A stretch of 64,000 nt of DNA from Candidatus Latescibacterota bacterium (GTDB lineage: Bacteria > Latescibacterota > UBA2968 > GCA-2709665): the NCBI GenBank assembly GCA_965219455.1, contig OZ244744.1:3840001-3904000 (forward strand), given 5' to 3'. The position numbers and the translations under genes were made by a program. Below are positions 1 through 64,000 of the stretch, piece by piece. A model generated the notes under the pieces. The model worked only from the letters and a program-made list of their open reading frames with translations. It did not search any database and was not told the origin of the DNA. How positions within the stretch are numbered: position 1 is the stretch's first letter; every line of letters begins with the position of its first letter.

Positions 1-2837
1 GTGGTTTCCGATGGCGGATCGCTGGGCAGCGTGAGAAGACGACTCGCGTTTCCCGGCCCGCCTCCTGCCTGGCTCCAGACCAGATGATTGCCCGTAAAGT
101 GGGCGTCGAAGGTTTCCAGGTGCCAGAGATGCGCCCCACCGTCCACCGTGAACACGACCAGTTCGAGGGTGCCGTCGCCGTCCAGGTCGTCAACCAGGGG
201 GGAGGTATGAACCGGGCCTGAGAGGGGCAGGGGAAAGGACGCAAGGCTCGAGCCGTCGGCGCCAAGACCGTACACCAGACCGCCCTGTGTGGCCGCGAAG
301 ATGTCCAGGTCGCCGTCCAGGTTGACGTCGGCAAGGGCGGGTGGCGCTGATATCAGACCGGTTTCGTCCTTGAGAGGAAACGCGAGCGGCGTATCGGTCT
401 GGTGCACCCCGTTGAAGCGTACCACCCACAGGCGTCCCTCGCCGCCGAAGACCACCTCGATGTACCCGTCTTCGTCCAGGTCGCCCAGGACCGGCGCCGA
501 TCCCGCGCCCCCGGGTACGGGATCGCTTTGCGCCGTCATTCTCCCACTGGAAAAAATCGATACCACACCGTGCGCGTCCAGCGTCACGATCTCATCCCGG
601 CCGTCCCGATCCAGGTCGCCCATTACGGGGCCTCCAAGAACGGGTTCGGCAAGGGTCGCCAGTTGAAATACCCGTCCATCCGCTTCAGCAACGAAGAGCT
701 CGCCCGGGCCGGACAGGGCGACAAGCTCGTTGGCCGGATCGTCGTCCACGTTCCCCGCCGCCAGGCTGGTGACGGGTCCGCTGCCCATTTGCGTGATACC
801 CGTATTCTTTCCTTCCAGGTTTCCCCAGGTGACGGCGCCGTTCGTCCAGCCCCAGATATCCACGGTCCGATCCGGAAATCTCGCGACAAGGGGCGGACAG
901 GAGATGTCGGGCTCCGGACCGGGTGTCGTGACTGCCGACGGAGCGGCGGTGTTTTTTCGGCTCCAGAGGACCGGCGTGGGTCCCAGCGAGTAGACGAAGT
1001 CGTCTTCGCCGTCCCCGTCGATATCCCCCACGGCGGGGGTAAAGGAGCTGAAGAACGGAAACGTGGCGTCCGGCGCGAGTGCGGCAGGATTTCCGGATAG
1101 GGACAGCGGCAGGGCGTTCGGGCCCGCGGGCCCCGTCCCGGCCGGTCCGGAACCGATGTCGCCGCCGCTGCGGAGGATTTCCTTAACGCCGTCGCCGTCC
1201 AGGTCGATCGCCCGGGGGGCCTGCAGACCCACGTGCGCCAGCCCGGTTGCCGGCCATGCGTCCTGCTGGTAGTCAAACGTGATTGCCACGTCCATGGTAT
1301 CGGCGGGAGAACCGACGACCTGAATCGTGATACCGGTGGGATGGTTCAGGTTGCTGTTGGTACCGGGCACCGTATCCGGCCCTAAGACGGTGGCGTTGCC
1401 TGCGTAGAACGGATCCCGAGCGCCGCCTTCAATGGCATCCAGGCTGATGATGCCGGCCTGCACGATACGGTCCGCGGCGTTGTTGCCGATATCTTCCAGG
1501 CCGTCCGCTTCCTCCAGCGAGATGCCGCGCCGATATTGCCCCGGGGCGATGAGATACTGCGGATTGCTGTTGACGGCAATGCCCTCACCGCTGGCCCGGA
1601 TGACGGCGTCGTCGACGTGCCAGATCAGAATGCCGGAACCCGGAATGAAGGCGTCGTAGTCGTCCACCGAGAGCCAAACGCGTTCTCCGGGCGAGAATTC
1701 GATTTTCGGCGTCCGCCCGTATACTTCGAGCCGGGAGATGCGGTTTTCCAGGAGAAAGTACTCGGTGGCGCTGACAGGGACTTTCACGGCACGGTGCAGG
1801 TCGGAGCCGACAACGTGCGGCGCAACCAGCCGCAGGGTGTCGTTCCGCGTGACAACCGTCGGCTCCAGCCATCCGAGCCGGATGCGCGACCACGCGAGCA
1901 GGCGGCTCGGGACGAAACCGATGAGCAGGCTGTCCCGTGGTTCGCCGGTCAGCGGCTGAAGGTTCAGGCGGGCGGCGGAGGCCACGGCGCCGGGACCGCC
2001 GGTATCCAGCGGGCTCCAGTCTCCCACCGCGGGGAGTTCATCTTCAAAATTGGACAGCCCGGGCAGGCCGAGCTGATGAGCGAAAAAACGAACCAGAGTG
2101 CCGTTCAGACCGCCCCTCCCGTCCGTACTGACGGCTTCGGGAAGCAACATGCCGTTTTGAACGACTGCCCCACCGTCGTCCACCCCGATTGGCCCGTTCG
2201 CGAACCGGTCAAGATCGTTACGGGAAACAAAGGCGGACGGAATATCGTTGACGGCCTGCCCGCCGGCTTCCGCGCCAAGCCCGGCGTGAAAGACCACGAA
2301 GGCCTGGAAACCGGAAAAATCCAGGTTTTCACCTTCGGCGGTGTCGGCGGCCGCGATGCCATCGTGAAAAAGCTGCGTGATGCGCTGGGCGATCTCGTCG
2401 CGGGTGCGTCCGTTGCCGTATTCCTTCAGGGGCCTGTCTATGACGTAGCTGCCGTCCGTATCCTCCGGAAACACGGTGTATTCGATATCAAGTTGCCCGT
2501 CGGAAACTTCCAGATAATAGTTGCGCAGGGCCTGAAGGTGCGCTGTAAAATAGGATCTGTCGTGCGGGGGGGCGTCGAAGGGGAAGATATAGCCATCGCG
2601 GGCCTCGTCGAAAGTCCGGAGATCGAAGGCGCCGTTTCCGCTGGTGGTCCCGTCGTCGGGATCTTCCTCTGAAAAGGAGACCCGTACAGCCAGGATGCGC
2701 CAGGTTTCCTCGGCGCCCTGAACGACTAGCGGAGGAATAACAAGATAAAAAAAGCAAACGGCGAGAAAAAACGTGGATGTCGTTTGCTTCGTCGCTATTT
2801 GTAGACTGCGAATGGGTTCAACCCGCCGCAACCACAC
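1..2837 (-). CDS. Secreted M6 (immune inhibitor A)-like metalloprotease-fold protein with C-terminal FG-GAP/VCBS repeats; runs off the left edge
   Basis: Parts translated by hand (not in ORF track because it runs off the window edge): signal-like FFLAVCFFYLV, WRILAVRVSF..GNGAFDLR, PFDAPPHDRSYF, GTLVRFFAHQLGLPGL, then DLDGDG-type repeats. Start codon uncertain. Confidence 0.75.
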   Translation of the reverse strand, partial: MWLRRVEPIRSLQIATKQTTSTFFLAVCFFYLVIPPLVVQGAEETWRILAVRVSFSEEDPDDGTTSGNGAFDLRTFDEARDGYIFPFDAPPHDRSYFTAHLQALRNYYLEVSDGQLDIEYTVFPEDTDGSYVIDRPLKEYGNGRTRDEIAQRITQLFHDGIAAADTAEGENLDFSGFQAFVVFHAGLGAEAGGQAVNDIPSAFVSRNDLDRFANGPIGVDDGGAVVQNGMLLPEAVSTDGRGGLNGTLVRFFAHQLGLPGLSNFEDELPAVGDWSPLDTGGPGAVASAARLNLQPLTGEPRDSLLIGFVPSRLLAWSRIRLGWLEPTVVTRNDTLRLVAPHVVGSDLHRAVKVPVSATEYFLLENRISRLEVYGRTPKIEFSPGERVWLSVDDYDAFIPGSGILIWHVDDAVIRASGEGIAVNSNPQYLIAPGQYRRGISLEEADGLEDIGNNAADRIVQAGIISLDAIEGGARDPFYAGNATVLGPDTVPGTNSNLNHPTGITIQVVGSPADTMDVAITFDYQQDAWPATGLAHVGLQAPRAIDLDGDGVKEILRSGGDIGSGPAGTGPAGPNALPLSLSGNPAALAPDATFPFFSSFTPAVGDIDGDGEDDFVYSLGPTPVLWSRKNTAAPSAVTTPGPEPDISCPPLVARFPDRTVDIWGWTNGAVTWGNLEGKNTGITQMGSGPVTSLAAGNVDDDPANELVALSGPGELFVAEADGRVFQLATLAEPVLGGPVMGDLDRDGRDEIVTLDAHGVVSIFSSGRMTAQSDPVPGGAGSAPVLGDLDEDGYIEVVFGGEGRLWVVRFNGVHQTDTPLAFPLKDETGLISAPPALADVNLDGDLDIFAATQGGLVYGLGADGSSLASFPLPLSGPVHTSPLVDDLDGDGTLELVVFTVDGGAHLWHLETFDAHFTGNHLVWSQAGGGPGNASRLLTLPSDPPSET

Positions 2838-2902
2838 GATGGTTTTCGACCCTTAGAAAAGTCAAACGAAAAACGGCAGAAGGAAATGCCATTCCTATCG
2901 AT

Positions 2903-3949
2903 CTAGAAAGAGAACCCGCCCGTGAAGCGAAAGACGTTTGTGAGGGCGGAGTCTCTTTCGGCGAAGTAGGAGAGATCGAACGACGCCCAGTTGTATTTAA
3001 GGCCCAGACCGAAGGTGGGGCTTTTCCGGCCGCCATCCTGATCGTAGAAATATCCCGTCCGCAGGGCGAAGGCGGATTCTTCGGAAAGGTTGTATTTCCA
3101 TTCGATGCCGGTATGGTAGTCGATATCCTTGACTTCCTCGCTCCCGTTTCGGTCGTTCCAGCCCGTGGCAAAGGAGAAAAAGCCTCTGTCGGCCAGGGGT
3201 TTATAGATGTCCGCCGCGAAGAGCAGCGTTGAGTTCCCGCGCTGGAACGCCGTATGGGCGATGCCGATGGTGAAATTTTGCGGCAACGGATCGGCCTGAT
3301 CCGCGTCGATGAACGTAATGTTCGGCCCCACGTTTCGCAACACCCAGGCCAGGGTGAACCGATCGGAGGCTTTCCACATAAATCCCAGGTCGCCGGCGAA
3401 GGACGTGCCGGCGCCCTTGCCCTTTTCGATGCCGGCGCCCTGACTGGCCAGTTTCTCGTGAATGAACTTCATCGTAGTGCCCACAGAGACGTTTTTCACG
3501 ATAAAGGTGCCATAAGAAACCGCCACGGCCAGGCCAAAGCTTGTGAATTCGCCCAGGTCCTGCCCCTGAGAGTCGGTGCGGTGCTGGGTTCCGAGGGAGG
3601 TGTAGATCAGGCTGAAGCCCAGGTTGCCCACGCCCTCGACCGGCTGCGTGTAGGCGCCGAACGAGGTGAAAATGTCGTTGGCCAGAGAGGGAACGGGCTT
3701 GTACATCGTGGTGCTCATGTGCCTGTTCGTGTCGTCGGCCAGGGCGGCTGGATTGTAATAAGTGGCGTTGGCGCCGTCGGCAATCGCAATATAGGCTTCA
3801 CCCATTCCGGCGGAACGCGCGCTGGGCTGAAACAGAAGAAAGGGCGCGGCGGCCTGGCTCTCCGGCGTCGCCCACGACGGGCCGGGACATGCGAACGCAA
3901 CGGAGAGGAAGATGCCGGTCAGGCACACGCACAACGGGTTGCTTTTCAT
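2903..3949 (-). CDS. PorV/PorQ family outer-membrane beta-barrel protein
   Basis: PFLLFQPSARSAGMGEAY..YYNPAAL motif, signal peptide, C-terminal F. Confidence 0.85.
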   Translation of the reverse strand: MKSNPLCVCLTGIFLSVAFACPGPSWATPESQAAAPFLLFQPSARSAGMGEAYIAIADGANATYYNPAALADDTNRHMSTTMYKPVPSLANDIFTSFGAYTQPVEGVGNLGFSLIYTSLGTQHRTDSQGQDLGEFTSFGLAVAVSYGTFIVKNVSVGTTMKFIHEKLASQGAGIEKGKGAGTSFAGDLGFMWKASDRFTLAWVLRNVGPNITFIDADQADPLPQNFTIGIAHTAFQRGNSTLLFAADIYKPLADRGFFSFATGWNDRNGSEEVKDIDYHTGIEWKYNLSEESAFALRTGYFYDQDGGRKSPTFGLGLKYNWASFDLSYFAERDSALTNVFRFTGGFSF

Positions 3950-4367
3950 GGGGTTCGGCTCCTTGAGGTTTAATTGTGCGATTGGACCCGACGGAAATTC
4001 TCCAGGCGACAGGGCACAAAAAACCGGGTGCGGAGAGGGGTTGAACGGTGTGCGCCCCTTTTCTTATCCGGCGACCCGGGTGATCTCTGTAACGGCACGG
4101 GCACTCCACTCGCCATAGGTTTTGACAACACGTCCACAACGCGGCGTACGCCCGGAAAGCGGGCTTTGCCAACCCTGATTGATGGTTTCTATTGTGGAAC
4201 GAAATTGCGGAACAACGGGCAAAACACGTCAGCGAATGTTCAGAATAGGCGCTCCTGCCGGAAAAAAGCTTGTTCGACAACCGCTTGTTTTATATTTTCT
4301 CTCAACCTTAGAGTTGGATAGGACGAAATTCGTAATTCACGCTTCCGTATCTGAAAGGGGCCAGGGG

Positions 4368-4625
4368 GTGATCGACAAGGAACTGCTCGATATTCTGGCC
4401 TGCCCGGAAAACAAGACATCCGTCAGTCTGGCAGGGAGGGAATTGATTGAAAGAATTAACGAACTTATCGAGAAGGGCGAGGTTTGCAACCGGGGGGGAA
4501 CCCCCGTCGAGAACCCCGTTGACGGAGGTCTCGTTCGCGAGGACGGCGCTTACCTGTATCCGATTGAAGACAATATCCCCATTATGCTTGTCGAAGAGGC
4601 GATACCGCTTGCGAAGATCCGGTGA
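4368..4625 (+). CDS. Trm112/UPF0434 family protein
   Basis: MIDKELLDILACP...YPIEDNIPIML; GTG start at 4368. Confidence 0.85.
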   Translation: MIDKELLDILACPENKTSVSLAGRELIERINELIEKGEVCNRGGTPVENPVDGGLVREDGAYLYPIEDNIPIMLVEEAIPLAKIR

Positions 4626-4972
4626 GGATTCGAAGGCGTCCTCCATTGGAGCGGGATTCTAAAGCCGTTGCAGAACCATAAGTCTGGGTCGCCGGGGGCC
4701 ATTCCGATCGGCATCCGCGGATCGGAGACCTGAGTTCTCGCCAAGCGGAAAAATTACGTTAATCGCCGTTAAAATGTCAAGTCTTTTCGTGGATTTCAAG
4801 ATATAGACGCACCTGGCGCATCGTGGTTCCCGACTTTTCCGTTCGGCCGTCACATTTTTCCCGGCCGGTGTTGCGGTACCGGGAAGATAGACGGCCTTTC
4901 CAATTGGCTCACAATTGTCGACACACGGATCGCCGACCGTCGTGCGGGACGGGAGGTCTCCGCTGAGCGGAC

Positions 4973-6577
4973 ATGGAATGCACAATCAGAAAAGTCGCGT
5001 TCCGGCGGCTGTATCTGGCGTACCTGTGCGCGACTCTGAGTTCCGGGTTCACCGCATGCGAACGGGTTCCGGAAACATCTGCGATTGCCGACCTGTCCGC
5101 GCCGCCGCCCGGACGGGTGAACTGGCGGACGTGGTCAGCGCGGGATTCCGCGCGCGTTCTCAATCGGCCGCTGTTTCTGTATCTTTATTCCAACCGGTCC
5201 TACTGGTGCCGGGAAATGGTCAGACGCTGTTTCGAAGACCCTGAGTTGGCGCGGGCGATCGGACAGGGCACGTGGCCGGTCCGGGTGGACGTGGACGGGC
5301 GCCCCGACCTGGCGGAGCGATACGGCCTGGGCGGTTGGCCTTCAACGGCGATCCTTACCCCGGACGGCGACTGGATGACCGGGTCCACTTATCTGGATCC
5401 GGAAGATTTGCGGGAACTGTTGCGCCGGGTGTGGGTCTATTTCAACAACCCGAAGCGATGGGCGGATTTTGAACGTGCGCGGCGGAACCTGGCGCGGTGG
5501 GCGGCAAGAGAAGCGCCGCGTCTCCCGCGTGCGTCGTCGTCAAGCCTGTTCCACCAGTTTACGGACAGCACCGGGGCTGCGCTGGAACGAGGAGAGGTTC
5601 CTGGCGCGGAGGCCCTTCTTGCGCTACTCGATGCCCATTGCCCCGCGGCCCGGACCCTGGCGCTGGAGCGGTTGAAAACGATCGTCTCGAGCCCGCTGCG
5701 CGATTCCGACGGGACTTTCTTCCAGCGCCGGCTCACGCCGGACGGAGTCGTGCTCGACCGGGAGAAGACGCTGGCTGCGAATGCGGGCTGGCTGACGGTT
5801 CTGGCGGGGGTAGACACCCCGGCGGCGGTTGATCTCGGGGAGGCGCTGCTGGCCGGCCTTTACGAGTCTCGAAAGGGCATGTTTGCAGCCGGCATCGCGG
5901 GATTTTCCGAGGAGTCCGGAAACGCGGTCCTGCTGGACGCGGGTCAAAGGACCTTCAGAGACCCGGCTGTTTACGCCTCGTGGAACGCCATGGCCGTTAC
6001 CGGCTTTGTCGCGCTCTATCAGGCTTCCGGAAGCGCAGTCTACCTGGATCTGGCGCGTGGCGTCATGGCGACCCTCCGCACGCGACTTACCCATCCGGAC
6101 GGTGGCATGCGGCACGCATGGGACCCGCCGGGAAAGCCGCATTTTCTGCTTGCCGACCAGGCCCTGGTCGCACGCGCCGCGCTGGACCTCTACCGCGCGG
6201 GTGGCGACGAAGGTTTTCTGCGGTTTGCCTCGGAACTCACCGACGTGATGCTGGAGCGATTTCGAGACGGATCGGGCGCGCTGCGCGACCGATGGCCAGA
6301 GCCGGGCGCGGCCGTTACCCACGCGGTGGACCGCTTGGTTCCATCGGGTAACGGGGTGGCCGTTCAGGTGCTTTCGAGGTTGTACGCGCTGACAGGGCAT
6401 TCGCCCTATCGGGAAGGGGCCGGACGGATACTTTCGGCACTGGCGAGCACCCATCTCGAGCGCGCTGCCAACGCGGGCGCGCTATATAGAGGAATGGCTA
6501 TGTACCTGCGCCTGGGGACGGGGCAGGCGGCGCCGTCCGAACCGCAACAACGCGAAAAGGAACCTGGGCGTCCGTAA
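4973..6577 (+). CDS. DUF255 thioredoxin-domain protein (SSP411/YyaL-like)
   Basis: VNWRTW, SYWCREM, RPDLAERYGLGGWPST, PSGNGVA motifs. Confidence 0.8.
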   Translation: MECTIRKVAFRRLYLAYLCATLSSGFTACERVPETSAIADLSAPPPGRVNWRTWSARDSARVLNRPLFLYLYSNRSYWCREMVRRCFEDPELARAIGQGTWPVRVDVDGRPDLAERYGLGGWPSTAILTPDGDWMTGSTYLDPEDLRELLRRVWVYFNNPKRWADFERARRNLARWAAREAPRLPRASSSSLFHQFTDSTGAALERGEVPGAEALLALLDAHCPAARTLALERLKTIVSSPLRDSDGTFFQRRLTPDGVVLDREKTLAANAGWLTVLAGVDTPAAVDLGEALLAGLYESRKGMFAAGIAGFSEESGNAVLLDAGQRTFRDPAVYASWNAMAVTGFVALYQASGSAVYLDLARGVMATLRTRLTHPDGGMRHAWDPPGKPHFLLADQALVARAALDLYRAGGDEGFLRFASELTDVMLERFRDGSGALRDRWPEPGAAVTHAVDRLVPSGNGVAVQVLSRLYALTGHSPYREGAGRILSALASTHLERAANAGALYRGMAMYLRLGTGQAAPSEPQQREKEPGRP

Positions 6578-6586
6578 CGTATCCTG

Positions 6587-7507
6587 GTGGTGCCAATGGG
6601 TGATGGGTCATTAAAAACCGTATTGATCGTGGGGGCTTCAGGATTTCTGGGGCGGGCGCTTTGTGACGTGCCGTTTGAGGGTCTGCGCCGGCTTCCCGCG
6701 GTGCGCGCGCCGGGTCCGCCGTTTTTGGGATCGGACTGTCTGCGGATGGACGTCACGGATGCGGAGGCGGTTGACGATGCGGTTGCACGGGTGCGGCCGG
6801 ACTGGGTAATCAATGCGGCCGCGGAGGCCGGTGTGGACCGGTGTGAGCGTGATCCGGACCTGGCGCACCGCGTCAACGTGTACGGAACCCGGAACCTGGT
6901 CCGGGCGTGTGAAAACGCAGGCAGTGGATTGGTGACCGTTTCGACGAACTATGTATTCGACGGTCTGGCTGGTCCTTACGCTGAGACCGATCCCACCAAT
7001 CCAATTAACGTTTACGGCCGGACCAAGTTGGAAGCAGAGGCGGGCGTACTGACGTCACCGTGTCAGGGAATCGTGGTCCGGACGGCGGTACTATACGGGT
7101 ATCGTGCGGGTTGCCGGCCCAATTTCGTGACCTGGGCTCTGGAATCCATGCTTCGGGGCGAGACCATCCGGGTCGTTACCGACGAATGGGCAAATCCGAC
7201 CTTTGTGGATGAACTTGCCTTGTTTCTCCTTGGGCTGTGCGGCCGGGAATTCCGGGGGCTGGTCCACTTTGCGGGGCCTGAATTTCTGAGCAGGTATGAA
7301 ATGGCTGAGCGAATTTGCCGCTGTTTCGATCTCGACGCCGATCTGGTTGTGCCGGTAACTTCCGAAAAATTGGGGCAAATCGCTCCCAGACCCCCCGGGG
7401 CGGGCCTTAAGCTGGACCGCGCACGCAGGCTGTTCAATCCGGTACTACGGTCTTTTTCCGATAATCTGGAGCGGATTGGCAGGGATATGGGTGTCGCCGG
7501 CCGGTAA
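6587..7507 (+). CDS. rfbD: dTDP-4-dehydrorhamnose reductase-like SDR oxidoreductase
   Basis: GASGFLG, STNYVFDG, YGRTK motifs. Confidence 0.8.
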   Translation: MVPMGDGSLKTVLIVGASGFLGRALCDVPFEGLRRLPAVRAPGPPFLGSDCLRMDVTDAEAVDDAVARVRPDWVINAAAEAGVDRCERDPDLAHRVNVYGTRNLVRACENAGSGLVTVSTNYVFDGLAGPYAETDPTNPINVYGRTKLEAEAGVLTSPCQGIVVRTAVLYGYRAGCRPNFVTWALESMLRGETIRVVTDEWANPTFVDELALFLLGLCGREFRGLVHFAGPEFLSRYEMAERICRCFDLDADLVVPVTSEKLGQIAPRPPGAGLKLDRARRLFNPVLRSFSDNLERIGRDMGVAGR

Positions 7508-7605
7508 TCTGCACCTATCGCACAGGGCTCGTTTGTCTCCGATACCCGCCTGCGGCGCCATCGACGTTGTCAAACCGCTCGGTCCCATTTACTCAGGTGA
7601 TTGGC

Positions 7606-8331
7606 ATGGGTGAAACCCCGTTACGCGTATCGCTGGTTACGCCGACCTACAACGAACGCCCGAACATCTCACTTCTGGCGGACGAGGTTTTTTCGGTGGT
7701 CGGACAGTTCCCTGAAATCGACCTGGAATTGATTGTGGTAGACGATGATTCACCGGATGGCACCGGGGAGGCGGCGGAGGCACTTAGAGACCGATATCCC
7801 GTTCAGGTGGTACACCGGCCCGGCAAGCTTGGTCTGGGCAGCGCGGTGATGGAGGGGTTTCAAAAATCGAACCGAGACTATCTGGGCGTGATCGACGCGG
7901 ATCTGAGCCACGATCCGACGGTACTGCCCCTGCTGATTCTCGGGTTGCGGGAATACGATCTTGCGCTGGGCAGCCGCTATAATCCCGAGAGCCGCGTGGA
8001 AAGGTGGCCGTGGTATCGAAAGTTGATCTCCCAGGCCGGCGTGCTCGCTGCGAGGCAGTTGACCGGAGTACAGGACCCGCTCAGCGGATATTTTTTTCTT
8101 CATCGCAGGGTGCTGCATGGTGTGACGCTGACGTCTCCGGGTTACAAGATTTTGCTGGAGATTCTGGTCAAGGGAACCTATTCCACATTTCTCGAGGTGC
8201 CGTACGTGTTCCGCAACCGGCAGCACAGCACCAGCAAACTGAATTTCAGGGAGTATTACCTGTTTTCCAAACAGCTTCTGGTCTTTTCGATGCGTAAGTC
8301 GAAAAACAAGGCCACCGGCTCCCTGGGCTGA
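7606..8331 (+). CDS. Polyprenol monophosphomannose synthase (GT2, Dpm1-like)
   Basis: PTYNER, VDDDSPDGT, DADLSHDP motifs. Confidence 0.85.
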   Translation: MGETPLRVSLVTPTYNERPNISLLADEVFSVVGQFPEIDLELIVVDDDSPDGTGEAAEALRDRYPVQVVHRPGKLGLGSAVMEGFQKSNRDYLGVIDADLSHDPTVLPLLILGLREYDLALGSRYNPESRVERWPWYRKLISQAGVLAARQLTGVQDPLSGYFFLHRRVLHGVTLTSPGYKILLEILVKGTYSTFLEVPYVFRNRQHSTSKLNFREYYLFSKQLLVFSMRKSKNKATGSLG

Positions 8332-8442
8332 TCGAGCCGCGGTGGATGCGGTTTATGCTTGACATCTCCGGCCGCGGTCGTTATGTTGAATCGCTTTTTT
8401 TGGCGATCTGAATCGATGTCGCGCGACTTCCGAAAGGGTTGC

Positions 8443-10092
8443 ATGTCGGTCATACGTCGGGTTGTTCCCATACTGATCCTGGTGTGGGTAGCGGGTCGTT
8501 CAGGCACGGCAGGCGCGGAGCCCGCGCCGCGCGTGAATACGGCGATGCAGGCGCATACGCTGGATCAGCTGGCAGACCTGGTACGGCGACAGTACTATCA
8601 GACCACCGATCCGGTCGAGTTGTATCACGGCGCCATCGAAGGCTATCTTTCGCGGCTGGACCCCCATTCAACGTATATTTCGCCGGAAGAACTCCAGGAC
8701 ACCCAGGAACGGATGCAGGGCTCGTTTGAGGGTATCGGAATTTATTTCGAAATCATCGCGGGCCAACTGACGGTCCTTTCTCCAATTGTCGGATCCCCGG
8801 CCTATAAGGCCGGCCTTCAAGCCGGCGACCGGATTGTAAAAATCGACGGGGTGCCGGTGGTTGGCGTGCGGAAGACCGATGACGTGAAAAAGCGGCTTAA
8901 GGGTCCGAAGGGCAGCACGGTGAACGTCCTGGTTCACCGGCCCGGGGTGACGGACCCCCTCAAGTTTGAGATTACCCGAGACAAAATCGAAGTGCCCAGC
9001 GTACCGTATGTATTCAAACTGAATACTGACGTTGGCTATGTGAAGGTCAACCGGTTCGCGAGTCGAACGTCCCGAGAGTTGCGGGTCGCGCTCGACGGCC
9101 TGATTGACCAGGGCGCCAAAAAGCTGATTCTTGATTTGCGCGGCAACAGCGGCGGGTACCTGGAGCAGGCTGTGGCCGTGGCGGATCAATTCCTCGAGAA
9201 AGACCGCCTCCTGGTGTATACCGAGGGTCGCAGAAGGGGTTCCCGTGAAGATCACTTCGCGGATCGCGACCCTGTTATGCCCCTCGATATGCCCCTGATG
9301 GTGCTCGTCGACAACTACAGCGCCAGCGCTTCAGAGATTGTGGCGGGTGCTGTTCAGGACTACGATCGCGGGCTCATCGTAGGTCGGACCACGTTTGGCA
9401 AGGGGCTGGTTCAAAAGCAGTATTCCCTTAAAAACGGCGGCGCGGTTCTGCTCACCGTGGCACGCTATTTCACGCCCAGCGAGCGGCCGATCCAGCGTCC
9501 GTATTCCAGTGACAGGCGGGCCTACCTGCAAGAGGCCCACGACGGCTACGATCCCAATGCTGATGCGGACAGCGTGCTCTCACAACCGGTCTATTTTACG
9601 CAGATATTGCACCGGAAGGTGTACGGCAGCGGCGGGATCACACCCGACGTGGAGTTGGCATCGGAGCGCCCAGGCGATTTTGAACGGCGGTTGACCCCAC
9701 GGCACTTTTTTGAATTCGCCAGCCGTCGCGGGTCGGAGTTCACCCGCGTATTTTCGGATTTTGGGGTCTACCTTCAACAATATACGCCCGGCAGTCGCGA
9801 GATATCGGAATTCAAGACTTTCCTCAAGGCGTGGGATACCGATCTGACGTTTACAGATGGAGATTTCGAATCGGGCATCGATCTGATTAAGCGGCAGATG
9901 AAGCGATATTTCGCGAAATTCCGTTGGGGAGACCGGGAGGCGGGCCGGGTCGCCGTGAGTCAGGATCCGGAAGTCGTTCAGACTCTGGCATTGTTCGACC
10001 GGGCGAGAAAGCTGTTGGCGGATCGGGCGTACTATTCGAGACGCCAGGGGCGCACCCACGTCCCCGTGATGCGCGACGCGGAAGTAAGGTAA
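8443..10092 (+). CDS. ctpA: S41 family carboxy-terminal processing peptidase
   Basis: LDPHS, PDZ domain, DLRGNSGG, SASASEIVAGA, TFGKGLVQ; start uncertain (8359-8443). Confidence 0.9.
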   Translation: MSVIRRVVPILILVWVAGRSGTAGAEPAPRVNTAMQAHTLDQLADLVRRQYYQTTDPVELYHGAIEGYLSRLDPHSTYISPEELQDTQERMQGSFEGIGIYFEIIAGQLTVLSPIVGSPAYKAGLQAGDRIVKIDGVPVVGVRKTDDVKKRLKGPKGSTVNVLVHRPGVTDPLKFEITRDKIEVPSVPYVFKLNTDVGYVKVNRFASRTSRELRVALDGLIDQGAKKLILDLRGNSGGYLEQAVAVADQFLEKDRLLVYTEGRRRGSREDHFADRDPVMPLDMPLMVLVDNYSASASEIVAGAVQDYDRGLIVGRTTFGKGLVQKQYSLKNGGAVLLTVARYFTPSERPIQRPYSSDRRAYLQEAHDGYDPNADADSVLSQPVYFTQILHRKVYGSGGITPDVELASERPGDFERRLTPRHFFEFASRRGSEFTRVFSDFGVYLQQYTPGSREISEFKTFLKAWDTDLTFTDGDFESGIDLIKRQMKRYFAKFRWGDREAGRVAVSQDPEVVQTLALFDRARKLLADRAYYSRRQGRTHVPVMRDAEVR

Positions 10093-10164
10093 AGCCGGGC
10101 GCCGCATCGGCGGCAACCGGGATCCGCGCCGCGATGGTTGTTCAGTTCGTTGTGGGAGGAGTTT

Positions 10165-10854
10165 ATGGCGCAAAGTTATTCTTCGTCTGCCCGCCGGGAA
10201 ATCGGCACGCAGGTCAAACTGCCAATCAGAAAGGCCGTCGAGATCAGTTTCAACAGCGTGAAGATCCGGTTCGGGCGGTCGTTGATTACGGTGAGCAGCA
10301 TTGTTCTGGCCATCGCCTTCCTCATGTCCATCTGGACAACCAGTTCCATTGTCAACAGCCTGCGGGCCGCCAACGATCCCAAAATGAACCTGATTCTCCA
10401 GCAAAAAGGGATCGACATCAGTCAGGAGAGCGAAGCCAACCGACAGGAGGAGGCCAAGAACACCTGGCTGGTTGTGCTTTCTCTGCTGGTGTGCCTGGTG
10501 GGGATCACAAACGCGATGCTGATGTCCGTCACCGAGCGCTTCCGCGAGATCGGCACCATGAAGTGCATGGGAGCGCTGGATGGGTTTATCGTCAAACTGT
10601 TTATTCTGGAGTCCTCGTTTATGGGTATGGCCGGCACGGTTATGGGCGCGGCCGTGGGCCTTCTGCTATCCATTCTGATGTCCTGGATCGGTTATGGCAA
10701 CACCGTCATCGATTACGTACCGTGGCCCAGCATTCTGCAGCGTGTGGTGTGGGCGATTGCGCTGGGTTCCTTCCTCTCACTGATGGGCGGTATCTTGCCC
10801 GCCTATAGAGCGGCGAAAATGGAGCCTGTAGACGCCATGCGGCTGGAAGTCTAG
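10165..10854 (+). CDS. FtsX-like ABC transporter permease
   Basis: GITNAMLMSVTERFREIGTMK, PAYRAAKMEPVDAMR. Confidence 0.85.
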   Translation: MAQSYSSSARREIGTQVKLPIRKAVEISFNSVKIRFGRSLITVSSIVLAIAFLMSIWTTSSIVNSLRAANDPKMNLILQQKGIDISQESEANRQEEAKNTWLVVLSLLVCLVGITNAMLMSVTERFREIGTMKCMGALDGFIVKLFILESSFMGMAGTVMGAAVGLLLSILMSWIGYGNTVIDYVPWPSILQRVVWAIALGSFLSLMGGILPAYRAAKMEPVDAMRLEV

Positions 10855-10920
10855 TCGTGAGGCCAACCATCCCGGGGCGATAACCACTTTGTAACGAATC
10901 AACTTGCCTGGAGGGCGACG

Positions 10921-11649
10921 ATGGCCGTCGTACGAACGCAGGGAGTGAAAAAGGTCTACGTCATGGGCGACGTGCAGGTAGCCGCGCTCAAGGGCGTGGA
11001 TATCGAAATTGAGCAGGGCGAGTACATTTCCATTATGGGACCTTCGGGCTCCGGGAAAACTACCCTGTTCAATATGGTCGGCGGGCTGGATAAACCCAGC
11101 GAAGGCAAGGTGTACATCGATGACGTGGACGTTGCGCAACTCGACGCTTATGAACTGGCATGGTTGCGTTGCCGGAAAATCGGGTATATTTTCCAGACGT
11201 TCAATCTGATTCCGGTGATGACGGCATTGGAGAACGTGACGCTGCCCATGGTTTTCGCGGGGCTGACCAGCGACGAGGCGCGCGACAAAGGGGTGGTGCT
11301 ATTGGGAAAGGTTGGATTGGGCGACCGTGTGTCGCATAAGCCGTTCGAACTTTCGGGCGGACAGCAACAGCGCGTGGCGGTAGCCCGGGCGTTCGCAAAC
11401 GATCCGGCGCTGATTCTGGCCGACGAACCCACCGGAAACCTGGATCTGCGTACCGGTACGGAAATTATCGAACTGCTTCGGCAGATGAACAAGGATTCTG
11501 GTGTAACCGTGGTATCGGCGACGCACGACCATAAGATGCTGAACGTTTCCGATAGGGTGGTGTGGGTGCGCGACGGGCGCGTGGATCGGGTCGTAAACCG
11601 GAGTGAGCTGAAGATCGAGGTGGGCACCATCGACGGACGGACGGCATAG
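10921..11649 (+). CDS. ABC transporter ATP-binding protein (LolD/MacB-like)
   Basis: GPSGSGKTT, LSGGQQQRVA, ILADEPTGNLD. Confidence 0.9.
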   Translation: MAVVRTQGVKKVYVMGDVQVAALKGVDIEIEQGEYISIMGPSGSGKTTLFNMVGGLDKPSEGKVYIDDVDVAQLDAYELAWLRCRKIGYIFQTFNLIPVMTALENVTLPMVFAGLTSDEARDKGVVLLGKVGLGDRVSHKPFELSGGQQQRVAVARAFANDPALILADEPTGNLDLRTGTEIIELLRQMNKDSGVTVVSATHDHKMLNVSDRVVWVRDGRVDRVVNRSELKIEVGTIDGRTA

Positions 11650-11717
11650 TCGAAGCCGCGAGAGACCATGGGCGGGCGATCCGGATCCCGCGTGGAGTCG
11701 CTGGCGAAGATGGTTTC

Positions 11718-11752
11718 AAAAGGCCCGGGAGTTTGGCTCCGGGGCCTTTTTG
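11718..11752 (+). terminator. Rho-independent (likely bidirectional) terminator
   Basis: AAAAGGCCCGGGAG-loop-CTCCGGGGCCTTTTT hairpin after the ABC operon. Confidence 0.75.
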
Positions 11753-11771
11753 ATGCGGTAAGCAGTTAGAA

Positions 11772-11798
11772 GCGGGCAACCACAAGGGTTGCCCCTAC
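11772..11798. repeat. REP-like palindrome (GTAG family); related copies at 13098-13124 and ~52738-52761
   Basis: GGGCAACCACAAGGGTTGCCCCTAC repeated intergenically. Confidence 0.7.
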
Positions 11799-11831
11799 GA
11801 ACCGGTTACGTGTTTTTGGAGGATCTTTGCT

Positions 11832-12695
11832 ATGTCCGGATGGATACCGATAGCCGCGTTGCTGGCATTTTCCGGCACGGCATTCGCACAGAGGGACTAT
11901 TCCGCGGTTGAGATTAAAGCCACCAGGCTCACGGATCGCGTCTACATGCTTGAGGGGAGCGGCGGCAACATCGGCGTGTCCGTGGGCGCGGACGGCGTCC
12001 TGATTGTCGACGATCAGTTCGCGCCGCTGGCCGGGAAGATCCGGGCCGCCATCGGCGAACTGGGCGGCGGCGATCCGACCTTTATTCTCAACACACACTT
12101 TCACGGCGATCACACGGGCGGAAATGCGCATTTCGGTGGGAAAGGCGTCATTGTCGCGCACCGGAACGTCCGAAACCGCCTTGCAGCCAGGCGTGTCGAC
12201 GACAAACCCCTGCCTTCAGCCGCCCTCCCGGAAATCACCTTCGACGAAGGACTGTCGATTCACTTCAACGGCGAGGAATTGCGCGTCGTACACTTTCCGA
12301 ATGCCCACACCGACGGCGACGGCGCCGTGTTTTTTACCGACTCCAACGTCGTCCACACCGGGGACCTCTTTTTCAACGGCAGATTTCCATACGTCGACCT
12401 CCGCGGCGGTGGAGACGTTCAGGGCTATATCGGGGCCGTCCGGTCCCTCCTGAAACAAATCCCTCCGGATGCGCGTATAATCCCCGGTCACGGACCGCTC
12501 GCAGAGCCGGCCGACCTGCGTGCGGCGCTGGAGATGCTGGAAACGTGCGCGAACCTCGTTCAGGAGGCCATCGGGGCCGGCAAGACGCGTGAGGAAGTCC
12601 AGGCCGCAGGGGTGCCGGAGAAGTGGCAATCCTGGGGCCAGGGCTGGATGAGCACCGACCGCTGGCTCGCGATCGTCTACGACAGCTACAAATAG
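11832..12695 (+). CDS. MBL-fold metallo-hydrolase (cyclase-like), secreted
   Basis: NTHFHGDHTGGN, HTDGD, IPGHG. Confidence 0.85.
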   Translation: MSGWIPIAALLAFSGTAFAQRDYSAVEIKATRLTDRVYMLEGSGGNIGVSVGADGVLIVDDQFAPLAGKIRAAIGELGGGDPTFILNTHFHGDHTGGNAHFGGKGVIVAHRNVRNRLAARRVDDKPLPSAALPEITFDEGLSIHFNGEELRVVHFPNAHTDGDGAVFFTDSNVVHTGDLFFNGRFPYVDLRGGGDVQGYIGAVRSLLKQIPPDARIIPGHGPLAEPADLRAALEMLETCANLVQEAIGAGKTREEVQAAGVPEKWQSWGQGWMSTDRWLAIVYDSYK

Positions 12696-12769
12696 GCTGC
12701 ACGAGGGCAGACCGGCGCCGTGCGCCGGCGGAAGGCTCAAACGTCCAACCAATCTGAGGAGGCACACCC

Positions 12770-13087
12770 ATGATAATGACCACCACACCCGGTATCGAAG
12801 GCAAAACCATCCGCGACTACAGGGGCATCGTCACCGGGGAGGCGATTCTCGGCGCGAATATTTTCAAGGACTTTTTCGCAGGAATCCGGGACATCGTGGG
12901 CGGGCGTTCGGCCGCTTATGAAAAGGAACTGAAGCGAGCCCGCGAGATCGCGCTTGGTGAGATGGAGGAAGCGGCCCGCCAGCAGGGCGGCAACGCCGTT
13001 GTGGGCATCGACCTGGATTACGAAGTCGTGGGAGGCGGCAGCATGCTGATGGTCTCGGTCAGCGGAACGGCGGTATTGATCGACTGA
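12770..13087 (+). CDS. ybjQ: YbjQ/UPF0145 heavy-metal-binding family protein
   Basis: [25 protein letters not shown]. Confidence 0.9.
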
Positions 13088-13236
13088 CCGGCGCGAAGCG
13101 GGCAACCACAAGGGTCGCCCCTACATACACGCTTCCGGCTGTTGGTTAAACGCCGAACGCGTCTTGCACAGGTTACTGAAATTCGCTATGATTCAAAGAA
13201 TTCAATAGTGAAACCTGTTCACTAGGAGAACGGCCA

Positions 13237-13599
13237 ATGGGCGCGACCTATGTTGACGTAACCATCCGCAACCCCGCGGATCCGGGACGCAGCTGGACAG
13301 GCAGTTTCCTCGTCGATACAGGCGCGTTCGATTCGCTCGTGCCACGGGTGCAACTCGATGCGATCGGGCTCACACCGAGAGGCAGCCGCGAGTACGTGCT
13401 TGCAGACGGAAAATCCGTCGCCATGGACATCACGATAGCGGAACTTGAGTTTGAGGGTGAAGTCGTGGGCGGAACCATTGTCTATGGGGATGTGGGCGCC
13501 GAACCTCTACTCGGCGTAACTGCTCTGGAATCAGGCGGATTCGAAGTCGACCCTCGCAATGAAGAATTAAAGCGGCTGCCGGCGGTTCTGTTGAAATGA
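13237..13599 (+). CDS. Clan AA (retropepsin-like) aspartic protease
   Basis: FLVDTGA, LLGVTALE; GGAG RBS. Confidence 0.85.
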   Translation: MGATYVDVTIRNPADPGRSWTGSFLVDTGAFDSLVPRVQLDAIGLTPRGSREYVLADGKSVAMDITIAELEFEGEVVGGTIVYGDVGAEPLLGVTALESGGFEVDPRNEELKRLPAVLLK

Positions 13600-13725
13600 C
13601 GTGGAGGAGCCGGCGTAGAACTCATAGCAATCTCTCTTGTCATATTTCGGCTTGACAAGACCCCCGGATACGTAAGATTTCTACTTAAACTGAGCACACG
13701 GCAAATCCATCCTCCGGGGTATCAC

Positions 13726-13974
13726 ATGAACGGTAAGATCTTCAATGAAGACAATCTTCGATTCGCCATTTTTCTACTGGCCTTATGGGGATCTCTATGG
13801 AGTTTCTCATCTGGAATCAACCAAAGAATAGATAGACTCGAAGATCGACTGACTCAAAGCATAGGCAAATTAGAAAATAAAATGGAAACAAGGTTTGACG
13901 CGATTGATTCACGTTTGGATTCCTTCGGGGAGCGCATTGCCGCGAACGAAGCAAAAATAAACGCCAAAGAGTAA
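13726..13974 (+). CDS. Small TM + coiled-coil hypothetical protein
   Basis: Hydrophobic N-terminus then heptad-like RIDRLEDRL..RFDAIDSRL; low GC. Confidence 0.6.
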   Translation: MNGKIFNEDNLRFAIFLLALWGSLWSFSSGINQRIDRLEDRLTQSIGKLENKMETRFDAIDSRLDSFGERIAANEAKINAKE

Positions 13975-14573
13975 AACCATCCGCCCGACAATCCCGCCAA
14001 CATCCCACCTGCCAGTATAACCTATTGGCAGGCTTTGTTATGCCATCCTGCCTGAATTGCGATCCCCCTCCCACTGTCATCCTGAGGAGGCCGCCCTGCC
14101 TGCCGGAGAATCATTGGCAGGCAGGCTGACGAAGGATCTACTGCGGCATGGGACCATTCCCGCACGAGTTGCCGGTGTCGAAACCTGAGAGGCGGCACGT
14201 CCGCCCCTTCTTGCGGCGTCGGTTCTCTGTTGTTTCCCATAGCGACGTCGAAAAAAGAAAAACGGCATGCGATTCGAATCGCTATCGCGAATCCGTGTCT
14301 CATTGGGCGAAAAAACACAAGAATTCACCAAGAATTCATCACAAACAGCCTGCATTTCAGTGATAATTCAACAAATATGTGTTAATTTGCCGTGTACACC
14401 GACGCAATTTGCAACACATTTGTTTACCATCGAGCCGCTGAGTCACCCTCGCGCGGTACCGTCCGTAGATTCGAGTCAGAATGCCGTCCCTGGATTCCAC
14501 GGCCCCGGGCAGCGGCGGGCGACGGTTGCGGTTCACGAATTAAAGAGGTTACGTGACAATTTCCTTTATTTCA

Positions 14574-14592
14574 TGTCGCAATAGTTGCGACA
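14574..14592. promoter_or_regulatory. Palindromic operator TGTCGCA-N5-TGCGACA upstream of the WYL gene
   Basis: Perfect inverted repeat 32 bp before the ATG; recurs at 46475, 50290, 52849. Confidence 0.6.
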
Positions 14593-14624
14593 ATCCGTAG
14601 TTACGTTTTCGCGGAGGATTCCAA

Positions 14625-15593
14625 ATGGAACGAACGATGAGCCGCGCCGCGCGGCTCAAGGCGATCGAAACCTTTCTCTATCGATCCGCGGGCGGAAGGA
14701 GAGCGACCGATATCGCCGCGCGATTCGGCGTGCATCGAAGTACGGTGTACCGGGACATTCAGTCGCTGGGGGAGGCGGGTTCACCGATTTGGGAGGATAA
14801 CGGGCGGTTCGGCGTGCTGAAGGACAAGTATCTGACCACCGTCCGGGTGAATCTGCACGAGGCGCTCGCGCTCTACCTGGCCGCGCGCCTGCTCTCCGCG
14901 CACAGCGACGAACACAATCCCCACGTGGTGTCCGCCCTCGAGAAACTCTCAAGCGCAATACCCGAGTCCATTGGCGAACACATCAATCGGACCGCGGCGG
15001 TCGCCGACAAACGCAGACCCGATCCCGATCATATCCGCGTTCTGGAAACGCTCACGCGCGCCTGGTCCGAACGCAGGCAGGTGCGTCTGATCTACCACAA
15101 CCCGCAAACCGGCGAAACCACCGGGCGCACGATAGATCCCTACTTTATCGAGCCGTCACCCGTGGGATACGCAAGCTATGTTATCGGATATGACCATTTG
15201 CGGCGGGATATTCGAGAGTTCAAGGTGGAGCGCATCCAGCGGGCGACGCTGTTGGAGGCGATGTACGAAACGAGGGAAGGATTCGACCCGTACGATTTCC
15301 TGCAGCATTCGTGGGGCATTATGGGTGGGGACGAGGTTGTGGATGTCGTGCTTCGGTTTTCAGCGAAGGTAGCGTACCGCGTGCGTGAATCGGACTGGCC
15401 TGGCGTGGTGGAGGTGGCGGACGAGCCGGACGGCGGCTGCAGAATGCGGCTCACGGTGAAGCATACGCTGGAGATGAAACCGTGGATTCGAGGATGGGGG
15501 CCGGAGTGCGAGGTACTGGCGCCGGAGGACCTGAGACGGACGATTGCGGAAGATATGATTGCGGCGGGGGAGGTCTATCGCAAAAGGTCGTAA
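14625..15593 (+). CDS. WYL-domain transcriptional regulator (HTH-WYL-WCX)
   Basis: HTH (VHRSTVYRDI), YVIGYD..REFKVERI, WIRGWG. Confidence 0.9.
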   Translation: MERTMSRAARLKAIETFLYRSAGGRRATDIAARFGVHRSTVYRDIQSLGEAGSPIWEDNGRFGVLKDKYLTTVRVNLHEALALYLAARLLSAHSDEHNPHVVSALEKLSSAIPESIGEHINRTAAVADKRRPDPDHIRVLETLTRAWSERRQVRLIYHNPQTGETTGRTIDPYFIEPSPVGYASYVIGYDHLRRDIREFKVERIQRATLLEAMYETREGFDPYDFLQHSWGIMGGDEVVDVVLRFSAKVAYRVRESDWPGVVEVADEPDGGCRMRLTVKHTLEMKPWIRGWGPECEVLAPEDLRRTIAEDMIAAGEVYRKRS

Positions 15594-15810
15594 AGCAGGA
15601 ATCTCCCCCAAAACGTCCGCTACAGAGAGATTTATCTTGTCGGATGAAACGCATGGCATTGCGCGAAACGAGACGGATGTTGGGTAGTGCTCTTGCGTCT
15701 CCCACGGGTGTTGCATTTTGCAACACCCGGGAGCGCGGGGGGATCTTGCCCGCAACGTCGCGGCGCTGACATCACCCGATTGGCTTTTACTGACCGCTGC
15801 CTGCGTCTTG

Positions 15811-16122
15811 TTACTGCTTCGCCAGCGGTTCGATAGATAGCCTGAAGCCGAGGCTGTTCAGGATTTTCTCCATTGTGTCCAGACGAGGATTGCCCTTTTC
15901 GGAAAGCGCCTTGTATACGTGGGCTCGGTTCAGGTTCGCCTGCCTGGCCAATCGTCCCATCCCGCCCTGTATCGTGGCTACGTCCTTGAGTGCAAGCAGA
16001 AGGATCGATCTGTCCTTGTCTCTGGCGTAATCTTCCAGGGCGACCTCGAGGTAGGCGCGAGCGCGTTCTGGATCACTGAGGAATTCGAAATGGTGCTTTT
16101 CAAACGGGATGGAAGGCTTCAT
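15811..16122 (-). CDS. Addiction module antidote protein (HTH antitoxin)
   Basis: AYLEVALE, GGMGRLA, YKALSEKGNPRLDT. Confidence 0.85.
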   Translation of the reverse strand: MKPSIPFEKHHFEFLSDPERARAYLEVALEDYARDKDRSILLLALKDVATIQGGMGRLARQANLNRAHVYKALSEKGNPRLDTMEKILNSLGFRLSIEPLAKQ

Positions 16123-16445
16123 CGGAAACGCTCCTTGTAGTCAGCCAGGTAAGCTATCGCTCGCTCGATATCTCTCTGCTGCGTACTCTTGTCTCCGCCA
16201 CACAGCAGGAGTAGGCTGTCTGTAGCGACACGCGTGAAATAGATTCGAAAACCCGGACCGAAGTCCACGCGCATCTCAATGACACCGCCACCGATGGGCC
16301 GGTGGTCGCCCAGAAGGCCCAGACTCAAACGGCGGAGACGGGCTTCTATGCGAGCCTGTGTCCGGATATCCCGAAGCGCGCCGAACCATTCAGTAAAGGG
16401 CTGTCTGCCGTTTCGAGCGACGTATATTTCAACCGTGAACCCCAT
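16119..16445 (-). CDS. RelE/ParE family addiction module toxin
   Basis: PFTEWF, EMRVDFGPGFRIYF, LLCGGDKSTQQRDI; overlaps the antitoxin start. Confidence 0.85.
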   Translation of the reverse strand: MGFTVEIYVARNGRQPFTEWFGALRDIRTQARIEARLRRLSLGLLGDHRPIGGGVIEMRVDFGPGFRIYFTRVATDSLLLLCGGDKSTQQRDIERAIAYLADYKERFR

Positions 16446-16811
16446 CAGGTATCTAATGTACGTTATAACAGATATCATGGCAACTAAGATCCTCCGCCAC
16501 CAGGCCGTCTGCCGCACGCTGCCTGCCGGGTTCTTCCCGCCGCTGTCGCATTTTGCAACACCCGGGAGCGAGGGCATCTTGCCCTCGACGCGCTCTTTCT
16601 GGTCCTGCTACGTCACGGCGCAGGCGTGAACTGATTGGCCTTTTTGCCGTCCGCCGGGTTCTTGGCCCCTCTGTTGCATTTTGCGACACTCTTGATCACG
16701 GGCGTAACGCTTGCCCGAACGCCTGTTTTCTCGCACCGGTGTCGCGTTTGTAGCGGCGAGGATAACGTTCACATGACGTCGGCGCCATTGGCTGATCCAT
16801 GCGTGGTATCC

Positions 16812-16839
16812 GTAGGGGCGACCGGCCGGTCGCCCCTAC
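16812..16839. repeat. REP palindrome GTAGGGGCGACCGGCCGGTCGCCCCTAC; related copies ~50088-50111, 52668-52692, 54955-54980
   Basis: Perfect palindrome with GTAG end; RAYT remnant lies next to the 54955 copy. Confidence 0.75.
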
Positions 16840-17126
16840 ATAAGCAACGCGGGCGCGAGGTTTGGTGTGCCCGATTGCCCTCTTGCTTTTTCCGTCTTGC
16901 CTCTTGGCTTTTTGTCTCTGGCTGCTCGCTGCCCGCTGCATCCCCGACGCTGTTTTTACCGCGCCGTCGTTGCAAACCGCACGGGCAGCCGGCCCAAACT
17001 TGCACTGGCGCCTGGATGAGGGCCGGTAAAGTGGTCCGCAGCTTCGTCAACGGCTTGCAATGGGTACGTGAATTCACTATGATTGCAGGAAATGACGGTA
17101 TAATCCATTCGCACGGAGAACCGCGT

Positions 17127-17483
17127 GTGGGTGCAACCTACGTTGACGTAACCATCCGCAATCCTGCGGATCCGGAACGAAGTTGGACAGGCAAATTCCT
17201 CGTCGATGCCGGCGCGTTCGACTCGTTCGTGACGGGGCGCAACTCGAATCGATCAGACTTACACTGAGTAGGACGCCGCGAGTACGTAATTGAGGACGGA
17301 AAACCCGTCGCCATGGACATAACTATCGCGGAAATCGAGTTTGAGGGTGAAGTTGGGGGTGGAACCATCGTTTCTGGGATGAAGGCGCCCGACCCCCGCT
17401 CGGCGTTACGGCACTGGAACCAGGCGGATTCGAGGTCGGCCCGCGAAACGAAGAATTGAAGCAGTTGAGGGGGATTCTGTTGA
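17127..17483 (+). pseudogene. Degenerate paralog of the aspartic protease at 13237
   Basis: Nucleotide similarity to 13237-13599 with frameshifts/stop; DTG changed to DAG. Confidence 0.8.
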
Positions 17484-17589
17484 CGGGATGTGGGTAGTTG
17501 TCTTGCATAGTGAACATATTTTCACTATATTTCTAACGTACAAATTGATGGTCGTAGCACATCATACCCAGCACATCAAGATCACAACT

Positions 17590-17673
17590 ATGGAATACTA
17601 CGCACACGAAGGCCAGTCTTTGGTAGAACATCTGCGTGCGGTGGCCTTGGACCCGACTCACGTAGGGGTATAA
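17590..17673 (+). pseudogene. Remnant N-terminus of a Cas3 HD domain
   Basis: MEYYAHEGQSLVEHLRAVA resembles the Cas3'' start motif YYAH..QxLxEHL; stop after 27 codons. Confidence 0.55.
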
Positions 17674-17688
17674 CTCTGGAGGAACTGG

Positions 17689-18318
17689 ATGAAATCCTAT
17701 ACAGTGCAACTCGAAATTGCCGGTCCTACGGCCATGTGGACTCGGCCGGACACCGGATCGTCACCGGTGTCTTATGTGGCACCTACCTTCAGTGCAGTGA
17801 AAGGAATCTTTGAGTCTGTCCTTCGTTGGAAATCCGCAAATGTGCGCCCGGTGAAAGTGGAAATATGCCGGCCAGTCCAGTTTCATCGTTACGTCACCAA
17901 CTACGGCGGGCCATTGCGTGCATCTGACGCAATAAGGAAAGGCGCATCATTCCAGTTATTTGCGATGGTGCTGGTGAACGTTTGCTACCGGCTCTACGCT
18001 GAGGTGGACTGGAATCGCGGGCCAAACGGGGAACGGGCGCAGGCACCTGATGGTCAATGTTCACCTCATGCTTTTCAGGATGCCTTCAACCGTCGGTTGG
18101 TGAACGGCCAGTGGTTTTATACGCCCTGCCTCGGGTGGAAGGAGTTCGCCCCGGATTATATGGGGCCGTTTCGTCCAGAGACATGCGTGTGCGAAAGCGA
18201 AAGTCACGAATTGCCCTCCATGTTGCGCATGGTATTTGACCGCCCGCAGCAAGGTTGCATCAAGCCAAGCTTCAGCCAGGGAATGAAAGTTGAGAAAGGA
18301 GTCCTGGTCTATGCTTAA
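17689..18318 (+). CDS. cas5: Cas5 (type I-C-like)
   Basis: LEIAGPTAMWTRPD..VSY..PTFSAVKGIFE, PCLGWKEF. Confidence 0.85.
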   Translation: MKSYTVQLEIAGPTAMWTRPDTGSSPVSYVAPTFSAVKGIFESVLRWKSANVRPVKVEICRPVQFHRYVTNYGGPLRASDAIRKGASFQLFAMVLVNVCYRLYAEVDWNRGPNGERAQAPDGQCSPHAFQDAFNRRLVNGQWFYTPCLGWKEFAPDYMGPFRPETCVCESESHELPSMLRMVFDRPQQGCIKPSFSQGMKVEKGVLVYA

Positions 18319-20506
18319 TGAACTGTATCAGGTCTCGCAGAGTCTGGAGCGCGTGGGCATCAATTTCCCATCGCGAGATTCGCGCATCAGCCCGATGGGA
18401 AAGAATAGGGAATTGTTGATCGTGCGGCTGAATGACGATGCGGAACTGTCCGACATGGAGTTCGTTTCAGGAGCAGTGGCAGCCAATCTTTATCGGGTTG
18501 AGCACGGTTCGGCGGGTTCCAGCTTCCCCGGGTTCAATCTCCCCACGCCACTTCGAGACCTCACTCAGGTATCCACTGACTTGAAACCTGTTTTGCAGCG
18601 GCTCAGTGACCTTTGGAAAAAAAAGGATTCATCTACAGAGCAGATTCACGATGCCATGAAGGAACTCGCTCAATTGTCTTGTGGGTACCCATTCACCGGC
18701 AGTCAATGCAAGCAGTTCAAGCGCTCGGTCATCGAGTTGGTTCAGGAGCTTCAAGGCACGTTCTGCAAGGCCGGGCCGGAACTGACCAGCTTCAAACGAC
18801 TTTTGGATGTGGTCGGACGAGCCGAACTCGACTTAGAGCGGTTCGTCCAGAACCTAACGAACGCCTTGCTTCGGACGGCGAAGACAACAGACCGCAAGAC
18901 CCTCTCCTCAATTCAGGGAGTCTTATTCGGTGTGCTTGATTGGAAAAAGCGCAGTGCCGATTTGGGAACAGTCGAATACGAAGAAGAAAAGGCAAAGCGA
19001 GATAAAAACGCCAATCAACCTATTTATCTGGATGTAGCAAATATGGATCACAGATTCAAGCCCGTCGCTCATCAGGATACGAGTAAAGCGATAAACAAAA
19101 TTCTGGTCCAGCAATCCAATGCGGAAGATCAGACTGATCAAAGTGTGGTTGACGCCTTTGGAAGTCGAGGTTCATTGCAGGACAAGTATCCAACGCCAAA
19201 GATCGCAAAACTCGGTGATATGAAGCTTTTTTCAGTGAATACGAACGAAATTTCAGCATTGAATCGCTATGGACTGAAGGGATCCAAGCAGTTCCCAGCA
19301 TCCACTCAGGTCGTACAGAAGATGAGCGACGTTCTGCTCTACTTGGGTGATGAAGGAAGAGAAGAGGGCGTTACTTGGAAGCCAGTCCCGGGTAACCTTG
19401 TGGACAGAAAGGGTAAAAACAAAAACGACTTGTTGATCGCCTATCTGGAGGAAGCACCGGAATTTCAGGAAGAACTGGCCGATCTATTCGGTGGCGAGGC
19501 ACCGTCCTTTGGTGATGACGATTTCGCGGCACGTACGCAGCCCGTGCTACAGGTATTAGATGCCAAGTTAAAGACGGAGCCGAACCTGAAAGTTCGACTT
19601 CTGGCGCTCTGTTCACTCGACAAGGCACGCAAGCAGATCAGCCTGCATCGCCAGTTCCGTGTGCAGGACGTCGTTCAGGCGGCTTGTGGGTGGAAGACCG
19701 GAGCCGCCAACACGCCGCCTGTTTCCATCTGGTTCTATGACAAGAAGGAAAAGAAAGCTGTATGGAAACCTCATGTTGTACCTCACCCACTTGACCTGAC
19801 ATCGGTCATAAATCGCGTCTGGAATTCCGACCCCAAGTCCGGCTTTAAATTCAAATTCCAGCGAGCTGTCATGACGTCGGACGCTTACGACGTATTCTTT
19901 GCTGACGGACCAATATCCGAGAGTAAGACGCGCTCTTGCTTTTCTCTTCTTTTGCATCGGATGTCTCCGGTCCTTGTTCGCCTCGGTGGAGTCAAGACCA
20001 GCCGTAATTGGAAAAACTTGAGTGAGACAATTCGCTGGCAATGCAGGAAGGCGATTTCACTCATCGGCATTCTCCTTCATCAACTCGAACATCGAAAGGA
20101 TCAATTTATGAAAGACTCAATCTATCAAATCGGGCGGCTGCTGGCTCTGGCCGACAGCCTGCATTTTCAATACTGTAAGTGGGTCCGCACCTCGGACGGC
20201 AAGCGCAAGAACGGCGAGGTGGATGCGCCTTCCGAATTGCTCGGCAACTCACTTTTCAACTTCGCCCTCGAAGACCCGGTAGCGGCACTCGCCCGTCTCG
20301 CCGAGCGTATTCGGCCGTACAAGGGCTGGGCAGATACCTACTCGGGTGAGGACGCAGGATTGGTTCACTGGTTTGTTCGCCAAATGGGCGAATGCGAACG
20401 CCAGTTTGATGCTACCGATCTTCCCAATCGCATGGAAGACATTCACAAAGCGCAACTCCTTCTCGGCTACTTGGCCGATCATCCGAAGACTGAAATGGAG
20501 GATTAA
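18311..20506 (+). CDS. cas8c: Divergent Cas8 large subunit with C-terminal Cas11-like region
   Basis: Position between cas5 and cas7; C-terminal YQIGRLLALAD...QLLLGY resembles Cas8c/Cas11. Confidence 0.65.
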   Translation: MLNELYQVSQSLERVGINFPSRDSRISPMGKNRELLIVRLNDDAELSDMEFVSGAVAANLYRVEHGSAGSSFPGFNLPTPLRDLTQVSTDLKPVLQRLSDLWKKKDSSTEQIHDAMKELAQLSCGYPFTGSQCKQFKRSVIELVQELQGTFCKAGPELTSFKRLLDVVGRAELDLERFVQNLTNALLRTAKTTDRKTLSSIQGVLFGVLDWKKRSADLGTVEYEEEKAKRDKNANQPIYLDVANMDHRFKPVAHQDTSKAINKILVQQSNAEDQTDQSVVDAFGSRGSLQDKYPTPKIAKLGDMKLFSVNTNEISALNRYGLKGSKQFPASTQVVQKMSDVLLYLGDEGREEGVTWKPVPGNLVDRKGKNKNDLLIAYLEEAPEFQEELADLFGGEAPSFGDDDFAARTQPVLQVLDAKLKTEPNLKVRLLALCSLDKARKQISLHRQFRVQDVVQAACGWKTGAANTPPVSIWFYDKKEKKAVWKPHVVPHPLDLTSVINRVWNSDPKSGFKFKFQRAVMTSDAYDVFFADGPISESKTRSCFSLLLHRMSPVLVRLGGVKTSRNWKNLSETIRWQCRKAISLIGILLHQLEHRKDQFMKDSIYQIGRLLALADSLHFQYCKWVRTSDGKRKNGEVDAPSELLGNSLFNFALEDPVAALARLAERIRPYKGWADTYSGEDAGLVHWFVRQMGECERQFDATDLPNRMEDIHKAQLLLGYLADHPKTEMED

Positions 20507-20511
20507 CGTAT

Positions 20512-21435
20512 ATGAATGCTAAAGAACAAAGAGACACCACCCGGGTTCCTCGAATCACTGGGCTGCTTGTCATTGAAGTCCGCAAATCCAACCCCAACGG
20601 CGACCCTGAACGCGAAAGTTCGCCGCGCCAGCGCCCAGACGCCAAAGGCGAGATCTCGCCGGTGTCCATCAAACGCAAGCTCCGTGATCTGGTCTTGGAA
20701 AAAGAGGGCGTGGTCTGGCAGGAGCTCAAGGGCAAACTGGAAATTCAGAGTGACCAGCAGTTCCAGATTCTCGAGTATCGCGGGAGAAACCGCGACGAAA
20801 TCAGAAAACTCATGGAAACTCCGAAGGGCCAACTCTCCCAAGCGTTCAAAGATGCCTACTGGGACGGACGCCTGTTTGGGAATACGTTCCTCGAAGAAGG
20901 CGGTGGGGATACGATCCGTGCCGGGGTGGCACATTTCGGCGTCGGCGTTTCTGTGGCACCGATAGAAATCGAGTTTTCAACGTGGACGAACATGGCTGGT
21001 GTTCAAGAGGGCAAAGATCGCGGCATGGCCCCAATGGGATTTCGCGTCCTAAAACATGGCGTTTATGCTGCACCTTTTTTCGTCAATCCCAGTTTGGCCC
21101 ACAAGACGGGATGTACGAAACTCGACATTGACCTGATGCTTGAGCTTCTACCACTGGCATACGCGCATACCCGCTCGGTTGTTCGAACAATGGTCGAGGT
21201 AGTTCACGCTCACGTTTTCACCCATAATAAGCCGCTCGGTTCGCTGTCGGATTTCGCTCTACTGGATGCGCTCACGCCCCGCAAGACATCGGACCTGGAC
21301 AAGCCGTCAAACTCACTGGGCGAGTACGAGATTCCGACTTGGGATGAGATCAAAGAGAAACCTATTCGGGCCGGAGCCAAGAAAACATTTTCGGATTGCG
21401 GAACTTACCGCGACTACACACTTGATAGCGAGTAA
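20512..21435 (+). CDS. cas7: Cas7 (type I-C/Csd2-like)
   Basis: SNPNGDP...PRQ, ISPVSIKRKLRD, YWDGRLFG. Confidence 0.9.
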   Translation: MNAKEQRDTTRVPRITGLLVIEVRKSNPNGDPERESSPRQRPDAKGEISPVSIKRKLRDLVLEKEGVVWQELKGKLEIQSDQQFQILEYRGRNRDEIRKLMETPKGQLSQAFKDAYWDGRLFGNTFLEEGGGDTIRAGVAHFGVGVSVAPIEIEFSTWTNMAGVQEGKDRGMAPMGFRVLKHGVYAAPFFVNPSLAHKTGCTKLDIDLMLELLPLAYAHTRSVVRTMVEVVHAHVFTHNKPLGSLSDFALLDALTPRKTSDLDKPSNSLGEYEIPTWDEIKEKPIRAGAKKTFSDCGTYRDYTLDSE

Positions 21436-21437
21436 AC

Positions 21438-23738
21438 ATGTCGCTTGCCAACCTGTCACCTCTGGCCCACAGCGCCCGAAGGGGCTCGCCAGAGCAGAGC
21501 TACCATGACCATGTGACCAATGTGCGCCGCTTCGCAACCAAGTTTGCTCGCGAAGCGGCGGCATATTCGGAAGGCTGTCGGGAACTCTTTCAAGCTGTGG
21601 TGGAGTTAGTAGCCACTTATCACGACCTTGGTAAGTTGGACGAGATCTTCCAAGACATTCTGCACCGCAACCGCCCCAATAACGAAGGCTTCAATCACGT
21701 CGAAGCAGGCACGGCGTATCTCAAGAAGCTAAAGCAGGGCGAGGCGGCGCTGTGCTGTTTTGCCCACCACATTGGCCTGCCGTCCCTGCCGAAAGAGAAA
21801 GCGAGGGGTGACGGACGGCTGTTTTTGCGTGACGAAAAAGAGTTAAACGTCATCGGGGTTCGGTCTTGGGAACGGACAGACGAACTGCTCGATGGCTATC
21901 TCGCCCAACACCACTCCCTTTTTGATCCGCAGTCAGCCGGTGTTTCTGTCAAGTTCACCGGCTTAGTCCGCCGCCTGGCTTTATCGTGTCTGGTGGATGG
22001 AGACCATAGTGATACCGCGCAGCACTACCAAGAAGAACGTGAACTGGACGGCCTTCCACTTAAGGCCGCTGATCGTTTGCAGGCCTTGGACCGCTACGTA
22101 GAAAACCTCAAGAGTGATCAGACCAACAAGTCCCAAAGAGAAAAGGATCGGCTTCGTTTGCGTCAGAGCATTTATAAGGCGTGCCGTAACAGGACACTTG
22201 AATCCACTGAACGATTTGTCGCCTGTGATAGTCCGGTAGGTACCGGCAAGACCACCGCCGTAATGGCTCATCTGCTGCGCGTCGCTTCCGAACGCGGTCT
22301 GCGCCGAGTGTTCGTAGTTCTTCCATTCACCAATATCATTGATCAGTCCGTTGAAACTTATCGTAGAGCATTGGTGCTGCCTGGTGAAGATCCTGAAGCG
22401 GTGGTCGCCGCTCACCATCACCGTGTTGAGTTTAGTGGTGAGAAATGGAGAGATTTGCGGCAACTGGCTCAGCGCTGGGAAGCACCTGTCGTAGTGACTA
22501 CAGCAGTGCAGTTTTTCGAGACGCTGGCCTCTAATCGGACGATCGGACTCCGAAAACTCCATCAAGTGCCGGGCTCAGCCATCTTCGTAGACGAAGCACA
22601 CGCGGCCATGCCGGCACCGCTGTGGCCTCAGCACTGGCGCTGGTTGAAGGAACTTTGCGATGACTGGAATTCCCACCTCGTTTTCGCCAGTGGTTCACTG
22701 TCGCGTTTCTGGGCATTGGAGGACTTCGTTCCAGTTGAGCAACAGAGTCCCGTTCCTGAACTCCTTACTGGGAAATTGAATGAGCAAGCCCACGCCTTCG
22801 AAGCCAGACGGATTTATCTCAAGAGCCGGGATGATCTGTTGGGTCTGACAGCATTGGCGGATTTTATCGTTGAAAAACCGGGACCTCGATTGGTAATCCT
22901 GAACACCGTGCAATCCGCCGCTATCCTAGCCAAACACCTATGGGATCAATTCTATCCCGGTTGTGGCTGGGCAGGCGAGACGGACTCAAGAGTAGAGCAC
23001 ATCTCAACGGCAATTTGTCCCGCACATCGTGCAGTGATTATCTCCCGAATTAAACAGCGTCTCCGAAACAGATGGGATAACGACTGGACTTTAGTCGCCA
23101 CCAGTTGCGTTGAGGCAGGAGTAGATTTCTCGTTTCGCACCGCCTTTCGTGAACGCTGCAGCTTGACGAGCCTTCTCCAAATAGCCGGACGGGTCAGTCG
23201 CAGTGGCGAATATTCTAAAGCTGAGGTGTGGGATTTTCGACATGACGAATCTGGTTTTCTGAATTTGCATCCCAACTACAAAAGTTCGCGTAGGGTATTT
23301 GCTGACCTATTCGAAGAGTACGGTGAGGATCTTGGCCCTCAGCACTGCACCGAAGCCTTACGTCGAGAAGTCAATTCAGGTTTTGGGAAAACAGAGAACA
23401 TGGCTCGGCAAATCGTTGCCGCTGAGAAAAGTGAAGATTATCCCCAAGTTGCCCAAGACTGCCGGATTATCACAGCGGACACGTGCACGGTGCTTGTCAG
23501 TCAGGAATTGATTAATCGGTTTCAAACAAGAGATCCTAAACAATTTCCGTCGCCCCGCGAAGTCATGAATTATAGTGTGCAGGTGTGGCAAAATAAACTG
23601 AACGAACTACCAGTCACCCAACTACTGGATTTTGAATTAGTTGGCATCCAACCCAACTGCTACAACGGCTTCCTGGGTTACATGCGAGGATTGCTTCCCC
23701 TGTTAAAAGCGCAGCATGATGGAGGAATCGTCTTGTGA
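21438..23738 (+). CDS. cas3: Cas3 HD nuclease-helicase
   Basis: AHS..YHDH, HDLGK, PVGTGKT, DEAH, EAGVD, QIAGRVSR. Confidence 0.92.
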   Translation: MSLANLSPLAHSARRGSPEQSYHDHVTNVRRFATKFAREAAAYSEGCRELFQAVVELVATYHDLGKLDEIFQDILHRNRPNNEGFNHVEAGTAYLKKLKQGEAALCCFAHHIGLPSLPKEKARGDGRLFLRDEKELNVIGVRSWERTDELLDGYLAQHHSLFDPQSAGVSVKFTGLVRRLALSCLVDGDHSDTAQHYQEERELDGLPLKAADRLQALDRYVENLKSDQTNKSQREKDRLRLRQSIYKACRNRTLESTERFVACDSPVGTGKTTAVMAHLLRVASERGLRRVFVVLPFTNIIDQSVETYRRALVLPGEDPEAVVAAHHHRVEFSGEKWRDLRQLAQRWEAPVVVTTAVQFFETLASNRTIGLRKLHQVPGSAIFVDEAHAAMPAPLWPQHWRWLKELCDDWNSHLVFASGSLSRFWALEDFVPVEQQSPVPELLTGKLNEQAHAFEARRIYLKSRDDLLGLTALADFIVEKPGPRLVILNTVQSAAILAKHLWDQFYPGCGWAGETDSRVEHISTAICPAHRAVIISRIKQRLRNRWDNDWTLVATSCVEAGVDFSFRTAFRERCSLTSLLQIAGRVSRSGEYSKAEVWDFRHDESGFLNLHPNYKSSRRVFADLFEEYGEDLGPQHCTEALRREVNSGFGKTENMARQIVAAEKSEDYPQVAQDCRIITADTCTVLVSQELINRFQTRDPKQFPSPREVMNYSVQVWQNKLNELPVTQLLDFELVGIQPNCYNGFLGYMRGLLPLLKAQHDGGIVL

Positions 23739-24388
23739 CACCAGATCAAAACTGCAAGGCTCAAACTGTGAGTCCTCCCGACCCCATCCCTCTCTCACTC
23801 CTCAACGACTTCCTATATTGCCAGCGCCGGGCGGCACTGAAGGCGATTGAGGGGTGGCGCGGGACCAACGAGCATACCGTGGTCGGCGACAGCGTCCACC
23901 AGCGGGCTGACGATTCCAGTTACGAGACCGTCAAGGGCGTGACACTATTGCGCGCCCTACCCGTCTGGTCGGATCGTCTCGGGCTCAGTGGCAGATGCGA
24001 CATTGTCGAGCGGCATCCCGATGGTTCGTTAGTTCCAATAGAATATAAAAAGGGCAAACGTCGCAAATTTGATAACGACGACGCGCAGCTGTGCGCGCAA
24101 GCCTTGTGCTTGGAAGAGATGTTTGGGCTCGAGGTCCCACGAGGGGCTATCTTCCACGCCCGGAGCAAGCGCCGGAGGGAGGTTGAATTCACAGGGGACC
24201 TGCGTCGGCTCACGGTAGAGGCAATTCAGGCGGTACACCGGCTGATCGAGGAAAATGAAGTCCCACGGGCCGTCTATAAACCTCAATGTACAGAGTGCTC
24301 GCTGTTTGACTATTGTCTACCTGAAATTACCAGCGTTCCGCCCACTCTCGCGCAGGCGGCTCGGGAGGTGTTTGACACAACAGGCTAA
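23735..24388 (+). CDS. cas4: Cas4 exonuclease
   Basis: YCQRR, PIEYKKG, QLCAQALCLEE, CxxCS..YC. Confidence 0.92.
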   Translation: MTPDQNCKAQTVSPPDPIPLSLLNDFLYCQRRAALKAIEGWRGTNEHTVVGDSVHQRADDSSYETVKGVTLLRALPVWSDRLGLSGRCDIVERHPDGSLVPIEYKKGKRRKFDNDDAQLCAQALCLEEMFGLEVPRGAIFHARSKRRREVEFTGDLRRLTVEAIQAVHRLIEENEVPRAVYKPQCTECSLFDYCLPEITSVPPTLAQAAREVFDTTG

Positions 24389-24430
24389 ATTCGCCCGGCT
24401 GTTGCGGGCCGAGGGGCTCAGTCGCAAATC

Positions 24431-25492
24431 ATGGCCATTATTCAGAACACCCTTTATCTGACGACCTCTGGCACCGTAGTACACAGGGATCATCTGACGC
24501 TTCGGGTCGAGATCGAAAAACAAACCCGATTGACTGTGCCGATTCACCACCTGGAGAGTATCTGTGCATTCGGGAGGGTCGTCGTTACGCCTTCCGCAAT
24601 GGCCTTATGCTGGCGACACCAGGTGGCGGTTCATTTTCATACCGAAAACGGGTACCTGTTGGCGCAGGTACTGGGCAGCGGAGACACCCGCTATCTGTTG
24701 CGTCGAGCACAGTACGCGGCGGCGGACAATCCGGAGGAAGCATCCCGGATTGCCCGCCAGTTCGTTGCTGGGAAATTGCAGAACTCGCGCACCAATTTGC
24801 AGCGGTCCGGCCGCGAGGCCGATACGGATTCGGATCGCGCGGAATTGGCCAGAGCGGCGAGTGAGCTGGCGCGGCTGATCCAGCAACTGGGAAATGCCGA
24901 ACCTTTGCCCCAAGATTCTGGGCTTCGGGAAGCGATTGACCCCATCAGAGGAATGGAGGGTCTCGGCGCCAGGGTATATTTCTCAGCGTTCCAGTATATG
25001 CTGAAACAGCAGCGGGACGACTTCAGGTTCTTGAATCGCTCTCGCCGTCCTCCTCGTGACCGCGTGAACTGCCTGCTGTCCTTCATTTACGCACTGGTGC
25101 GCCACGACTGTTTGGCGGCGTTAACGACCGCCGGATTGGATCCATTCGTCGGATGGCTCCACGCCACGCGGGCTGGAAGACCGGCGTGCGCATTGGATCT
25201 GATGGAAGAATTCCGGCCCTGTTTGGCTGAGCGTCTGGCGTTGACCCTGATCAATCGGCGACAGATTGAGCCAGGGCACTTTCGCGAACGAGAAGGCGGC
25301 GCCGTGGAATTTACCGACCGTGGCAGGAAGGAAGTGATTCAGGCCTGGCAGCGGCGCAAGCAGGCCGAGATAAAGCATGCCCTGTTTAAGGAAAATGTCC
25401 GTCTGGGACAGGTGTTCAGCATTCAAGCCCGGTTGCTCGCGAGGTACCTTCGCGGCGATATTCCCGACTATATTCCGTATATACCAAAGTAA
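24431..25492 (+). CDS. cas1: Cas1 (type I-C)
   Basis: QNTLYLTT, RSRRPPRDRVNCLLSF, ALDLMEEFRP. Confidence 0.95.
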   Translation: MAIIQNTLYLTTSGTVVHRDHLTLRVEIEKQTRLTVPIHHLESICAFGRVVVTPSAMALCWRHQVAVHFHTENGYLLAQVLGSGDTRYLLRRAQYAAADNPEEASRIARQFVAGKLQNSRTNLQRSGREADTDSDRAELARAASELARLIQQLGNAEPLPQDSGLREAIDPIRGMEGLGARVYFSAFQYMLKQQRDDFRFLNRSRRPPRDRVNCLLSFIYALVRHDCLAALTTAGLDPFVGWLHATRAGRPACALDLMEEFRPCLAERLALTLINRRQIEPGHFREREGGAVEFTDRGRKEVIQAWQRRKQAEIKHALFKENVRLGQVFSIQARLLARYLRGDIPDYIPYIPK

Positions 25493-25530
25493 CGCAGTGT
25501 GTCCACTTTTTGTTGTTTGAGGAGAGCGGA

Positions 25531-25818
25531 TTGAAACTGATCGCGTACGACGTTTCGACAATTGACCGGGCGGGACAAAAACGACTACGCCGCGTGGCGA
25601 GGGCCTGCAAGGATTTTGGAGTTCGTGTACAAAAATCGCTGTTTGAATGCCAGGTTGGTAAAACGGAATGGGCGGTACTTCGAGATCGTCTACTGACGGA
25701 AATCGACCATGAGTACGACTCCCTTCGAATCTATCACCTCGATGAAGACACCGGAAAGGAGACCGAGCATCACGGAATCAGCGAACCAGTGGACCTGTCC
25801 GGTCCGCTTGTCCTGTAG
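25531..25818 (+). CDS. cas2: Cas2
   Basis: (M)KLIAYDVST, RVQKSLFEC, DSLRIY; TTG start after GGAG. Confidence 0.9.
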   Translation: MKLIAYDVSTIDRAGQKRLRRVARACKDFGVRVQKSLFECQVGKTEWAVLRDRLLTEIDHEYDSLRIYHLDEDTGKETEHHGISEPVDLSGPLVL

Positions 25819-25998
25819 CTTGCGCGAACGTCAAGTGACGGAAATCTGCTGGTCTGTTCGCGCAAAGGGAAACCGTTTGTCTGACAACAGGTTGTCGAGT
25901 TTATCGACGGGTGGGTCAGCAATTCTACTCGTCTTTTTGATAGAATCGCGCATTCGGTTGTATAAACTGTTGTCTTTGTGCTGGTTGTAGCAACCAGC
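25819..25998 (+). promoter_or_regulatory. CRISPR leader
   Basis: Between cas2 and first repeat; inverted repeat TTGCGCGAAC (25820-25829)/GTTCGCGCAA (25856-25865) of the kind seen in I-C leaders; AT-richer. Confidence 0.75.
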
Positions 25999-26912
25999 AT
26001 CTCCCCTCACTCCGGTGGGGGGAGCGGATTGAAACTAAAATCCCACGTGCTGACAGTTGATAGCCCGCCGTATCTCCCCTCACTCCGGTGGGGGGAGCGG
26101 ATTGAAACGTTCGCCCGGACGCCGTCCCGGAAAAGGGGTGGCGCAATCTCCCCTCACTCCGGTGGGGGGAGCGGATTGAAACGCCTTCAAGTCCACGGGC
26201 GTTTCATTTACCGCCTGGCCGATCTCCCCTCACTCCGGTGGGGGGAGCGGATTGAAACCTCGAAGATGGCGAACTTCGCGTGATTATTCAGCGATCTCCC
26301 CTCACTCCGGTGGGGGGAGCGGATTGAAACATCCGACGTATGGGCCAGGCATTTCGCCGGAACTCGATCTCCCCTCACTCCGGTGGGGGGAGCGGATTGA
26401 AACATCAGGAATTGGCTGATCCCGTCTATGTCGGCTCTGGATCTCCCCTCACTCCGGTGGGGGGAGCGGATTGAAACCCGGAGCGTAAGGCTGTCAGACC
26501 TTCAAATGCCGATCTCCCCTCACTCCGGTGGGGGGAGCGGATTGAAACGGCGCTGCGATCGAGATTCAGAAAACGGTCAAGAATCTCCCCTCACTCCGGT
26601 GGGGGGAGCGGATTGAAACAGACAAAGAGCGACGCAGAAGGCCGAAAATCCCTGCATCTCCCCTCACTCCGGTGGGGGGAGCGGATTGAAACACTTTCGC
26701 TTTTCCGCAGGCTGACTGCACCACGTGCATCTCCCCTCACTCCGGTGGGGGGAGCGGATTGAAACTGACTTACAATGCCGCAAACCGTGATTATTCTTCG
26801 ATCTCCCCTCACTCCGGTGGGGGGAGCGGATTGAAACGTGGAAGACCGATTATGCCGAGATGGCCAAGAAGACAGATCTCCCCTCACTCCGGTGGGGGGA
26901 GCGGATTGAAAC
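25999..26912 (+). CRISPR. CRISPR array, 13 identical 37-bp repeats (family A) ATCTCCCCTCACTCCGGTGGGGGGAGCGGATTGAAAC, 12 spacers of 34-39 bp
   Basis: Repeats start at 25999, 26072, 26146, 26222, 26294, 26367, 26441, 26512, 26583, 26656, 26729, 26801, 26876. Confidence 0.98.
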
Positions 26913-27121
26913 CGGGCGGTAGCCACGTCCCATCAAGTTTGAGGTCGCTCTCCGTGAGGGAGCGTGAATTGAAACTCGCACCTCTCGCGCAGTTCGAGAA
27001 AGTCGCCAACGACCCCGCGGAATACTCCCATCAGAACAAGGATTGAAACCGTAGCGCGGTCTCGCTGCCTGTCATGCTGCCGAGCCCGGTGAGAATCTTC
27101 CATCGGAACAAGGATTGAAAC
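26913..27121 (+). CRISPR. Array extension with foreign repeats: one 32-bp family B repeat (26944-26975) and two 37-bp family C repeats (27013-27049, 27085-27121)
   Basis: B=GTCGCTCTCCGTGAGGGAGCGTGAATTGAAAC; C=CCCGGTGAGAATCTTCCATCGGAACAAGGATTGAAAC; spacers 31, 37, 35 bp. Confidence 0.85.
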
Positions 27122-27178
27122 TCCACCACTCCGCGTCCCGCGCGGCCACACCCACCCCAGCCCAGGAGCCCGAACCCG

Positions 27179-28660
27179 ATGGGCGCGATGGAACGCCTCA
27201 CAGCAGACATCCAGGCGCTGCCGCTCGACATCGGGCGGATCATCGTCGGCGGGGTCCTGTTTGTCTACTTCCTCAACACGCTCAGGCAGGCGCCCGACTT
27301 CAGCGATCCCGACGGCTTGATCGACCACTGCCTGGTGTGCCGGCTCTTCCCTCCCACCCGCGTGAGCCTCTTTCAGCCGGGGATGCCGGGGGTGCTGTTC
27401 CGCGGCGTCTTCGTCTGCGCGTGCGGGGCGGCGCTCATGGTGGTCGCGGGCTTCCATCCGCGCGCAGCCGGAGCGTTCCTCTTCCTGTCGGCGTTGTCCG
27501 CCCTGCGCTGGAACGTGCTGGCCAGCTACCTCGACGACGCCATGATCCACATCTTCTGCCTGTGGATCGTGCTGCTGCCGGTGGGGAGTACGCTGAACGT
27601 GCCGGATCTGATCGCGGGGGGTTGGGGAAGCGCAACCACCGACACCTGGATCTCAGCGACCGTCCCCGGGGCCGCCCCCCGCGCCTTCATCGCCAACATG
27701 GCGCTCATCTATATCGTCGCCGGACTATACAAGTTCACAAGCCCGATGTGGCGCGACGGCTCCGCGATGCACTCCGCGCTCCGCATGCCAATCGCGCACG
27801 CGCCAGACTTCTGGACGTTGCGGTGGCGCACCCCGCTCCGTCTGGTAACCTGGGCCGCGCTGATCCTGGAGCCCCTCTTAGCGCTCATCTTCGTGCTGCC
27901 GCCAGGCTCGGCGCTCAAGTGGCTGCTGGTCGCGGGGGCCATCGTCTTCCACCTCGGGATCGCGTTTACGCTCAAGATCCCGTACTCCAACTCGGCGATG
28001 CTCGCCGCAATCCCGCTCGCCCTCGCGCCCGAGATCATGCAGGGCTGGCTGGGGCCGCCGCCGCTGGAGGGGGCTGTCGTGACGGCCGGCAATGCCGCCG
28101 CCGCTAACGACGGCCCCGGCCCCGCCGGCTGGATCGCCCTCACCCTCGTTGCGCTGATCGTGATCCAGGTCGTCTGGGAGGCCGTCAACACCGGTCGCCG
28201 GCTCCGCCCCCGCTATTCGTCGAGCGGCTGGGACAACCCGGTCCGCGCCCTCCTCTGGATGGCCGGCATCTTCCAGAGCTACCGCCTCTTCGACTGGGTC
28301 GACGAACGCAACCATCACGTGCGCTTCGAGGTCACGCGGGTGGGGCCGGGCACCCCCCTCAATCCCGACGCCATCTTCCCCCAGACCATGCGTCACCTCC
28401 TTCTCCAGTCGTACCTTGTCGGCAACATCTGGATGCGGATGAGCCCCGACCAACTCGAGCAGGTCCGCCGCTCGATCCTCATCCGGCACGCCCGCCGCTA
28501 CGCCCGCACGCACCCTGACGCGGGCACGATCGAAGCGGTCGCGATCGTGCAGCGGGTCACCGACGAGAACCTCGAGCTCACCCGCGGGGAGCGGCGGCCC
28601 ATGATGCGCTTCACCTGCCGGGGGGGCAGCGCCGTCATGCATCATCCACGAGAGGAATAG
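27179..28660 (+). CDS. HTTM-domain membrane protein
   Basis: Multiple TM helices, LIYIVAGLYKFTSPMWRDGSA, FHLGIA; visibly higher GC than the cas operon. Confidence 0.7.
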   Translation: MGAMERLTADIQALPLDIGRIIVGGVLFVYFLNTLRQAPDFSDPDGLIDHCLVCRLFPPTRVSLFQPGMPGVLFRGVFVCACGAALMVVAGFHPRAAGAFLFLSALSALRWNVLASYLDDAMIHIFCLWIVLLPVGSTLNVPDLIAGGWGSATTDTWISATVPGAAPRAFIANMALIYIVAGLYKFTSPMWRDGSAMHSALRMPIAHAPDFWTLRWRTPLRLVTWAALILEPLLALIFVLPPGSALKWLLVAGAIVFHLGIAFTLKIPYSNSAMLAAIPLALAPEIMQGWLGPPPLEGAVVTAGNAAAANDGPGPAGWIALTLVALIVIQVVWEAVNTGRRLRPRYSSSGWDNPVRALLWMAGIFQSYRLFDWVDERNHHVRFEVTRVGPGTPLNPDAIFPQTMRHLLLQSYLVGNIWMRMSPDQLEQVRRSILIRHARRYARTHPDAGTIEAVAIVQRVTDENLELTRGERRPMMRFTCRGGSAVMHHPREE

Positions 28661-28669
28661 GGGGCGGCC

Positions 28670-30568
28670 ATGTGCGGCATTGCAGCGATCCTGTCCCGCA
28701 ACGGGCCCGTCGACGCGGGAGCCCTCCGCCGCGCCACCGGGGCCTTGCGGCATCGTGGGCCGGACGCGGAGCGTACCTGGGTTTCTCCGAGCGGCAGGAT
28801 CGGGCTGGGTCACCGGCTCCTCGTGATCAACGACCCCGAGGGCCACCAGCCGATCGCGAGCGAGGACGGGCGGCTGCACATCGTCGTCAACGGCCAGTTC
28901 TACGACTTCGCGCGCATCCGTACGTCACTCGAAGCCCGGGGGCACCGTTTCCGCACCCGCTCCGACAGCGAGATCGCGCTGCACCTCTACGAGGACCACG
29001 GCGCAGCGTGCCTGGAGCACCTGCGCGGCCAGTTTGCCTTCGTGGTCTGGGACGAGGAGACCGGCAACCTCTTCGCGGCGCGCGACCGCTTCGGCCTCAA
29101 GCCGCTCTTCTACACCGAACACGACGGTGCGCTCTACCTCGCGTCCGAGGCGAAGGCACTCTTCGCGGCGGGGGTGCCCCGCGCGTGGGACACCCAGGGC
29201 GTGTATCACTGGCTGCTCGCCTGCCCGGATGAGCGGCGGTCGCTCTTCGACGGGATCCGGCAGGTGCCGCCCGGGCACTTGATGAGGGCCAGTAACGGAT
29301 CAGTGCGGCTGCAGGGCTACTGGGACCTGCCGGCGTCGCCGCCGGGGGGGCGAGATGCCCCCGACTTCCCCCGCGCCGTCGAGCACGCCCGCGAACTCAC
29401 CGAGGAGGCGATCCGGCTGCGCATGGTAGCCGGGGTCCCCGTCGGCTGCCTGATCAGCGGCGGCCTCGATTCCTCTTCCGTCCTGGCCGTGGCGGCCACC
29501 TGCACGGACCGCCCGGTCGCCGCCTTCACGGTCGGGTTCGAGCGGCGCGAATTCGACGAGAGCCCGGGGGCACGGGAAGCGGCCGCCGCCGCCAACGCCG
29601 ACCACACCGTCGTCACGCTCAGCGACGCCGACCTGGCCGATCACTTCGCCGACGCCGTGTGGCACGCCGAGACGCTTCAGTTCAACACCCACGGCGCGGC
29701 GCGCTACCTGCTGAGCCGGGGCGTGCGCGACGCAGGCTACCGCTCGGTCCTCGCAGGCGAGGGCGCCGACGAGGCCTTCTTCGGCTACGAGTTCCTGCTC
29801 GCGGCGGCTGGTGCATCCCGCGGCGGATTCGGTCCGCGCAAGCTGCTGCGCATCCTGTCGGGATTCCTGCGCTCCCCCCGGCGCCACCACCCTACCCTGG
29901 CCGCCGTCTCCCCCTGGCTCGCCCGCCTCGCCCTCCTCCTCCCGGCGGCCCCCTCGCTCTTTACGCGGCTCTCGGGTGGACTCGGCCTCATCCAGTCGGT
30001 CTGCTCACGCGACTTCCTGCACCGCTTCGACGGCTACGACCCCTACCGCACCTATTACCTCCGCTGCAAGGAGGCCGCCGCCATCTCCCGGCGCGAACCG
30101 GCCCGGCAGCTCCTCTACCTCTGGCTGCACTCGATCTTCGCCAACTACCACATGGCCGCCGACCGGCTCGACATGGCGCACGGCGTCGAAGTCCGCCTCC
30201 CCTTCCTCGACCACCACCTCTTCGAGCACCTGAACCGCCTCCCGCTCGCCCTCCTCACCGACCATCCCCGCGAAAAGCACCTCCTGCGCGAGGCCATGCG
30301 CCCCCACATCCCGGACTCGGTGTACGGGGCGGTGAAGCGACCGTTCATGGCGCCATCGGCGGTTGGGGTGGACGGGCCGCTGCACGATTTTCTGCAGGAC
30401 ACGTTGCGGGGGGAGGGGCTGCGGGCCGTGCCGTTCGTGGATGCGGCGGCGGTGGGGGGCGTGCTGGACGGGCTGCCGCAGGTGGGTGAGCGGGAGCGCG
30501 GGTCGGTGGATTCGCTGCTGTTGATGCTGGCTTCAGTGGCGGTGTTGCAGGAGCGGTGGGGGTTGTAA
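28670..30568 (+). CDS. asnB: Asparagine synthase (glutamine-hydrolysing) family amidotransferase
   Basis: MCGI, HRGPD, RDRFGLKPL, SGGLDSS, GEGADE, EVRLPFLD. Confidence 0.9.
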   Translation: MCGIAAILSRNGPVDAGALRRATGALRHRGPDAERTWVSPSGRIGLGHRLLVINDPEGHQPIASEDGRLHIVVNGQFYDFARIRTSLEARGHRFRTRSDSEIALHLYEDHGAACLEHLRGQFAFVVWDEETGNLFAARDRFGLKPLFYTEHDGALYLASEAKALFAAGVPRAWDTQGVYHWLLACPDERRSLFDGIRQVPPGHLMRASNGSVRLQGYWDLPASPPGGRDAPDFPRAVEHARELTEEAIRLRMVAGVPVGCLISGGLDSSSVLAVAATCTDRPVAAFTVGFERREFDESPGAREAAAAANADHTVVTLSDADLADHFADAVWHAETLQFNTHGAARYLLSRGVRDAGYRSVLAGEGADEAFFGYEFLLAAAGASRGGFGPRKLLRILSGFLRSPRRHHPTLAAVSPWLARLALLLPAAPSLFTRLSGGLGLIQSVCSRDFLHRFDGYDPYRTYYLRCKEAAAISRREPARQLLYLWLHSIFANYHMAADRLDMAHGVEVRLPFLDHHLFEHLNRLPLALLTDHPREKHLLREAMRPHIPDSVYGAVKRPFMAPSAVGVDGPLHDFLQDTLRGEGLRAVPFVDAAAVGGVLDGLPQVGERERGSVDSLLLMLASVAVLQERWGL

Positions 30569-30683
30569 GGGATCGCTTGGTGGGCCAAAATGTAAGACAG
30601 ACCTTACAGAATGTCGTGTTTGTTGTACATGTCGCTTGCGTCCGACGCTGGACGACTTAACATAAGCAGCTTATGTTATTGAC

Positions 30684-30875
30684 ATGGACAACACAATCCG
30701 AAGTTATCTCGCCGAAATCGGTCGGAGAGGCGGCAGGAAGAGTCGTCGCACTCTGGACCCGGAGACCGCCAGGGCCATGGTCCGCGTCCGCGAGGCCCGG
30801 CGGGCGTATCGCAAGTACAACGCCACATGTTTCTGGTCCTACCGCAAGGATCTGAGTATCGGCCTGACCGATGTG
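30684..30875 (+). pseudogene. Small basic protein truncated by a family C repeat
   Basis: MDNTIRSYLAEIGRRGGRKSRR...CFWSY runs into the repeat-encoded PGENLPSE. Confidence 0.5.
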
Positions 30876-30899
30876 CCTGGTGAGAATCTTCCATCAGAA
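30876..30899 (+). repeat. 5' 24 bp of a family C repeat, interrupted by an IS end
   Basis: CCTGGTGAGAATCTTCCATCAGAA followed directly by TGTCAA. Confidence 0.8.
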
Positions 30900-31703
30900 T
30901 GTCAATGATCGCCCATATGCGGCCAATGCGGGATCGGCCTAATCAGGCCACCTGGGATGCGATTGAGGTTTCGGACTTTCCGTCAACGATTCTACCTTCT
31001 GAGTGTCTCCCCGACATTCAGGAGGGAAGAACATGGCAAACCGGAGGTTCGAGATGTATGAGTATCGCCAGGTATTGGCGCGTATGCGGTTGGGCGAGTC
31101 GGATCGTGCGATCGCCCGTTCAGGGTTGATAGGACGCCAGAAGGGCAGCGCTTGTCTGTGCGCCTGCGCGCAACGCGCGGGCAGGCGCACAGGCAGGCGC
31201 TTCGTGAGGTGGCCGGCCGTGAGGGATGGCTGGAGGCTTCCAGCGTGATGCCCGATGATGCGGCGCTCGCGCAGGTTCTACAGCACCCTTCCTCGCGTCC
31301 TCAGTCGGCGGCGTCGGTTTTGCTCTACCAGGACAAGGTCACGGCCTGGTGGCGTCAGTGTATCCGAGGTACGGTCATCCACCAGGCGTTGGTGGACACC
31401 TGCGGCTATGCCAGCTCGTATTCTTCCATCCGGCGTTTTCTCCAGGGGCTCAAAGGCGCTCATCCCGATGTCACCACCGAGTTGGACTTCGATCCCGGCG
31501 ACGTGGCGCAGGTGGACTTTGGGCGTGGTCCAACCATAAAGGACGTCTTAACACACCAGTCCATCGCGACGTGGATCTTCGTGATGGTGCTGGCCTGGTC
31601 TCGCCACCAGTATGCCGAGATCGTACCGGATCAAAAGGTCGAGACGTGGCTTTGCTGCCATCGAAGCGCCTTCGAGTTCTTCGGCGAGCGCCGGCATTCT
31701 TGA
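30900..31703 (+). mobile_element. istA: IS21-family remnant (left end TGTCAA... plus frameshifted, truncated istA)
   Basis: MANRRFEMYEYRQVLARMRLGESDRAIAR at 31033; PGDVAQVDFG, FVMVLAWSRHQY, AFEFFG; no istB. Confidence 0.85.
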
Positions 31704-31943
31704 TTGGCAAACGACCGGTGCTGTTCGCACCTGAATCCGGGGACACTTTACGCCGAGTCAATTCGACGCGGCGACTCGTAGTAATCTGGGTTCCCGGCCT
31801 GGCCAACGCGCTGCTTCCGACCGACACCAACTGCACAAAGAGCGAGACAATACCCGACACGCGTACGCCGGAAACCGGCACCTGAGGCTCCGAAAGATAG
31901 CCTTGTCTATTCCAGAGAGCCTCGACCGAAGTGGAGGAATTCA

Positions 31944-33275
31944 ATGATAGCAGCCGACCAGGAGACTGGTCCGACGCCAGTTGAACGAAGCGTGTCTATC
32001 GGCACCTGGAACATGGATCACTGGAAGCGGACCTCGCAGCAGCGCCAGGACGCATGGCGTTACCTTCAAACGGAGAACAAGGCTGACGTTATGCTGCTCC
32101 AGGAAAGCGTTGCTCCGTCTGACATCCCCCGCAACCGATTCGTACACCGCGAGATCGCTGGCCGGCGGCCCTGGGGCTCGTCGGTTGTGGCGTTCGCCGA
32201 TGACCTGGAAACAGAGGAGATCGATGCCGTGGGTACACGCTACGGCCCAACGAGGTTCAGTATGCTGGGAAGCCTTCCGGGTTCCGTGATTGTTGCTCGA
32301 ATCCACGTGCCTGAAGTGGGCCCAATCACCTGTGTGAGTGTGTATGGCGCGATGGATGACGGCTATGCGCAAACAAGGATGTTTCGTGTTATCGCCGACC
32401 TGATTCCGCTGTTTGACTCGGATGACGGCAGGCGCGTCATTCTGGGAGGCGACTTCAACGTTACAACTGCGGCAGGTCCGGATACGCTCGAACTGCCTCG
32501 ATACCGCGCCCTGTTCGTTGCCATTGAATCACTCGGGCTCGTCAATCTCGTTACGACGGCAAAGGATCGTCCAGACCCCATGCCGGGTTGTCCATGCGGC
32601 ACCGTCGACTGCCGCCACGTGCGAACGTTCGGCGACAATCCGGGCACACAGCTGGATTGGCTGTATGCCACGAAGGAACTCGCGCATCGGTGCACGCGGC
32701 TGCGAGTCGATCACAACGTCATGGGCACCCGGAGTGACCACGCGCCTCTCATTGCCGAGTTTAAAGTCCCCCCACTCAAGGGCGGCATGGTTGTCGATCC
32801 GGACTCATTTGTGCAGGAGTTGGGGGTCCGTGCCGGCTGCAAGTGTACTCGAATTGCCGAAGAACTGATTGCGTGGGCGCACCGGAAACACGTCGAACTC
32901 GAAGGATCGGGCCGCAGGGTCGCGTATTTCAATCGAATGCCGACGCGCAATACCGATCCGCCGGAGATCTGGTTCCAACTCGACAGATTGCCATTGGCAG
33001 ACGGTAAGGGATTGTTGCAGTGGACCTTCAGTATCAAGGCTGACGGCCGCGTGGTCGTCCAATTCCAATACATGGCCCCCGCATTCGATACAATGAATGC
33101 TCGCGAAGAACTATGGTCTGATTTGTGCCGGATTGAAGGCGTGACCTTGGACAAGCGTCTGAACGGGCGACCGAGCTTTCCGTTGCAAAACCTCGCGCAA
33201 TCCGAACGCCGCGAGCAGTTTCAACGGGTGTTTTCCAACATGATCGACAAGACGCTGCGCGATAAAGCGGATTGA
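31944..33275 (+). CDS. Endonuclease/exonuclease/phosphatase (EEP) protein with extra C-terminal domain
   Basis: TWNM, LLQE, GGDFN, QLDWL, SDHAP; stop codon lies inside a repeat 3' end (AGCGGATTGAAAC). Confidence 0.85.
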   Translation: MIAADQETGPTPVERSVSIGTWNMDHWKRTSQQRQDAWRYLQTENKADVMLLQESVAPSDIPRNRFVHREIAGRRPWGSSVVAFADDLETEEIDAVGTRYGPTRFSMLGSLPGSVIVARIHVPEVGPITCVSVYGAMDDGYAQTRMFRVIADLIPLFDSDDGRRVILGGDFNVTTAAGPDTLELPRYRALFVAIESLGLVNLVTTAKDRPDPMPGCPCGTVDCRHVRTFGDNPGTQLDWLYATKELAHRCTRLRVDHNVMGTRSDHAPLIAEFKVPPLKGGMVVDPDSFVQELGVRAGCKCTRIAEELIAWAHRKHVELEGSGRRVAYFNRMPTRNTDPPEIWFQLDRLPLADGKGLLQWTFSIKADGRVVVQFQYMAPAFDTMNAREELWSDLCRIEGVTLDKRLNGRPSFPLQNLAQSERREQFQRVFSNMIDKTLRDKAD

Positions 33276-33351
33276 AACTGCGTCTACGAGGGTTTGAATC
33301 TGACCTACAGCCCTTCCCGTGAGAATCTTCCATCAGAACAAGATTTGAAAC
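33266..33351 (+). CRISPR. Orphan repeat-spacer-repeat unit (family A 3' end, 36-bp spacer, family C repeat 33315-33351)
   Basis: AGCGGATTGAAAC 33266-33278; spacer 33279-33314; TCCCGTGAGAATCTTCCATCAGAACAAGATTTGAAAC. Confidence 0.75.
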
Positions 33352-33434
33352 GGCGCCGGCGGCAAAGCAGAGGTCGACGACGCCGTAAGCCTGCTGGCCG
33401 GGCGCCGCCCCGTCCACGAGAGGAGAGAGCGAGC

Positions 33435-34517
33435 ATGGCGCACCTGTTTGGACGCGACTACACGAAGGCGGAGCTGCTGCGGTTGGTCGGCGATATGAGC
33501 CAGCTCGCCGCCGTTCGCCGCGCGGAGCTGACCGAGGGCAACGAGCGCGGCGCCGGATTGATCGAGGTGAGCAACGCCTCCGGACTGAGCTTCTCGGTGC
33601 TGCCCGGACGGGCGCTGGACATCGCCGCCGCCACCTACCAGGGGCGGTCGCTGTGTTTCCGCAGCGCCACCGGCGACGTCGGACCGGCATTCTTCGAGCC
33701 CGCCGGTTACGGCTGGATGCGCAGTTTCTTCGGCGGCCTGCTGATCAGTTGCGGCCTGACCTTCGTCGGCCATCCCGAGACCGACACGGAGGAGGAAGGC
33801 GAGGAACTGGGCCTGCACGGGCGGCTGTCCGCCATCCCGGCGCGCGAGGTGAGCGCCGGCGGAAGCTGGCAGGGAGACCAATACCGCCTGCGCATCGCCG
33901 GCACCATGCGCGAAGCGGTGGCACTTGGCACCACCCTCGAGCTACGCCGCGAAATCACAACGACGCTGGGCGAGCGCCGCATCAGCATCCACGACCGCGT
34001 GGAGAACCTCGGCGGGTTGCGCTCGCCGTTGATGCTGCTGTACCACACCAATCCCGGCTTCCCGCTGCTCGACGAGGGTACCCGGTTCCTGGTCAACAGC
34101 CAGCTCAGCACCGAGTGGCTGCACGATCGCCCGGTCGATGCCGCGGAGTACGAGCGGGCGCGCGCCCCGGAGCCGGGCGCCGGCGACGACGTATACGTGC
34201 ACCGGCCGGTACCGGACGCCAACGGCAACGTGACCGTTGCGTTGATCAACGACCGGCTTGCGTACGGCCTGCAGTGGCGCATGCCGGCTGCCGAGCTACC
34301 GCTGGTCACCCAGTGGCAGCACTTCGCCGCCGCCGGCTATGTGACCGGCGTGGAGCCGGGCAACTGCTCGCCCCTCGGGCGCGCCTGGAACCGCAGGCAC
34401 GACTCCCTGGAGTACCTGGAACCCGGCGCCACACGCGAGTTCCACCTGGAGATCACCGTGCTCGACGGCGCCGCCGACGTCGCCGCCGCAGAGCGCCGCG
34501 TCGCCAACCTGGCTTGA
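33435..34517 (+). CDS. DUF4432 / aldose 1-epimerase-like protein, copy 1
   Basis: LPGRALDI, GLHGRLS, LLYHTNPGFPLL, GVEPGN; near-identical to 47166-48248. Confidence 0.8.
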   Translation: MAHLFGRDYTKAELLRLVGDMSQLAAVRRAELTEGNERGAGLIEVSNASGLSFSVLPGRALDIAAATYQGRSLCFRSATGDVGPAFFEPAGYGWMRSFFGGLLISCGLTFVGHPETDTEEEGEELGLHGRLSAIPAREVSAGGSWQGDQYRLRIAGTMREAVALGTTLELRREITTTLGERRISIHDRVENLGGLRSPLMLLYHTNPGFPLLDEGTRFLVNSQLSTEWLHDRPVDAAEYERARAPEPGAGDDVYVHRPVPDANGNVTVALINDRLAYGLQWRMPAAELPLVTQWQHFAAAGYVTGVEPGNCSPLGRAWNRRHDSLEYLEPGATREFHLEITVLDGAADVAAAERRVANLA

Positions 34518-34598
34518 CCGCGGATAGTGCGTCCCCGCGCCTTAACCGTACACGAGACGCACCCCACAGAACAGCAGTGCCTCGCGTGCGCTCCACAC

Positions 34599-34864
34599 AC
34601 CGTCGGGAATCTTCCATCAGAACAAGGATTGAAACAGCTTATCATAGATCCAGAGTTGGAGTATGGGTCAGGTCGCCCCCCGTGCGGGAGCGGATTGAAA
34701 CAATATCACCGATGCAGAAAAGAACCAGGCGATCCATCTCCCCTCACTTCGGTGGGGGGAGCGGATTGAAACGTTGTTCGTCAAGCGTCCGACGCTGATT
34801 TCGTATTACATCTCCCCTCACTTCGGTGGCCTGCATGCTGCAAGCGGGGGAAGCGGATTGAAAC
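34599..34864 (+). CRISPR. Distal mosaic mini-array C-B-A-A* (34599-34635, 34672-34701, 34736-34772, 34810-34864)
   Basis: Four repeats ending ATTGAAAC with 36, 34 and 37 bp spacers; last repeat carries an 18-bp insertion. Confidence 0.9.
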
Positions 34865-34883
34865 AGGCTGGTGTCGCGCTGTT

Positions 34884-34900
34884 ACCGGCCGGTTTTTTTT
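34884..34900 (+). terminator. Possible terminator at the array trailer
   Basis: ACCGGCCGGT palindrome followed by a T run. Confidence 0.45.
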
Positions 34901-35143
34901 GTCTCCCGTCATTTATTTTTCATGTTCAACAACAGTGAATATTCCAGATCGGGATTGAATCCCGCGTTTTCTTCTGTATATTCATCTCGACGCGGAGGTG
35001 CGTGTCGACGTGCCGAATAGCGGTTTGCGGAACTCCTCTTTGGCCAAAACGTATCTGCTGGTCATAGTACGAACCGCTATCCTCGGCTCGTCTGGTCCTT
35101 GTAACTGATCTTCTACACAATACACGGTGGGTAATTTGGACGT

Positions 35144-37981
35144 ATGTATGGACGAAACGAGGGTCACATGAATCGGCGCAAAGAATACGTCAGGGGTCAT
35201 CTTCGGCACCTCTGCGACGTGAATCTCCGACAACCATGGAATTCGAAATTCTGGCGGGTTGTTCGCTTTTCTTTTTTTCTTCTGATCGCCCTCCTGTGCG
35301 TGCCACCGTTTCTGCGCGCGCAACCCATCGCCATTGACCCAAATGCGCTCGACTTGGGTGTAGTTGGCGTCGGCGTGGAGACGCGAGCGTCCGTTTCGAT
35401 AGAAAACCTGAAAGACGACGCGCTTGAGGTGATCGTCGGCATTAGCGGCGACGGCTTTAGAGCGTTATCAGATACGCTACGCTTGGACGGCATGGGCGTC
35501 AGCATCGTCGAAGTGAGCTTTAGCGCCACTGCGGCCGGGGAGTATTCGGGCGAACTGACGATGCAAGTTGCCTCCTTATTCATAGACCAGCGCTTAGTCG
35601 TGCCGCTCCAAGCGGCAGCCGTCGTTCCAACCTTCGTGCTTCTACCAGCGGAGGGGCTGGATTTTGGCGCGGTGCCCGTCGGGCAAGTGGCGCTGGCGGT
35701 TGTTATAGTCAGAAATACTGGAACCGTGCCGGTGGCGGCTGGACAGATGGAAGTTGCCGACCTACAAGGCCCCTTTAGCGTTGAGGGCGATGTCGGCCCT
35801 TGGCCAGCTCCCGGCGGTGAAACGGGGATAAACGTTGCGTTTGCACCGACGGGCGCGGGGCTAGTCGCGACTGAGTTCGTCGTCACCGCACCCGACTTTG
35901 GGGATTGGTCCATTCCCCTGCAGGGGAGCGGTTTGGTGCCGGAAGCGGTTTTTTCTCCCCTCCCGGTAGTAGGCCTTGATTTTGGCACCGTCGAAGTGGG
36001 TCGGCGATTAACGCGCGACGTGACTGTTCTAAATCAGGGGCAAGCCGAGTTGCAAGTTGAAAACGTCGCCATCGAGGGTGCAGCATTTACCCTTGGAATA
36101 GGGAACTCATCGGCGACCATTGCTCCCACGGGGCGACATAATCTGAGCGCAGCGTTTGTGCCGCAGAGCGAAGGCGACCAAAGCGGTATCATGCGCCTGT
36201 ACACCAACGATCCGCAAGCTGCAAACGTTGCCATCCCCCTCGCGGGTCGCGGCCAAATCAGCCCGCCGCGCATCGAGATTATTAATGGCGACATTGACTT
36301 CGGCAGCGTGCCTATCGGCGAGAGCGAGCGCAGCCATTTGCTATTGTGGAACAAGGGTGGCCGGCCCGGTGTGGTGGAGGTCGCCGTGACTGCAGGTGAG
36401 GGTGTTGAATTTGGTCTCGAACAGACCTCGGTTCTCGTCCAGCCTAGGGCCAGCGCCCAAGTAGCTTTGAGTTTTTCGCCCAAGGAAGTCGGCTCTCGCC
36501 AAGCTACCCTTCACGTCGAGGCCGAAGCCGAGCGCCAGATTGTGCGCTTGCAGGGCGTAGGCCAGTTTATTGCCCTCAAACCGGCGACCGTGGACTTCGG
36601 TCGCGTCGCCGTCGGCGAAAGCAGCAGCCGAGTCGTCGAAATAGCCAATGTCGGCAACGCCGACTTTGAGATCCACCAGATTCGCTCGACGAGCACCGAA
36701 TTTACCGTTCCCACCCAAATCGACTTCAACAGGAGGTTCCTGCTGCCGCCCAACAGTCAGCGCACTTTGCCGCTGGAAGTGACCTTCATCCCGTCGGCGC
36801 GCGGAGCGATTTCGGGGAACTTGCGGTTGGACGGTTTGGGCGCGAAAGAGATAATGGCTCAAAACTTGTTGCTCAAGGGCCACGGCGTGGCCGCGGAAAT
36901 CGAGTTGAATCCGGAGGGCATCGTTGATTTTGGCTATGCGGTCTTGGGAGAGCAGGCGGAAAGGACCTTCGTGGTCACGAACGTCGGCGATACCGTGCTG
37001 CGAGTTGAGGCGCATCCCCTAAACAACGAAGCCCATATTGCACCGGCGCAATTCGCGCTGGCCGCGGGCAAGTCAGCGGACGTCACGCTCTTTTTTGCGC
37101 CCGATGCTTTAGGCGATCGCCGAGGGCGCGTTTTATTGGTCAGCAACAACGTCAAGGATCGTGCCCGTCCGCTCGAATACAAGGGGCACGGGGTACTCGC
37201 AGACATCGACTTGGCGCAGATTGTCGAGGTCCGGGTCACCCGCGGCGATAAGACCCAACCCTTGGCCGTTGGTTGGAACAATGTCCCCGTTGTGCAAAAA
37301 GACGGCACCAAAGTGGATGTGTCCTTTGCGATTCCCGACTCGCTGCGGCGGGCGCTAATCGGTCGCGAGATGGTCGTCGAGTGGACGCGGCTCGACGAAA
37401 ACTACGCCCCCAAAGGCAATAGCAGTAACCAAAAGCTGAAGGTTAGAATCAACGAATCGAGCGGCGGGCGGGTCTTAGCCGAGGATCTCAATTTGCAGCT
37501 GTCAGAAGACGACAATCGCCGAGTGCGACTCAGAATCACAACCCGAAGTTACCCGGGTGCGGAGTCTCAGAGCGTATCGCAGATTCTGGAAGCAGGGGGC
37601 TGGAAGTGGGAGTTTGAGGCCAAGCCGCTGTTTTCCTTTTTGACGATTCGTCCTGGGCGCGACTATACAGACGCCGATGGCAACGCGGTCCAAGGCAGAA
37701 CTGAGCGCCTGCTTGGCCTGCCCGGACTCGCTTTTGCCGGCTGGCACAACGTCGATAACCCGTCAATTTCCGGCATCCATCTGACCGTTATCGGCAACGT
37801 CCTCGAAGGCCTTTCAACCGAAAAATCGCTAGCCATTTCTCTGGGCGCGGCCGTTTCTTTTTACAAGGATCAGTTTCTCTTCGGCTTCGGGTGGGACATT
37901 TACGACAATCGACCCTTGGCCAGGAAGCAGGGTTCGCAGGACTACATTATGACCTTTAAGTACTCGGGACTGTTCAGGTGA
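35144..37981 (+). CDS. Secreted protein with tandem ASH / choice-of-anchor D Ig-like domains
   Basis: Repeated LDFGxV...NxGxxxL...FxP units (~6); signal peptide; start uncertain. Confidence 0.75.
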   Translation: MYGRNEGHMNRRKEYVRGHLRHLCDVNLRQPWNSKFWRVVRFSFFLLIALLCVPPFLRAQPIAIDPNALDLGVVGVGVETRASVSIENLKDDALEVIVGISGDGFRALSDTLRLDGMGVSIVEVSFSATAAGEYSGELTMQVASLFIDQRLVVPLQAAAVVPTFVLLPAEGLDFGAVPVGQVALAVVIVRNTGTVPVAAGQMEVADLQGPFSVEGDVGPWPAPGGETGINVAFAPTGAGLVATEFVVTAPDFGDWSIPLQGSGLVPEAVFSPLPVVGLDFGTVEVGRRLTRDVTVLNQGQAELQVENVAIEGAAFTLGIGNSSATIAPTGRHNLSAAFVPQSEGDQSGIMRLYTNDPQAANVAIPLAGRGQISPPRIEIINGDIDFGSVPIGESERSHLLLWNKGGRPGVVEVAVTAGEGVEFGLEQTSVLVQPRASAQVALSFSPKEVGSRQATLHVEAEAERQIVRLQGVGQFIALKPATVDFGRVAVGESSSRVVEIANVGNADFEIHQIRSTSTEFTVPTQIDFNRRFLLPPNSQRTLPLEVTFIPSARGAISGNLRLDGLGAKEIMAQNLLLKGHGVAAEIELNPEGIVDFGYAVLGEQAERTFVVTNVGDTVLRVEAHPLNNEAHIAPAQFALAAGKSADVTLFFAPDALGDRRGRVLLVSNNVKDRARPLEYKGHGVLADIDLAQIVEVRVTRGDKTQPLAVGWNNVPVVQKDGTKVDVSFAIPDSLRRALIGREMVVEWTRLDENYAPKGNSSNQKLKVRINESSGGRVLAEDLNLQLSEDDNRRVRLRITTRSYPGAESQSVSQILEAGGWKWEFEAKPLFSFLTIRPGRDYTDADGNAVQGRTERLLGLPGLAFAGWHNVDNPSISGIHLTVIGNVLEGLSTEKSLAISLGAAVSFYKDQFLFGFGWDIYDNRPLARKQGSQDYIMTFKYSGLFR

Positions 37982-38082
37982 GCAGGCAGTGGTACGCCAT
38001 GGCCGGGGCTCACAGGAACTTCGCCCCCATCTTCGTCAGATACACGGCGCTTGGCGCAATCCTTCTAAGGTAACCTCAACCG

Positions 38083-38274
38083 ATGAGAGCCCCACATCCA
38101 TTCGCCGGCAATCCTCTCGACCGAGGCGAACGGGAACGCCGGGACGAAGGCTGGATCGAGCTTCGCGAAGTGCTGCTGGCCCTCGACGGCAAGTGCAAAG
38201 TGCTGTCGGTGCCCGGCCCCATCGCCATCGCCCAACACCTGATCAAGGCCAGGGCCACCCGTGAACGGTTCTGA
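38083..38274 (+). pseudogene. Internally deleted NudC-like remnant
   Basis: FAGNPLDRGERERRDEGW (NudC-like N-term) fused to PGPIAIAQHLI (NudC-like C-term). Confidence 0.4.
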
Positions 38275-38371
38275 ACTGGCTCAACTGCGGGCCTCGCATT
38301 CGTAGGCGTAAATGCGAAGTCTCGCCTCGTCAGCCCTGTATCCCGACGAATGGATTATAGGAGGTGAAGAA

Positions 38372-39241
38372 TTGAAGGTCATATTCAGTCGCAAGGGATT
38401 CGACTCGGCGAACGGCGGCGTGCCCAGTCCTATTTTTCCGGACGGTACCGCCTTGTCTCTACCCATTCCGTATAAGAGAAGCCCGACGCGCTTCAGGGAC
38501 GTACAATGGCGTGGTGAGTCTCTCGGTCCGATCGTGGAGAATTTGTCCAACCGTCGTGTAAAGGGAGGGGAACGATGCCATCTGGATCCGGATCTGAACG
38601 CCGATGCCCTTGAGCGCTTGCCCGGTTGGCGGCCGGCGTTCGGGCAGGTGGAAAAAGCTCAGAGCCATCTGGAAAACCAGGGTGTTGGGCTCGGCGACCT
38701 CTTTCTGTTCTTCGGGTGGTTCCGCGCCGTGGAACCGGAGAATGGATCCATGTGGCGCTACGTCCCAAACGCACCTGGCGTGCACAGGTTGTTCGGTTGG
38801 CTCCTGGTTTCCGAGGTCGTGCCCGTCGAGGGGAATCTGACGCGCGCCCGCTCCGAGCGTCCATGGCTATCCAAGCATCCGCACCTGAATCGGCATTGGG
38901 ACAACAACACCGTCTATATTGCGAGTGAGAAGCTCAACATCACGGGACTAACCTCTCGAACCGGCGCCGGTCTTTTTGGTGGGAGCGGAGAACGTCTCAC
39001 GTTGACGGCACCGCGATCGGCGAAACGCAGCAGATGGCGGCTGCCGTCGTGGTTTTATCCCCCAGGCAGTCGTCCAATACTCAGCTACCATTACAATAGG
39101 AAACTTTGGCGTCGCCGAAAACCGTGGGCATACGTAAACACGGTCGGCCGGGGGCAGGAGTTCGTGTTCGATGCCGACGGTATTCCCGAGGCAGAATCCT
39201 GGCTGCGCAGCCTGTTCGACAGTTCAATTGGCAGCCATTGA
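38372..39241 (+). CDS. Nucleotide-modification-associated domain 3 (Nmad3)-like protein
   Basis: KVIFSRKGFDSANGGVPSPI, HLDPD, GDLFLFFGWFR, GRGQEFV; GGAGG RBS before TTG. Confidence 0.75.
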   Translation: MKVIFSRKGFDSANGGVPSPIFPDGTALSLPIPYKRSPTRFRDVQWRGESLGPIVENLSNRRVKGGERCHLDPDLNADALERLPGWRPAFGQVEKAQSHLENQGVGLGDLFLFFGWFRAVEPENGSMWRYVPNAPGVHRLFGWLLVSEVVPVEGNLTRARSERPWLSKHPHLNRHWDNNTVYIASEKLNITGLTSRTGAGLFGGSGERLTLTAPRSAKRSRWRLPSWFYPPGSRPILSYHYNRKLWRRRKPWAYVNTVGRGQEFVFDADGIPEAESWLRSLFDSSIGSH

Positions 39242-39581
39242 TCAGAGTACGTGATAGAAACGGAAATGCAGTTGCTTTCCGCCCATTAAATGACATATAT
39301 TTGTAGGACAGTCGTGTCAAGTCTGTTAACAGAGATTCTTGGGTTTTAAACACGAATTGGTGTTTCGTGCATTAATCGAGATTTCCTACGGATAAGGTTC
39401 TTGTCTTGCTTGCCCTTGGCCTCGAAATTAATCGCATCTAAAGCGTTGTTTTCCTACGGTTTGTCCTTTATACCCGGGTGTCTGGCATGCTATCACAATT
39501 ATCCGGCGTGTAGCTTCGATTTTATGTCCTGATTTTCGCCGAAATTGACACTGTGCGGCTGTCTACGTTGAGGATATAATA

Positions 39582-40520
39582 GTGGCAGCGAAAGTTTTCG
39601 CCTTTATCAACTACAAAGGTGGCGTTGCAAAAACAACATCAGCCTACCACGTTGGGTGTTGGTTGGCTGGTATAAAAAACAAGAGAGTCTTGCTGATCGA
39701 TATTGATCCACAGACGAACCTCACCTTTCTGTGCGCGTCAATCGACGACTGGGATAGGCGAAAGTCGAGAGTAGGTACGATTGCCACCATGTATAAGAGA
39801 TATTTGGATGGCAAACCGATAGATGTCAAGAAATATCTGTGGAAAACCCCCATTCGCTTAAGGGATGGTCGCCGCCATCCACGAGTTGATTTGATCCCAT
39901 GCGATATAGATTTGATCGGTGAGGATATTGGCGGCGGCCAAATCGCCGGCGCATACCCAAGTTTGGAAGCGCTAATGACGAACGCGAAGCAGTTTATGCG
40001 TGAACGAGAGTTCCTTTTGAAGGCCATCAATGAAGTGCGAGACAATTACGACTATATCCTAATTGATTGTCCGCCAAACCTTTATTTGATGACACAGAAT
40101 GCGCTTGTAGCTGGTGGTTACTATATTGTCACTGCGATACCAGACCATCTTTCTACTATTGGTTTGAACATCCTTATCGGAAAAGTCAAGAGAATCGGGG
40201 AGCTTGTGACTTCCGCAACAGTCCTGGCCGGTCGACAGGCAGATCGCCAGCGGGTTGCAGAGTTGGGTGCCGTTCTATTCGTGCGGGTACGAATCGGAGG
40301 TGCAATGCTAACAACCGCACATGCCAATAAAATGGACGAGGTTCGATCGTCCCTAGATGTCGGCAAATGCTTCGAGACTCATACAACCGAGTTGATCGGG
40401 TACACTGAAGCCGCCGAAAACAGTCTACCCATATGGTTGCATGATTCTGAAAATGCCAGACGGGCTTCGGAAAAGCAGGAGTATCCAATGATCGTCGACG
40501 AACTGTTGAGGAAGTTCTAA
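39582..40520 (+). CDS. ParA/Soj family ATPase (orphan)
   Basis: KGGVAKTT, IDIDPQTNLT, LIDCPPNL; low GC. Confidence 0.85.
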   Translation: MAAKVFAFINYKGGVAKTTSAYHVGCWLAGIKNKRVLLIDIDPQTNLTFLCASIDDWDRRKSRVGTIATMYKRYLDGKPIDVKKYLWKTPIRLRDGRRHPRVDLIPCDIDLIGEDIGGGQIAGAYPSLEALMTNAKQFMREREFLLKAINEVRDNYDYILIDCPPNLYLMTQNALVAGGYYIVTAIPDHLSTIGLNILIGKVKRIGELVTSATVLAGRQADRQRVAELGAVLFVRVRIGGAMLTTAHANKMDEVRSSLDVGKCFETHTTELIGYTEAAENSLPIWLHDSENARRASEKQEYPMIVDELLRKF

Positions 40521-40522
40521 GA

Positions 40523-41101
40523 ATGAGCAATTCAGTAAAGTTGACAGGAAGGAAATTGGACAGCTTCCTTAGCAAGCTGTCTGAGTTGGTTGATGCGTTG
40601 CCTACAGAGGAAACAAAACACCGACTTGATCGAGAATTGGAAGCACTAATTAGGTTTCTACAAGACTTCCAGATCAGGTTAAGGTCGCTTCCGGTGGGAG
40701 AAGACGTACAGGGCGTCACATCAACGATAGAGACGATAAAAGATTGTGTACGGGTGGCGGAGTCCGACCCTGTGCTTTCCACTGTTCTCGGTCTTTCGTC
40801 GGACAGTAAAGCGACGAGGAAGCCTCCGCGCAACGCGTATACGGTACAGAAACGCAAGCACGCAAAGGCAATAGCGGAGGAGTTAAAAGGGTTGTCACCC
40901 CCGGATGTCGAACGTAAGTTGGCGAACAGCAAAGAGTTCAATATTCCAATGTTGAGACAGATTGGCGCAGAACTGGGACTCGATGTGCCATCCAAGGCAA
41001 CCCGTCTATCGATAATTGAAAAAATCGTAAAGAAGACGGCCAATCTACGCGGGTACGATTTTTTAAGGCGTGGTTCAGACAAGAATATTAAGCTATCATA
41101 G
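40523..41101 (+). CDS. Hypothetical protein coupled to ParA
   Basis: 192 aa ORF 2 bp after the ParA stop, same low-GC block. Confidence 0.65.
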   Translation: MSNSVKLTGRKLDSFLSKLSELVDALPTEETKHRLDRELEALIRFLQDFQIRLRSLPVGEDVQGVTSTIETIKDCVRVAESDPVLSTVLGLSSDSKATRKPPRNAYTVQKRKHAKAIAEELKGLSPPDVERKLANSKEFNIPMLRQIGAELGLDVPSKATRLSIIEKIVKKTANLRGYDFLRRGSDKNIKLS

Positions 41102-41510
41102 GTCGGAATGTGCCGCGTAAATGGACGCCTCTACGTTCGAATTTAGGTAGAGGGTTTCGTATCGCCCCGTAAACCGGTTTGCTCAAATCCCTGCCCTCCG
41201 GGTAGGGATGCTTCTTTTTTATGACAGTAGCTGCATCCGCCAGCAGGGTGCCACCACCGATGCCGGTATCGACCTGGATACGAAGTCGTGGGCCAGGGCG
41301 ACAGGATGCTAACGGTCCTGGTGAGCGGCATAGCCGTATTTGCCGGCTGAGCGGCAACCATTGAGCTCGCCTAACGGCCGATGCGCAGCGATCTTACAAT
41401 CAAGAATGTCCCGACAGGGAAAGGTTTGATATTTGAAAGAGCCGCCATCAAGGCAAAACGCGAGCAAGTCGAGGCGATCACGGCCTCACTACAATAGTTG
41501 AAGAGGAGCT

Positions 41511-44500
41511 ATGAACCATCCTACAACCGAGAAGGGTGCGCCCGCGGAACCCATTCTGTCTCCCGGTATGGCCAAAGCCGTAGACAGCGTCCGGCGTCAA
41601 CTCCTCGACGTCGGGAAACGCAACAAGCTCATCAACGCGCCGATCGGGAAAGAACGGGCTAAGCAGATCACCATAGAGGACGAACTGTCCGACGAGGTTT
41701 TCAGGATTCTGTACCTCCAGGGCAAGAGTATGACCTTTCAGCCGGCGCAGGACGACATCTCCGAAGGCTCGGATAACGAGGGCGATGAGTCGGTTTTTCT
41801 TCCAACTGCAGACATCGGTCATGATGCGACGGTCGCAGCCCGGCACAGCGACAAAAAGCTCCAGACCCGGCTCACGGCAGACCGCCTCCAGAAAAAGCTG
41901 CTTACGTTGTACCGGGACGCCCAGACGCTCGAGGAGGAGCAGGGAATCAGCGTTATGTTTCTGGCCTTGGGTTTTCTCCGGTGGTACGAGAGTGAATCCT
42001 CGCAAGTCGAAAGGTTCTCTCCGCTGATCCTGCTTCCGGTCGATCTCGAGCGCGACAGCGCCCGCGGACGGTTCAGGCTCGTCGTCCGGGACCAGGATCT
42101 GGAGCCGAACCTGTCACTCAGGGCTATGGTGTCCGGGGACTTTGGCCTGACGCTGCCGGATTTCCCCGAAGGCCACGACTGGACGCCGTCAGACTATTTC
42201 GCGCGCGTCCAGTCGGCAGCGTCGTCGCGGACGCGCTGGCGAGTCCGACCGAACACCATCGAACTCAGCTTCTTCTCCTTCGCCAAGTTTCTTATGTGGA
42301 AGGATCTGGCGCCGGACAGTCTGCGGGGAGGAGAGGGCGGAAATGAACTCCTCGAGCGTGTCCTGGTTGGTGGTTTCGAGCCGGGCACCGACGTCTTCGC
42401 CACCGACGAAAACCTGGACGTTCGGTTTCCCGACCCCCGGGATCTCGGGCACATCCTGGATGCCGACACCTCCCAGACCCAGGTGATAGCCGCCGCTCGC
42501 GAGGGCAGGAATCTTGTCGTGCAGGGCCCCCCCGGTACCGGAAAGTCCCAGACGATTGCCAACATGATCGCGGGCGCCGCCACCCAAGGGAAGAATGTGC
42601 TTTTCATTGCCGAAAAGCGCGCCGCTCTGGATGTGGTCCATGACCGGCTTGAAAAATGCGGCCTGGGTCCGCTTTGTCTCGAACTGCATTCACACAAGGC
42701 CAGCCGGAAGCACATCTACACTGAACTCAAGCGCACACTGCAGCTCGGCGAACCCAGGTCCGTCAACGAAGCGCATTACGAACGGGTGCGCGCGGTGCGA
42801 GACGAGTTGAACGAGATGTCCGAGGTGATCCACGGGGTCGACGAGGCATCGGGGGAGACGCCCTACGTTGTGATCGGAAAGATCGCCGAACTGGACGAGG
42901 GGGCCTGCCCGCGGGCGGACTTTCACGTCCCCGGCGCCGATACATGGAACGACGCCGCCTTTGAAGAGCGGGCGAGCGCCGTCAGGGCGCTGGCAGACCT
43001 GACGGCGGAGTACGGGAGCGAGTGGGAGCACGTTTGGCGCGGCGCGCGGAAGCGCCTGACCCAGTTGGACCGCCGCAGACTGGTCGAGCTATTGCGAGGC
43101 GGGCTCGCCCGCCTGGACACACTTCGGGTCGCGCTCCAGGAAGCTGCTAGGGCCTCCGGTGTCGCGGGCGCTGGTACACTGGCGGCGGAGGAGGTGGAGG
43201 AACATCTCGATGCCCTGGACGTGATGCCGGAGCCGGTACCCGCCCTTCTCGATACGGACACTGTTCTCGCGCATCCGGCGCTCGTGCTGGAACTGTTTGA
43301 GACGGTTGCGGCCGCACAGGCGCTTCGATCGAGTCTCGCGTCTAAGGTTGTAGAAGACGCGCTCGATCACGAATGGATCGACGTGAGGATTGAGATCGCC
43401 CGCCGCGGTCGGTCATGGTTCCGGTGGTTGATCGGAAGCTACCGCAGGGCGGTGGAACGTATGAGGTCGGTCCAGAGGCGCGAACTGCCGAAACACGTCG
43501 ACGAGCGGCTCGCAATGCTCGACCGGCTCATCGAGTACCGCAATCGGGTACGCAGAACCGCAAAGGACACACACGTGGGAAGGGAAGTCCTGGGCGTTGC
43601 CTGGAGAGAGGAAGAGACCGACCTCGGTGATGCACTATCGGCCGCGCGATGGATCGCAATCCAAACGGGCAAGCTGGGCTCTGCCGCGGCGGTGAAGCGG
43701 CAGGTTGAATCGGTTCCCCGCGACATGAGACAGGGGTGCAATGGCGGAGGGCCTGCGCCAAACCTGCGCGGCCTGGGCGGGCGTCTGGAACGAGATCGCG
43801 GGGCTCGTCGATCTCGATATGGAAGTCGCGTTCGGCGTTGATCGGATCGGGGATGTGGGCTTCGCCGAATTGAGGGCTCGCCTTGCCTCCTGGAGTTCTG
43901 AGAGCAACGCCATGGAGGGATGGCACCGGCTCGTCGGGGCGGCCCGGATTGTTTCCGAGCATGGCCTGGACGAGATCAGGAACCGGCTCGCGGATGGACG
44001 CCTGAGTACCGATCATGCGCAGGCCACACTCGAATTCGTCCGCGCCGAAGCCATATGGAACCGCATGCGATCCGAGGAGCCGCGCCTTGAGTCGATCGAT
44101 GGCGTGGAAAGAAGCAAAAGGATCGAAGAATTCAAGGATCTGGACAGTCAGCTTCAGGGACTTGCCTCACAGGAAGTCGCGCTACGGCATTTCAGTTCGC
44201 TGCCCGCGGGTTCGGCCGGTCAGGTCGGGATCGTGCGGGGCGAAGTCGCCAAGAAGACGCGTCACATGCGGATACGCCAATTGCTCGACAAAGCCGGTGA
44301 GGCTGTCCAGGCAGTCAAACCGGTCTTTCTGATGAGCCCGCTCTCGGTAGCCCAATACCTCAAGCCCGGAGGTCTGACTTTCGATCTGCTCCTGATTGAC
44401 GAGGCCAGCCAGGTCCCGCCGGCCGACGCGCTTGGCGCGATCATGCGATGCCGCCAGGTCGTCGTAGTTGGAGACCAGAAGCAGTTGCCGCCGACCTCCT

Positions 44501-46269
44501 TTTTCGACCGGCAGATCGGTTCCGAAGAGGATGAGGTTGAATCGGATGACGACGAAGAGATCAAGGGGGGCCAAGTCGGCGACATGGAGAGTATCCTGTC
44601 GCTGTGCGAATCGAGGGCGATGGCGGGCGGTATGCTTCGCTGGCACTACCGTTCCAGGCACCCTTCCCTCATTGCCGTCTCGAACCACGAGTTCTATGAA
44701 AACGGGCTGGTCTGCCCGCCTAGCCCGGACAGGGCCGGCACGCAAACCGGTCTGAGTTTTGTCCACGTTGAAGGCATCTACGAGCGAGGCAAGAGGCGAA
44801 ACAACCCTCCCGAAGCGCAGGAGGTCGCCGAACAGGTGCTCACGCACGCCCGGGAACACCCCGACGAAACGCTAGGCGTGGTCGCTCTCTCGGTCGCTCA
44901 GCGAGACACAATTCGGAACAGGCTCGAATTCATGCGAGCCGAGTACCCGGAACTGGATGCCTTCTGCAAGGAAGGCAAGGACGATGCGTTCTTTGTCAAG
45001 AACCTCGAAAACGTGCAGGGCGACGAACGTGACGTCATATTCATTTCGATCGGATACGGGAAGGACGCCGGCGGATACATGTCGCAAAATTTCGGGCCGG
45101 TTTCCAGCGAAGGCGGGGACCGCCGGCTCAATGTGCTCTTTACGCGAGCCAGGAAGCGGTGTCGTGTGTTCTCTTCGATTCGGCACTCTGAAATAAGGGT
45201 CGACGCGACCAGGCAGGCTGGCCCGAGGGTCTTGAAACGGTACCTGAAGTTCGCGGAAACCGGAGAGTTGGATATTCCGGTGATCACCGGCCGGGGAATG
45301 GACAGTCCGTTCGAGGAAGCGGTCGCGAATGCGCTGCAGAGCCATGGTTACCGTGTTGAGGGGCAGGTCGGATCGTCGGGTTTCCGGATCGACCTCGCCG
45401 TTTACGATCCGGACGACGAGGGCCGGTTTCTTCTGGCGGTCGAATGCGATGGAGCACGGTACCACTCGTCCAGCTGGGCCCGTGAGCGTGACAGGCTGCG
45501 CCAGGTCGTTCTGGAACAGAAGGGCTGGACGTTCCACCGGATCTGGAGCACGGACTGGTTCTATGACCGGGATACGGAGTTGCGGAAGGTTCTGGACACT
45601 ATCGAACGAGCCAGGTCAAACAGAGACATCCACAATGAGCCCAGGGACCTTCCCAAAGCTACTGAAGTCAAACGCATGGTTCCGGTCGAGCCGGAGGCGC
45701 CGCAGGGACCGCAGTACGTTGAAGCGGACTTCCTGATTCCAGGTTGTGAAGCCGTGGAATTGCACGAGGCCGATACCGGTCTTATCGTCGGGTATGTCAC
45801 CCGCGTTGTGGAATCCGAAGGCCCCGTGCACGTAGACGAGGTGGGCCGGCGCCTGAGCCGACTGTGGGGATATCAGCGGGCCGGATCACGAATCCAGAAT
45901 GTCGTGAAGTATGCCGCGGACCGAGCCGTTCGGGGGAAACGCATCCGCCGCGCTGAGGGTGAGGCTGGTGGGTTTCTCGATGTCTGTCATCGAACCGGGA
46001 GGGTGCTCGTCCGGGACAGGAGCGACGTCAAATCACTAACTCTGCGCAACGTTGAAATGCTGTCCCTGGTGGAGATTGGGGAAGGTATCCGGCTGGCTGT
46101 GAAACGGAACATCGGAATCAGTCCCGTCGAATGTGCGAAAGAAGTTTCGCGAATGCTCGGCTACAAGTCGCTCCGAGCGGATCTTCGGAATCGCATTGAA
46201 AGGGTCGCAAAAAAGATGGTGGCGGAGGGAAACCTCCTGCTGTCAGGGGAAGAATTGCGACTTCCATAG
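41511..46269 (+). pseudogene. DUF4011-SF1 helicase-Vsr/REase-DUF3320 (Hhe-like defence protein), split by a +1 frameshift near 43728
   Basis: LLDVGKRNKLIN, QGPPGTGKSQTI, DEASQV, GDQKQLPP, ENVQGDERD, VECDGARYHS, RIWSTDW; removing A43728 joins the two ORFs. Confidence 0.8.
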
Positions 46270-46696
46270 ATCCGGATCGGCACGTTTCACCCGTTTCGAC
46301 AACCGTAAGGGGATGCGCCGTGATGCCGCCCTGGCCTTTCTGCCGTGCCAACTGTTCAGGCATGCGACCCATGGTTTGCCCCGGCAAATGCAACGACGGC
46401 GCTGGTGTCGACTGGTTGGATGTCCGCTTCCATCTGATCGCTGATCGTTGCCCGCGGATGATTTTATCGCACTCCGTCGCAGTCATTGCGACACCTTGAA
46501 TGTATATTCACCCTGTTGCGTGATCCGCATTGGAACGAACCGTAAGTTGTGCGGCGCGTGTCCGTTTTCGCCCTTGAACCCTTGCTTGAGCTCTTTCCGG
46601 ATCACTGGCTTAATGTCGCGGCCGGCAGCTTTGATCCGCTATCAACGGTCGATTGATCTACGTTCCGTATCAAAACCATAATCGGGATGCGCCGAA

Positions 46697-46990
46697 ATGT
46701 ACGTCTTCCTGGACAATATCACGTTTCTATACAGAGGCGCGCAGACGTCCGTCCTCAACGGGCTTACGCTCTTCGTGTGATAGCGGGAGATTGTCGGGAT
46801 AATCGGGTCTGCGGGGGTCGGCAAGACGACGCTGCTACGATACGTTGGCAAGCGCTCGGACCGGCGCGCCTTCATCCATGACCTGCACGCCCTGCGCAAG
46901 ATGCCGCAGCACCGAACGGTGATTTACGCCACGCGCGACGCCGGAGATGCCCTGGCGGTCTCAGACCGGATCGTGGTGCTGCAAGTCGGA
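46697..46990 (+). pseudogene. ABC ATPase remnant, copy 1
   Basis: MYVFLDNITF, GSAGVGKTTLL, DALAVSDRIVVL; internal stop and deletion; homologous to 50320-50445 and 52904-53075. Confidence 0.7.
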
Positions 46991-47049
46991 ACTCTATTGA
47001 TTGAGGCAACGATGGGTGAAGGTTTCGATATGCTGAAGAAGCGATACGC

Positions 47050-47086
47050 CCCGTTGAAAACCTTCCATCAGAACGTGGATTGAAAC
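47050..47086 (+). repeat. Solo family C repeat (with B-like 3' end)
   Basis: CCCGTTGAAAACCTTCCATCAGAACGTGGATTGAAAC. Confidence 0.8.
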
Positions 47087-47165
47087 GGCGCCGGCGGCGA
47101 AGCAGAGGTCGACTACACTGTACGACCGCTGACGGGGCGCCGCCCCGTCCACGAGAGGAGAGAGC

Positions 47166-48248
47166 ATGGCGCATCTGTTTGGACGCGACTACACGAAGGC
47201 GGAGCTGCTGCGGTTGGTCGGCGATATGAGCCAGCTCGCCGCCGTTCGCCGCGCCGAGCTGACCGAGGGCAACGAGCGCGGCGCCGGATTAATCGAGGTG
47301 AGCAACGCCTCCGGACTGAGCTTCTCGGTGCTGCCCGGACGGGCGCTGGACGTCGCCGCCGCCACCTACCAGGGGCGGTCGCTGTGTTTCCGCAGCGCCA
47401 CCGGCGACGTCGGACCGGCATTCTTCGAGCCCGCCGGTTACGGCTGGATGCGCAGTTTCTTCGGCGGCCTGCTGATCAGTTGCGGCCTGACCTTCGTCGG
47501 CCATCCCGAAACCGACCCGGAGGAGGAAGGCGAGGAACTGGGCCTGCACGGGCGGCTGTCCGCCATCCCGGCGCGCGAGGTGAGTGCCGGCGGAAGCTGG
47601 CATGGAGACCAATACCGCCTGCGCATCGCCGGCACCATGCGCGAAGCGGTGGCACTTGGCACGACGCTTGAGCTACGCCGCGAAATCACCACTACGCTGG
47701 GCGAGCGCCGCATCAGCATCCACGACCGCGTGGAGAACCTCGGCGGGTTGCGCTCGCCGTTGATGCTGCTGTACCACACCAATCCCGGCTTCCCCCTGCT
47801 CGACGAGGGTACCCGGTTCCTGGTCAACAGCCAGCTCAGTACCGAGTGGCTGCAGGACCGCCCGGTCGTTGCCGCAGTGTACGAGCGGGCGCGCGCCCCG
47901 GAGCCGGGCGCCGGCGACGATGTATACGTGCACCGGCCGGTACCGGACGCCAACGGCAACGTGACCGTTGCGTTGATCAACGACCGGCTTGCGTACGGCC
48001 TGCAGTGGCGCATGCCGGCTGCCGAGCTGCCGCTGGTCACCCAGTGGCAGCACTTCGCCGCCGGCGGCTACGTGACCGGCGTGGAGCCGGGCAACTGCTC
48101 GCCTCTCGGGCGCGCCTGGAACCGCAGGCACGACTTCCTGGAGTACCTGGAACCCGGCGCCACACGCGAGTTCCACCTGGAGATCACCGTACTCGACGGC
48201 GCCGCCGCCGTCGCCGCCGCCGAGCGCCGCGTCGCCAACCTGGCCTAA
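47166..48248 (+). CDS. DUF4432 / aldose 1-epimerase-like protein, copy 2
   Basis: Differs from copy 1 by about nine residues. Confidence 0.8.
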   Translation: MAHLFGRDYTKAELLRLVGDMSQLAAVRRAELTEGNERGAGLIEVSNASGLSFSVLPGRALDVAAATYQGRSLCFRSATGDVGPAFFEPAGYGWMRSFFGGLLISCGLTFVGHPETDPEEEGEELGLHGRLSAIPAREVSAGGSWHGDQYRLRIAGTMREAVALGTTLELRREITTTLGERRISIHDRVENLGGLRSPLMLLYHTNPGFPLLDEGTRFLVNSQLSTEWLQDRPVVAAVYERARAPEPGAGDDVYVHRPVPDANGNVTVALINDRLAYGLQWRMPAAELPLVTQWQHFAAGGYVTGVEPGNCSPLGRAWNRRHDFLEYLEPGATREFHLEITVLDGAAAVAAAERRVANLA

Positions 48249-48369
48249 CCGGGGACAGTGGGTCCCCGCGTCGATGTGCGCGCGCCTCCTCCTGAGCACG
48301 GATAGTCATCACCTTGCGCGTCTCTCGGAGCGTATGTGCCGACTGTCCATCGAAGGTGCCGTCAGTCGC

Positions 48370-48450
48370 CCGCCGGGCGACCTCTTTCTGTTCTTTGGCT
48401 GGTTTCGCACGTGGAACCGGGGAAGGGGGCCACGTGGCGATACGTCCCGA
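48370..48450 (+). pseudogene. Nmad3 remnant
   Basis: GGCGACCTCTTTCTGTTCTTTGGCTGGTTTCGC matches 38693-38725 (GDLFLFFGWFR). Confidence 0.6.
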
Positions 48451-48635
48451 TTGCTCGTTACGTGCAATGATCGGTTCTTCCCACGGTGTACCTACACACG
48501 TCCCGGTGTGACCACTTGGGGGTGAACCAAAGAACCAGTCCCCGAGCATGCAGAGTCGATTTCCTGGATGAAGTCAGTCCACGTCGAATAAAAACGATCG
48601 CACGTCGTCGGTTCCGTCAGTAAGTAGAGGGTTTC

Positions 48636-48974
48636 GTGCCGAATTTTCCAGAATTAATCGAAAAGGCGCGGTGGCGTGAGGCGACGACATACCGCAACAG
48701 TTGGCCTCACGAATACGTGCTCGTAAAAGAGGATAAGCAGCAGACTTTACTTAAGGCCTTTTGCACTCGCATCAGAAACGGGGAGGGCGTCGAAGGCAGA
48801 TTCTTCGACAGGTCGTTCACGTATCTCTTCATTGGCGAGTTCAAGTATTGGACCTACACACCCTGCATGAAGATTGACCTTTATTCGACCGAACAGGATT
48901 TCGTCCTGAACCGGGCTCGACTATACCGTGACAGACGGGATTTCATCGTTAGGCGTGGAGATAAGGGAGTATGA
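48636..48974 (+). CDS. Hypothetical protein (WPHEY motif)
   Basis: RBS GAGG, overlaps next gene by 4 bp. Confidence 0.65.
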   Translation: MPNFPELIEKARWREATTYRNSWPHEYVLVKEDKQQTLLKAFCTRIRNGEGVEGRFFDRSFTYLFIGEFKYWTYTPCMKIDLYSTEQDFVLNRARLYRDRRDFIVRRGDKGV

Positions 48975-50050
48975 ACAAGAGTCTGTTGGCGCACCTGGCA
49001 GGACGGCTTGCTCCGGCACCGGAAACCATCGCGACGGAATCACTACGATATATCCTCAACGCATCGCCGGGAGTGTGCCAGGCGTTAGTTGATAGGGTGG
49101 CAAGCCGCGCCGGGTTCGAGCCATTCAAGGTCGAGTCTATTGAAAGCGAGACTGAGGTCGAAACAGGCGGCCGCCCGGATATCACGATATATGACGCGGC
49201 CTCTCTGCCCCGTACACATGTCGAGAATAAGTTCTGGGCAGGACTGACGGCGTCGCAGCCGGTTGAATACCTCAACTCCTTCCCCGAAGAACCCGAATCC
49301 GCGTTACTTTTCGTTGTGCCCGAAGCCCGCATCGTCAGCATCTGGCAGGAGTTGAAGGAACGGTGCGTTAAACAGGAGCTTAAGGTCGGAACGGAGACGA
49401 CAAAAGACGAAATGAAGCGGGTTCCCATTGGTTCGGGCCGTAACATGCTTATCTCAAGTTGGGGATCCATTTTGGATACGTTGCAAAGAACTGCAAGTGA
49501 AATTGGAGACACTTCTGAAATGCAGGATATCGTTCAGCTTCGCGGACTCTCGGATCGAATGGATGTAGAAGCCCTTCCGCCCTTGCGCGAGGATGAAACC
49601 ACCGACGTGAATGTACCCCGCCGCATGATTAACTATGCTGATTTATCCGAAGGAATCGCACAAGTACTTAAGAACAAGGGAATTGCGAGCTTTAAGGGCG
49701 TGAAACCTACGAATCGGTATGAAAAGAAGGGACGCTACTTTTCTGTAGGGAAAGGTTTCAAGTTTGGCGTGTGGTTGGGCGTTGACATATTCGCGTGGCG
49801 CGATTGGGGTATAACTCCCATATGGCTTGAAGTACACAAAACGGAATGGGGCGGGCTCGTCGGACACTGGTCAAGCGTGAAAAGGATGCGCCAGGACCAT
49901 CGAGAGTATGCAAATCATCTGTGTTTTCCGATTCGGCTGGCATGTACCGTCGACAAGGATCGAGTCATCGAAGATGCGGTTATTCAAATGCGCGAAATTA
50001 TCGACCTATTCGAACGGGCGACGCTGGAGAATCCGCCGCCCGTCGGATAA
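48971..50050 (+). CDS. PD-(D/E)XK nuclease superfamily protein
   Basis: GRPDITI...HVENKFWA..QPVEY. Confidence 0.7.
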   Translation: MNKSLLAHLAGRLAPAPETIATESLRYILNASPGVCQALVDRVASRAGFEPFKVESIESETEVETGGRPDITIYDAASLPRTHVENKFWAGLTASQPVEYLNSFPEEPESALLFVVPEARIVSIWQELKERCVKQELKVGTETTKDEMKRVPIGSGRNMLISSWGSILDTLQRTASEIGDTSEMQDIVQLRGLSDRMDVEALPPLREDETTDVNVPRRMINYADLSEGIAQVLKNKGIASFKGVKPTNRYEKKGRYFSVGKGFKFGVWLGVDIFAWRDWGITPIWLEVHKTEWGGLVGHWSSVKRMRQDHREYANHLCFPIRLACTVDKDRVIEDAVIQMREIIDLFERATLENPPPVG

Positions 50051-50319
50051 CCGTGTGCAGGCATTTCGCACGTCCGTTTCAATGAGCAGGGGCGACAGGC
50101 CGGTCGCTCCTGCCGAACGCCGTTTCGGTCACGTCATCGCTTAGCCATAACGCAGCCCACAGCCTGCTGTCCCCCACGATTTGGGCAGCCACAGGGGTTG
50201 TGCCCCTCGAGATACTCCGGATGCGCTGACGTCAAAAGATCGCCTTTTTAGTTTTTGGCTGACTGCTGTCGGCTGAAGCCTGCTTTCTTTGTCGCGGTAA
50301 TTGCGACAACAGGTGTTTA

Positions 50320-50445
50320 TATTTATCCGCGTGATCTCTTCGCACGACGTACAAAACTGCAGCGCCGTACGGTGACGTACGCCGCGCGAGACGTCAGCGA
50401 CGCCCTGGCGGTCGCGGACCGGATCGCGGTGCTGCAAGGCGGTTA
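50320..50445 (+). pseudogene. ABC ATPase remnant, copy 2 (C-terminal piece)
   Basis: RTVTYAARDVSDALAVADRIAVLQGG. Confidence 0.6.
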
Positions 50446-50481
50446 TTGTCCAGAGCGGGACAGTGGTGGTGGTCCGGAGCG

Positions 50482-50518
50482 CCCGCAAATGTAGATCCAC
50501 CAGAACAAGGATTGAAAC
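50482..50518 (+). repeat. Solo family C-like repeat
   Basis: CCCGCAAATGTAGATCCACCAGAACAAGGATTGAAAC. Confidence 0.75.
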
Positions 50519-50806
50519 CCGAAGCCCGGAAGTTGCCGGGTGGCGAGCGGTCCATTCAGGCTTTTCGCGAAAACCTGCCGGGGGACCACGTTGGCGATAT
50601 CCGGTGGGACTCTATGGGAGAGCTGAACGATGACTATCGATATGCCCAACAAACCGAACAAGATGACCGACACCTTCACCGGCCGGGCCTGGCACGAGGA
50701 CGGCACGCCGTTCGCACCTGTTGACTACAATGAGTCCGGACTGCGTGTCCCCACCCTGTCCCAGTTGGCCCTGTGGGCCAGGGCCGACCGTGAGCACGCT
50801 GCGGAG

Positions 50807-50843
50807 CCCGGTGAGAATCTCCCATCAGAAAAAGGATTGAAAC
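50807..50843 (+). repeat. Solo family C repeat
   Basis: CCCGGTGAGAATCTCCCATCAGAAAAAGGATTGAAAC. Confidence 0.85.
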
Positions 50844-51106
50844 GGGATGCTCTGGTGGCGATGGACTCGGGCCAGACCGTGCCGGTTGCCGGGGGGAACG
50901 TAGGCGGCGGAACCGGGAGGATCTGCCACCACGTCAACGGCGAGAGCGGGACATCGTTGCGCCCGGCCGAGGCGGCCGATGAAGCAATCATCAACGCGCT
51001 GGTCGCGGCCGGGACCATGATTGGACCGAACGATGTGACGGTGCGAGCGCTACTGCATGACCGGTTGCGGGAGCAGTTGCGGAGTTACAACCGGGAGGAG
51101 GGCTGA
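50844..51106 (+). pseudogene. Internally deleted DmpA/P1 (S58) peptidase remnant
   Basis: GNVGGGTGRICH fused to AADEAIINALVAAGTM..HDRLREQLRSYNR. Confidence 0.55.
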
Positions 51107-51109
51107 GCG

Positions 51110-51661
51110 ATGCCCAACGGAGGATCTGACTGTTGCGGAACCTGCTGGTTCAATAGAACGAACCGGGGCGAGCGCGACTGGCAGCGGCACGCAGGCGAGA
51201 ACATACCGCCCTATTGCGAGATCAGGGACATCGCGATAGAGGATCCATTCTACACCTATTGTGCGAACCATCCACGTCGCCGGCCCGATCGCGATCGCAT
51301 CCCCATCGGACCGGTGATGCGCCATGGCGGCTGGGAACAGGAACGGCGCGTGCAAGCCGGTCGACCCGACGAGTGGGTGTCCTGGGAAAACCCGCGTTAC
51401 GTCTGGAGACCCTCACCGGATTCGGAGGAGATTCGCCAACACCTGCTGAATTTGCTCGAGAGCGTATTCGAGCACATGGCCAGAGACCGATATCCTTTGG
51501 GCACAGGTCTGGGGGAGACGATCATCCGGCAATTCGGTGAATTTCGAGAGCAACGGGCGGTCAGGTATCTCGAATGGATACGCGAGAATCTTAGGGACTC
51601 TCTGGATTTCATGGCAGACGCTGCGAGCGAGGCGCTGGCCAGGATCCGAGGGGACGAATAA
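51110..51661 (+). CDS. Hypothetical Cys-rich protein (DCCGTCWFN, YCANHP) with helical C-terminus
   Basis: GGAGG RBS; clustered cysteines suggest metal binding. Confidence 0.65.
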   Translation: MPNGGSDCCGTCWFNRTNRGERDWQRHAGENIPPYCEIRDIAIEDPFYTYCANHPRRRPDRDRIPIGPVMRHGGWEQERRVQAGRPDEWVSWENPRYVWRPSPDSEEIRQHLLNLLESVFEHMARDRYPLGTGLGETIIRQFGEFREQRAVRYLEWIRENLRDSLDFMADAASEALARIRGDE

Positions 51662-51672
51662 GAGCGCCGCGG

Positions 51673-51709
51673 CCCGGTGAGAATCTTCCATCAAAACAAG
51701 GGTTCAAAT
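51673..51709 (+). repeat. Solo degenerate family C repeat
   Basis: CCCGGTGAGAATCTTCCATCAAAACAAGGGTTCAAAT, between two genes. Confidence 0.8.
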
Positions 51710-51736
51710 TGGAATGAGAAATGAGGAGGGGTTTGG

Positions 51737-52597
51737 ATGATTAAGGTGGTGAGCTGGAACATCGATAAACAGGTTAAGCCGTGGGGCGAACTGGTGCGGA
51801 TGGCGAAGGACAAAAAGGCCGACCTGGCGCTTCTGCAGGAAGCGGGAAGTCCACCCGGAGACCTGGTACATCTGCTCGACTACGAGGACGCCGTATTATG
51901 GAACCGGCACTTGTACGACCGCTGGCCATTGGTCGTGAAGCTGTCCGATCAAATCAAAGTAGAGCCTTACGTGCAGGTGCCGCCGATCAGCGAACTTGGG
52001 AAAGATGATATTGGCGTGAGCGGTATCGGTACCATCGCCGCAGCGAAGGTGATCCCGGTCGACAGCAAGGAAGAAGCATTCGTCGCTATTTCTATGTACG
52101 GGCGATGGCTGAAGCCTCATCCGTCTACCAATAGCAAATGGATCTACGCTGATGCTTCGGCACATCGAATCATCTCGGACCTGTCGGCTTTCATTGGTCA
52201 CACCGACCCGTCCAAACACAGGATTCTGGCGGCGGGCGATCTGAATATGTTCTACGGGGCGACCGGGACGAAGCTGTCACTTCCGGAGCGTGAGCGCACG
52301 GTCTGGAATCGTATGGAGGCGCTCGGGCTGGAATTCCTGGGACCGCAGGCTCCTCACGGTCGGGAAGCGGGAACAGCGCCGGACGACGTGCCGTGCGACA
52401 CGAAAAATGTGCCGACGTACTACAAGAAATACAAGAAAGGAGATGGGCCGGAAGCGGCGGCGAATCAACTGGACTACGCATTCGCGTCGCGAGGCTTCCA
52501 CAAGAGGGTGTCGGTGCGTGCGATGAACGAGATCGATGAATGGGGACCAAGCGACCACTGTCGACTGATCATCGAGGTGGAGACCAATGCCGATTGA
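51737..52597 (+). CDS. EEP family nuclease/phosphatase, second
   Basis: VVSWNI, LLQEA, AGDLN, QLDYAF, SDHC. Confidence 0.85.
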   Translation: MIKVVSWNIDKQVKPWGELVRMAKDKKADLALLQEAGSPPGDLVHLLDYEDAVLWNRHLYDRWPLVVKLSDQIKVEPYVQVPPISELGKDDIGVSGIGTIAAAKVIPVDSKEEAFVAISMYGRWLKPHPSTNSKWIYADASAHRIISDLSAFIGHTDPSKHRILAAGDLNMFYGATGTKLSLPERERTVWNRMEALGLEFLGPQAPHGREAGTAPDDVPCDTKNVPTYYKKYKKGDGPEAAANQLDYAFASRGFHKRVSVRAMNEIDEWGPSDHCRLIIEVETNAD

Positions 52598-52903
52598 GGC
52601 CGCGCGGGTCGCCGGACACCTTGAGCGCATTTTGTAGTCGAATACTTCCGGCTGCTCGACCGAAACGAGGGCGACCGGCCGGTCGCCCCTACAAGACCCA
52701 ATGTCGCTGTCCGCTGCATGCAGTCACCCGCGACCTGGCCAACCACAAGGGTTGCCCCTACAGATTCTCTAGATGCGCTGACGTCAATGGATCGCCTTTT
52801 CGTTCTTGGCCGACAGCTGTCGACTGATTGCTGCAAGCTTTCTTCTCCTGTCGCAGAGATTGCGACAACATGGACATATATTCACCCGGATGGATGATCC
52901 TCG

Positions 52904-53075
52904 ATGTTCGTTTTCCTCGACAATATCACCTTTCGATACAGAGGCGCAAAGACGCCCGTCCTCGACGGGCTGACGCTTTTTGTACGGTCGGGGGAGATTG
53001 TCGCGATAATCGGGTCTGCGGGCGCCGGCAAGACGACGCTGCTGCGATACGTTGGCAAACGCTCGGACCGGCAGG
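52904..53075 (+). pseudogene. ABC ATPase remnant, copy 3 (N-terminal piece)
   Basis: MFVFLDNITFRYRG..GSAGAGKTTLL then loses similarity. Confidence 0.65.
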
Positions 53076-53163
53076 GCGGCGTGCATATCGGTTCGGATGG
53101 GTACGAAGACGAGACCAGTCCCGGCGTGATCCGCGGCTGGCGTTTCTCCGGGGGTGTCGACGC

Positions 53164-53433
53164 TTACCCGCCCGAGTGGCGATCGGAACGATGGCGGGGG
53201 GTGTGGATCCGGCGCTTTGCGTTCCCGAACATGGCGCTGGACGGATCCGATCGTGAGCCGCCGGGCGGCATGTCCGCAGTGATAAGCAGGGCGCCGATCT
53301 GTTTTGTTCGAAACAACACCGCATCGTCGTCTATACCCGGGTCCATTTCCGCGATATACAACACGGTGCGGCCGTCTGAGCGTAAGCAGTCACCGAAGTC
53401 TTTGTCCACGTTTTCGTCGGCCAGCGAATTCAT
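53164..53433 (-). pseudogene. DUF5615 PIN-like toxin, truncated
   Basis: LADENV, GIDDDAVL, LLITAD then diverges. Confidence 0.65.
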
Positions 53434-53666
53434 GTAATTTGCTCAGCTACCGGATAAACAACGTCGGCTCGAAGCGCCCGTGCTGCAAAACTCAAAGCTG
53501 CCAGAACGTTTTCTCTCGTGAGACGGGGATGCGCTTCAACGACCTCCTCGATCGTGTCGCCAGTAGAGAGTTTATCAAGAATCAATTCAACGGTGATGCG
53601 GGTACCCGCAACAACGGGCTTCCCCATCATTACGGAGGGATCGGATTGAATGAATTTTGCGTCCAC
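53430..53666 (-). CDS. DUF433 antitoxin
   Basis: DPSVMMGKPVVAGTRITVELIL. Confidence 0.85.
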   Translation of the reverse strand: MDAKFIQSDPSVMMGKPVVAGTRITVELILDKLSTGDTIEEVVEAHPRLTRENVLAALSFAARALRADVVYPVAEQIT

Positions 53667-53687
53667 GTTCGTTCTCCTTGTCCGATG

Positions 53688-54356
53688 TTACTCAGCATCC
53701 ACCAGCTTTCCGTCCTTGAATATCAACCTCAAGTCGTCATAAGCGAGAATGGTCTTGTCGCCGAGTTCAACGCGCGTCCTGGGTTTGCCTTTCCGGGCAA
53801 TCACTTCTTCAATGGACATGTTCAATTTAAGCAAAACGGTTTCCTCGGGACCTGCTAACTCCGGTTCGCTTGCTGCAAAGGCGACGTTGAAAAGGCGTTC
53901 AACTTCCGGGATTGTGTACTCTTCTCTATTGACTTTGAGGCGAACGGCATGGCGGGCACCTGACAGTTTGTCGAGTTCAATATATACCTCTTTCTCCCTT
54001 GCCTCGGCTTTTCGGATTTCGACTTTCGCGCCCCTTTGAATAACCCGCACGCTCCACCCCGAGAGCGCATCTCTCGTAATGATATTCCGGACCTCTTCGG
54101 CGAAATCCTCAGCCGACTGAGATTGAGACTGACGAAAACCGCCTATGGTAGCGCGATATGAAACCTCTCCATTTTCCAGGACGTTCGCGGCATCAACGCC
54201 TCGAATCCCGTCATTTACCTCTACAAAGTCAATTTTGATCCAGAACGTCTCGCCTTTAAGCGCCGCAACATGACTTGCAACATCTGCTGTCTGTGCCTGT
54301 GCGGTTTGAATAGAGGCAACAAGCATAGACAAGAATACCACAAAAAAACGCATCAT
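53688..54356 (-). CDS. Secreted hypothetical protein
   Basis: Signal peptide, GGAGG RBS, C-terminal MSIEEVI..GKP motif. Confidence 0.7.
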   Translation of the reverse strand: MMRFFVVFLSMLVASIQTAQAQTADVASHVAALKGETFWIKIDFVEVNDGIRGVDAANVLENGEVSYRATIGGFRQSQSQSAEDFAEEVRNIITRDALSGWSVRVIQRGAKVEIRKAEAREKEVYIELDKLSGARHAVRLKVNREEYTIPEVERLFNVAFAASEPELAGPEETVLLKLNMSIEEVIARKGKPRTRVELGDKTILAYDDLRLIFKDGKLVDAE

Positions 54357-54769
54357 ATCCCTCCAATATGTTTAGTTCACGTCACAGCCAGCCACAGTCC
54401 ACAATGGACCGGGACGCGGGAATGGACCATCCAACATACGCTTGCGGTCCGTAATGAGGTGTCCGCCGTAATTCCGGATGGTTTCCGATTCAAAACGACG
54501 CTTGAGATCCGTCTGTTCCGTTAGCGCAAGATCAACCCGAACACTTTCAGCGAGTTCCCGGACAACCCCTAATTCGGTATGCCTGATCGTTTGCTGCGTC
54601 AGTTGCCAGGGTGTGGCATGCGCAATTTCCGAGATTATATGACATTCGGCGGAATGTGTCAAACTAAATGAGACAAATATCCCCAAGAATCAGTGAAATT
54701 TTCCGAGCGGCATGCCTTGGGTTTTTGGATCGTTAATCGAGACGGATTGGGACAAGGCCGGCGGCGTTG

Positions 54770-54953
54770 TAAGCCCAAGTACATAACGTCCCTGGCGAGT
54801 ATACCGGTCTGGCAACGCAACGACTACGACCACGATATAAGAAACGAGCCGACGTTAAGTCCGATCCGGCAATACATCGCGGACAGTCCGGTCAGATGGC
54901 CGGAAGACCCGGAGAATCCTGTCGTAGCGGAAGGCCGGAACCCATCATTTTAG
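54770..54953 (+). mobile_element. RAYT (REP-associated Y1 transposase) C-terminal remnant
   Basis: VWQRNDYDHDIRNE..IRQYIADSPVRWPEDPENP followed by a GTAG REP. Confidence 0.7.
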
Positions 54954-55267
54954 CGTAGGGGCGACCGGCCGGTCCCCTACGCCAGAACTGCCAGAACGAC
55001 CCTGATGATGTCCGGATTGCATCTCACTGACTTCCGAATATAACGGGGAACGGTTTGAATCCCGCGCCCTCCTTTCGTATATTCATATCGGGAGAGAAGC
55101 ATGTTTCGACACGCCGGAGAACGATTTCAAGGTGCGATCGTTTACCTCTTGAGGTCGAATCAATCCCGCGTTTGCGTTACCGCATCACCCAATCAAAATG
55201 GTCCGGTCTAAAGACGAAATTTCTTTGCAGGTTACGTTCGTACCGTCAAAACAAAACGGAGACCTTC

Positions 55268-55654
55268 ATGCCTAACGGAGATCCCTATCCGGAGTCCCAG
55301 GCCAAGAGGAGTATTGTGGCCGGAATCTTATTGTCTCTTGTCACCTTCGGCATCTATGGACTCTATTGGCAATATAAGCAGATGGCGACGCTCAACGCCT
55401 GGCTTGGGAGAAATGAGTATTCCTTTTGGCTCTGGTTCTTTCTCTCGATTATCACCTGCGGTATTTTCGGCATCTACTATGAGTATAAGATGGCAACGGG
55501 TATCAATGAAGTCCAGGCCGACAATGATCTGGAATACGACTCCAATCTACCGGTCATCTGTGTCCTGTTAGCGATTTTCGGTATCGGTATCGCCTCGCTT
55601 GCTGTTCAGCAGTACCAGATCAACAGACTCTACGGGCGAGCTTACAATGGTTAG
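55268..55654 (+). CDS. DUF4234 membrane protein
   Basis: LLSLVTFGIYGLYWQYK, LSIITCGIFGIYY, QYQIN. Confidence 0.8.
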   Translation: MPNGDPYPESQAKRSIVAGILLSLVTFGIYGLYWQYKQMATLNAWLGRNEYSFWLWFFLSIITCGIFGIYYEYKMATGINEVQADNDLEYDSNLPVICVLLAIFGIGIASLAVQQYQINRLYGRAYNG

Positions 55655-56021
55655 CGTTACGGCGGTCGCGCGCTTTTTTTTAATTGGGTTGGGTGTGGCG
55701 GGCCTTTGCGTTGCATTGTCTGATGTGTCACTGTCAGAGGTTGCATCGATCCCTTGCGTATTTTTTTTCGTGACAGATATTCCGTGTCCCGGGTGTGGGA
55801 TGATGCGGGCATGCCTCAGCCTGACGCATGGACATATCGCAGACGCGTGGCGGTACCACCCATTCTCTTTAATAATTGTCGGACTGGCGGTTTGGATAGC
55901 ACTGTTACCAACCTGGTTTGGCAACGTCTGGAGCCGTTGTTCACCAGGCAAGCGAGATGGGATATCCGTTTGCGCTATTGTGCTATGTCTCGTCGCCTGG
56001 ATACACAAATTGTGGGCGTAA
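55647..56021 (+). CDS. DUF2752 membrane protein
   Basis: CVFF..TDIPCPGCGMMRA, AWRYHP. Confidence 0.8.
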   Translation: MVSVTAVARFFLIGLGVAGLCVALSDVSLSEVASIPCVFFFVTDIPCPGCGMMRACLSLTHGHIADAWRYHPFSLIIVGLAVWIALLPTWFGNVWSRCSPGKRDGISVCAIVLCLVAWIHKLWA

Positions 56022-56530
56022 AGGCAGAGATAAGACGCGACGCATCAATAGTACATCCCAAATGGTATCACAGTACATACGGTCTTCCGCACTGATCGCA
56101 CGAGACAGGAGAGTCCGGATTTTTGTAGGGGCGGTTCGCGAACCGCCCGCCGTGTGGCCCCTTAAATTTGTACCTCGGCCACCCGGTGGTTGCGTGGGGG
56201 GTTTTGCCGCGTAATTCCGTCCAGCATTTTAGTACTGGTACATCTGACGGGCACGTAGGGCATCCAATTCCCATTTATGTCTCTGAGGCGATTCGCGGAA
56301 AAACCGGCCCCGCGGCGTTTGAGCGGCGCCCTTCTTTTTCGCCCTTTTTCTTGGGCGAAGCAAGAAAAAGGGCAAGGGAATAGGGGACGTTAGGGGTGGG
56401 GGAGAATCTATTCGTTCCCATGTCGATTATGGCACGAAATTCCCCATCTGGACCGACAGATTAAGCCCGGCATCGTGATTCACGCGTCTACAATTTATCG
56501 GTAATTACAGAAACCATAAGGAGAACGAAA

Positions 56531-56872
56531 ATGGATATCGAACTCGTATACTGCTCCATGTGAGGGTATGAAGACCAGGCCGTCAGTTTGGCGCGCCATC
56601 TGCTGAAAAAATATAAGACGGATATCTCACGCTTCACCCTGGTTCCCTCGGGAAGGGGACGATTTGAACTCACTGTGGACGGGGAACCGATTTTCTCAAA
56701 ATTGAAAGAGGGTCGGTTCCCTGAACACGTGGAGATCGAATCCCGCCTCGCCGCACGAAAAGGAGACAGCGTTTCTCGTTCAGAATCCTGCTGTCAGGAA
56801 GCAGAGCCTGCCCAACGGAGACGAAAGGGGTTCAGATCCCTCTTCGCGATGCTTCTGCGGAAAGCCGGTTAA
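56531..56872 (+). CDS. SelW/SelT/SelH (Rdx) family selenoprotein, in-frame UGA at 56561
   Basis: MDIELVYCSM-U-GYE (CxxU), GRGRFELTVDGEPIFSKLKEGRFP; GGAG RBS. Confidence 0.85.
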
Positions 56873-57055
56873 CACGCCGGTTTCAGTCGCGTCGTCCGAT
56901 ACCGGGGAAAACATGAACAGGTCCAAACCATTGCAAGCCCGAGTTGGTGTGGGGGTATTGTGCCGACGTCGAATATTGGCTATTTTGTTTGAGGGTGGTG
57001 CAGGGGAGGGATGGCCCGGATGGACTCTCCGATACTCACATCCAGGGAGGCTGCC

Positions 57056-57730
57056 ATGGTGTACCGTATCTGCCTCGTGGTGTCAGGTCTAATTGCATTA
57101 GCCGGTTGTTATACCCAGATACGGCCGCCGGAATTTGAAACGGATGGTCGGGTCGGACCCGGGGCGTCCGCGGATACGGCGTCTGTTGTCGTATACAAAC
57201 AGTATGTGTACAACTATTTCGATCCGTACAATTGGGAGGTGGCGCCGTATTTCGACCCTTATTATCCGGGATATCCCTCTTGGGCCAGACGGGGTTTCAG
57301 ATGGAGAAATTCCTACTGGACGGCCGCATACGGACCGTGGTGGCGGGGGTGGATGCGGCGGATTCTCGCGCGCGGACGGTTATCCGTTCCCACGTTCAGG
57401 TATCGCTCGGCCGAACCTTACCCGATCGATCTTCACGAACCGCGTCTGCGCATCAGACATACCGGATTGCGGGGTGGCGAGCCCGCATCCGCCGGTACGG
57501 TCCGTAAGGGAGGCGGAGTAACAAAGACGACGCGAAGGCGCCGTGGGCCGGCAGCCGGCGCGATCCGCCCAAATCCGAAACCTGAGAGGTCGGGGACCGC
57601 AACGAGAACCGCCTCGAAACCGCGCGATTCGGGCGGCGGTAGTTCATCTTCGAAGAAGGAAGAGAAAAAGCAGGAGGAAAAGCGCGAGGAGAAGCGTGAA
57701 GGCCAGCGGCGGAGAGGGGGGATGAGATGA
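57056..57730 (+). CDS. Lipoprotein with low-complexity C-terminus
   Basis: Lipobox LAGC-YT; GGAGG RBS; upstream of a barrel gene. Confidence 0.7.
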   Translation: MVYRICLVVSGLIALAGCYTQIRPPEFETDGRVGPGASADTASVVVYKQYVYNYFDPYNWEVAPYFDPYYPGYPSWARRGFRWRNSYWTAAYGPWWRGWMRRILARGRLSVPTFRYRSAEPYPIDLHEPRLRIRHTGLRGGEPASAGTVRKGGGVTKTTRRRRGPAAGAIRPNPKPERSGTATRTASKPRDSGGGSSSSKKEEKKQEEKREEKREGQRRRGGMR

Positions 57731-59010
57731 GGCGGGTCCGCCCAATGGTTCCGATGCTGGCGTTCTGCGCCTGGGCGGCGGCCCTCAACGCGCAGGAGGT
57801 CGCACTGGATGGATTTTCCGGCATCGGCGCGCGCGCCATGGGAATGGGTGGCGCGTATATTACGGTATCGGATGATTTCTCCGGTCTTTTCTGGAACCCG
57901 GCGGGTTTGGCCAGGGTCCAACGCGGGTCTATCTCGTGGGGGATGTCGCACGATCGTTTTCGAAACGATTCGCGTTTTTTCAGCGGTGCTTCGGCCTATG
58001 AATTGAACAGTACGCGCGTCGCGTCGGTGGGCATCGTATACCCGGCTCAGGTCTATCGGGGCAGCCTGGTTTTTGCGGGAGGGTTCGGGCGCAACCGGCA
58101 CTTCGACGGCGGATTGCGGATCGACGCGTACGATGAAATCGCCAATTTTGAAAAGTCGGGTTTTTCGGAAGACAGGGGTACCTTCGGCGCGTGGACCATG
58201 GGCGTTGCAGTCGACCTGGCGCCGCGTCTGTCGGCGGGGGTAACTCTGTTCAAATGGCGGGGAACCAATCGCTTCATGCAGGAATTGACGCTTGAAGACG
58301 TCCGGCAGGTCCACGTGGATACGGTTCGTATTTTCCAGCGTTTCGAATCCGACGACCACTTCTCCGCGTTGGGCGTTCAGGGCGGCATCCGATACTGGCA
58401 TCCGTCCAATTTCCGGCTTGGCATTACGGTTTCCGCGGCGACTCCCATTCGGGTGTCGGCTGATCTGGCGGACGAATTCGAAGATACGTTTGACGATCGG
58501 ACGGATATCTATCCGCGCGACGCCTACGCGGACAGGTACGAGATACGCCAGCCGCTCTCGCTGGGATTCGGTCTTGGATGGTCCTCGGCCGGATTGACCT
58601 TGAGCGGCGACGTGCATTACGGAGATTTACAGGAAGTAACCTACAGCGTCCTGGCTCGGAACATTACGCCGCACGTCGACGATTTCCGCCAGCAATACCG
58701 AAGCGCGGTGCGGTTCCATCTGGGCGGTGAATACGGCATTCCGGGCCGAGGCGTCGCCCTGAGGGGCGGATACTATCGCGATCCGGTTCGGTACGTGGGA
58801 GGCGGCCCCGTACCCGAGGTGCGAATCGAGGCGGACCGCGATGCGTGGACGCTTGGGATCGGCGCTGAATTGGATCGGTATTTTGCGGTGGATCTGGCGG
58901 CTGTGTTTGGCGGGTATCGACAGACGGAAGGCAATCGCGAAGACAGGGTGCGTACAGTACGCGCACTGGTTTCGATGCGTGTGAATTTCGACGCGGACCC
59001 GTATCGGTAG
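57727..59010 (+). CDS. OmpP1/FadL-like outer membrane protein
   Basis: GARAMGMGGAY..FWNPAGLA. Confidence 0.8.
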   Translation: MRRVRPMVPMLAFCAWAAALNAQEVALDGFSGIGARAMGMGGAYITVSDDFSGLFWNPAGLARVQRGSISWGMSHDRFRNDSRFFSGASAYELNSTRVASVGIVYPAQVYRGSLVFAGGFGRNRHFDGGLRIDAYDEIANFEKSGFSEDRGTFGAWTMGVAVDLAPRLSAGVTLFKWRGTNRFMQELTLEDVRQVHVDTVRIFQRFESDDHFSALGVQGGIRYWHPSNFRLGITVSAATPIRVSADLADEFEDTFDDRTDIYPRDAYADRYEIRQPLSLGFGLGWSSAGLTLSGDVHYGDLQEVTYSVLARNITPHVDDFRQQYRSAVRFHLGGEYGIPGRGVALRGGYYRDPVRYVGGGPVPEVRIEADRDAWTLGIGAELDRYFAVDLAAVFGGYRQTEGNREDRVRTVRALVSMRVNFDADPYR

Positions 59011-59124
59011 GACGGACTCGCTCCACATCCGAGCGAGGCACAGTATAATACCGCCGGTTGCGATCAACCGGCGGTTGTTTTTTGGTGGTGGCCTGGATAG
59101 ACGCACGTACATCGGCAATCTGGG

Positions 59125-60423
59125 TTACACACCGGCAGCCGCGAGAATATTCGCTCGGGTTCCGCGTATATCGAAGCAGGCGTACTGGTTCTTCCGCATA
59201 ATGCGCGTCGCCACGTCCATCGCCTGTTTTTCCGTCATATATCCTTCCGCAATCTCCGCTTCGAGCCCGCGGCGAATTTCATTTCGCGCCTGGATGGAGT
59301 ACGCGAGCGCGCCCGTCGGCCAACCCGTGTCACCCCCGAATGCAAACAGCTTGTTGGACGGGACCGCATGCAGAAAGCGGCGCAAAAAGTCCCTGGAACT
59401 GTATGGATCGATGCTCCATGCCCAGCAGAGATCCACCCAGATATTGCGGTAGTGCTTGGCAAGCGCCACCAGTTCGTTGTTATACGGATAGGCGATATGC
59501 ATCAGGACAAACCGGGCGTCCGGATAGCGCGCGAATAGGGCGCACATATTTCCGGCGGCAATACGACTCACCGGCATCCTGTCGTTGCCCGCGTAGTATC
59601 CCGTGTGGATTTTGAACGGTAGATTGTGCGCGATTGAGAGTTCCACCCCGCGCGCCCAGCACCAGTCCCCCAGGCACAGGCGCGCCTGCACAGGGACGTC
59701 CTCATCCGGCCCCGCCAATATTTCCTCCAGTGCGGCGGCCGCCTCCGAGTTGTTCCGTTCCTTCCAGTTCAAAGTGCGACTGTAGGCATGCTGTGCCTTC
59801 ACCGCGATGGCGCATCCGGCATATTTCGAGAAGAGCCCTTCCATCGCCTGCCTGAGGGTATCCAGACCGGCCACCTCTACGTCCGTCTCGGCGTGTATTT
59901 GGCCCGGATTGACCTGTCCGTTGCAGAATCCCGCCCAGGAGAGATCGTAGAGGAAAAAATCGAGTCCTGAATCATCGGGCAGACATGCCCATTGGAAATC
60001 GTCCGTCTGAACGTGATCCAGTCTGGCCGCGTCGCGCAGCAGGCGTAATCGTTCGCCGGGGCGCCGCAGTGAATGGGTCTTTTCCTGGGCGCCCGTGAGG
60101 GCTTCCCCGGACAATGTGTCGAGGCCATACACATGCCTGGCAATGAGACGCACAGCCTCACCGTACCCCGTGAACTGCGTTGCTTCCCATGCCTCCCGTA
60201 TGCCCTCGAAGCGCCCCGCGACGTCGGCGTCGGAGCCATCCATCAACCGCTTCATGGCGGCAGGGGAAGCGCCGGCCGTATGAAGATCGGCCGGGACGTA
60301 GTTTCCGAACAGATCCTGCAGAATGTCGGGGCCGTCGTTCAACCAATCCGGTTCCTTGCGTAAATGCTCGTGCGTGTCGACAAGAGCGGTTTCCTGTATA
60401 TGATGGATCAGGTCAGTGTTCAT
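59125..60423 (-). CDS. Amidohydrolase family protein
   Basis: VDTHEH, KIHTGY, LMHIAYP, FGGD. Confidence 0.85.
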   Translation of the reverse strand: MNTDLIHHIQETALVDTHEHLRKEPDWLNDGPDILQDLFGNYVPADLHTAGASPAAMKRLMDGSDADVAGRFEGIREAWEATQFTGYGEAVRLIARHVYGLDTLSGEALTGAQEKTHSLRRPGERLRLLRDAARLDHVQTDDFQWACLPDDSGLDFFLYDLSWAGFCNGQVNPGQIHAETDVEVAGLDTLRQAMEGLFSKYAGCAIAVKAQHAYSRTLNWKERNNSEAAAALEEILAGPDEDVPVQARLCLGDWCWARGVELSIAHNLPFKIHTGYYAGNDRMPVSRIAAGNMCALFARYPDARFVLMHIAYPYNNELVALAKHYRNIWVDLCWAWSIDPYSSRDFLRRFLHAVPSNKLFAFGGDTGWPTGALAYSIQARNEIRRGLEAEIAEGYMTEKQAMDVATRIMRKNQYACFDIRGTRANILAAAGV

Positions 60424-60467
60424 CCGTTCGTCCCCCGTGCCGACCCCGCGCTGCGGCCGACTCGATG

Positions 60468-61076
60468 TTACGTACCGGTCCAGGGCGGAAAGAGTTCGTG
60501 CTCGATGCCCAGCAGATTCAGGATGCGTCCGGCGATGAAATCCGCCAGGTCGTCAAAGGTCTCGGGCTTCTGGTAAAATGCCGGCATGGCCGGCAGGATT
60601 GCGGCCCCCGCCTCGGCCGCGGCGGTCATGTTGCGAAGGTGGATCCGGTTCATCGGCGTTTCCCTGGGGACCAGAATCAGAGGCCGGCGTTCCTTGAGCG
60701 TGACGTCCGCCGCCCGTTCGATCAGGTTTCCCGACGCGCCATGTGCGATATTCGACAGGTATTTCATCGAACACGGCACAACCACCATGCCGCGCAAGCC
60801 CACGGACCCACTCGCGACAGGCGCCGCCATATTGCCAATCGGGTGAACGACCACGTGCCCGTTCGCAATTTCCGCTCCGTACCGATTGGAAAGGAATTCC
60901 TGAAATTTGGATTGCTTTCCCTCGAAACCGCCCTCCTCGCGCAGAAGCATCCAGCCGAACCCGGAGACGATGAGATGCACCTCGTCCCCGTTCATCAGCA
61001 GCGCGCGCAGGGTGCGCAGGGCGTAGATCGCCCCGCTGGCGCCGGTAATCGCAACCGCAATCCGGTTCACCGCCAC
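60468..61076 (-). CDS. ubiX: Flavin prenyltransferase
   Basis: ITGASGAIY, ASGS, RAADVTLKERR, RETP, PAFY. Confidence 0.92.
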   Translation of the reverse strand: MAVNRIAVAITGASGAIYALRTLRALLMNGDEVHLIVSGFGWMLLREEGGFEGKQSKFQEFLSNRYGAEIANGHVVVHPIGNMAAPVASGSVGLRGMVVVPCSMKYLSNIAHGASGNLIERAADVTLKERRPLILVPRETPMNRIHLRNMTAAAEAGAAILPAMPAFYQKPETFDDLADFIAGRILNLLGIEHELFPPWTGT

Positions 61077-61927
61077 AGCACGTCTCCCAGCGTAAAGGCA
61101 AAAAAGACGGCGCTGATCGCGGCATTCGCGTTCATGAACGCCACGCCCAGTTTTGAAAGGTCATCCGGCTTTACCAGTGAATGCTCGTACACCATCAACC
61201 CCGCCACCACGACCAGTCCTGCCGTGTAGATGGTCCCCAACCCGAAACTCACACCCACCGCGGCCATCAGCAGAAAGGAAACGGCGTGCAAAATTCGTGC
61301 GATGGCCAGCCCCCGACGCACGCCGAAGCGTTGCGGTATCGAATAAATCCCGTGGGCGCGGTCGAACGCCACGTCCTGGGAGGCATAGATGATATCGAAT
61401 CCGGAAACCCAGGCCAATACCGCCCCGGCCAGGAGCAGGATCTCCGCATCCAGACGTCCGGTAATCGCGATCCATGCGCCAATGGGCGCAACCGACAGCG
61501 CGAGTCCGAGAAATAACTGTGTGGCCCACGTAAACCGCTTGGTGTACGAATAGAGGAATACAATACCCAGGGCCACCGGCGATAGCGCGAAACACAGCGG
61601 GTTCAGTCGCCAGGCCGCCAGAACCAGCGCCGCGGAAGAAATCGCGATCAACACGCGCACGGCGCCCGGTGAGATCAGGCCACGCGGCAACTCGCGTGCC
61701 GCCGTTCTGGGATTCGCCGCGTCCACGTCGCGGTCTACCAGCCGGTTGAACCCCATTGCGGCGCTCCTGGCGCCGACCATCGCCACGGCGATCCAGAACA
61801 CCTGCGACAGCCTTATGTCCACCGCCAGCGCCGCCAGTGCCGCGCCACTGAAAGCGAACGGAAGGGCGAAGACGCTGTGCGAAAACTTAATCATTCGCCC
61901 GTAGGTTACAATCCGTTCAACGAACAT
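61067..61927 (-). CDS. ubiA: UbiA-like polyprenyltransferase (MqnP-like)
   Basis: KFSHSVFALPFA, NRLVDRDVDAANPRT, YSYTKRF, GFDIIYASQD. Confidence 0.88.
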   Translation of the reverse strand: MFVERIVTYGRMIKFSHSVFALPFAFSGAALAALAVDIRLSQVFWIAVAMVGARSAAMGFNRLVDRDVDAANPRTAARELPRGLISPGAVRVLIAISSAALVLAAWRLNPLCFALSPVALGIVFLYSYTKRFTWATQLFLGLALSVAPIGAWIAITGRLDAEILLLAGAVLAWVSGFDIIYASQDVAFDRAHGIYSIPQRFGVRRGLAIARILHAVSFLLMAAVGVSFGLGTIYTAGLVVVAGLMVYEHSLVKPDDLSKLGVAFMNANAAISAVFFAFTLGDVLWR

Positions 61928-62261
61928 GGCGTGTCGGACCTGACCGAAACATAGCAACAAGAAAAAAGAATGTGCCATCGCGGCCCTGTCCGTGCGTCCG
62001 GACCGGCTACAATCGCGCGGTGCGTCTGACGTACCAGGGCTGCGGGAGAACAAGCGCGGAAATCTGACCGCTTCGGATTGGATTTCTAGTCACGCTCCTG
62101 GCAGCCCGTTAAAAAAGTCCATCCGGTCTGCGGCCGGCTCTTGTGGCCGAATTACTGCGTTGCGCTCCCTTCCCGAATCCCCCGATTCGACTCGGTCGCA
62201 CGTCTTGTCTTCGGTCACAATGGCTCGGCCTCGCCTGCAGAGCGACTTTATCAACGGACTG

Positions 62262-63338
62262 CTAGCGCGGCGCGGCTTCCACGATTTCATCGATTCGCGC
62301 CACGTCGTCGTCCGTCAATTCCACGCCGGCCGCATTCACGTTGTCCTCCAGGTGCCCCATTTTCGTTACGCCGGCGATCACGGACGGCACCTGCTCGTTG
62401 GCCAGCAGCCAGGCGATGGCGAGTTGGGCCAGCGAAATGCCCTTTGACTCCGCAACTGAGAGCAGCCCTTCGACGGCCTCCAGGTAGGGTTCGGTCAGAA
62501 ACTCGGCTTCGTCGCCGTCGTCAATGATCCGTCCACTGGCCTCCTGCAGCTTTCCCTTGCGGTACCGGCCTGTGAGGAGACCGCTCGCGAGCGGGTAATA
62601 GGGAATCACCCCCACGCCCGCCTTGGCCGCCGCCTTCAGGACATCCGACGCCCTGCCGCCTTCCTCGACCGCCAGCGCATCCTGCTGTACAAGATTGTAC
62701 CGGTTCTGCACGGCCACGATCCGCCGGGACACGTCCTTGCTCACCTTATCCAGGGCCGCGACCACGTTGGCCATCTGCTTCGCCGAGTGATTGGATACCG
62801 CCAGGTAACGTACTTTTCCCTGCGAGACCAGATCGTCGAACGCGCCCCAGGTTTCCTCAATTGGAACCCGGTAGTTCCCCTCGTCGTCGGTGCCGTTCTG
62901 GTGAAGATAGAGCAGGTCGATGTAATCCGTCTGCAGCCGCTCCAGGCACTTGTCCACGCCAAAATGAATATACGTCCTGGAGGCGCCGAGTTGATTCGGC
63001 GTGAAGTCGGCCTGCATGGCGTGCTCGGCGCGCACCGGGTTGTGAATCTTGGTGGCCATGACGACCTGCTCTCTGACAGACCGCGGACGAGCGGCGAAAT
63101 AACGCCCCAGCAGGCGTTCTGAATTTCCCGATCCCAGGTTGTAGGAACATGCCGTGTCCCAGTGAAAGACCCCCAATTCCAGGGCCCGGTCCAGGACCTC
63201 GAACCCCTCGTGATCCCCTATGCGGGATCCGTCGTATACCGGATCGCCCCATTTCCACATTCCCAGCCCCACAGCGGACACGAACAGACCGGAGTTTCCG
63301 ACCCGACGGCACGGCATCCCTCTGAATTCCTCTCCCAT
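62262..63338 (-). CDS. Aldo/keto reductase
   Basis: DTACSY..GNSE, LQTDYIDLLYLH, PLASGLLTG. Confidence 0.9.
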   Translation of the reverse strand: MGEEFRGMPCRRVGNSGLFVSAVGLGMWKWGDPVYDGSRIGDHEGFEVLDRALELGVFHWDTACSYNLGSGNSERLLGRYFAARPRSVREQVVMATKIHNPVRAEHAMQADFTPNQLGASRTYIHFGVDKCLERLQTDYIDLLYLHQNGTDDEGNYRVPIEETWGAFDDLVSQGKVRYLAVSNHSAKQMANVVAALDKVSKDVSRRIVAVQNRYNLVQQDALAVEEGGRASDVLKAAAKAGVGVIPYYPLASGLLTGRYRKGKLQEASGRIIDDGDEAEFLTEPYLEAVEGLLSVAESKGISLAQLAIAWLLANEQVPSVIAGVTKMGHLEDNVNAAGVELTDDDVARIDEIVEAAPR

Positions 63339-63497
63339 ATGGCAGACCTCCAATAGTTGATGATGTCGGTACAAGACACGTCGAACGTCGCGTCCGACGA
63401 AAAACCAGAGGTACCCGCCGGGTCACGGGTCCTTTCGCAGTGCGCCTGTATGTTGAAGCCCGGGCCGACATTTCCCGATCGGGCCGAACCGAAACCG

Positions 63498-64000
63498 CTA
63501 ATGTTCCCCCATATTCGGATGCTGATTGTGCCAATCCGAGGCCTGCTCGTACGCCCGGCCGACACTCAGCAGGGTCGCTTCGTCGTAGAGGTTTCCGATC
63601 AGCGTCAGTCCCCTGGGCATCCCGTCTACGAATCCGCACTTCAATGTCAGCGCCGGATGGCCCGTCAGATTGGTAATGCTCAGACTGGCGCCGGCTTTGC
63701 CCGGTGCGAGCAACACGTCCCAATTCGTCATCAATTCCTCGAGATCCCGAATCATCAGGGAACGCACCTGTTGCGCGCGCAGATATTCCACGGCGGGGAC
63801 CATCCGGCCGCTTCGGAAAACCGTGGGCCAGGAACTGCTGTCCGCAGCGGTCATTGAATCCAGTTCGCCCGCCCGCGTCGCGCTGTCGAACGCGGCGGCC
63901 GCTTCCACGCACAGCATCATCGAGACCGCGCCGTGGGGGCACTCCGGTAACGTCACCGGCTCCACCGGCAGTCCGAGATCCGCAAACTTCCGAAACGCGG
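63498..64000 (-). CDS. Amidase family protein, C-terminal part (5'-partial)
   Basis: ITNLTGHPAL, GMPRGLTLIG, DEATLL. Confidence 0.8.
   Translation of the reverse strand, partial: AFRKFADLGLPVEPVTLPECPHGAVSMMLCVEAAAAFDSATRAGELDSMTAADSSSWPTVFRSGRMVPAVEYLRAQQVRSLMIRDLEELMTNWDVLLAPGKAGASLSITNLTGHPALTLKCGFVDGMPRGLTLIGNLYDEATLLSVGRAYEQASDWHNQHPNMGEH

What the first reader, a model, noticed from the sequence alone, without database searches (positions are those of the whole stretch)
25999..34864. Three CRISPR repeat families nested symmetrically: A13-B-C-C-[7.5 kb cargo]-C-B-A-A
Seen: the array passes from family A (37 bp) to a canonical I-C-like 32-mer (B, 26944) to family C (27013, 27085), with normal 31-37 bp spacers. 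After the cargo it returns in mirror order: C (34599), B/A hybrid (34672), A (34736), A with insertion (34810). The families share essentially only the 3' (GG)ATTGAAAC. Hybrid repeats exist: 34672 is B 5' + A 3', and 47050 is C 5' + B 3'. Inference: successive nested insertion of foreign array segments into one array by crossover at the common 3' handle, i.e. spacer and gene exchange between different CRISPR subtypes.
Basis: partly seen in the sequence, partly recalled or inferred. Interest (0 to 1): 0.85.

Follow-up and report, generated by a model that had tools for sequence, protein, structure and literature searches.

The report
Foreign genes sitting in CRISPR spacer positions
A bacterial CRISPR array mixes repeats of three CRISPR types, and where a short spacer should lie it holds a 3.75-kb piece of another phylum's chromosome with two intact genes, so arrays may sometimes take up whole genes.

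Summary
A type I-C-variant cas operon (17689-25818) is followed by 13 identical A repeats, then B, C, C, about 7.5 kb, then C, B', A', A''. The cargo is not one unit: it also holds a truncated C repeat (30876-30900), an A-type 3' remnant (33266-33278) and a full C repeat (33316-33351).

A, B and C are all genuine CRISPR repeats in congeners at the same WYL-flanked locus. A goes with I-C-variant, B with canonical I-C, C with type I-B. The unit C-DUF4432-C-A is shared with G011, and B'-like repeats recur in G014. So the mirror order looks incidental, not a nested insertion.

The main new result concerns 27122-30875 (3,754 bp, 69% GC). It matches Longimicrobiales/Gemmatimonadota chromosomes at 80-94% identity. 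The homology starts at the first base after one C repeat and stops at the last base before the next. The donor-like loci carry no repeat there. Contigs of 4 of 4 public runs bridge the left junction.

How it got in is inferred: integrase-type insertion or spacer-guided recombination.

The parts
14625..15593 (+). WYL/HTH regulator, the conserved left flank of the locus in congeners
   Evidence: Pfam WYL, WCX and HTH_11. 84-92% aa identity in G003, G010, G011, G007 and G014.
17689..25818 (+). Type I-C-variant cas operon: cas5 17689-18318, cas8c-like 18290-20506, cas7 20512-21435, cas3 21438-23738, cas4 23735-24388, cas1 24431-25492, cas2 25510-25818
   Evidence: Pfam; Csd1 is below its cut-off. 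The only Cas1 in the genome. No RAMP or Cas6 families found.
25999..26912 (+). Array of 13 identical A repeats (37 nt; 10-bp hairpin plus 11-nt tail) with 12 spacers of 34-39 nt
   Evidence: Fold -20.1 kcal/mol, z -3.4. Weak Rfam CRISPR-DR9 match below the gathering score.
26944..26975 (+). Single B repeat (canonical I-C type, 32 nt), orphan
   Evidence: only copy in the genome. B arrays in G014, G035 and G039.
27013..27121 (+). C1 (27013-27049), a 35-nt spacer, and C2 (27085-27121). C is a type I-B repeat family and is orphan here.
   Evidence: C arrays of about 74-bp period in congeners, next to cas6b-cas8b-cas7-cas5-cas3-cas1-cas2-cas4 in G003.
27122..30875 (+). 3,754-bp foreign chromosomal fragment in the exact place of a spacer: 493-aa protein (27179-28660), asparagine-synthase-like gene (28670-30568) and the start of a third gene
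   Evidence: GC 0.689 against 0.587 for the window. Not present in 52 other genomes of the order. 80-94% nt identity to Longimicrobiales/Gemmatimonadota MAG loci, with homology ending exactly at both repeat borders. Left junction bridged in 4 of 4 runs.
30876..30900 (+). C3, a C repeat cut after about 25 nt
30901..31699 (+). IS-like remnant (terminal sequence plus a fragment of an rve-type transposase) that interrupts C3
   Evidence: The end sequence is shared with 3 other genomic places. Weak rve hit for 31152-31703.
31700..33278 (+). Unit carrying an endonuclease/exonuclease/phosphatase-family gene (31944-33275). Its last 13 nt (33266-33278) equal the 3' end of an A or B' repeat.
   Evidence: Pfam. 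88.7% nt identity to G011, where the gene follows an A-like repeat.
33316..33351 (+). C4 repeat (36 nt)
33352..34598 (+). DUF4432 (aldose-1-epimerase-family) cassette. It begins with the 3' end of another gene right after the repeat. GC 0.700.
   Evidence: Pfam. Duplicate at 47087-48270. Orthologous cassettes in G003, G007, G011 and G013 at 94-98% aa; next best 64-69%.
34599..34635 (+). C5 repeat, shared with G011 and G013 at the same place
34672..34701 (+). B' repeat (30 nt): B-like 5' part and a 16-nt A-type 3' end
   Evidence: A similar repeat is present in G014.
34736..34864 (+). A' (34736-34772) and A'' (34810-34864, with an internal insertion). Both are the T variant that is the array-wide form in G010 and G013 and the trailer form in G011.
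47050..48270 (+). C-like repeat with a B-like 3' end (47050-47086) followed by the second DUF4432 cassette copy
   Evidence: The repeat is only 30 of 37 columns identical to C4, while the cassettes are 96% identical.
50482..51709 (+). Three further C copies (50482-50518, 50807-50843, 51673-51709). They bound a small-protein gene (from 50630) and a unit made of a peptidase-S58 gene fragment plus a 183-aa gene.

Best explanation
The locus is a working type I-C-variant CRISPR-cas system with a young A array. The trailer of that array is a palimpsest of orphan repeats from three type I repeat families: A (I-C variant), B and B' (canonical I-C-like) and C (I-B). In this genus these systems replace one another at the same WYL-flanked chromosomal site, while a downstream zone of old repeats persists.

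Gene-sized DNA has been placed into that relic array exactly where spacers belong. The clearest case is a 3,754-bp arbitrary piece of a Gemmatimonadota (Longimicrobiales-like) chromosome lying precisely between two C repeats. Older units look like earlier events of the same kind: the DUF4432 cassette and, in relatives, the small-protein cassettes.

Later events shuffled the units: an IS insertion into C3, a duplication of the DUF4432 cassette, and deletions or recombination between repeats. The mirror order A-B-C...C-B'-A is a by-product of that history.

Shown: the anatomy, the orphan status of B and C, the shared ancestry of parts of the mosaic, and the base-exact borders of the foreign fragment.

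Inferred: the route of entry. I favour insertion by a spacer integrase (Cas1-Cas2 type, acting at the two borders of one repeat). The close alternative is double recombination between two neighbouring spacers and their matching sites on incoming DNA.
For: 1. Anatomy.

2. One cas system only. There is a single Cas1, a single Cas7 hit, no RAMP family and none of three Cas6 families.

3. C is a type I-B repeat. Large C arrays stand in 23 of 41 relatives searched, G000 included. In G003 they lie beside cas6b-cas8b-cas7-cas5-cas3-cas1-cas2-cas4 and the same WYL gene.

4. A and B arrays in relatives. B arrays with a canonical I-C operon and the same WYL gene are in G014. A arrays are in G010, G011 and G013.

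5. Shared mosaic.
- G011 has A20, small ORF, C, DUF4432 (5' part), a 76-repeat C-type array, small ORF, C, DUF4432, C5, a 36-nt unit, an A-like repeat, then the EEP gene.
- G013 has A37, DUF4432, C5.
- G014 has a B'-like repeat.
- G010:C12 has B-like, A and C relics interleaved.

6. The T variant of A' and A'' equals the array-wide form in G010 and G013 and the two trailer repeats of G011. A' and A'' are therefore old.

7. The foreign fragment.
- GC is 0.689.
- 7 of the 52 other genomes of the order show only 30-272-nt weak matches; none holds the fragment.
- 46 of 47 related loci found in genome contigs are Longimicrobiales or Gemmatimonadota records, with up to 90% aa identity.
- Among the 40 alignment rows printed, nucleotide homology starts at 27122 in 6 loci and ends at 30875 in 9 loci. 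No alignment runs more than 5 nt past either border.
- The donor-like loci stay similar to one another beyond both ends, and the right end cuts inside a donor gene.
- No C repeat occurs in any of the 47 loci.

8. Reads. The left junction is bridged by contigs in 4 of 4 runs from 3 studies.

9. Contrast. Interruptions of the C arrays in G003 may be insertion elements: short inverted matches lie 20-58 nt inside the insert ends, and the larger insert holds a stretch 70.7% identical to the window's rve region.
Against: - The right junction (30875|30876) is bridged by none of the contig pieces listed. They stop at 30849-30852 and resume at 30904 or 31092. It rests on the single-contig assembly.
- No pre-insertion allele was found. 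The flanking spacers are unique to G000 among 22 family genomes, and no contig joined C2 to C3.
- G000 has no type I-B adaptation genes. An integrase route needs either the I-C-variant Cas1-Cas2 acting on a foreign, internal repeat, or an event in another host followed by import.
- C2 and C3 differ at 2 of their first 24 nt, so a fresh repeat duplication is not evident.
- The 3 nt upstream of the left end in donor-like loci are TTG in 5 of 6 and TTT in 1 of 6. This is not the TTC that I recall as the usual I-C motif.
- None of 368 spacers from these genomes matched the Gemmatimonadota loci beyond 15-20 nt.
- Only this one unit has a demonstrable donor. The nearest DUF4432 relatives outside the array-linked copies are 64-69% identical.
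- Other cassettes are flanked by unlike repeats, for example A on the left and C on the right in G011 and G013. That shows recombination between repeats is also at work.
Confidence: 0.6

Rival explanations
1. Foreign array segments, with their cargo, were inserted one inside the other by crossover between unlike repeats at the shared 3' end. A B-flanked segment went into an A array, and a C-flanked segment went into the B segment.
For: - Repeats with mixed ends exist. B' has a 16-nt A-type 3' end, and the copy at 47050 has a B-like 13-nt 3' end.
- Cassettes in relatives are flanked by unlike repeats: A on the left and C on the right.
- One run holds a contig that lacks the C1-C2 spacer, so repeats do recombine.
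- A review passage reports the published proposal that elements carrying solitary repeats integrate into arrays by homologous recombination (PMC8616872, passages seen).
Against: - The shared suffix is only 8-10 nt.
- No reciprocal A/B hybrid stands at the left junction.
- B'-like repeats recur in G014.
- The inner part, C-DUF4432-C-A, is shared with G011 and so predates the G000-specific parts.
- The tri-family mix occurs in another order in G010:C12.
- The donor-like loci of the largest unit carry no repeats.
Confidence: 0.2
2. The exact borders arose by recombination guided by spacers, not by an integrase. Two neighbouring old spacers matched sites 3.7 kb apart on incoming Gemmatimonadota DNA. 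A double crossover then replaced spacer-repeat-spacer with the whole intervening stretch.
For: - It gives base-exact borders without needing cognate Cas1-Cas2.
- It does not need C2 and C3 to be identical, and they differ at 2 of 24 nt.
- Recombination between spacers and their targets is reported (Varble 2019 and Watson 2018, as cited in the review passage seen; I did not read those papers).
Against: - No spacer of 368 from these genomes matches the Gemmatimonadota loci beyond chance.
- It needs two spacers against a bacterial chromosome, in the right order and orientation.
- Homology of about 35 nt is at the lower limit for recombination (recalled).
Confidence: 0.2
3. The repeats next to genes are kept for a function at the RNA level. 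Cas5c or Cas6b would cut read-through transcripts at the repeats, or Cas proteins loading there would control translation of the cassette genes. This would be a guard circuit of the CreTA or crlRNA kind.
For: - In relatives a family of 55-71-aa proteins sits between repeats. The ATG lies 2-13 nt after a repeat in most copies, and the stop lies at or inside the next repeat.
- All cassette ORFs run in the same direction as the repeats.
- A conserved spacer-like unit between two relic repeats recurs in G003, G007, G010 and G014.
- CRISPR-repeat-like units that regulate neighbouring toxin or defence genes are described (10.1101/2024.01.05.574328 and 10.1101/2024.12.27.630466; passages seen).
Against: - The orphan-array spacers of G000 have no partial match nearby above chance.
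- G000 lacks the conserved spacer-like unit.
- Solitary repeats next to orthologous cassettes are as decayed as neutral sequence. The copy at 51673-51709 is one example.
- There are no RNA data.
Confidence: 0.15
4. Assembly or binning artefact: the Gemmatimonadota stretch was joined into this genome by mistake.
For: - The genome's contamination estimate is 8.49.
- The right junction is not bridged by the listed contigs.
Against: - Contigs of 4 of 4 runs from 3 studies cross the left junction, 3 of them with no differences.
- A chimeric join would not fall to the base on both repeat borders and then return to the same locus.
- The fragment is 6-20% diverged from every sampled Gemmatimonadota locus.
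Confidence: 0.03

Closest known systems
Degenerate trailer repeats, orphan arrays and arrays interrupted by insertion sequences
   Same: B, C, B', A' and A'' lie at the trailer side and are decayed. C has no cognate cas genes in this genome. C3 is cut by an IS-like end.
   Different: Three unrelated repeat families lie in one array. The 3.75-kb insert has no transposase, no inverted ends and no leftover spacer halves. It occupies exactly the spacer position.
Solitary repeat units of viruses and plasmids, including RNA anti-CRISPRs (Racrs; PMC10651486, abstract seen in the listing), and the proposal that such elements enter arrays by recombination (review PMC8616872, passage)
   Same: Single CRISPR-like repeats stand next to non-CRISPR genes. 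Unlike repeats appear to have recombined.
   Different: The locus is chromosomal and conserved across species. An exact 22-nt C-repeat core is absent from the viral contig collection, and the small protein has no viral relatives there. The donor of the large fragment has no repeat.
CreTA/CrePA and crlRNA modules (10.1101/2024.01.05.574328 and 10.1101/2024.12.27.630466; passages seen)
   Same: Repeat-like sequences stand beside small protein genes and defence genes next to a type I cas operon. In relatives a spacer-like unit is conserved between two relic repeats.
   Different: Here the genes themselves lie between the repeats. No partial match of a spacer-like unit to a nearby promoter was found in G000.
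Casposons and integron gene cassettes (recalled, not searched)
   Same: Kilobase DNA is inserted with direct repeats on both sides. Cassettes are co-oriented, promoter-poor and shuffled between genomes.
   Different: No casposase or IntI gene, no inverted ends and no attC-type sites. The flanking repeats are CRISPR repeats. Pfam of the window found no recombinase other than the rve fragment.

Membership tests
Type I-C CRISPR-Cas (cas operon plus A array) | Cas5 of the Cas5d/c kind, Cas7 (Csd2), Cas3, Cas4, Cas1 and Cas2 present | tested here: met
   All pass the Pfam cut-offs.
Type I-C CRISPR-Cas (cas operon plus A array) | Large subunit Cas8c (Csd1) | tested here: inconclusive
   PF09709 scores 23.6 bits, below the cut-off of 27, over residues 245-728.
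Type I-C CRISPR-Cas (cas operon plus A array) | No Cas6; repeat forms a hairpin followed by an 11-nt tail ending ATTGAAAC | tested here: met
   No hit to PF10040, PF17262 or PF01881 in the genome. A folds into a 10-bp stem with an 11-nt tail.
Type I-C CRISPR-Cas (cas operon plus A array) | Canonical gene order cas3-cas5-cas8c-cas7-cas4-cas1-cas2 and a 32-nt repeat (recalled) | tested here: not met
   The order here is cas5-cas8c-cas7-cas3-cas4-cas1-cas2 and the repeat is 37 nt. I therefore file it as a variant.
Type I-B repeat family (C) | 37-nt weakly structured repeat in regular arrays next to cas6b-cas8b-cas7-cas5-cas3 | tested here: met
   Met in G003. C folds no better than shuffles.
Type I-B repeat family (C) | Cognate cas genes in this genome | tested here: not met
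   No Cas6b, one Cas1 and one Cas7. The C copies are orphans.
Ordinary CRISPR spacer (for 27122-30875) | Lies exactly between two full repeats and derives from foreign DNA | tested here: met
Ordinary CRISPR spacer (for 27122-30875) | Length about 30-40 nt; flanking repeats identical; acquisition motif next to the source site | tested here: not met
   Length is 3,754 bp. C2 and C3 differ at 2 of 24 nt. The upstream trinucleotide is TTG or TTT in donor-like loci.
IS or transposon insertion into an array | Transposase, inverted ends, target duplication, split spacer or repeat | tested here: not met
   Not met for 27122-30875. Partly seen for the IS-like remnant at 30901-31699: it splits the repeat C3, its end recurs at 3 other places, and it has a weak rve hit below the cut-off. 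Inverted ends and a target duplication were not tested.
CreTA / crlRNA regulatory mini-array | Spacer-like unit partly matching a nearby promoter next to an acquisition motif | tested here: not met
   Only 13-16-nt matches at chance level for the 7 orphan units.
Racr / viral solitary repeat unit | Encoded on a virus or plasmid and mimicking the host's active repeat | tested here: not met
   Housekeeping genes flank the locus. No viral contig holds the exact 22-nt C-repeat core.
Integron / casposon | IntI or a casposase gene, with attC or inverted ends | tested here: not met
   No such Pfam family in the ORFs scanned.

The most novel reading that the evidence does not exclude
CRISPR arrays of this lineage act as a gene-capture platform. 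Their spacer-integration machinery, or recombination guided by spacers, can place kilobase pieces of foreign chromosomes between repeats. The result is co-oriented cassettes that are then kept, duplicated and shuffled between species. These include a lineage-specific small protein whose start codon sits a few bases behind the repeat, so its expression could be coupled to crRNA processing. In effect this would be an integron-like use of a CRISPR array.
Probability: 0.3. Interest if true: 0.95.

Novelty: new variant of a known kind. Interest (0 to 1): 0.78.

Why it matters
Spacer uptake is thought to be held to about 30-40 bp by a molecular ruler. A 3.75-kb stretch with two intact genes from another phylum, bounded to the base by repeats, would mean one of two things. 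Either the ruler can fail in nature, in a way that moves genes between phyla, or stored spacers can serve as landing pads for homologous capture of the DNA they match. Either reading links CRISPR memory to gene gain rather than only to gene exclusion. Either can also be tested with this system's Cas1-Cas2-Cas4. The locus also documents turnover of three type I systems at one chromosomal site, with the old repeats left as a readable record.

Tried and rejected
- Partial self-matches. I looked for matches of the 7 orphan units and 12 A spacers in the genome. Only chance-level 13-16-nt matches came up, so I did not pursue a crlRNA reading for G000.
- Spacers against donors. I compared 368 spacers from all held arrays with the 47 Gemmatimonadota loci. 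Only 15-20-nt matches were found.
- Empty site. The B-C1-C2 spacers are unique among 22 family genomes. An exact spacer scan and a repeat-variant scan of metagenome contigs both found 0. A search for the cassette-type repeat variant in 53 genomes of the order gave nothing new.
- Viral origin. An exact 22-nt C-repeat core is absent from viral contigs, and the small protein has no relatives there.
- DUF4432 donor. In 7 native loci I looked for the upstream gene fragment seen in the cassette; tblastx found none. A protein search gave no close donor.
- Small protein. It has no Pfam family. Only 39 relatives exist among 5.8 billion proteins. The AlphaFold model has pLDDT 83.6. Foldseek against the PDB found no match at E <= 0.001.
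- Rfam. A matches CRISPR-DR9 below the gathering score; B and C match nothing at E <= 0.1.
- Promoter and terminator scan. Counts did not differ from shuffles. The T-run after A'' was not called, so I claim no terminator.
- Reads. Parts without cover, and the right junction 30875|30876, which no listed piece bridges, are not evidence either way.
I draw no habitat from them.
- Literature. There were no papers for 'CRISPR array' with 'giant spacer', for 'CRISPR array' with 'unusually long spacer', or for 'hybrid repeat' with 'recombination between' and 'arrays'. A fourth search listed 13 papers; the one I opened did not bear on this. Supplements were not consulted.
- PADLOC found only the PDC-S37/Hhe-like helicase-nuclease.
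I sent it again with the field added.

Full report
**What is there.** The window is G000:C1:3840001-3904000 of a 5.84-Mb single-contig genome with 58% GC. On the + strand a WYL-type regulator (14625-15593) is followed by cas5, a weak cas8c, cas7, cas3, cas4, cas1 and cas2 (17689-25818; Pfam). It is the only cas set in the genome. There is one Cas1 and one Cas7 hit. No RAMP family was found, and none of three Cas6 families. After a 180-nt leader come 13 identical 37-nt A repeats (25999-26912) with spacers of 34-39 nt. A folds into a 10-bp hairpin with an 11-nt tail (-20.1 kcal/mol, z -3.4). This fits processing of the type I-C kind. The gene order and the repeat length differ from the canonical I-C layout as I recall it, so I call it a variant.

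**The observation.**
- B at 26944-26975
- C1 at 27013-27049 and C2 at 27085-27121
- C5 at 34599-34635
- B' at 34672-34701
- A' at 34736-34772 (one C>T change)
- A'' at 34810-34864 (internal insertion)

The short units between them are 31-37 nt. The families share only 8-10 nt at the 3' end and align poorly otherwise. B' shares 16 nt with A. B and C are therefore not decayed A.

A C repeat is cut after about 25 nt (30876-30900) by an IS-like end, which has three other copies in the genome. A 13-nt A-type remnant ends the EEP-family gene (33266-33278). A full C repeat lies at 33316-33351. More C copies lie at 50482, 50807 and 51673. C-type copies occur only in this window. The DUF4432 unit is duplicated at 47087-48270 with 96% identity, but its left repeats match in only 30 of 37 columns.

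**What the three families are.** All three are real CRISPR repeats in relatives.
- C forms arrays of about 74-bp period in many congeners and in the sister family; 23 of 41 genomes have matches, G000 included. In G003 these arrays lie next to cas6b, cas8b, cas7, cas5, cas3, cas1, cas2 and cas4. The same WYL gene lies upstream (88% aa). C is thus a type I-B repeat, and C folds no better than shuffles.
- B forms arrays in G014, G035 and G039. In G014 the array follows a canonical-order I-C operon, again behind the same WYL gene (87% aa).
- A forms arrays in G010, G011 and G013.
- In G007 the WYL gene is followed directly by DUF4432, with no cas genes.

So one chromosomal site in this genus holds I-B, canonical I-C, the I-C variant, or nothing.

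**Why the mirror order is probably incidental.** Downstream of whichever array is present, relatives carry a zone of solitary or sparse repeats interleaved with genes.
- G011 reads A20, small ORF, C, DUF4432 (5' part), a 76-repeat C-type array, small ORF, C, DUF4432, C5, a 36-nt unit, an A-like repeat, then the EEP gene.
- G013 reads A37, DUF4432, C5.
- G010:C34 reads A31, then four C copies 625-947 bp apart.
- G010:C12 has a B-like relic, A, then C with small ORFs.
- G014 has a B'-like repeat with the A-type 3' end, just before C and a small ORF.

The inner part of the G000 mosaic (C4-DUF4432-C5-unit-A') is therefore inherited. The B' type recurs, and the three families occur together in other orders. 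A' and A'' carry the T variant. That variant is array-wide in G010 and G013 and marks the two trailer repeats of G011, so A' and A'' are old. The G000-specific parts are B-C1-C2 with their spacers, which are unique among 22 family genomes, the large insert, the IS remnant, and the position of the EEP unit.

**The main new result.** The stretch 27122-30875 (3,754 bp, GC 0.689) encodes a 493-aa protein without a Pfam family, an asparagine-synthase-like protein, and the start of a third gene.
- It is missing from the 52 other genomes of the order. Seven of them show only 30-272-nt weak matches.
- A scan of one genome per species found 47 related loci. Of these, 46 are Longimicrobiales or Gemmatimonadota MAG records, with up to 90% aa identity.
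- At the DNA level the best locus is 91-94% identical.
- Among the 40 alignment rows printed, homology begins at 27122 in 6 loci and ends at 30875 in 9 loci. Position 27122 is the first base after ...GGATTGAAAC of C2. Position 30875 is the last base before the 37-nt C3. No alignment goes more than 5 nt further.
- The donor-like loci remain similar to each other beyond both ends. The left end lies 57 nt upstream of a gene and the right end lies inside a gene.
- None of the 47 loci has a C repeat.

The stretch is thus an arbitrary piece of a foreign chromosome sitting exactly in a spacer position.

*Reads.* Contigs from 4 of 4 public runs in 3 studies cross the left junction, three of them without a difference. 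One of these runs may be the assembly's own source. The right junction is crossed by none of the listed pieces. The junctions EEP/A remnant/C4/DUF4432 are crossed in two runs.

*Contrast.* The two interruptions of the C arrays in G003 may be insertion elements, on weak evidence. Inverted matches of only 7-9 nt lie 20-58 nt inside their ends. The larger insert holds a stretch 70.7% identical to the window's rve region.

**How it got there (inferred).** Three routes can give base-exact borders.
1. A spacer integrase (Cas1-Cas2 type) joined the two ends of a long fragment to the two borders of one repeat, which was then duplicated.
2. Two adjacent spacers recombined with their matching sites on incoming DNA.
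3. Either event happened in another host, and the block was then imported by recombination between repeats.

Nothing here decides between them.
- C2 and C3 differ at 2 of 24 nt.
- The trinucleotide upstream of the left end is TTG or TTT in donor-like loci.
- No held spacer matches the Gemmatimonadota loci.
- No empty site was found.
- G000 has no I-B adaptation genes.

I put the integrase route first. It needs no prior pair of spacers against a bacterial chromosome. It also mirrors what casposases do (recalled). The margin is small.

**Other units.** The DUF4432 cassette (GC 0.700) starts with the 3' end of another gene right behind the repeat. Copies of 94-98% identity exist only in 5 genus genomes, G000 included, always array-linked. 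The next relatives are 64-69% identical. It looks like an older capture from an unsampled donor.

In relatives a 55-71-aa protein family (WHxDGTP...) fills the space between two repeats. The ATG lies 2-13 nt behind a repeat in most copies, and the stop lies at or inside the next repeat. In G000 the one copy (from 50630) starts 112 nt behind the repeat and reads through the next repeat into a peptidase fragment. The family has 39 members among 5.8 billion proteins, no Pfam family, no viral relatives and no fold match in the PDB. Its function is unknown. Its tight fit between repeats is the best hint that some cassettes are more than relics.

**Comparison with known things.** Degenerate trailer repeats, orphan arrays and IS-interrupted arrays are ordinary. 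A tri-family mosaic is unusual but can be explained by turnover of cas modules at one site. The literature I could search describes solitary repeat units on viruses and plasmids. It also describes RNA anti-CRISPRs, a proposal of integration by repeat recombination, and CreTA/crlRNA modules. None describes gene-sized foreign DNA bounded exactly by repeats. Three phrase searches found nothing. A fourth listed 13 papers, and the one I opened did not bear on this. These searches cover open-access text only, and no supplements were seen.

**Verdict.** The locus is a new variant of a known kind. It contains one striking, well-documented feature, a 3.75-kb 'spacer' from another phylum, whose mechanism is open.

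Noticed in passing
window 50630-51106; L013, L010, L011, L012, L016, L017 (references): A lineage-restricted family of 55-71-aa proteins (WHxDGTP[FY]..DY..AG.PVPT..QL..WA) lies between CRISPR repeats in the place of a spacer in at least 6 genomes. It has no Pfam family and only 39 relatives in the large protein database. The AlphaFold model is confident, and it has no PDB match.
   Followed up: partly
window 17689-23738 against G011 (L022): The effector genes differ sharply between G000 and G011: cas5 59%, cas8c 26%, cas7 59% and cas3 45% aa identity. WYL (92%), cas4 (90%), cas1 (96%) and cas2 (94%) are nearly the same. The break lies at the cas3/cas4 border, which suggests a module swap inside the operon.
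   Followed up: no
G011:C5 (L016, reverse strand 3945-9545): A homogeneous 76-repeat C-type array stands in a genome with one Cas1, one Cas7 and no Cas6b hit. It starts directly against a truncated DUF4432 copy. It is either an orphan array or one used by the I-C-variant system.
   Followed up: no
L013, L089, L091, L015: A conserved spacer-like unit ending in ...CAGTGGCCGGTG lies between a relic A, B' or C repeat and the C repeat that precedes a small ORF in G010, G014, G007 and G003. Conservation of a 'spacer' across species is what regulatory crRNA-like genes show. The unit is absent from G000.
   Followed up: partly
window 41511-46269: A PDC-S37/Hhe-like helicase-nuclease defence candidate (DUF4011, AAA_11/12, MTES_1575, DUF3320) is split into two overlapping ORFs.
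   Followed up: no
window 38312-41101: An Nmad3-domain protein, a ParA-like ATPase and a 192-aa protein form a block. The block is conserved next to C repeats in G003 and other relatives.
   Followed up: no
window 46697-47040, 50359-50442, 52904-53437: Fragments of an ABC-transporter ATPase gene are repeated three times. Two of them lie just upstream of C repeats.
   Followed up: no
window 26279-26330 and 26786-26837: Spacers 4 and 11 of the A array share their last 11 nt or so next to the repeat (96% over 52 nt including the repeat).
   Followed up: no
window 27051-27085: One contig of run X21 lacks the spacer between C1 and C2. The population therefore holds a variant with one unit fewer (table 5).
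   Followed up: no
window 13160-13594 and 17051-17483; 12976-13092 and 41237-41355: Non-coding or unannotated stretches are duplicated at 76-78% identity on both sides of the WYL gene and further downstream.
   Followed up: no
window 25519-25537: The start of cas2 contains GAGAGCGGATTGAAAC, a 14-nt match to the 3' end of the A repeat. It may be chance.
   Followed up: no

What the first reader, a model, noticed from the sequence alone, without database searches (positions are those of the whole stretch)
26913..52597. Integron-like gene cassette array delimited by CRISPR repeats
Seen: downstream of a normal array, 37-bp family C repeats occur at 27013, 27085, 30876 (truncated), 33315, 34599, 47050, 50482, 50807 and 51673, all on the + strand. 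Several are separated by 0.3-3.8 kb blocks instead of ~36-bp spacers: HTTM+AsnB; IS21+EEP; DUF4432; DUF4432+WPHEY+PD-(D/E)XK; gene fragments; a Cys-rich gene. Another EEP gene follows the last repeat. Every credible gene from cas5 to 52.6 kb is co-oriented with the repeats. GC rises abruptly at some repeat 3' ends (27122, 33352, 47087). No integrase or attC site is visible. Inference: the repeats act as capture or recombination sites for gene-sized DNA (Cas1-Cas2 integration of long fragments, or recombination at the shared ATTGAAAC end). They may also act as RNA processing sites that cut a long transcript into per-cassette mRNAs. Much of the cargo is defence-type.
Basis: partly seen in the sequence, partly recalled or inferred. 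Interest (0 to 1): 0.92.

Follow-up and report, generated by a model that had tools for sequence, protein, structure and literature searches.

The report
Genes sitting between CRISPR repeats
Downstream of a normal CRISPR array, copies of an older CRISPR repeat are interspersed with whole genes, some of them foreign DNA joined exactly at a repeat end, and the same layout recurs in related genomes, so these repeats seem to serve as junction points for gene-sized DNA.

Summary
Nine co-oriented copies of a 37-nt "C" repeat lie at the stated coordinates. In the closed 5.84-Mb genome the family occurs only here.

The C repeat is a genuine CRISPR repeat: relatives carry arrays of 38-142 copies. Thirteen further loci from 12 relatives show the same dispersed, gene-separated layout.

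- Of 72 dispersed repeats, 25 have an ORF of at least 50 aa starting 0-5 nt after the repeat.
- A 58-aa gene family exactly fills the spacer position. Its flanking repeats are far better conserved than its synonymous sites.
- Two junctions could be traced to donors. A 70%-GC block acquired by horizontal transfer starts 0-1 nt after a repeat and ends at a stop codon. The DUF4432 cassette carries the last 47 codons of a donor's neighbouring gene.
- There is no integrase, attC site, transposase set or terminal inverted repeats.
- Not every block is bounded by repeats, and not all cargo is defensive.

Best reading: repeat-bounded gene cassettes are created and shuffled at CRISPR repeat borders. 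The enzyme is unknown. Capture by Cas1-Cas2 is possible but not shown. An assembly chimera is unlikely.

The parts
17689..25818 (+). Type I-C cas operon: cas5, cas8c, cas7, cas3, cas4, cas1, cas2. This is the only Cas1 in the genome.
   Evidence: Pfam hits. Single PF01867 hit in the genome.
25999..26912 (+). Regular array of 13 identical 37-nt A repeats of the hairpin type
   Evidence: Predicted fold -20.1 kcal/mol, z -3.4.
26945..26976 (+). B repeat, a different hairpin repeat with the same ATTGAAAC end
   Evidence: Predicted fold -11.1 kcal/mol.
27013..27121 (+). Two C repeats (27013-49 and 27085-121) separated by a 35-nt spacer
27122..30568 (+). Foreign 70%-GC block: 57-nt donor 5' UTR, a 493-aa gene (27179-28660) and AsnB (28670-30568)
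   Evidence: GC profile. AsnB is 88-92% identical to proteins of other genomes but at most 34% identical in 24 relatives. Homology to donor-like locus L050 starts 0-1 nt after the repeat and ends at the AsnB stop. A contig of run X5 bridges 26883-28773.
30569..30896 (+). 307-nt segment found only in this genome, with a 74-aa ORF (30684-30908) that reads into a C repeat truncated at 30896
30897..31703 (+). IS fragment (rve domain) that cuts the C repeat
   Evidence: Similar to an IS inside an array gap in G003.
31944..33278 (+). EEP nuclease/phosphatase gene (443 aa). Its last codons and stop lie in a repeat 3' remnant GCGGATTGAAAC (33267-78).
   Evidence: The motif is kept in the G002 and G008 orthologues.
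33315..33351 (+). C repeat
33352..34598 (+). DUF4432 cassette, copy 1: remnant of a donor FMN-dependent dehydrogenase 3' end, then DUF4432 (33435-34517)
   Evidence: 97% identical to G013 up to the end of the next C repeat. FMN_dh remnant shown.
34599..34864 (+). Mixed mini-array: C (34599-635), B-like (34672-701), A (34736-72), and A with a 16-nt insert (34810-64), followed by a T-run
35144..46269 (+). Four blocks with no repeat between them: Ig-like 945-aa gene; Nmad3 + ParA-like + 192-aa gene; PDC-S37/Hhe-like helicase-nuclease split into two ORFs
   Evidence: Each block matches different relatives at 75-92%.
46685..47049 (+). ABC-ATPase gene fragment whose reading frame ends inside the next C repeat
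   Evidence: (D5, D10)
47050..47086 (+). C repeat
47087..48270 (+). DUF4432 cassette, copy 2 (gene 47166-48248). The duplication begins at the repeat.
   Evidence: D2 98%, D8 86%
48636..50050 (+). Two genes found only in this genome (112 and 359 aa), no family hit
50201..50518 (+). Copy of the ABC gene's upstream region and C-terminal fragment, then a C repeat (50482-518)
   Evidence: (D10, D16, D17)
50642..50806 (+). Member of the small 'WHxDGTP' gene family. Here it lies 123 nt after the previous repeat and is fused in frame through the next repeat.
50807..50843 (+). C repeat
51110..51661 (+). Cys-rich 183-aa gene, conserved in 8 of the 14 loci mapped. It ends 11 nt before the next repeat.
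51673..51709 (+). C repeat with a degenerate 3' end
51737..52597 (+). EEP gene (286 aa), 27 nt after the repeat. The same repeat+gene unit is seen in G016.
52904..53437 (+). ABC-ATPase-like ORF at the right flank, the source of the internal fragments

Best explanation
The trailer side of the CRISPR array in this lineage is a long-lived platform in which genes occupy the place of spacers. Records of homologous loci are titled MAGs of Candidatus Latescibacterota or Gemmatimonadota.

Proposed mechanism:
1. Gene-sized DNA becomes joined at a repeat border, typically flush with the 3' (ATTGAAAC) end of a repeat.
2. The resulting repeat-bounded units are then duplicated, truncated, reordered and exchanged between genomes by recombination between the many co-oriented repeats. 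These repeats are among the few sequences shared by diverged relatives.
3. The repeats next to genes are kept by selection or by conversion against array repeats. They probably supply expression signals: read-through from the array promoter, and an AAGGA Shine-Dalgarno-like motif 7-12 nt before start codons that lie 0-5 nt after the repeat. They may also serve as an RNA processing site.

Shown: the anatomy, its recurrence, the flush junctions, the foreign origin of two blocks and the conservation of the repeats.
Inferred: recombination at repeats as the shuffling mechanism, and the role in expression.
Unknown: the enzyme that makes the first junction.
For: 1. Locus-specific and co-oriented. 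8 of 8 core hits are on +, and there are 0 elsewhere in 5.84 Mb.

2. The C repeat is a true CRISPR repeat. Arrays of 38-142 copies occur in relatives, and 23 of 41 genomes carry the repeat.

3. Recurrence. Dispersed C repeats with 0.2-13 kb gaps occur in 13 further loci of 12 relatives, downstream of an active array where one is present. A recurring gene pool appears in different orders: the small gene, EEP, DUF4432, the Cys-rich 183-aa gene, Nmad3 and ParA-like+192 aa. Singletons are mixed in.

4. Geometry.
- 25 of 72 dispersed repeats have an ORF of at least 50 aa starting 0-5 nt after the repeat. These belong to about 4-5 independent gene families: the small family; ZacA of an Azaca system (ATG 1 nt after a degenerate repeat in G008, G010a and G014); a PEMT-like gene (GTG at 0 nt in G002 and G014); and a diverged-repeat group.
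- In at least 3 small-gene units the unit is 4 nt + ORF + 1 nt between repeats.
- Alignment A2 shows similarity from the 5' repeat to the 3' repeat and unrelated flanks.

5. Constraint. Over 18 small genes and 153 pairs, pS is 0.66 and pN 0.31, and the median dN/dS is 0.25 over the 101 pairs with finite dS. The p-distance of the upstream repeats is only 0.25 over 37 nt and 0.18 over the 3' 26 nt (136 pairs of the 17 genes with an assigned repeat).

6. Donor-resolved junctions.
- The 70%-GC block has close homologues outside the lineage (88-92%) but at most 34% identity in 24 relatives.
- Homology to a donor-like contig begins 0-1 nt after the repeat and ends at the stop codon of the second gene.
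- 0 of 8 donor-like loci carry GATTGAAAC.
- The DUF4432 cassette begins with the last 47 codons of an FMN-dependent dehydrogenase gene (E 2.5e-8).
- That cassette abuts an A repeat in G013 and C repeats in G000 and G011.

7. Ongoing rearrangement. In G011 the unit small gene-C repeat-DUF4432 occurs twice. One copy is cut at about codon 195 by the first repeat of a perfect 76-repeat array.

8. No integrase, transposase set or terminal inverted repeats.
Against: - Repeats do not bound every block: 34865-47049 holds four blocks and no repeat.
- The right end of the foreign block is not flush with a repeat; 307 nt intervene.
- The block 48290-50150 sits inside the 3' region of DUF4432 copy 2, not at a repeat.
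- In G014 a 12.7-kb stretch with ORFs called on the minus strand lies between C repeats.
- Most of the 25 flush starts belong to one gene family and to related genomes, so they are not independent.
- My background control for this count was lost with the script machine. The only rough control is that about 16% of ordinary spacers (15 of 93 in three arrays) have an ATG at 0-5 nt. I took this by hand, and it is without the ORF criterion.
- Repeat conservation could reflect gene conversion rather than function.
- No expression or processing data exist. The RNA run gave contigs only.
- The small family also occurs without CRISPR repeats in Chloroflexota records, so it is not intrinsically tied to repeats.
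Confidence: 0.5

Rival explanations
1. Cas1-Cas2(-Cas4) capture. The adaptation integrase, or abortive half-site integration that leaves a nick at the repeat-spacer border, joins gene-sized DNA at the border. Cargo would then be a giant spacer.
For: - The foreign block begins 0-1 nt after the repeat 3' end, the position where a new spacer abuts a repeat. I saw no useful microhomology between the repeat end and the donor in alignment A3.
- Captured DNA starts at arbitrary donor positions, once in a 5' UTR and once inside a neighbouring gene. This is as expected for an end-joining or integrase event rather than exchange of ready-made cassettes.
- Small-gene units fill the spacer position exactly.
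- In G011 a cargo unit lies between a 21-repeat array and a 76-repeat array.
- Cargo lies on the older, trailer side of active arrays.
Against: - Integration should leave identical repeats flush on both sides. The foreign block is flush only on the left.
- The DUF4432 unit has an A repeat on one side and a C repeat on the other in G013.
- From my own knowledge, not tested here: known Cas1-Cas2 complexes measure prespacer length.
- There are only two donor-resolved junctions, and one of them is resolved only to within about 10 nt.
- No Ku was found for end-joining repair.
Confidence: 0.2
2. Passive graveyard. An old C array was broken up by random insertions, IS elements and replacement of the cas module. 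The dispersed repeats would be functionless relics in an ordinary defence island.
For: - An IS fragment cuts one C repeat in the middle, and IS elements split arrays in G003.
- Different cas subtypes occupy the same site in relatives: I-C here, I-B-like in G003 and I-MYXAN in G001.
- Several repeats are degenerate.
- 12.2 kb of cargo carries no repeats.
- Many genes are fragments: the ABC pieces, a split helicase and a fused small gene.
Against: - Repeats next to small genes are much better conserved than synonymous sites (0.18-0.25 against 0.66).
- 25 of 72 start codons lie within 5 nt of the repeat end.
- The foreign-DNA junction is flush with the repeat.
- The same repeat+gene units are kept across genomes at 33-90% protein identity.
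- All repeats keep one orientation in every locus.
Confidence: 0.15
3. Regulatory ectopic repeats. The solo repeats would give crRNA-like RNAs, or binding sites for Cas5 or Cascade on the mRNA. Adjacent genes, some of them defensive, would be repressed while the CRISPR effector is intact and released when it is inhibited (CreTA/CreR/crlRNA logic).
For: - Ectopic repeats with regulatory roles are known in type I loci (PMC10120712, passages read; CreTA and CreR papers, listing and abstracts only).
- The repeats lie directly at translation starts.
- The repeats are conserved.
- A repeat-like 17-mer overlaps the cas2 start in G000 and G013, and a C-like repeat abuts the cas5 ATG in G013.
Against: - Known crlRNA and CreA units have a pseudo-spacer of about 30-40 nt that matches a promoter. 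Here the inter-repeat DNA is 0.2-13 kb of coding sequence.
- No complementarity search was done.
- C repeats are predicted to be unstructured, and the resident system uses a hairpin repeat.
- This model does not explain the flush foreign junctions or the shuffling.
Confidence: 0.1
4. Assembly chimera at shared repeats.
For: GC jumps occur at repeats. The genome comes from a community in which a close relative of the foreign block is also present at other depths (run X1, variant contig).
Against: - The genome is a single 5.84-Mb contig.
- A 1,891-nt contig of another run (X5) spans 26883-28773 with 6 differences, from the A/B/C repeats into the high-GC block. That run could be a sister sample.
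- The C repeats differ from each other by up to 39% over the 49-nt family window, which is poor substrate for mis-joins.
- The same architecture is seen in the separate assemblies of the 12 relatives mapped in detail, plus G009 and G011.
Confidence: 0.02

Closest known systems
Integrons (sedentary chromosomal integrons as stores of defence cassettes)
   Same: - Co-oriented, compact, mostly promoterless-looking ORFs separated by a short repeated site.
- Heterogeneous cargo that includes defence systems.
- Different cassette content and order in relatives.
   Different: - No IntI and no attI or attC; the repeated site is a CRISPR repeat.
- The site lies immediately 5' of start codons.
- Not every gene block is bounded by a repeat.
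- The enzyme is unknown.
Ectopic or solitary CRISPR repeats: crRNA-like regulatory RNAs, CreTA, CreR (PMC10120712, passages read; others seen in listing and abstracts only)
   Same: Repeats outside regular arrays within CRISPR-cas loci, some degenerate and conserved, next to genes.
   Different: - The known elements flank a pseudo-spacer of spacer size that targets a promoter.
- Here the repeats flank 0.2-13 kb of coding DNA, including horizontally acquired genes.
- No target complementarity was examined.
Tn7-like transposons that target CRISPR arrays in cyanobacteria (PMC11837452, abstract and outline read)
   Same: Gene-sized DNA inserted at a fixed position relative to CRISPR repeats.
   Different: - Those elements carry tns genes and transposon ends and insert inside spacers.
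- Here no Tns-type genes appear among the Pfam hits and there are no terminal inverted repeats.
- The junction here is at the repeat 3' end.
Recombination between CRISPR arrays and spacer deletion or duplication by repeat-repeat recombination (PMC4524480, search listing only; otherwise my own knowledge)
   Same: Repeats act as substrates for homologous recombination that reorders, duplicates and deletes the units between them.
   Different: The known cases move spacers. Here the units are genes and operons.
Defence islands next to CRISPR-cas loci
   Same: Azaca, PDC-S37/Hhe, PDC-S11, a GajB-like helicase, Nmad3 and nucleases cluster beside cas genes.
   Different: Islands are not normally interleaved with co-oriented CRISPR repeats placed at gene starts. 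Part of the cargo here is not defensive.

Membership tests
Integron | IntI tyrosine recombinase next to the cassette array | tested here: not met
   PF00589 has 5 hits in the genome and none in the window. The nearest is about 96 kb beyond the window's end.
Integron | attC sites: imperfect inverted repeats that fold, located at the 3' end of each cassette | tested here: not met
   The repeated element is a 37-nt CRISPR repeat. C copies are predicted to be unstructured (z about +1).
Integron | Compact co-oriented cassettes whose content and order differ between relatives | tested here: met
   Exceptions: 12.2 kb without repeats in the window, and a stretch with minus-strand ORFs in G014.
Canonical CRISPR array | Identical repeats separated by unique spacers of about 35 nt, next to cas genes | tested here: met
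   Met for 25999-26912 (13 A repeats) beside a I-C operon. For the C copies this is met only in relatives, which carry arrays of 38-142.
Canonical CRISPR array | Spacer-sized inter-repeat distance throughout | tested here: not met
   Start-to-start spacings of the C copies in the window are 72, 3791, 2439, 1284, 12451, 3432, 325 and 866 nt.
crRNA-like regulatory mini-array (CreA / CreR / crlRNA) | One or two degenerate repeats around a spacer-sized pseudo-spacer | tested here: not met
   Inter-repeat DNA is 182 nt to 13 kb and codes for proteins. The 35-nt units at 27013-27121 and 34599-34864 do have array geometry.
crRNA-like regulatory mini-array (CreA / CreR / crlRNA) | Partial complementarity of the pseudo-spacer to a promoter with a PAM | not tested
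   No search for targets of the few short spacers was made.
Array-targeting Tn7-like transposon | tnsA/B/C and a TnsD-like gene, transposon ends, target-site duplication | tested here: not met
   The only transposase-like hit is a weak rve fragment, below the Pfam cut-off. No terminal inverted repeats frame the blocks.
Cas1-Cas2 integration product ('giant spacer') | Insert flush with a repeat on both sides, and the flanking repeats identical at the time of insertion | tested here: inconclusive
   The left junction of the foreign block is flush but the right one is not. Small-gene units are flush on both sides, but they are old and their flanking repeats differ.
Cas1-Cas2 integration product ('giant spacer') | Integrase accepts kb-sized DNA | not testable with these tools
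   Needs biochemistry.
Defence island | Several recognised defence genes clustered | tested here: met
   Window: I-C CRISPR-Cas and a split PDC-S37/Hhe-like gene. Relatives: ZacABC, PDC-S11 and a GajB-like helicase.

The most novel reading that the evidence does not exclude
In this lineage CRISPR arrays double as a gene-capture and expression platform. Gene-sized foreign DNA is joined at the repeat-spacer border, by the adaptation integrase or through the nicks it leaves. It thereby becomes a repeat-bounded cassette. The cassette is transcribed with the array and translated or processed from the repeat. It can move between any genomes that share the repeat. This would be an integron-like system built from CRISPR parts, without a tyrosine recombinase.
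Probability: 0.3. Interest if true: 0.95.

Novelty: new variant of a known kind. Interest (0 to 1): 0.8.

Why it matters
CRISPR repeats are known as sites for spacer-sized insertions and, more recently, as regulatory solo repeats. This case adds several things:
- a lineage-wide layout with whole genes and operons, including Azaca and other defence systems, in spacer position;
- start codons flush with the repeat;
- repeats conserved well beyond neutral expectation;
- a recent horizontal acquisition that begins at the first base after a repeat.

If repeats serve as capture or exchange sites, that would be a new route of horizontal gene transfer. It would also help explain how defence islands grow next to CRISPR loci. 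It would further suggest that the integrase or repeat borders can handle long DNA, which is of practical interest for DNA-insertion tools. Even under the conservative reading (recombination at repeats plus selection for expression), this is a clear natural example of CRISPR repeats being reused as gene-expression and gene-shuffling elements. It comes with concrete constructs to test: the repeat-small gene-repeat unit and the repeat-ZacA junction.

Tried and rejected
- Assembly chimera: rejected as the main explanation (and recurrence in other assemblies).

- 'Joints' that link 26.4-27.1 kb to 34.6-34.7 kb have only 21-24 nt on the shorter side and other letters in between. They are array repeats of other strains carrying other spacers. 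They are not evidence for deletion variants, and I did not use them.

- RNA run X18 gave only short contigs on 27176-27680, 33807-34556 and 40815-45361. That shows presence in an RNA library only, with no strand, ends or cleavage, so it is not used as evidence of expression.

- Small protein function: no result.
  - No Pfam hit; its only successful scan was PADLOC, with 0 hits. Searches failed for a coordinate error in another query, and the small proteins were not resent.
  - No PDB fold match (pLDDT 79).
  - Nothing in the Atlas.
  - No phage or plasmid tblastn hit.
  - The long proteins among the 73 library hits match only positions about 6-39 of the profile, in several stretches each. I take them as repeat-motif noise (my judgement).

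- Cas6 as the processing enzyme of C repeats: PF01881 was not found in 6 of 6 genomes. Only this one Cas6 family was searched, so I make no claim.

- NHEJ capture: Ku (PF02735) was not found in G000.

- Pre-insertion state of the foreign block: the 307-nt segment 30569-30875 was found in 0 of 21 other family genomes, apart from one 25-nt match.

- Nmad3 'flush' with an A-like repeat in G001 was an artefact of ORF extension. Its real start has its own Shine-Dalgarno sequence.

- Rfam: no family hit at 25000-54000.

- Literature: four searches gave no paper describing genes in spacer position or repeat-bounded gene cassettes. Supplements were not seen. Subscription journals are not covered.

- The statistical background for 'ORF start within 0-5 nt' could not be computed because the script machine was lost.

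Full report
**What is there**

The window is G000:C1:3840001-3904000 of a single-contig genome of 5,844,228 bp with 58% GC.

A type I-C operon (cas5, cas8c, cas7, cas3, cas4, cas1, cas2; 17689-25818) is followed by 13 identical 37-nt A repeats (25999-26912). After these come one B repeat and two C repeats with normal 35-nt spacers. Seven more C copies follow at 30876 (cut at its 21st base by an IS fragment), 33315, 34599, 47050, 50482, 50807 and 51673.

A 26-nt C core with up to 6 mismatches occurs 8 times on the + strand and never on the - strand in the whole genome, and all hits are in this locus. So the refuting outcome 'scattered genome-wide in random orientation' did not occur.

The A and B repeats fold into hairpins (-20.1 and -11.1 kcal/mol). 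The C repeats do not (z about +1). All three share the GGATTGAAAC end.

**Cargo in the window**
- A 493-aa gene without family, plus AsnB.
- An rve fragment.
- EEP (443 aa).
- DUF4432, twice.
- An Ig-like 945-aa protein.
- Nmad3.
- A ParA-like ATPase plus a 192-aa gene.
- A PDC-S37/Hhe-like helicase-nuclease split into two ORFs.
- Two genes without family.
- A decayed small gene.
- A Cys-rich 183-aa gene.
- EEP (286 aa).

**The C repeat is a real CRISPR repeat, and the layout recurs**

The C core is found in 23 of 41 genomes of the order sample, including 12 of 14 other genomes of the same genus. Regular arrays of 38-142 copies occur in several of them.

In G003 such an array lies next to a type I-B-like module (Cas7/Csh2, Cas5b, Cas3, Cas1, Cas2, Cas4). 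G001 has a I-MYXAN module at the same site. No Cas6 of family PF01881 was found in 6 of 6 genomes searched.

I fetched 13 further loci from 12 relatives and mapped them. Everywhere the C repeats are co-oriented. Where an active array is present they lie downstream of it. They are separated by 0.2-13 kb blocks.

The blocks draw on a recurring pool: the small gene, EEP, DUF4432, the Cys-rich 183-aa gene, Nmad3 and ParA-like+192 aa. They appear in different orders and are mixed with genome-specific genes. These include a complete Azaca system (ZacA/B/C), PDC-S11, a GajB-like helicase, a UDG-like gene, DUF4126, an S51 peptidase, an ADP-ribosylglycohydrolase, methyltransferases, SRAP, a PQQ propeller, a periplasmic binding protein and an MFS-HEAT protein.

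Between the window and its relatives, blocks match different genomes at very different identities (75-97%). Several block ends coincide with repeat ends, at 33276-80, 34636, 50844 and 51672. Others do not.

**Geometry**

I counted a repeat as dispersed if the gap to the next repeat exceeds 60 nt, with repeats called at up to 8 mismatches in 26 nt. At 8 mismatches, about one chance hit is expected over the data by my estimate. Of 72 such repeats, 25 have an ORF of at least 50 aa whose start codon lies 0-5 nt after the repeat.

Most belong to one family of 58-67-aa proteins (consensus ...WHPDGTPY..DY..AG.PVPT..QL..WAE; alignment A1). In at least 3 copies the ORF fills the inter-repeat space (4 nt, ORF, 1 nt). 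Independent further cases are:
- ZacA, with its ATG 1 nt after a degenerate repeat in three genomes;
- a PEMT-like gene, with GTG at 0 nt in two genomes;
- a group behind a diverged repeat variant.

Aligned units are similar from the 5' repeat to the 3' repeat, and their flanks are unrelated unless the neighbouring gene is the same.

The planned background control failed when the script machine was lost. So the enrichment is stated without a formal test. Relatedness among the genomes inflates the count.

**The small gene family**

It is present in 12 of 14 genomes of the genus, 1 of 2 of a sister genus and 0 of 31 of the neighbouring family, even though that family has large C arrays. The listed matches that I checked against the repeat coordinates lie in the CRISPR loci.

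It is under purifying selection. Over 18 sequences and 153 pairs, pN is 0.31 and pS is 0.66. The median dN/dS is 0.25 over the 101 pairs with finite dS. Two frameshifted copies were left out. For the 17 genes with an assigned upstream repeat (136 pairs), the repeats differ by only 0.25 per site over 37 nt, or 0.18 over the 3' 26 nt.

So the repeats are kept, either by selection or by conversion against array repeats.

The family is rare (73 hits at E<=1e-3 among 1.84 billion representatives, many of them spurious). It has no family, fold or phage/plasmid match. In Chloroflexota records it occurs as part of ordinary genes without CRISPR repeats.

**Two junctions traced to donors**

(i) The block 27122-30568 has 70% GC.
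- Its AsnB is 88-92% identical to proteins of other genomes. Four of the named ones are called Gemmatimonadetes/ota by their source, and such names are unreliable.
- In 24 relatives the best match is at most 34% identical.
- Eight donor-like metagenome loci carry the same gene pair, and none has GATTGAAAC.
- Alignment with the closest (82% at protein level) shows homology starting 0-1 nt after the C repeat, in the donor's 5' UTR, and ending at the AsnB stop codon.
- A 307-nt segment found only in this genome follows, and then a truncated C repeat.

(ii) The DUF4432 cassette.
- In G013, the DNA directly after the last A repeat of the active array encodes the last 47 residues of an FMN-dependent dehydrogenase (PF01070 positions 312-349 of 350, E 2.5e-8), followed by DUF4432.
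- The same remnant follows C repeats in G011 (complete) and in both window copies (with an internal deletion).

Cargo was therefore cut out of ordinary donor contexts at arbitrary points and ended up flush with a repeat end. The same cassette can sit behind either repeat type.

**Ongoing rearrangement**

G011 reads, in order:
1. an A array of 21 repeats;
2. a small gene;
3. a C repeat;
4. the FMN_dh remnant and DUF4432, cut at about codon 195 by the first repeat of a perfect 76-repeat C array;
5. a frameshifted small gene;
6. a C repeat;
7. the FMN_dh remnant and DUF4432 again.

In the window:
- DUF4432 with its upstream repeat is duplicated (98% over 300 nt).
- Pieces of the right-flank ABC gene and its upstream region recur before the C repeats at 47050 and 50482.
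- The EEP-443 gene ends in a repeat remnant that its orthologues keep.

**What it is not**
- No tyrosine recombinase lies in the window.
- There are no Tns-type genes and no terminal inverted repeats.
- There is no Rfam family.
- It is unlikely to be an assembly artefact. The genome is a single contig. The architecture recurs in other assemblies. A contig of another run bridges the repeats and the high-GC block (26883-28773, 6 differences), although that run may be a sister sample.

**Interpretation**

The data fit a platform in which DNA is joined at repeat borders and the resulting units are shuffled by recombination between repeats. The repeat is retained because it serves expression.
- AAGGA in the repeat lies 7-12 nt before start codons placed 0-5 nt after it (read from the sequence; its function is inferred).
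- Transcription could come from the array leader (inferred from co-orientation only).
- Processing at the repeat is possible but untested.

The first junction could be made by the adaptation integrase or follow from its nicks. The flush left junction without evident microhomology speaks for this. The non-flush right end and the mixed flanking repeats speak against a simple integration product. It could also arise by illegitimate recombination followed by selection.

A purely passive graveyard does not explain the repeat conservation, the start-codon geometry or the flush foreign junction.

A regulatory role like that of CreA, CreR or crlRNAs is not excluded for some copies. Examples are the repeat-like 17-mer at the cas2 start and a C-like repeat abutting the cas5 ATG in G013.

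**Literature**

Four full-text searches found no description of genes in spacer position. The nearest items are:
- array-targeting Tn7-like transposons (PMC11837452, abstract and outline read);
- CRISPR repeat-like regulatory elements (PMC10120712, passages read);
- CreTA and CreR papers (listing and abstracts only);
- recombination in array evolution (PMC4524480, listing only).

**Verdict**

The integron analogy is apt for the anatomy but not for membership. The capture mechanism is open. Interest 0.8.

Noticed in passing
window 41511-46269 (overlap 43741-43841): The PDC-S37/Hhe-like helicase-nuclease is split into two overlapping ORFs here, but it is one 1586-aa ORF in G016. Contigs of runs X3 and X5 lack one base at 43728, so this is either a true frameshift of this strain or an assembly error.
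   Followed up: partly
window 25521-25537; G013 locus (L024): A 17-nt match to the A-repeat 3' end (GGAGAGCGGATTGAAAC) overlaps the ribosome-binding site and start of cas2 in G000 and G013, but not in G010b or G014.
   Followed up: partly
G013 locus, upstream of cas5 (region coordinates 2362-2398): A C-like repeat ends exactly at the ATG of cas5, the first gene of the effector operon. G000 has no repeat there.
   Followed up: no
window 34810-34864; L009 9563-9635: A-type repeats with a palindromic insertion in the hairpin loop occur at the end of mini-arrays in both G000 and G001.
   Followed up: no
window 46450-47049, 50201-50481, 52753-53437: There are three copies of the upstream region and parts of an ABC-ATPase-like gene, each with a TGTCGC..GCGACA palindrome. 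Two of the copies end in a C repeat.
   Followed up: partly
window 16816, 50090, 52669, 54959 and 11769, 13095, 52732: Short palindromic REP-like elements (GGGCGACCGGCCGGTCGCCCCTACA; GGCAACCACAAGGGTTGCCCCTAC) are scattered in intergenic DNA.
   Followed up: no
window 13218-13604 vs 17108-17493: About 390 nt is duplicated at 77-83% identity, 3.9 kb apart, upstream of the WYL regulator gene and of cas5.
   Followed up: no
window 14625-15593: A WYL/WCX/HTH regulator lies upstream of the cas operon. It is conserved at the left flank of the locus in G002, G007, G008 and G010.
   Followed up: no
L029/L030 (G011): A perfect 76-repeat C array has no recognisable leader. Its first repeat is joined to the middle of a DUF4432 gene, and an A array of 21 repeats lies upstream.
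   Followed up: partly
window 30684-30908: A 74-aa basic ORF (..GRRGGRKSRR..) with a palindromic promoter-like sequence upstream reads in frame into the truncated C repeat. It has no family hit and no homologue in 21 other genomes of the family.
   Followed up: partly
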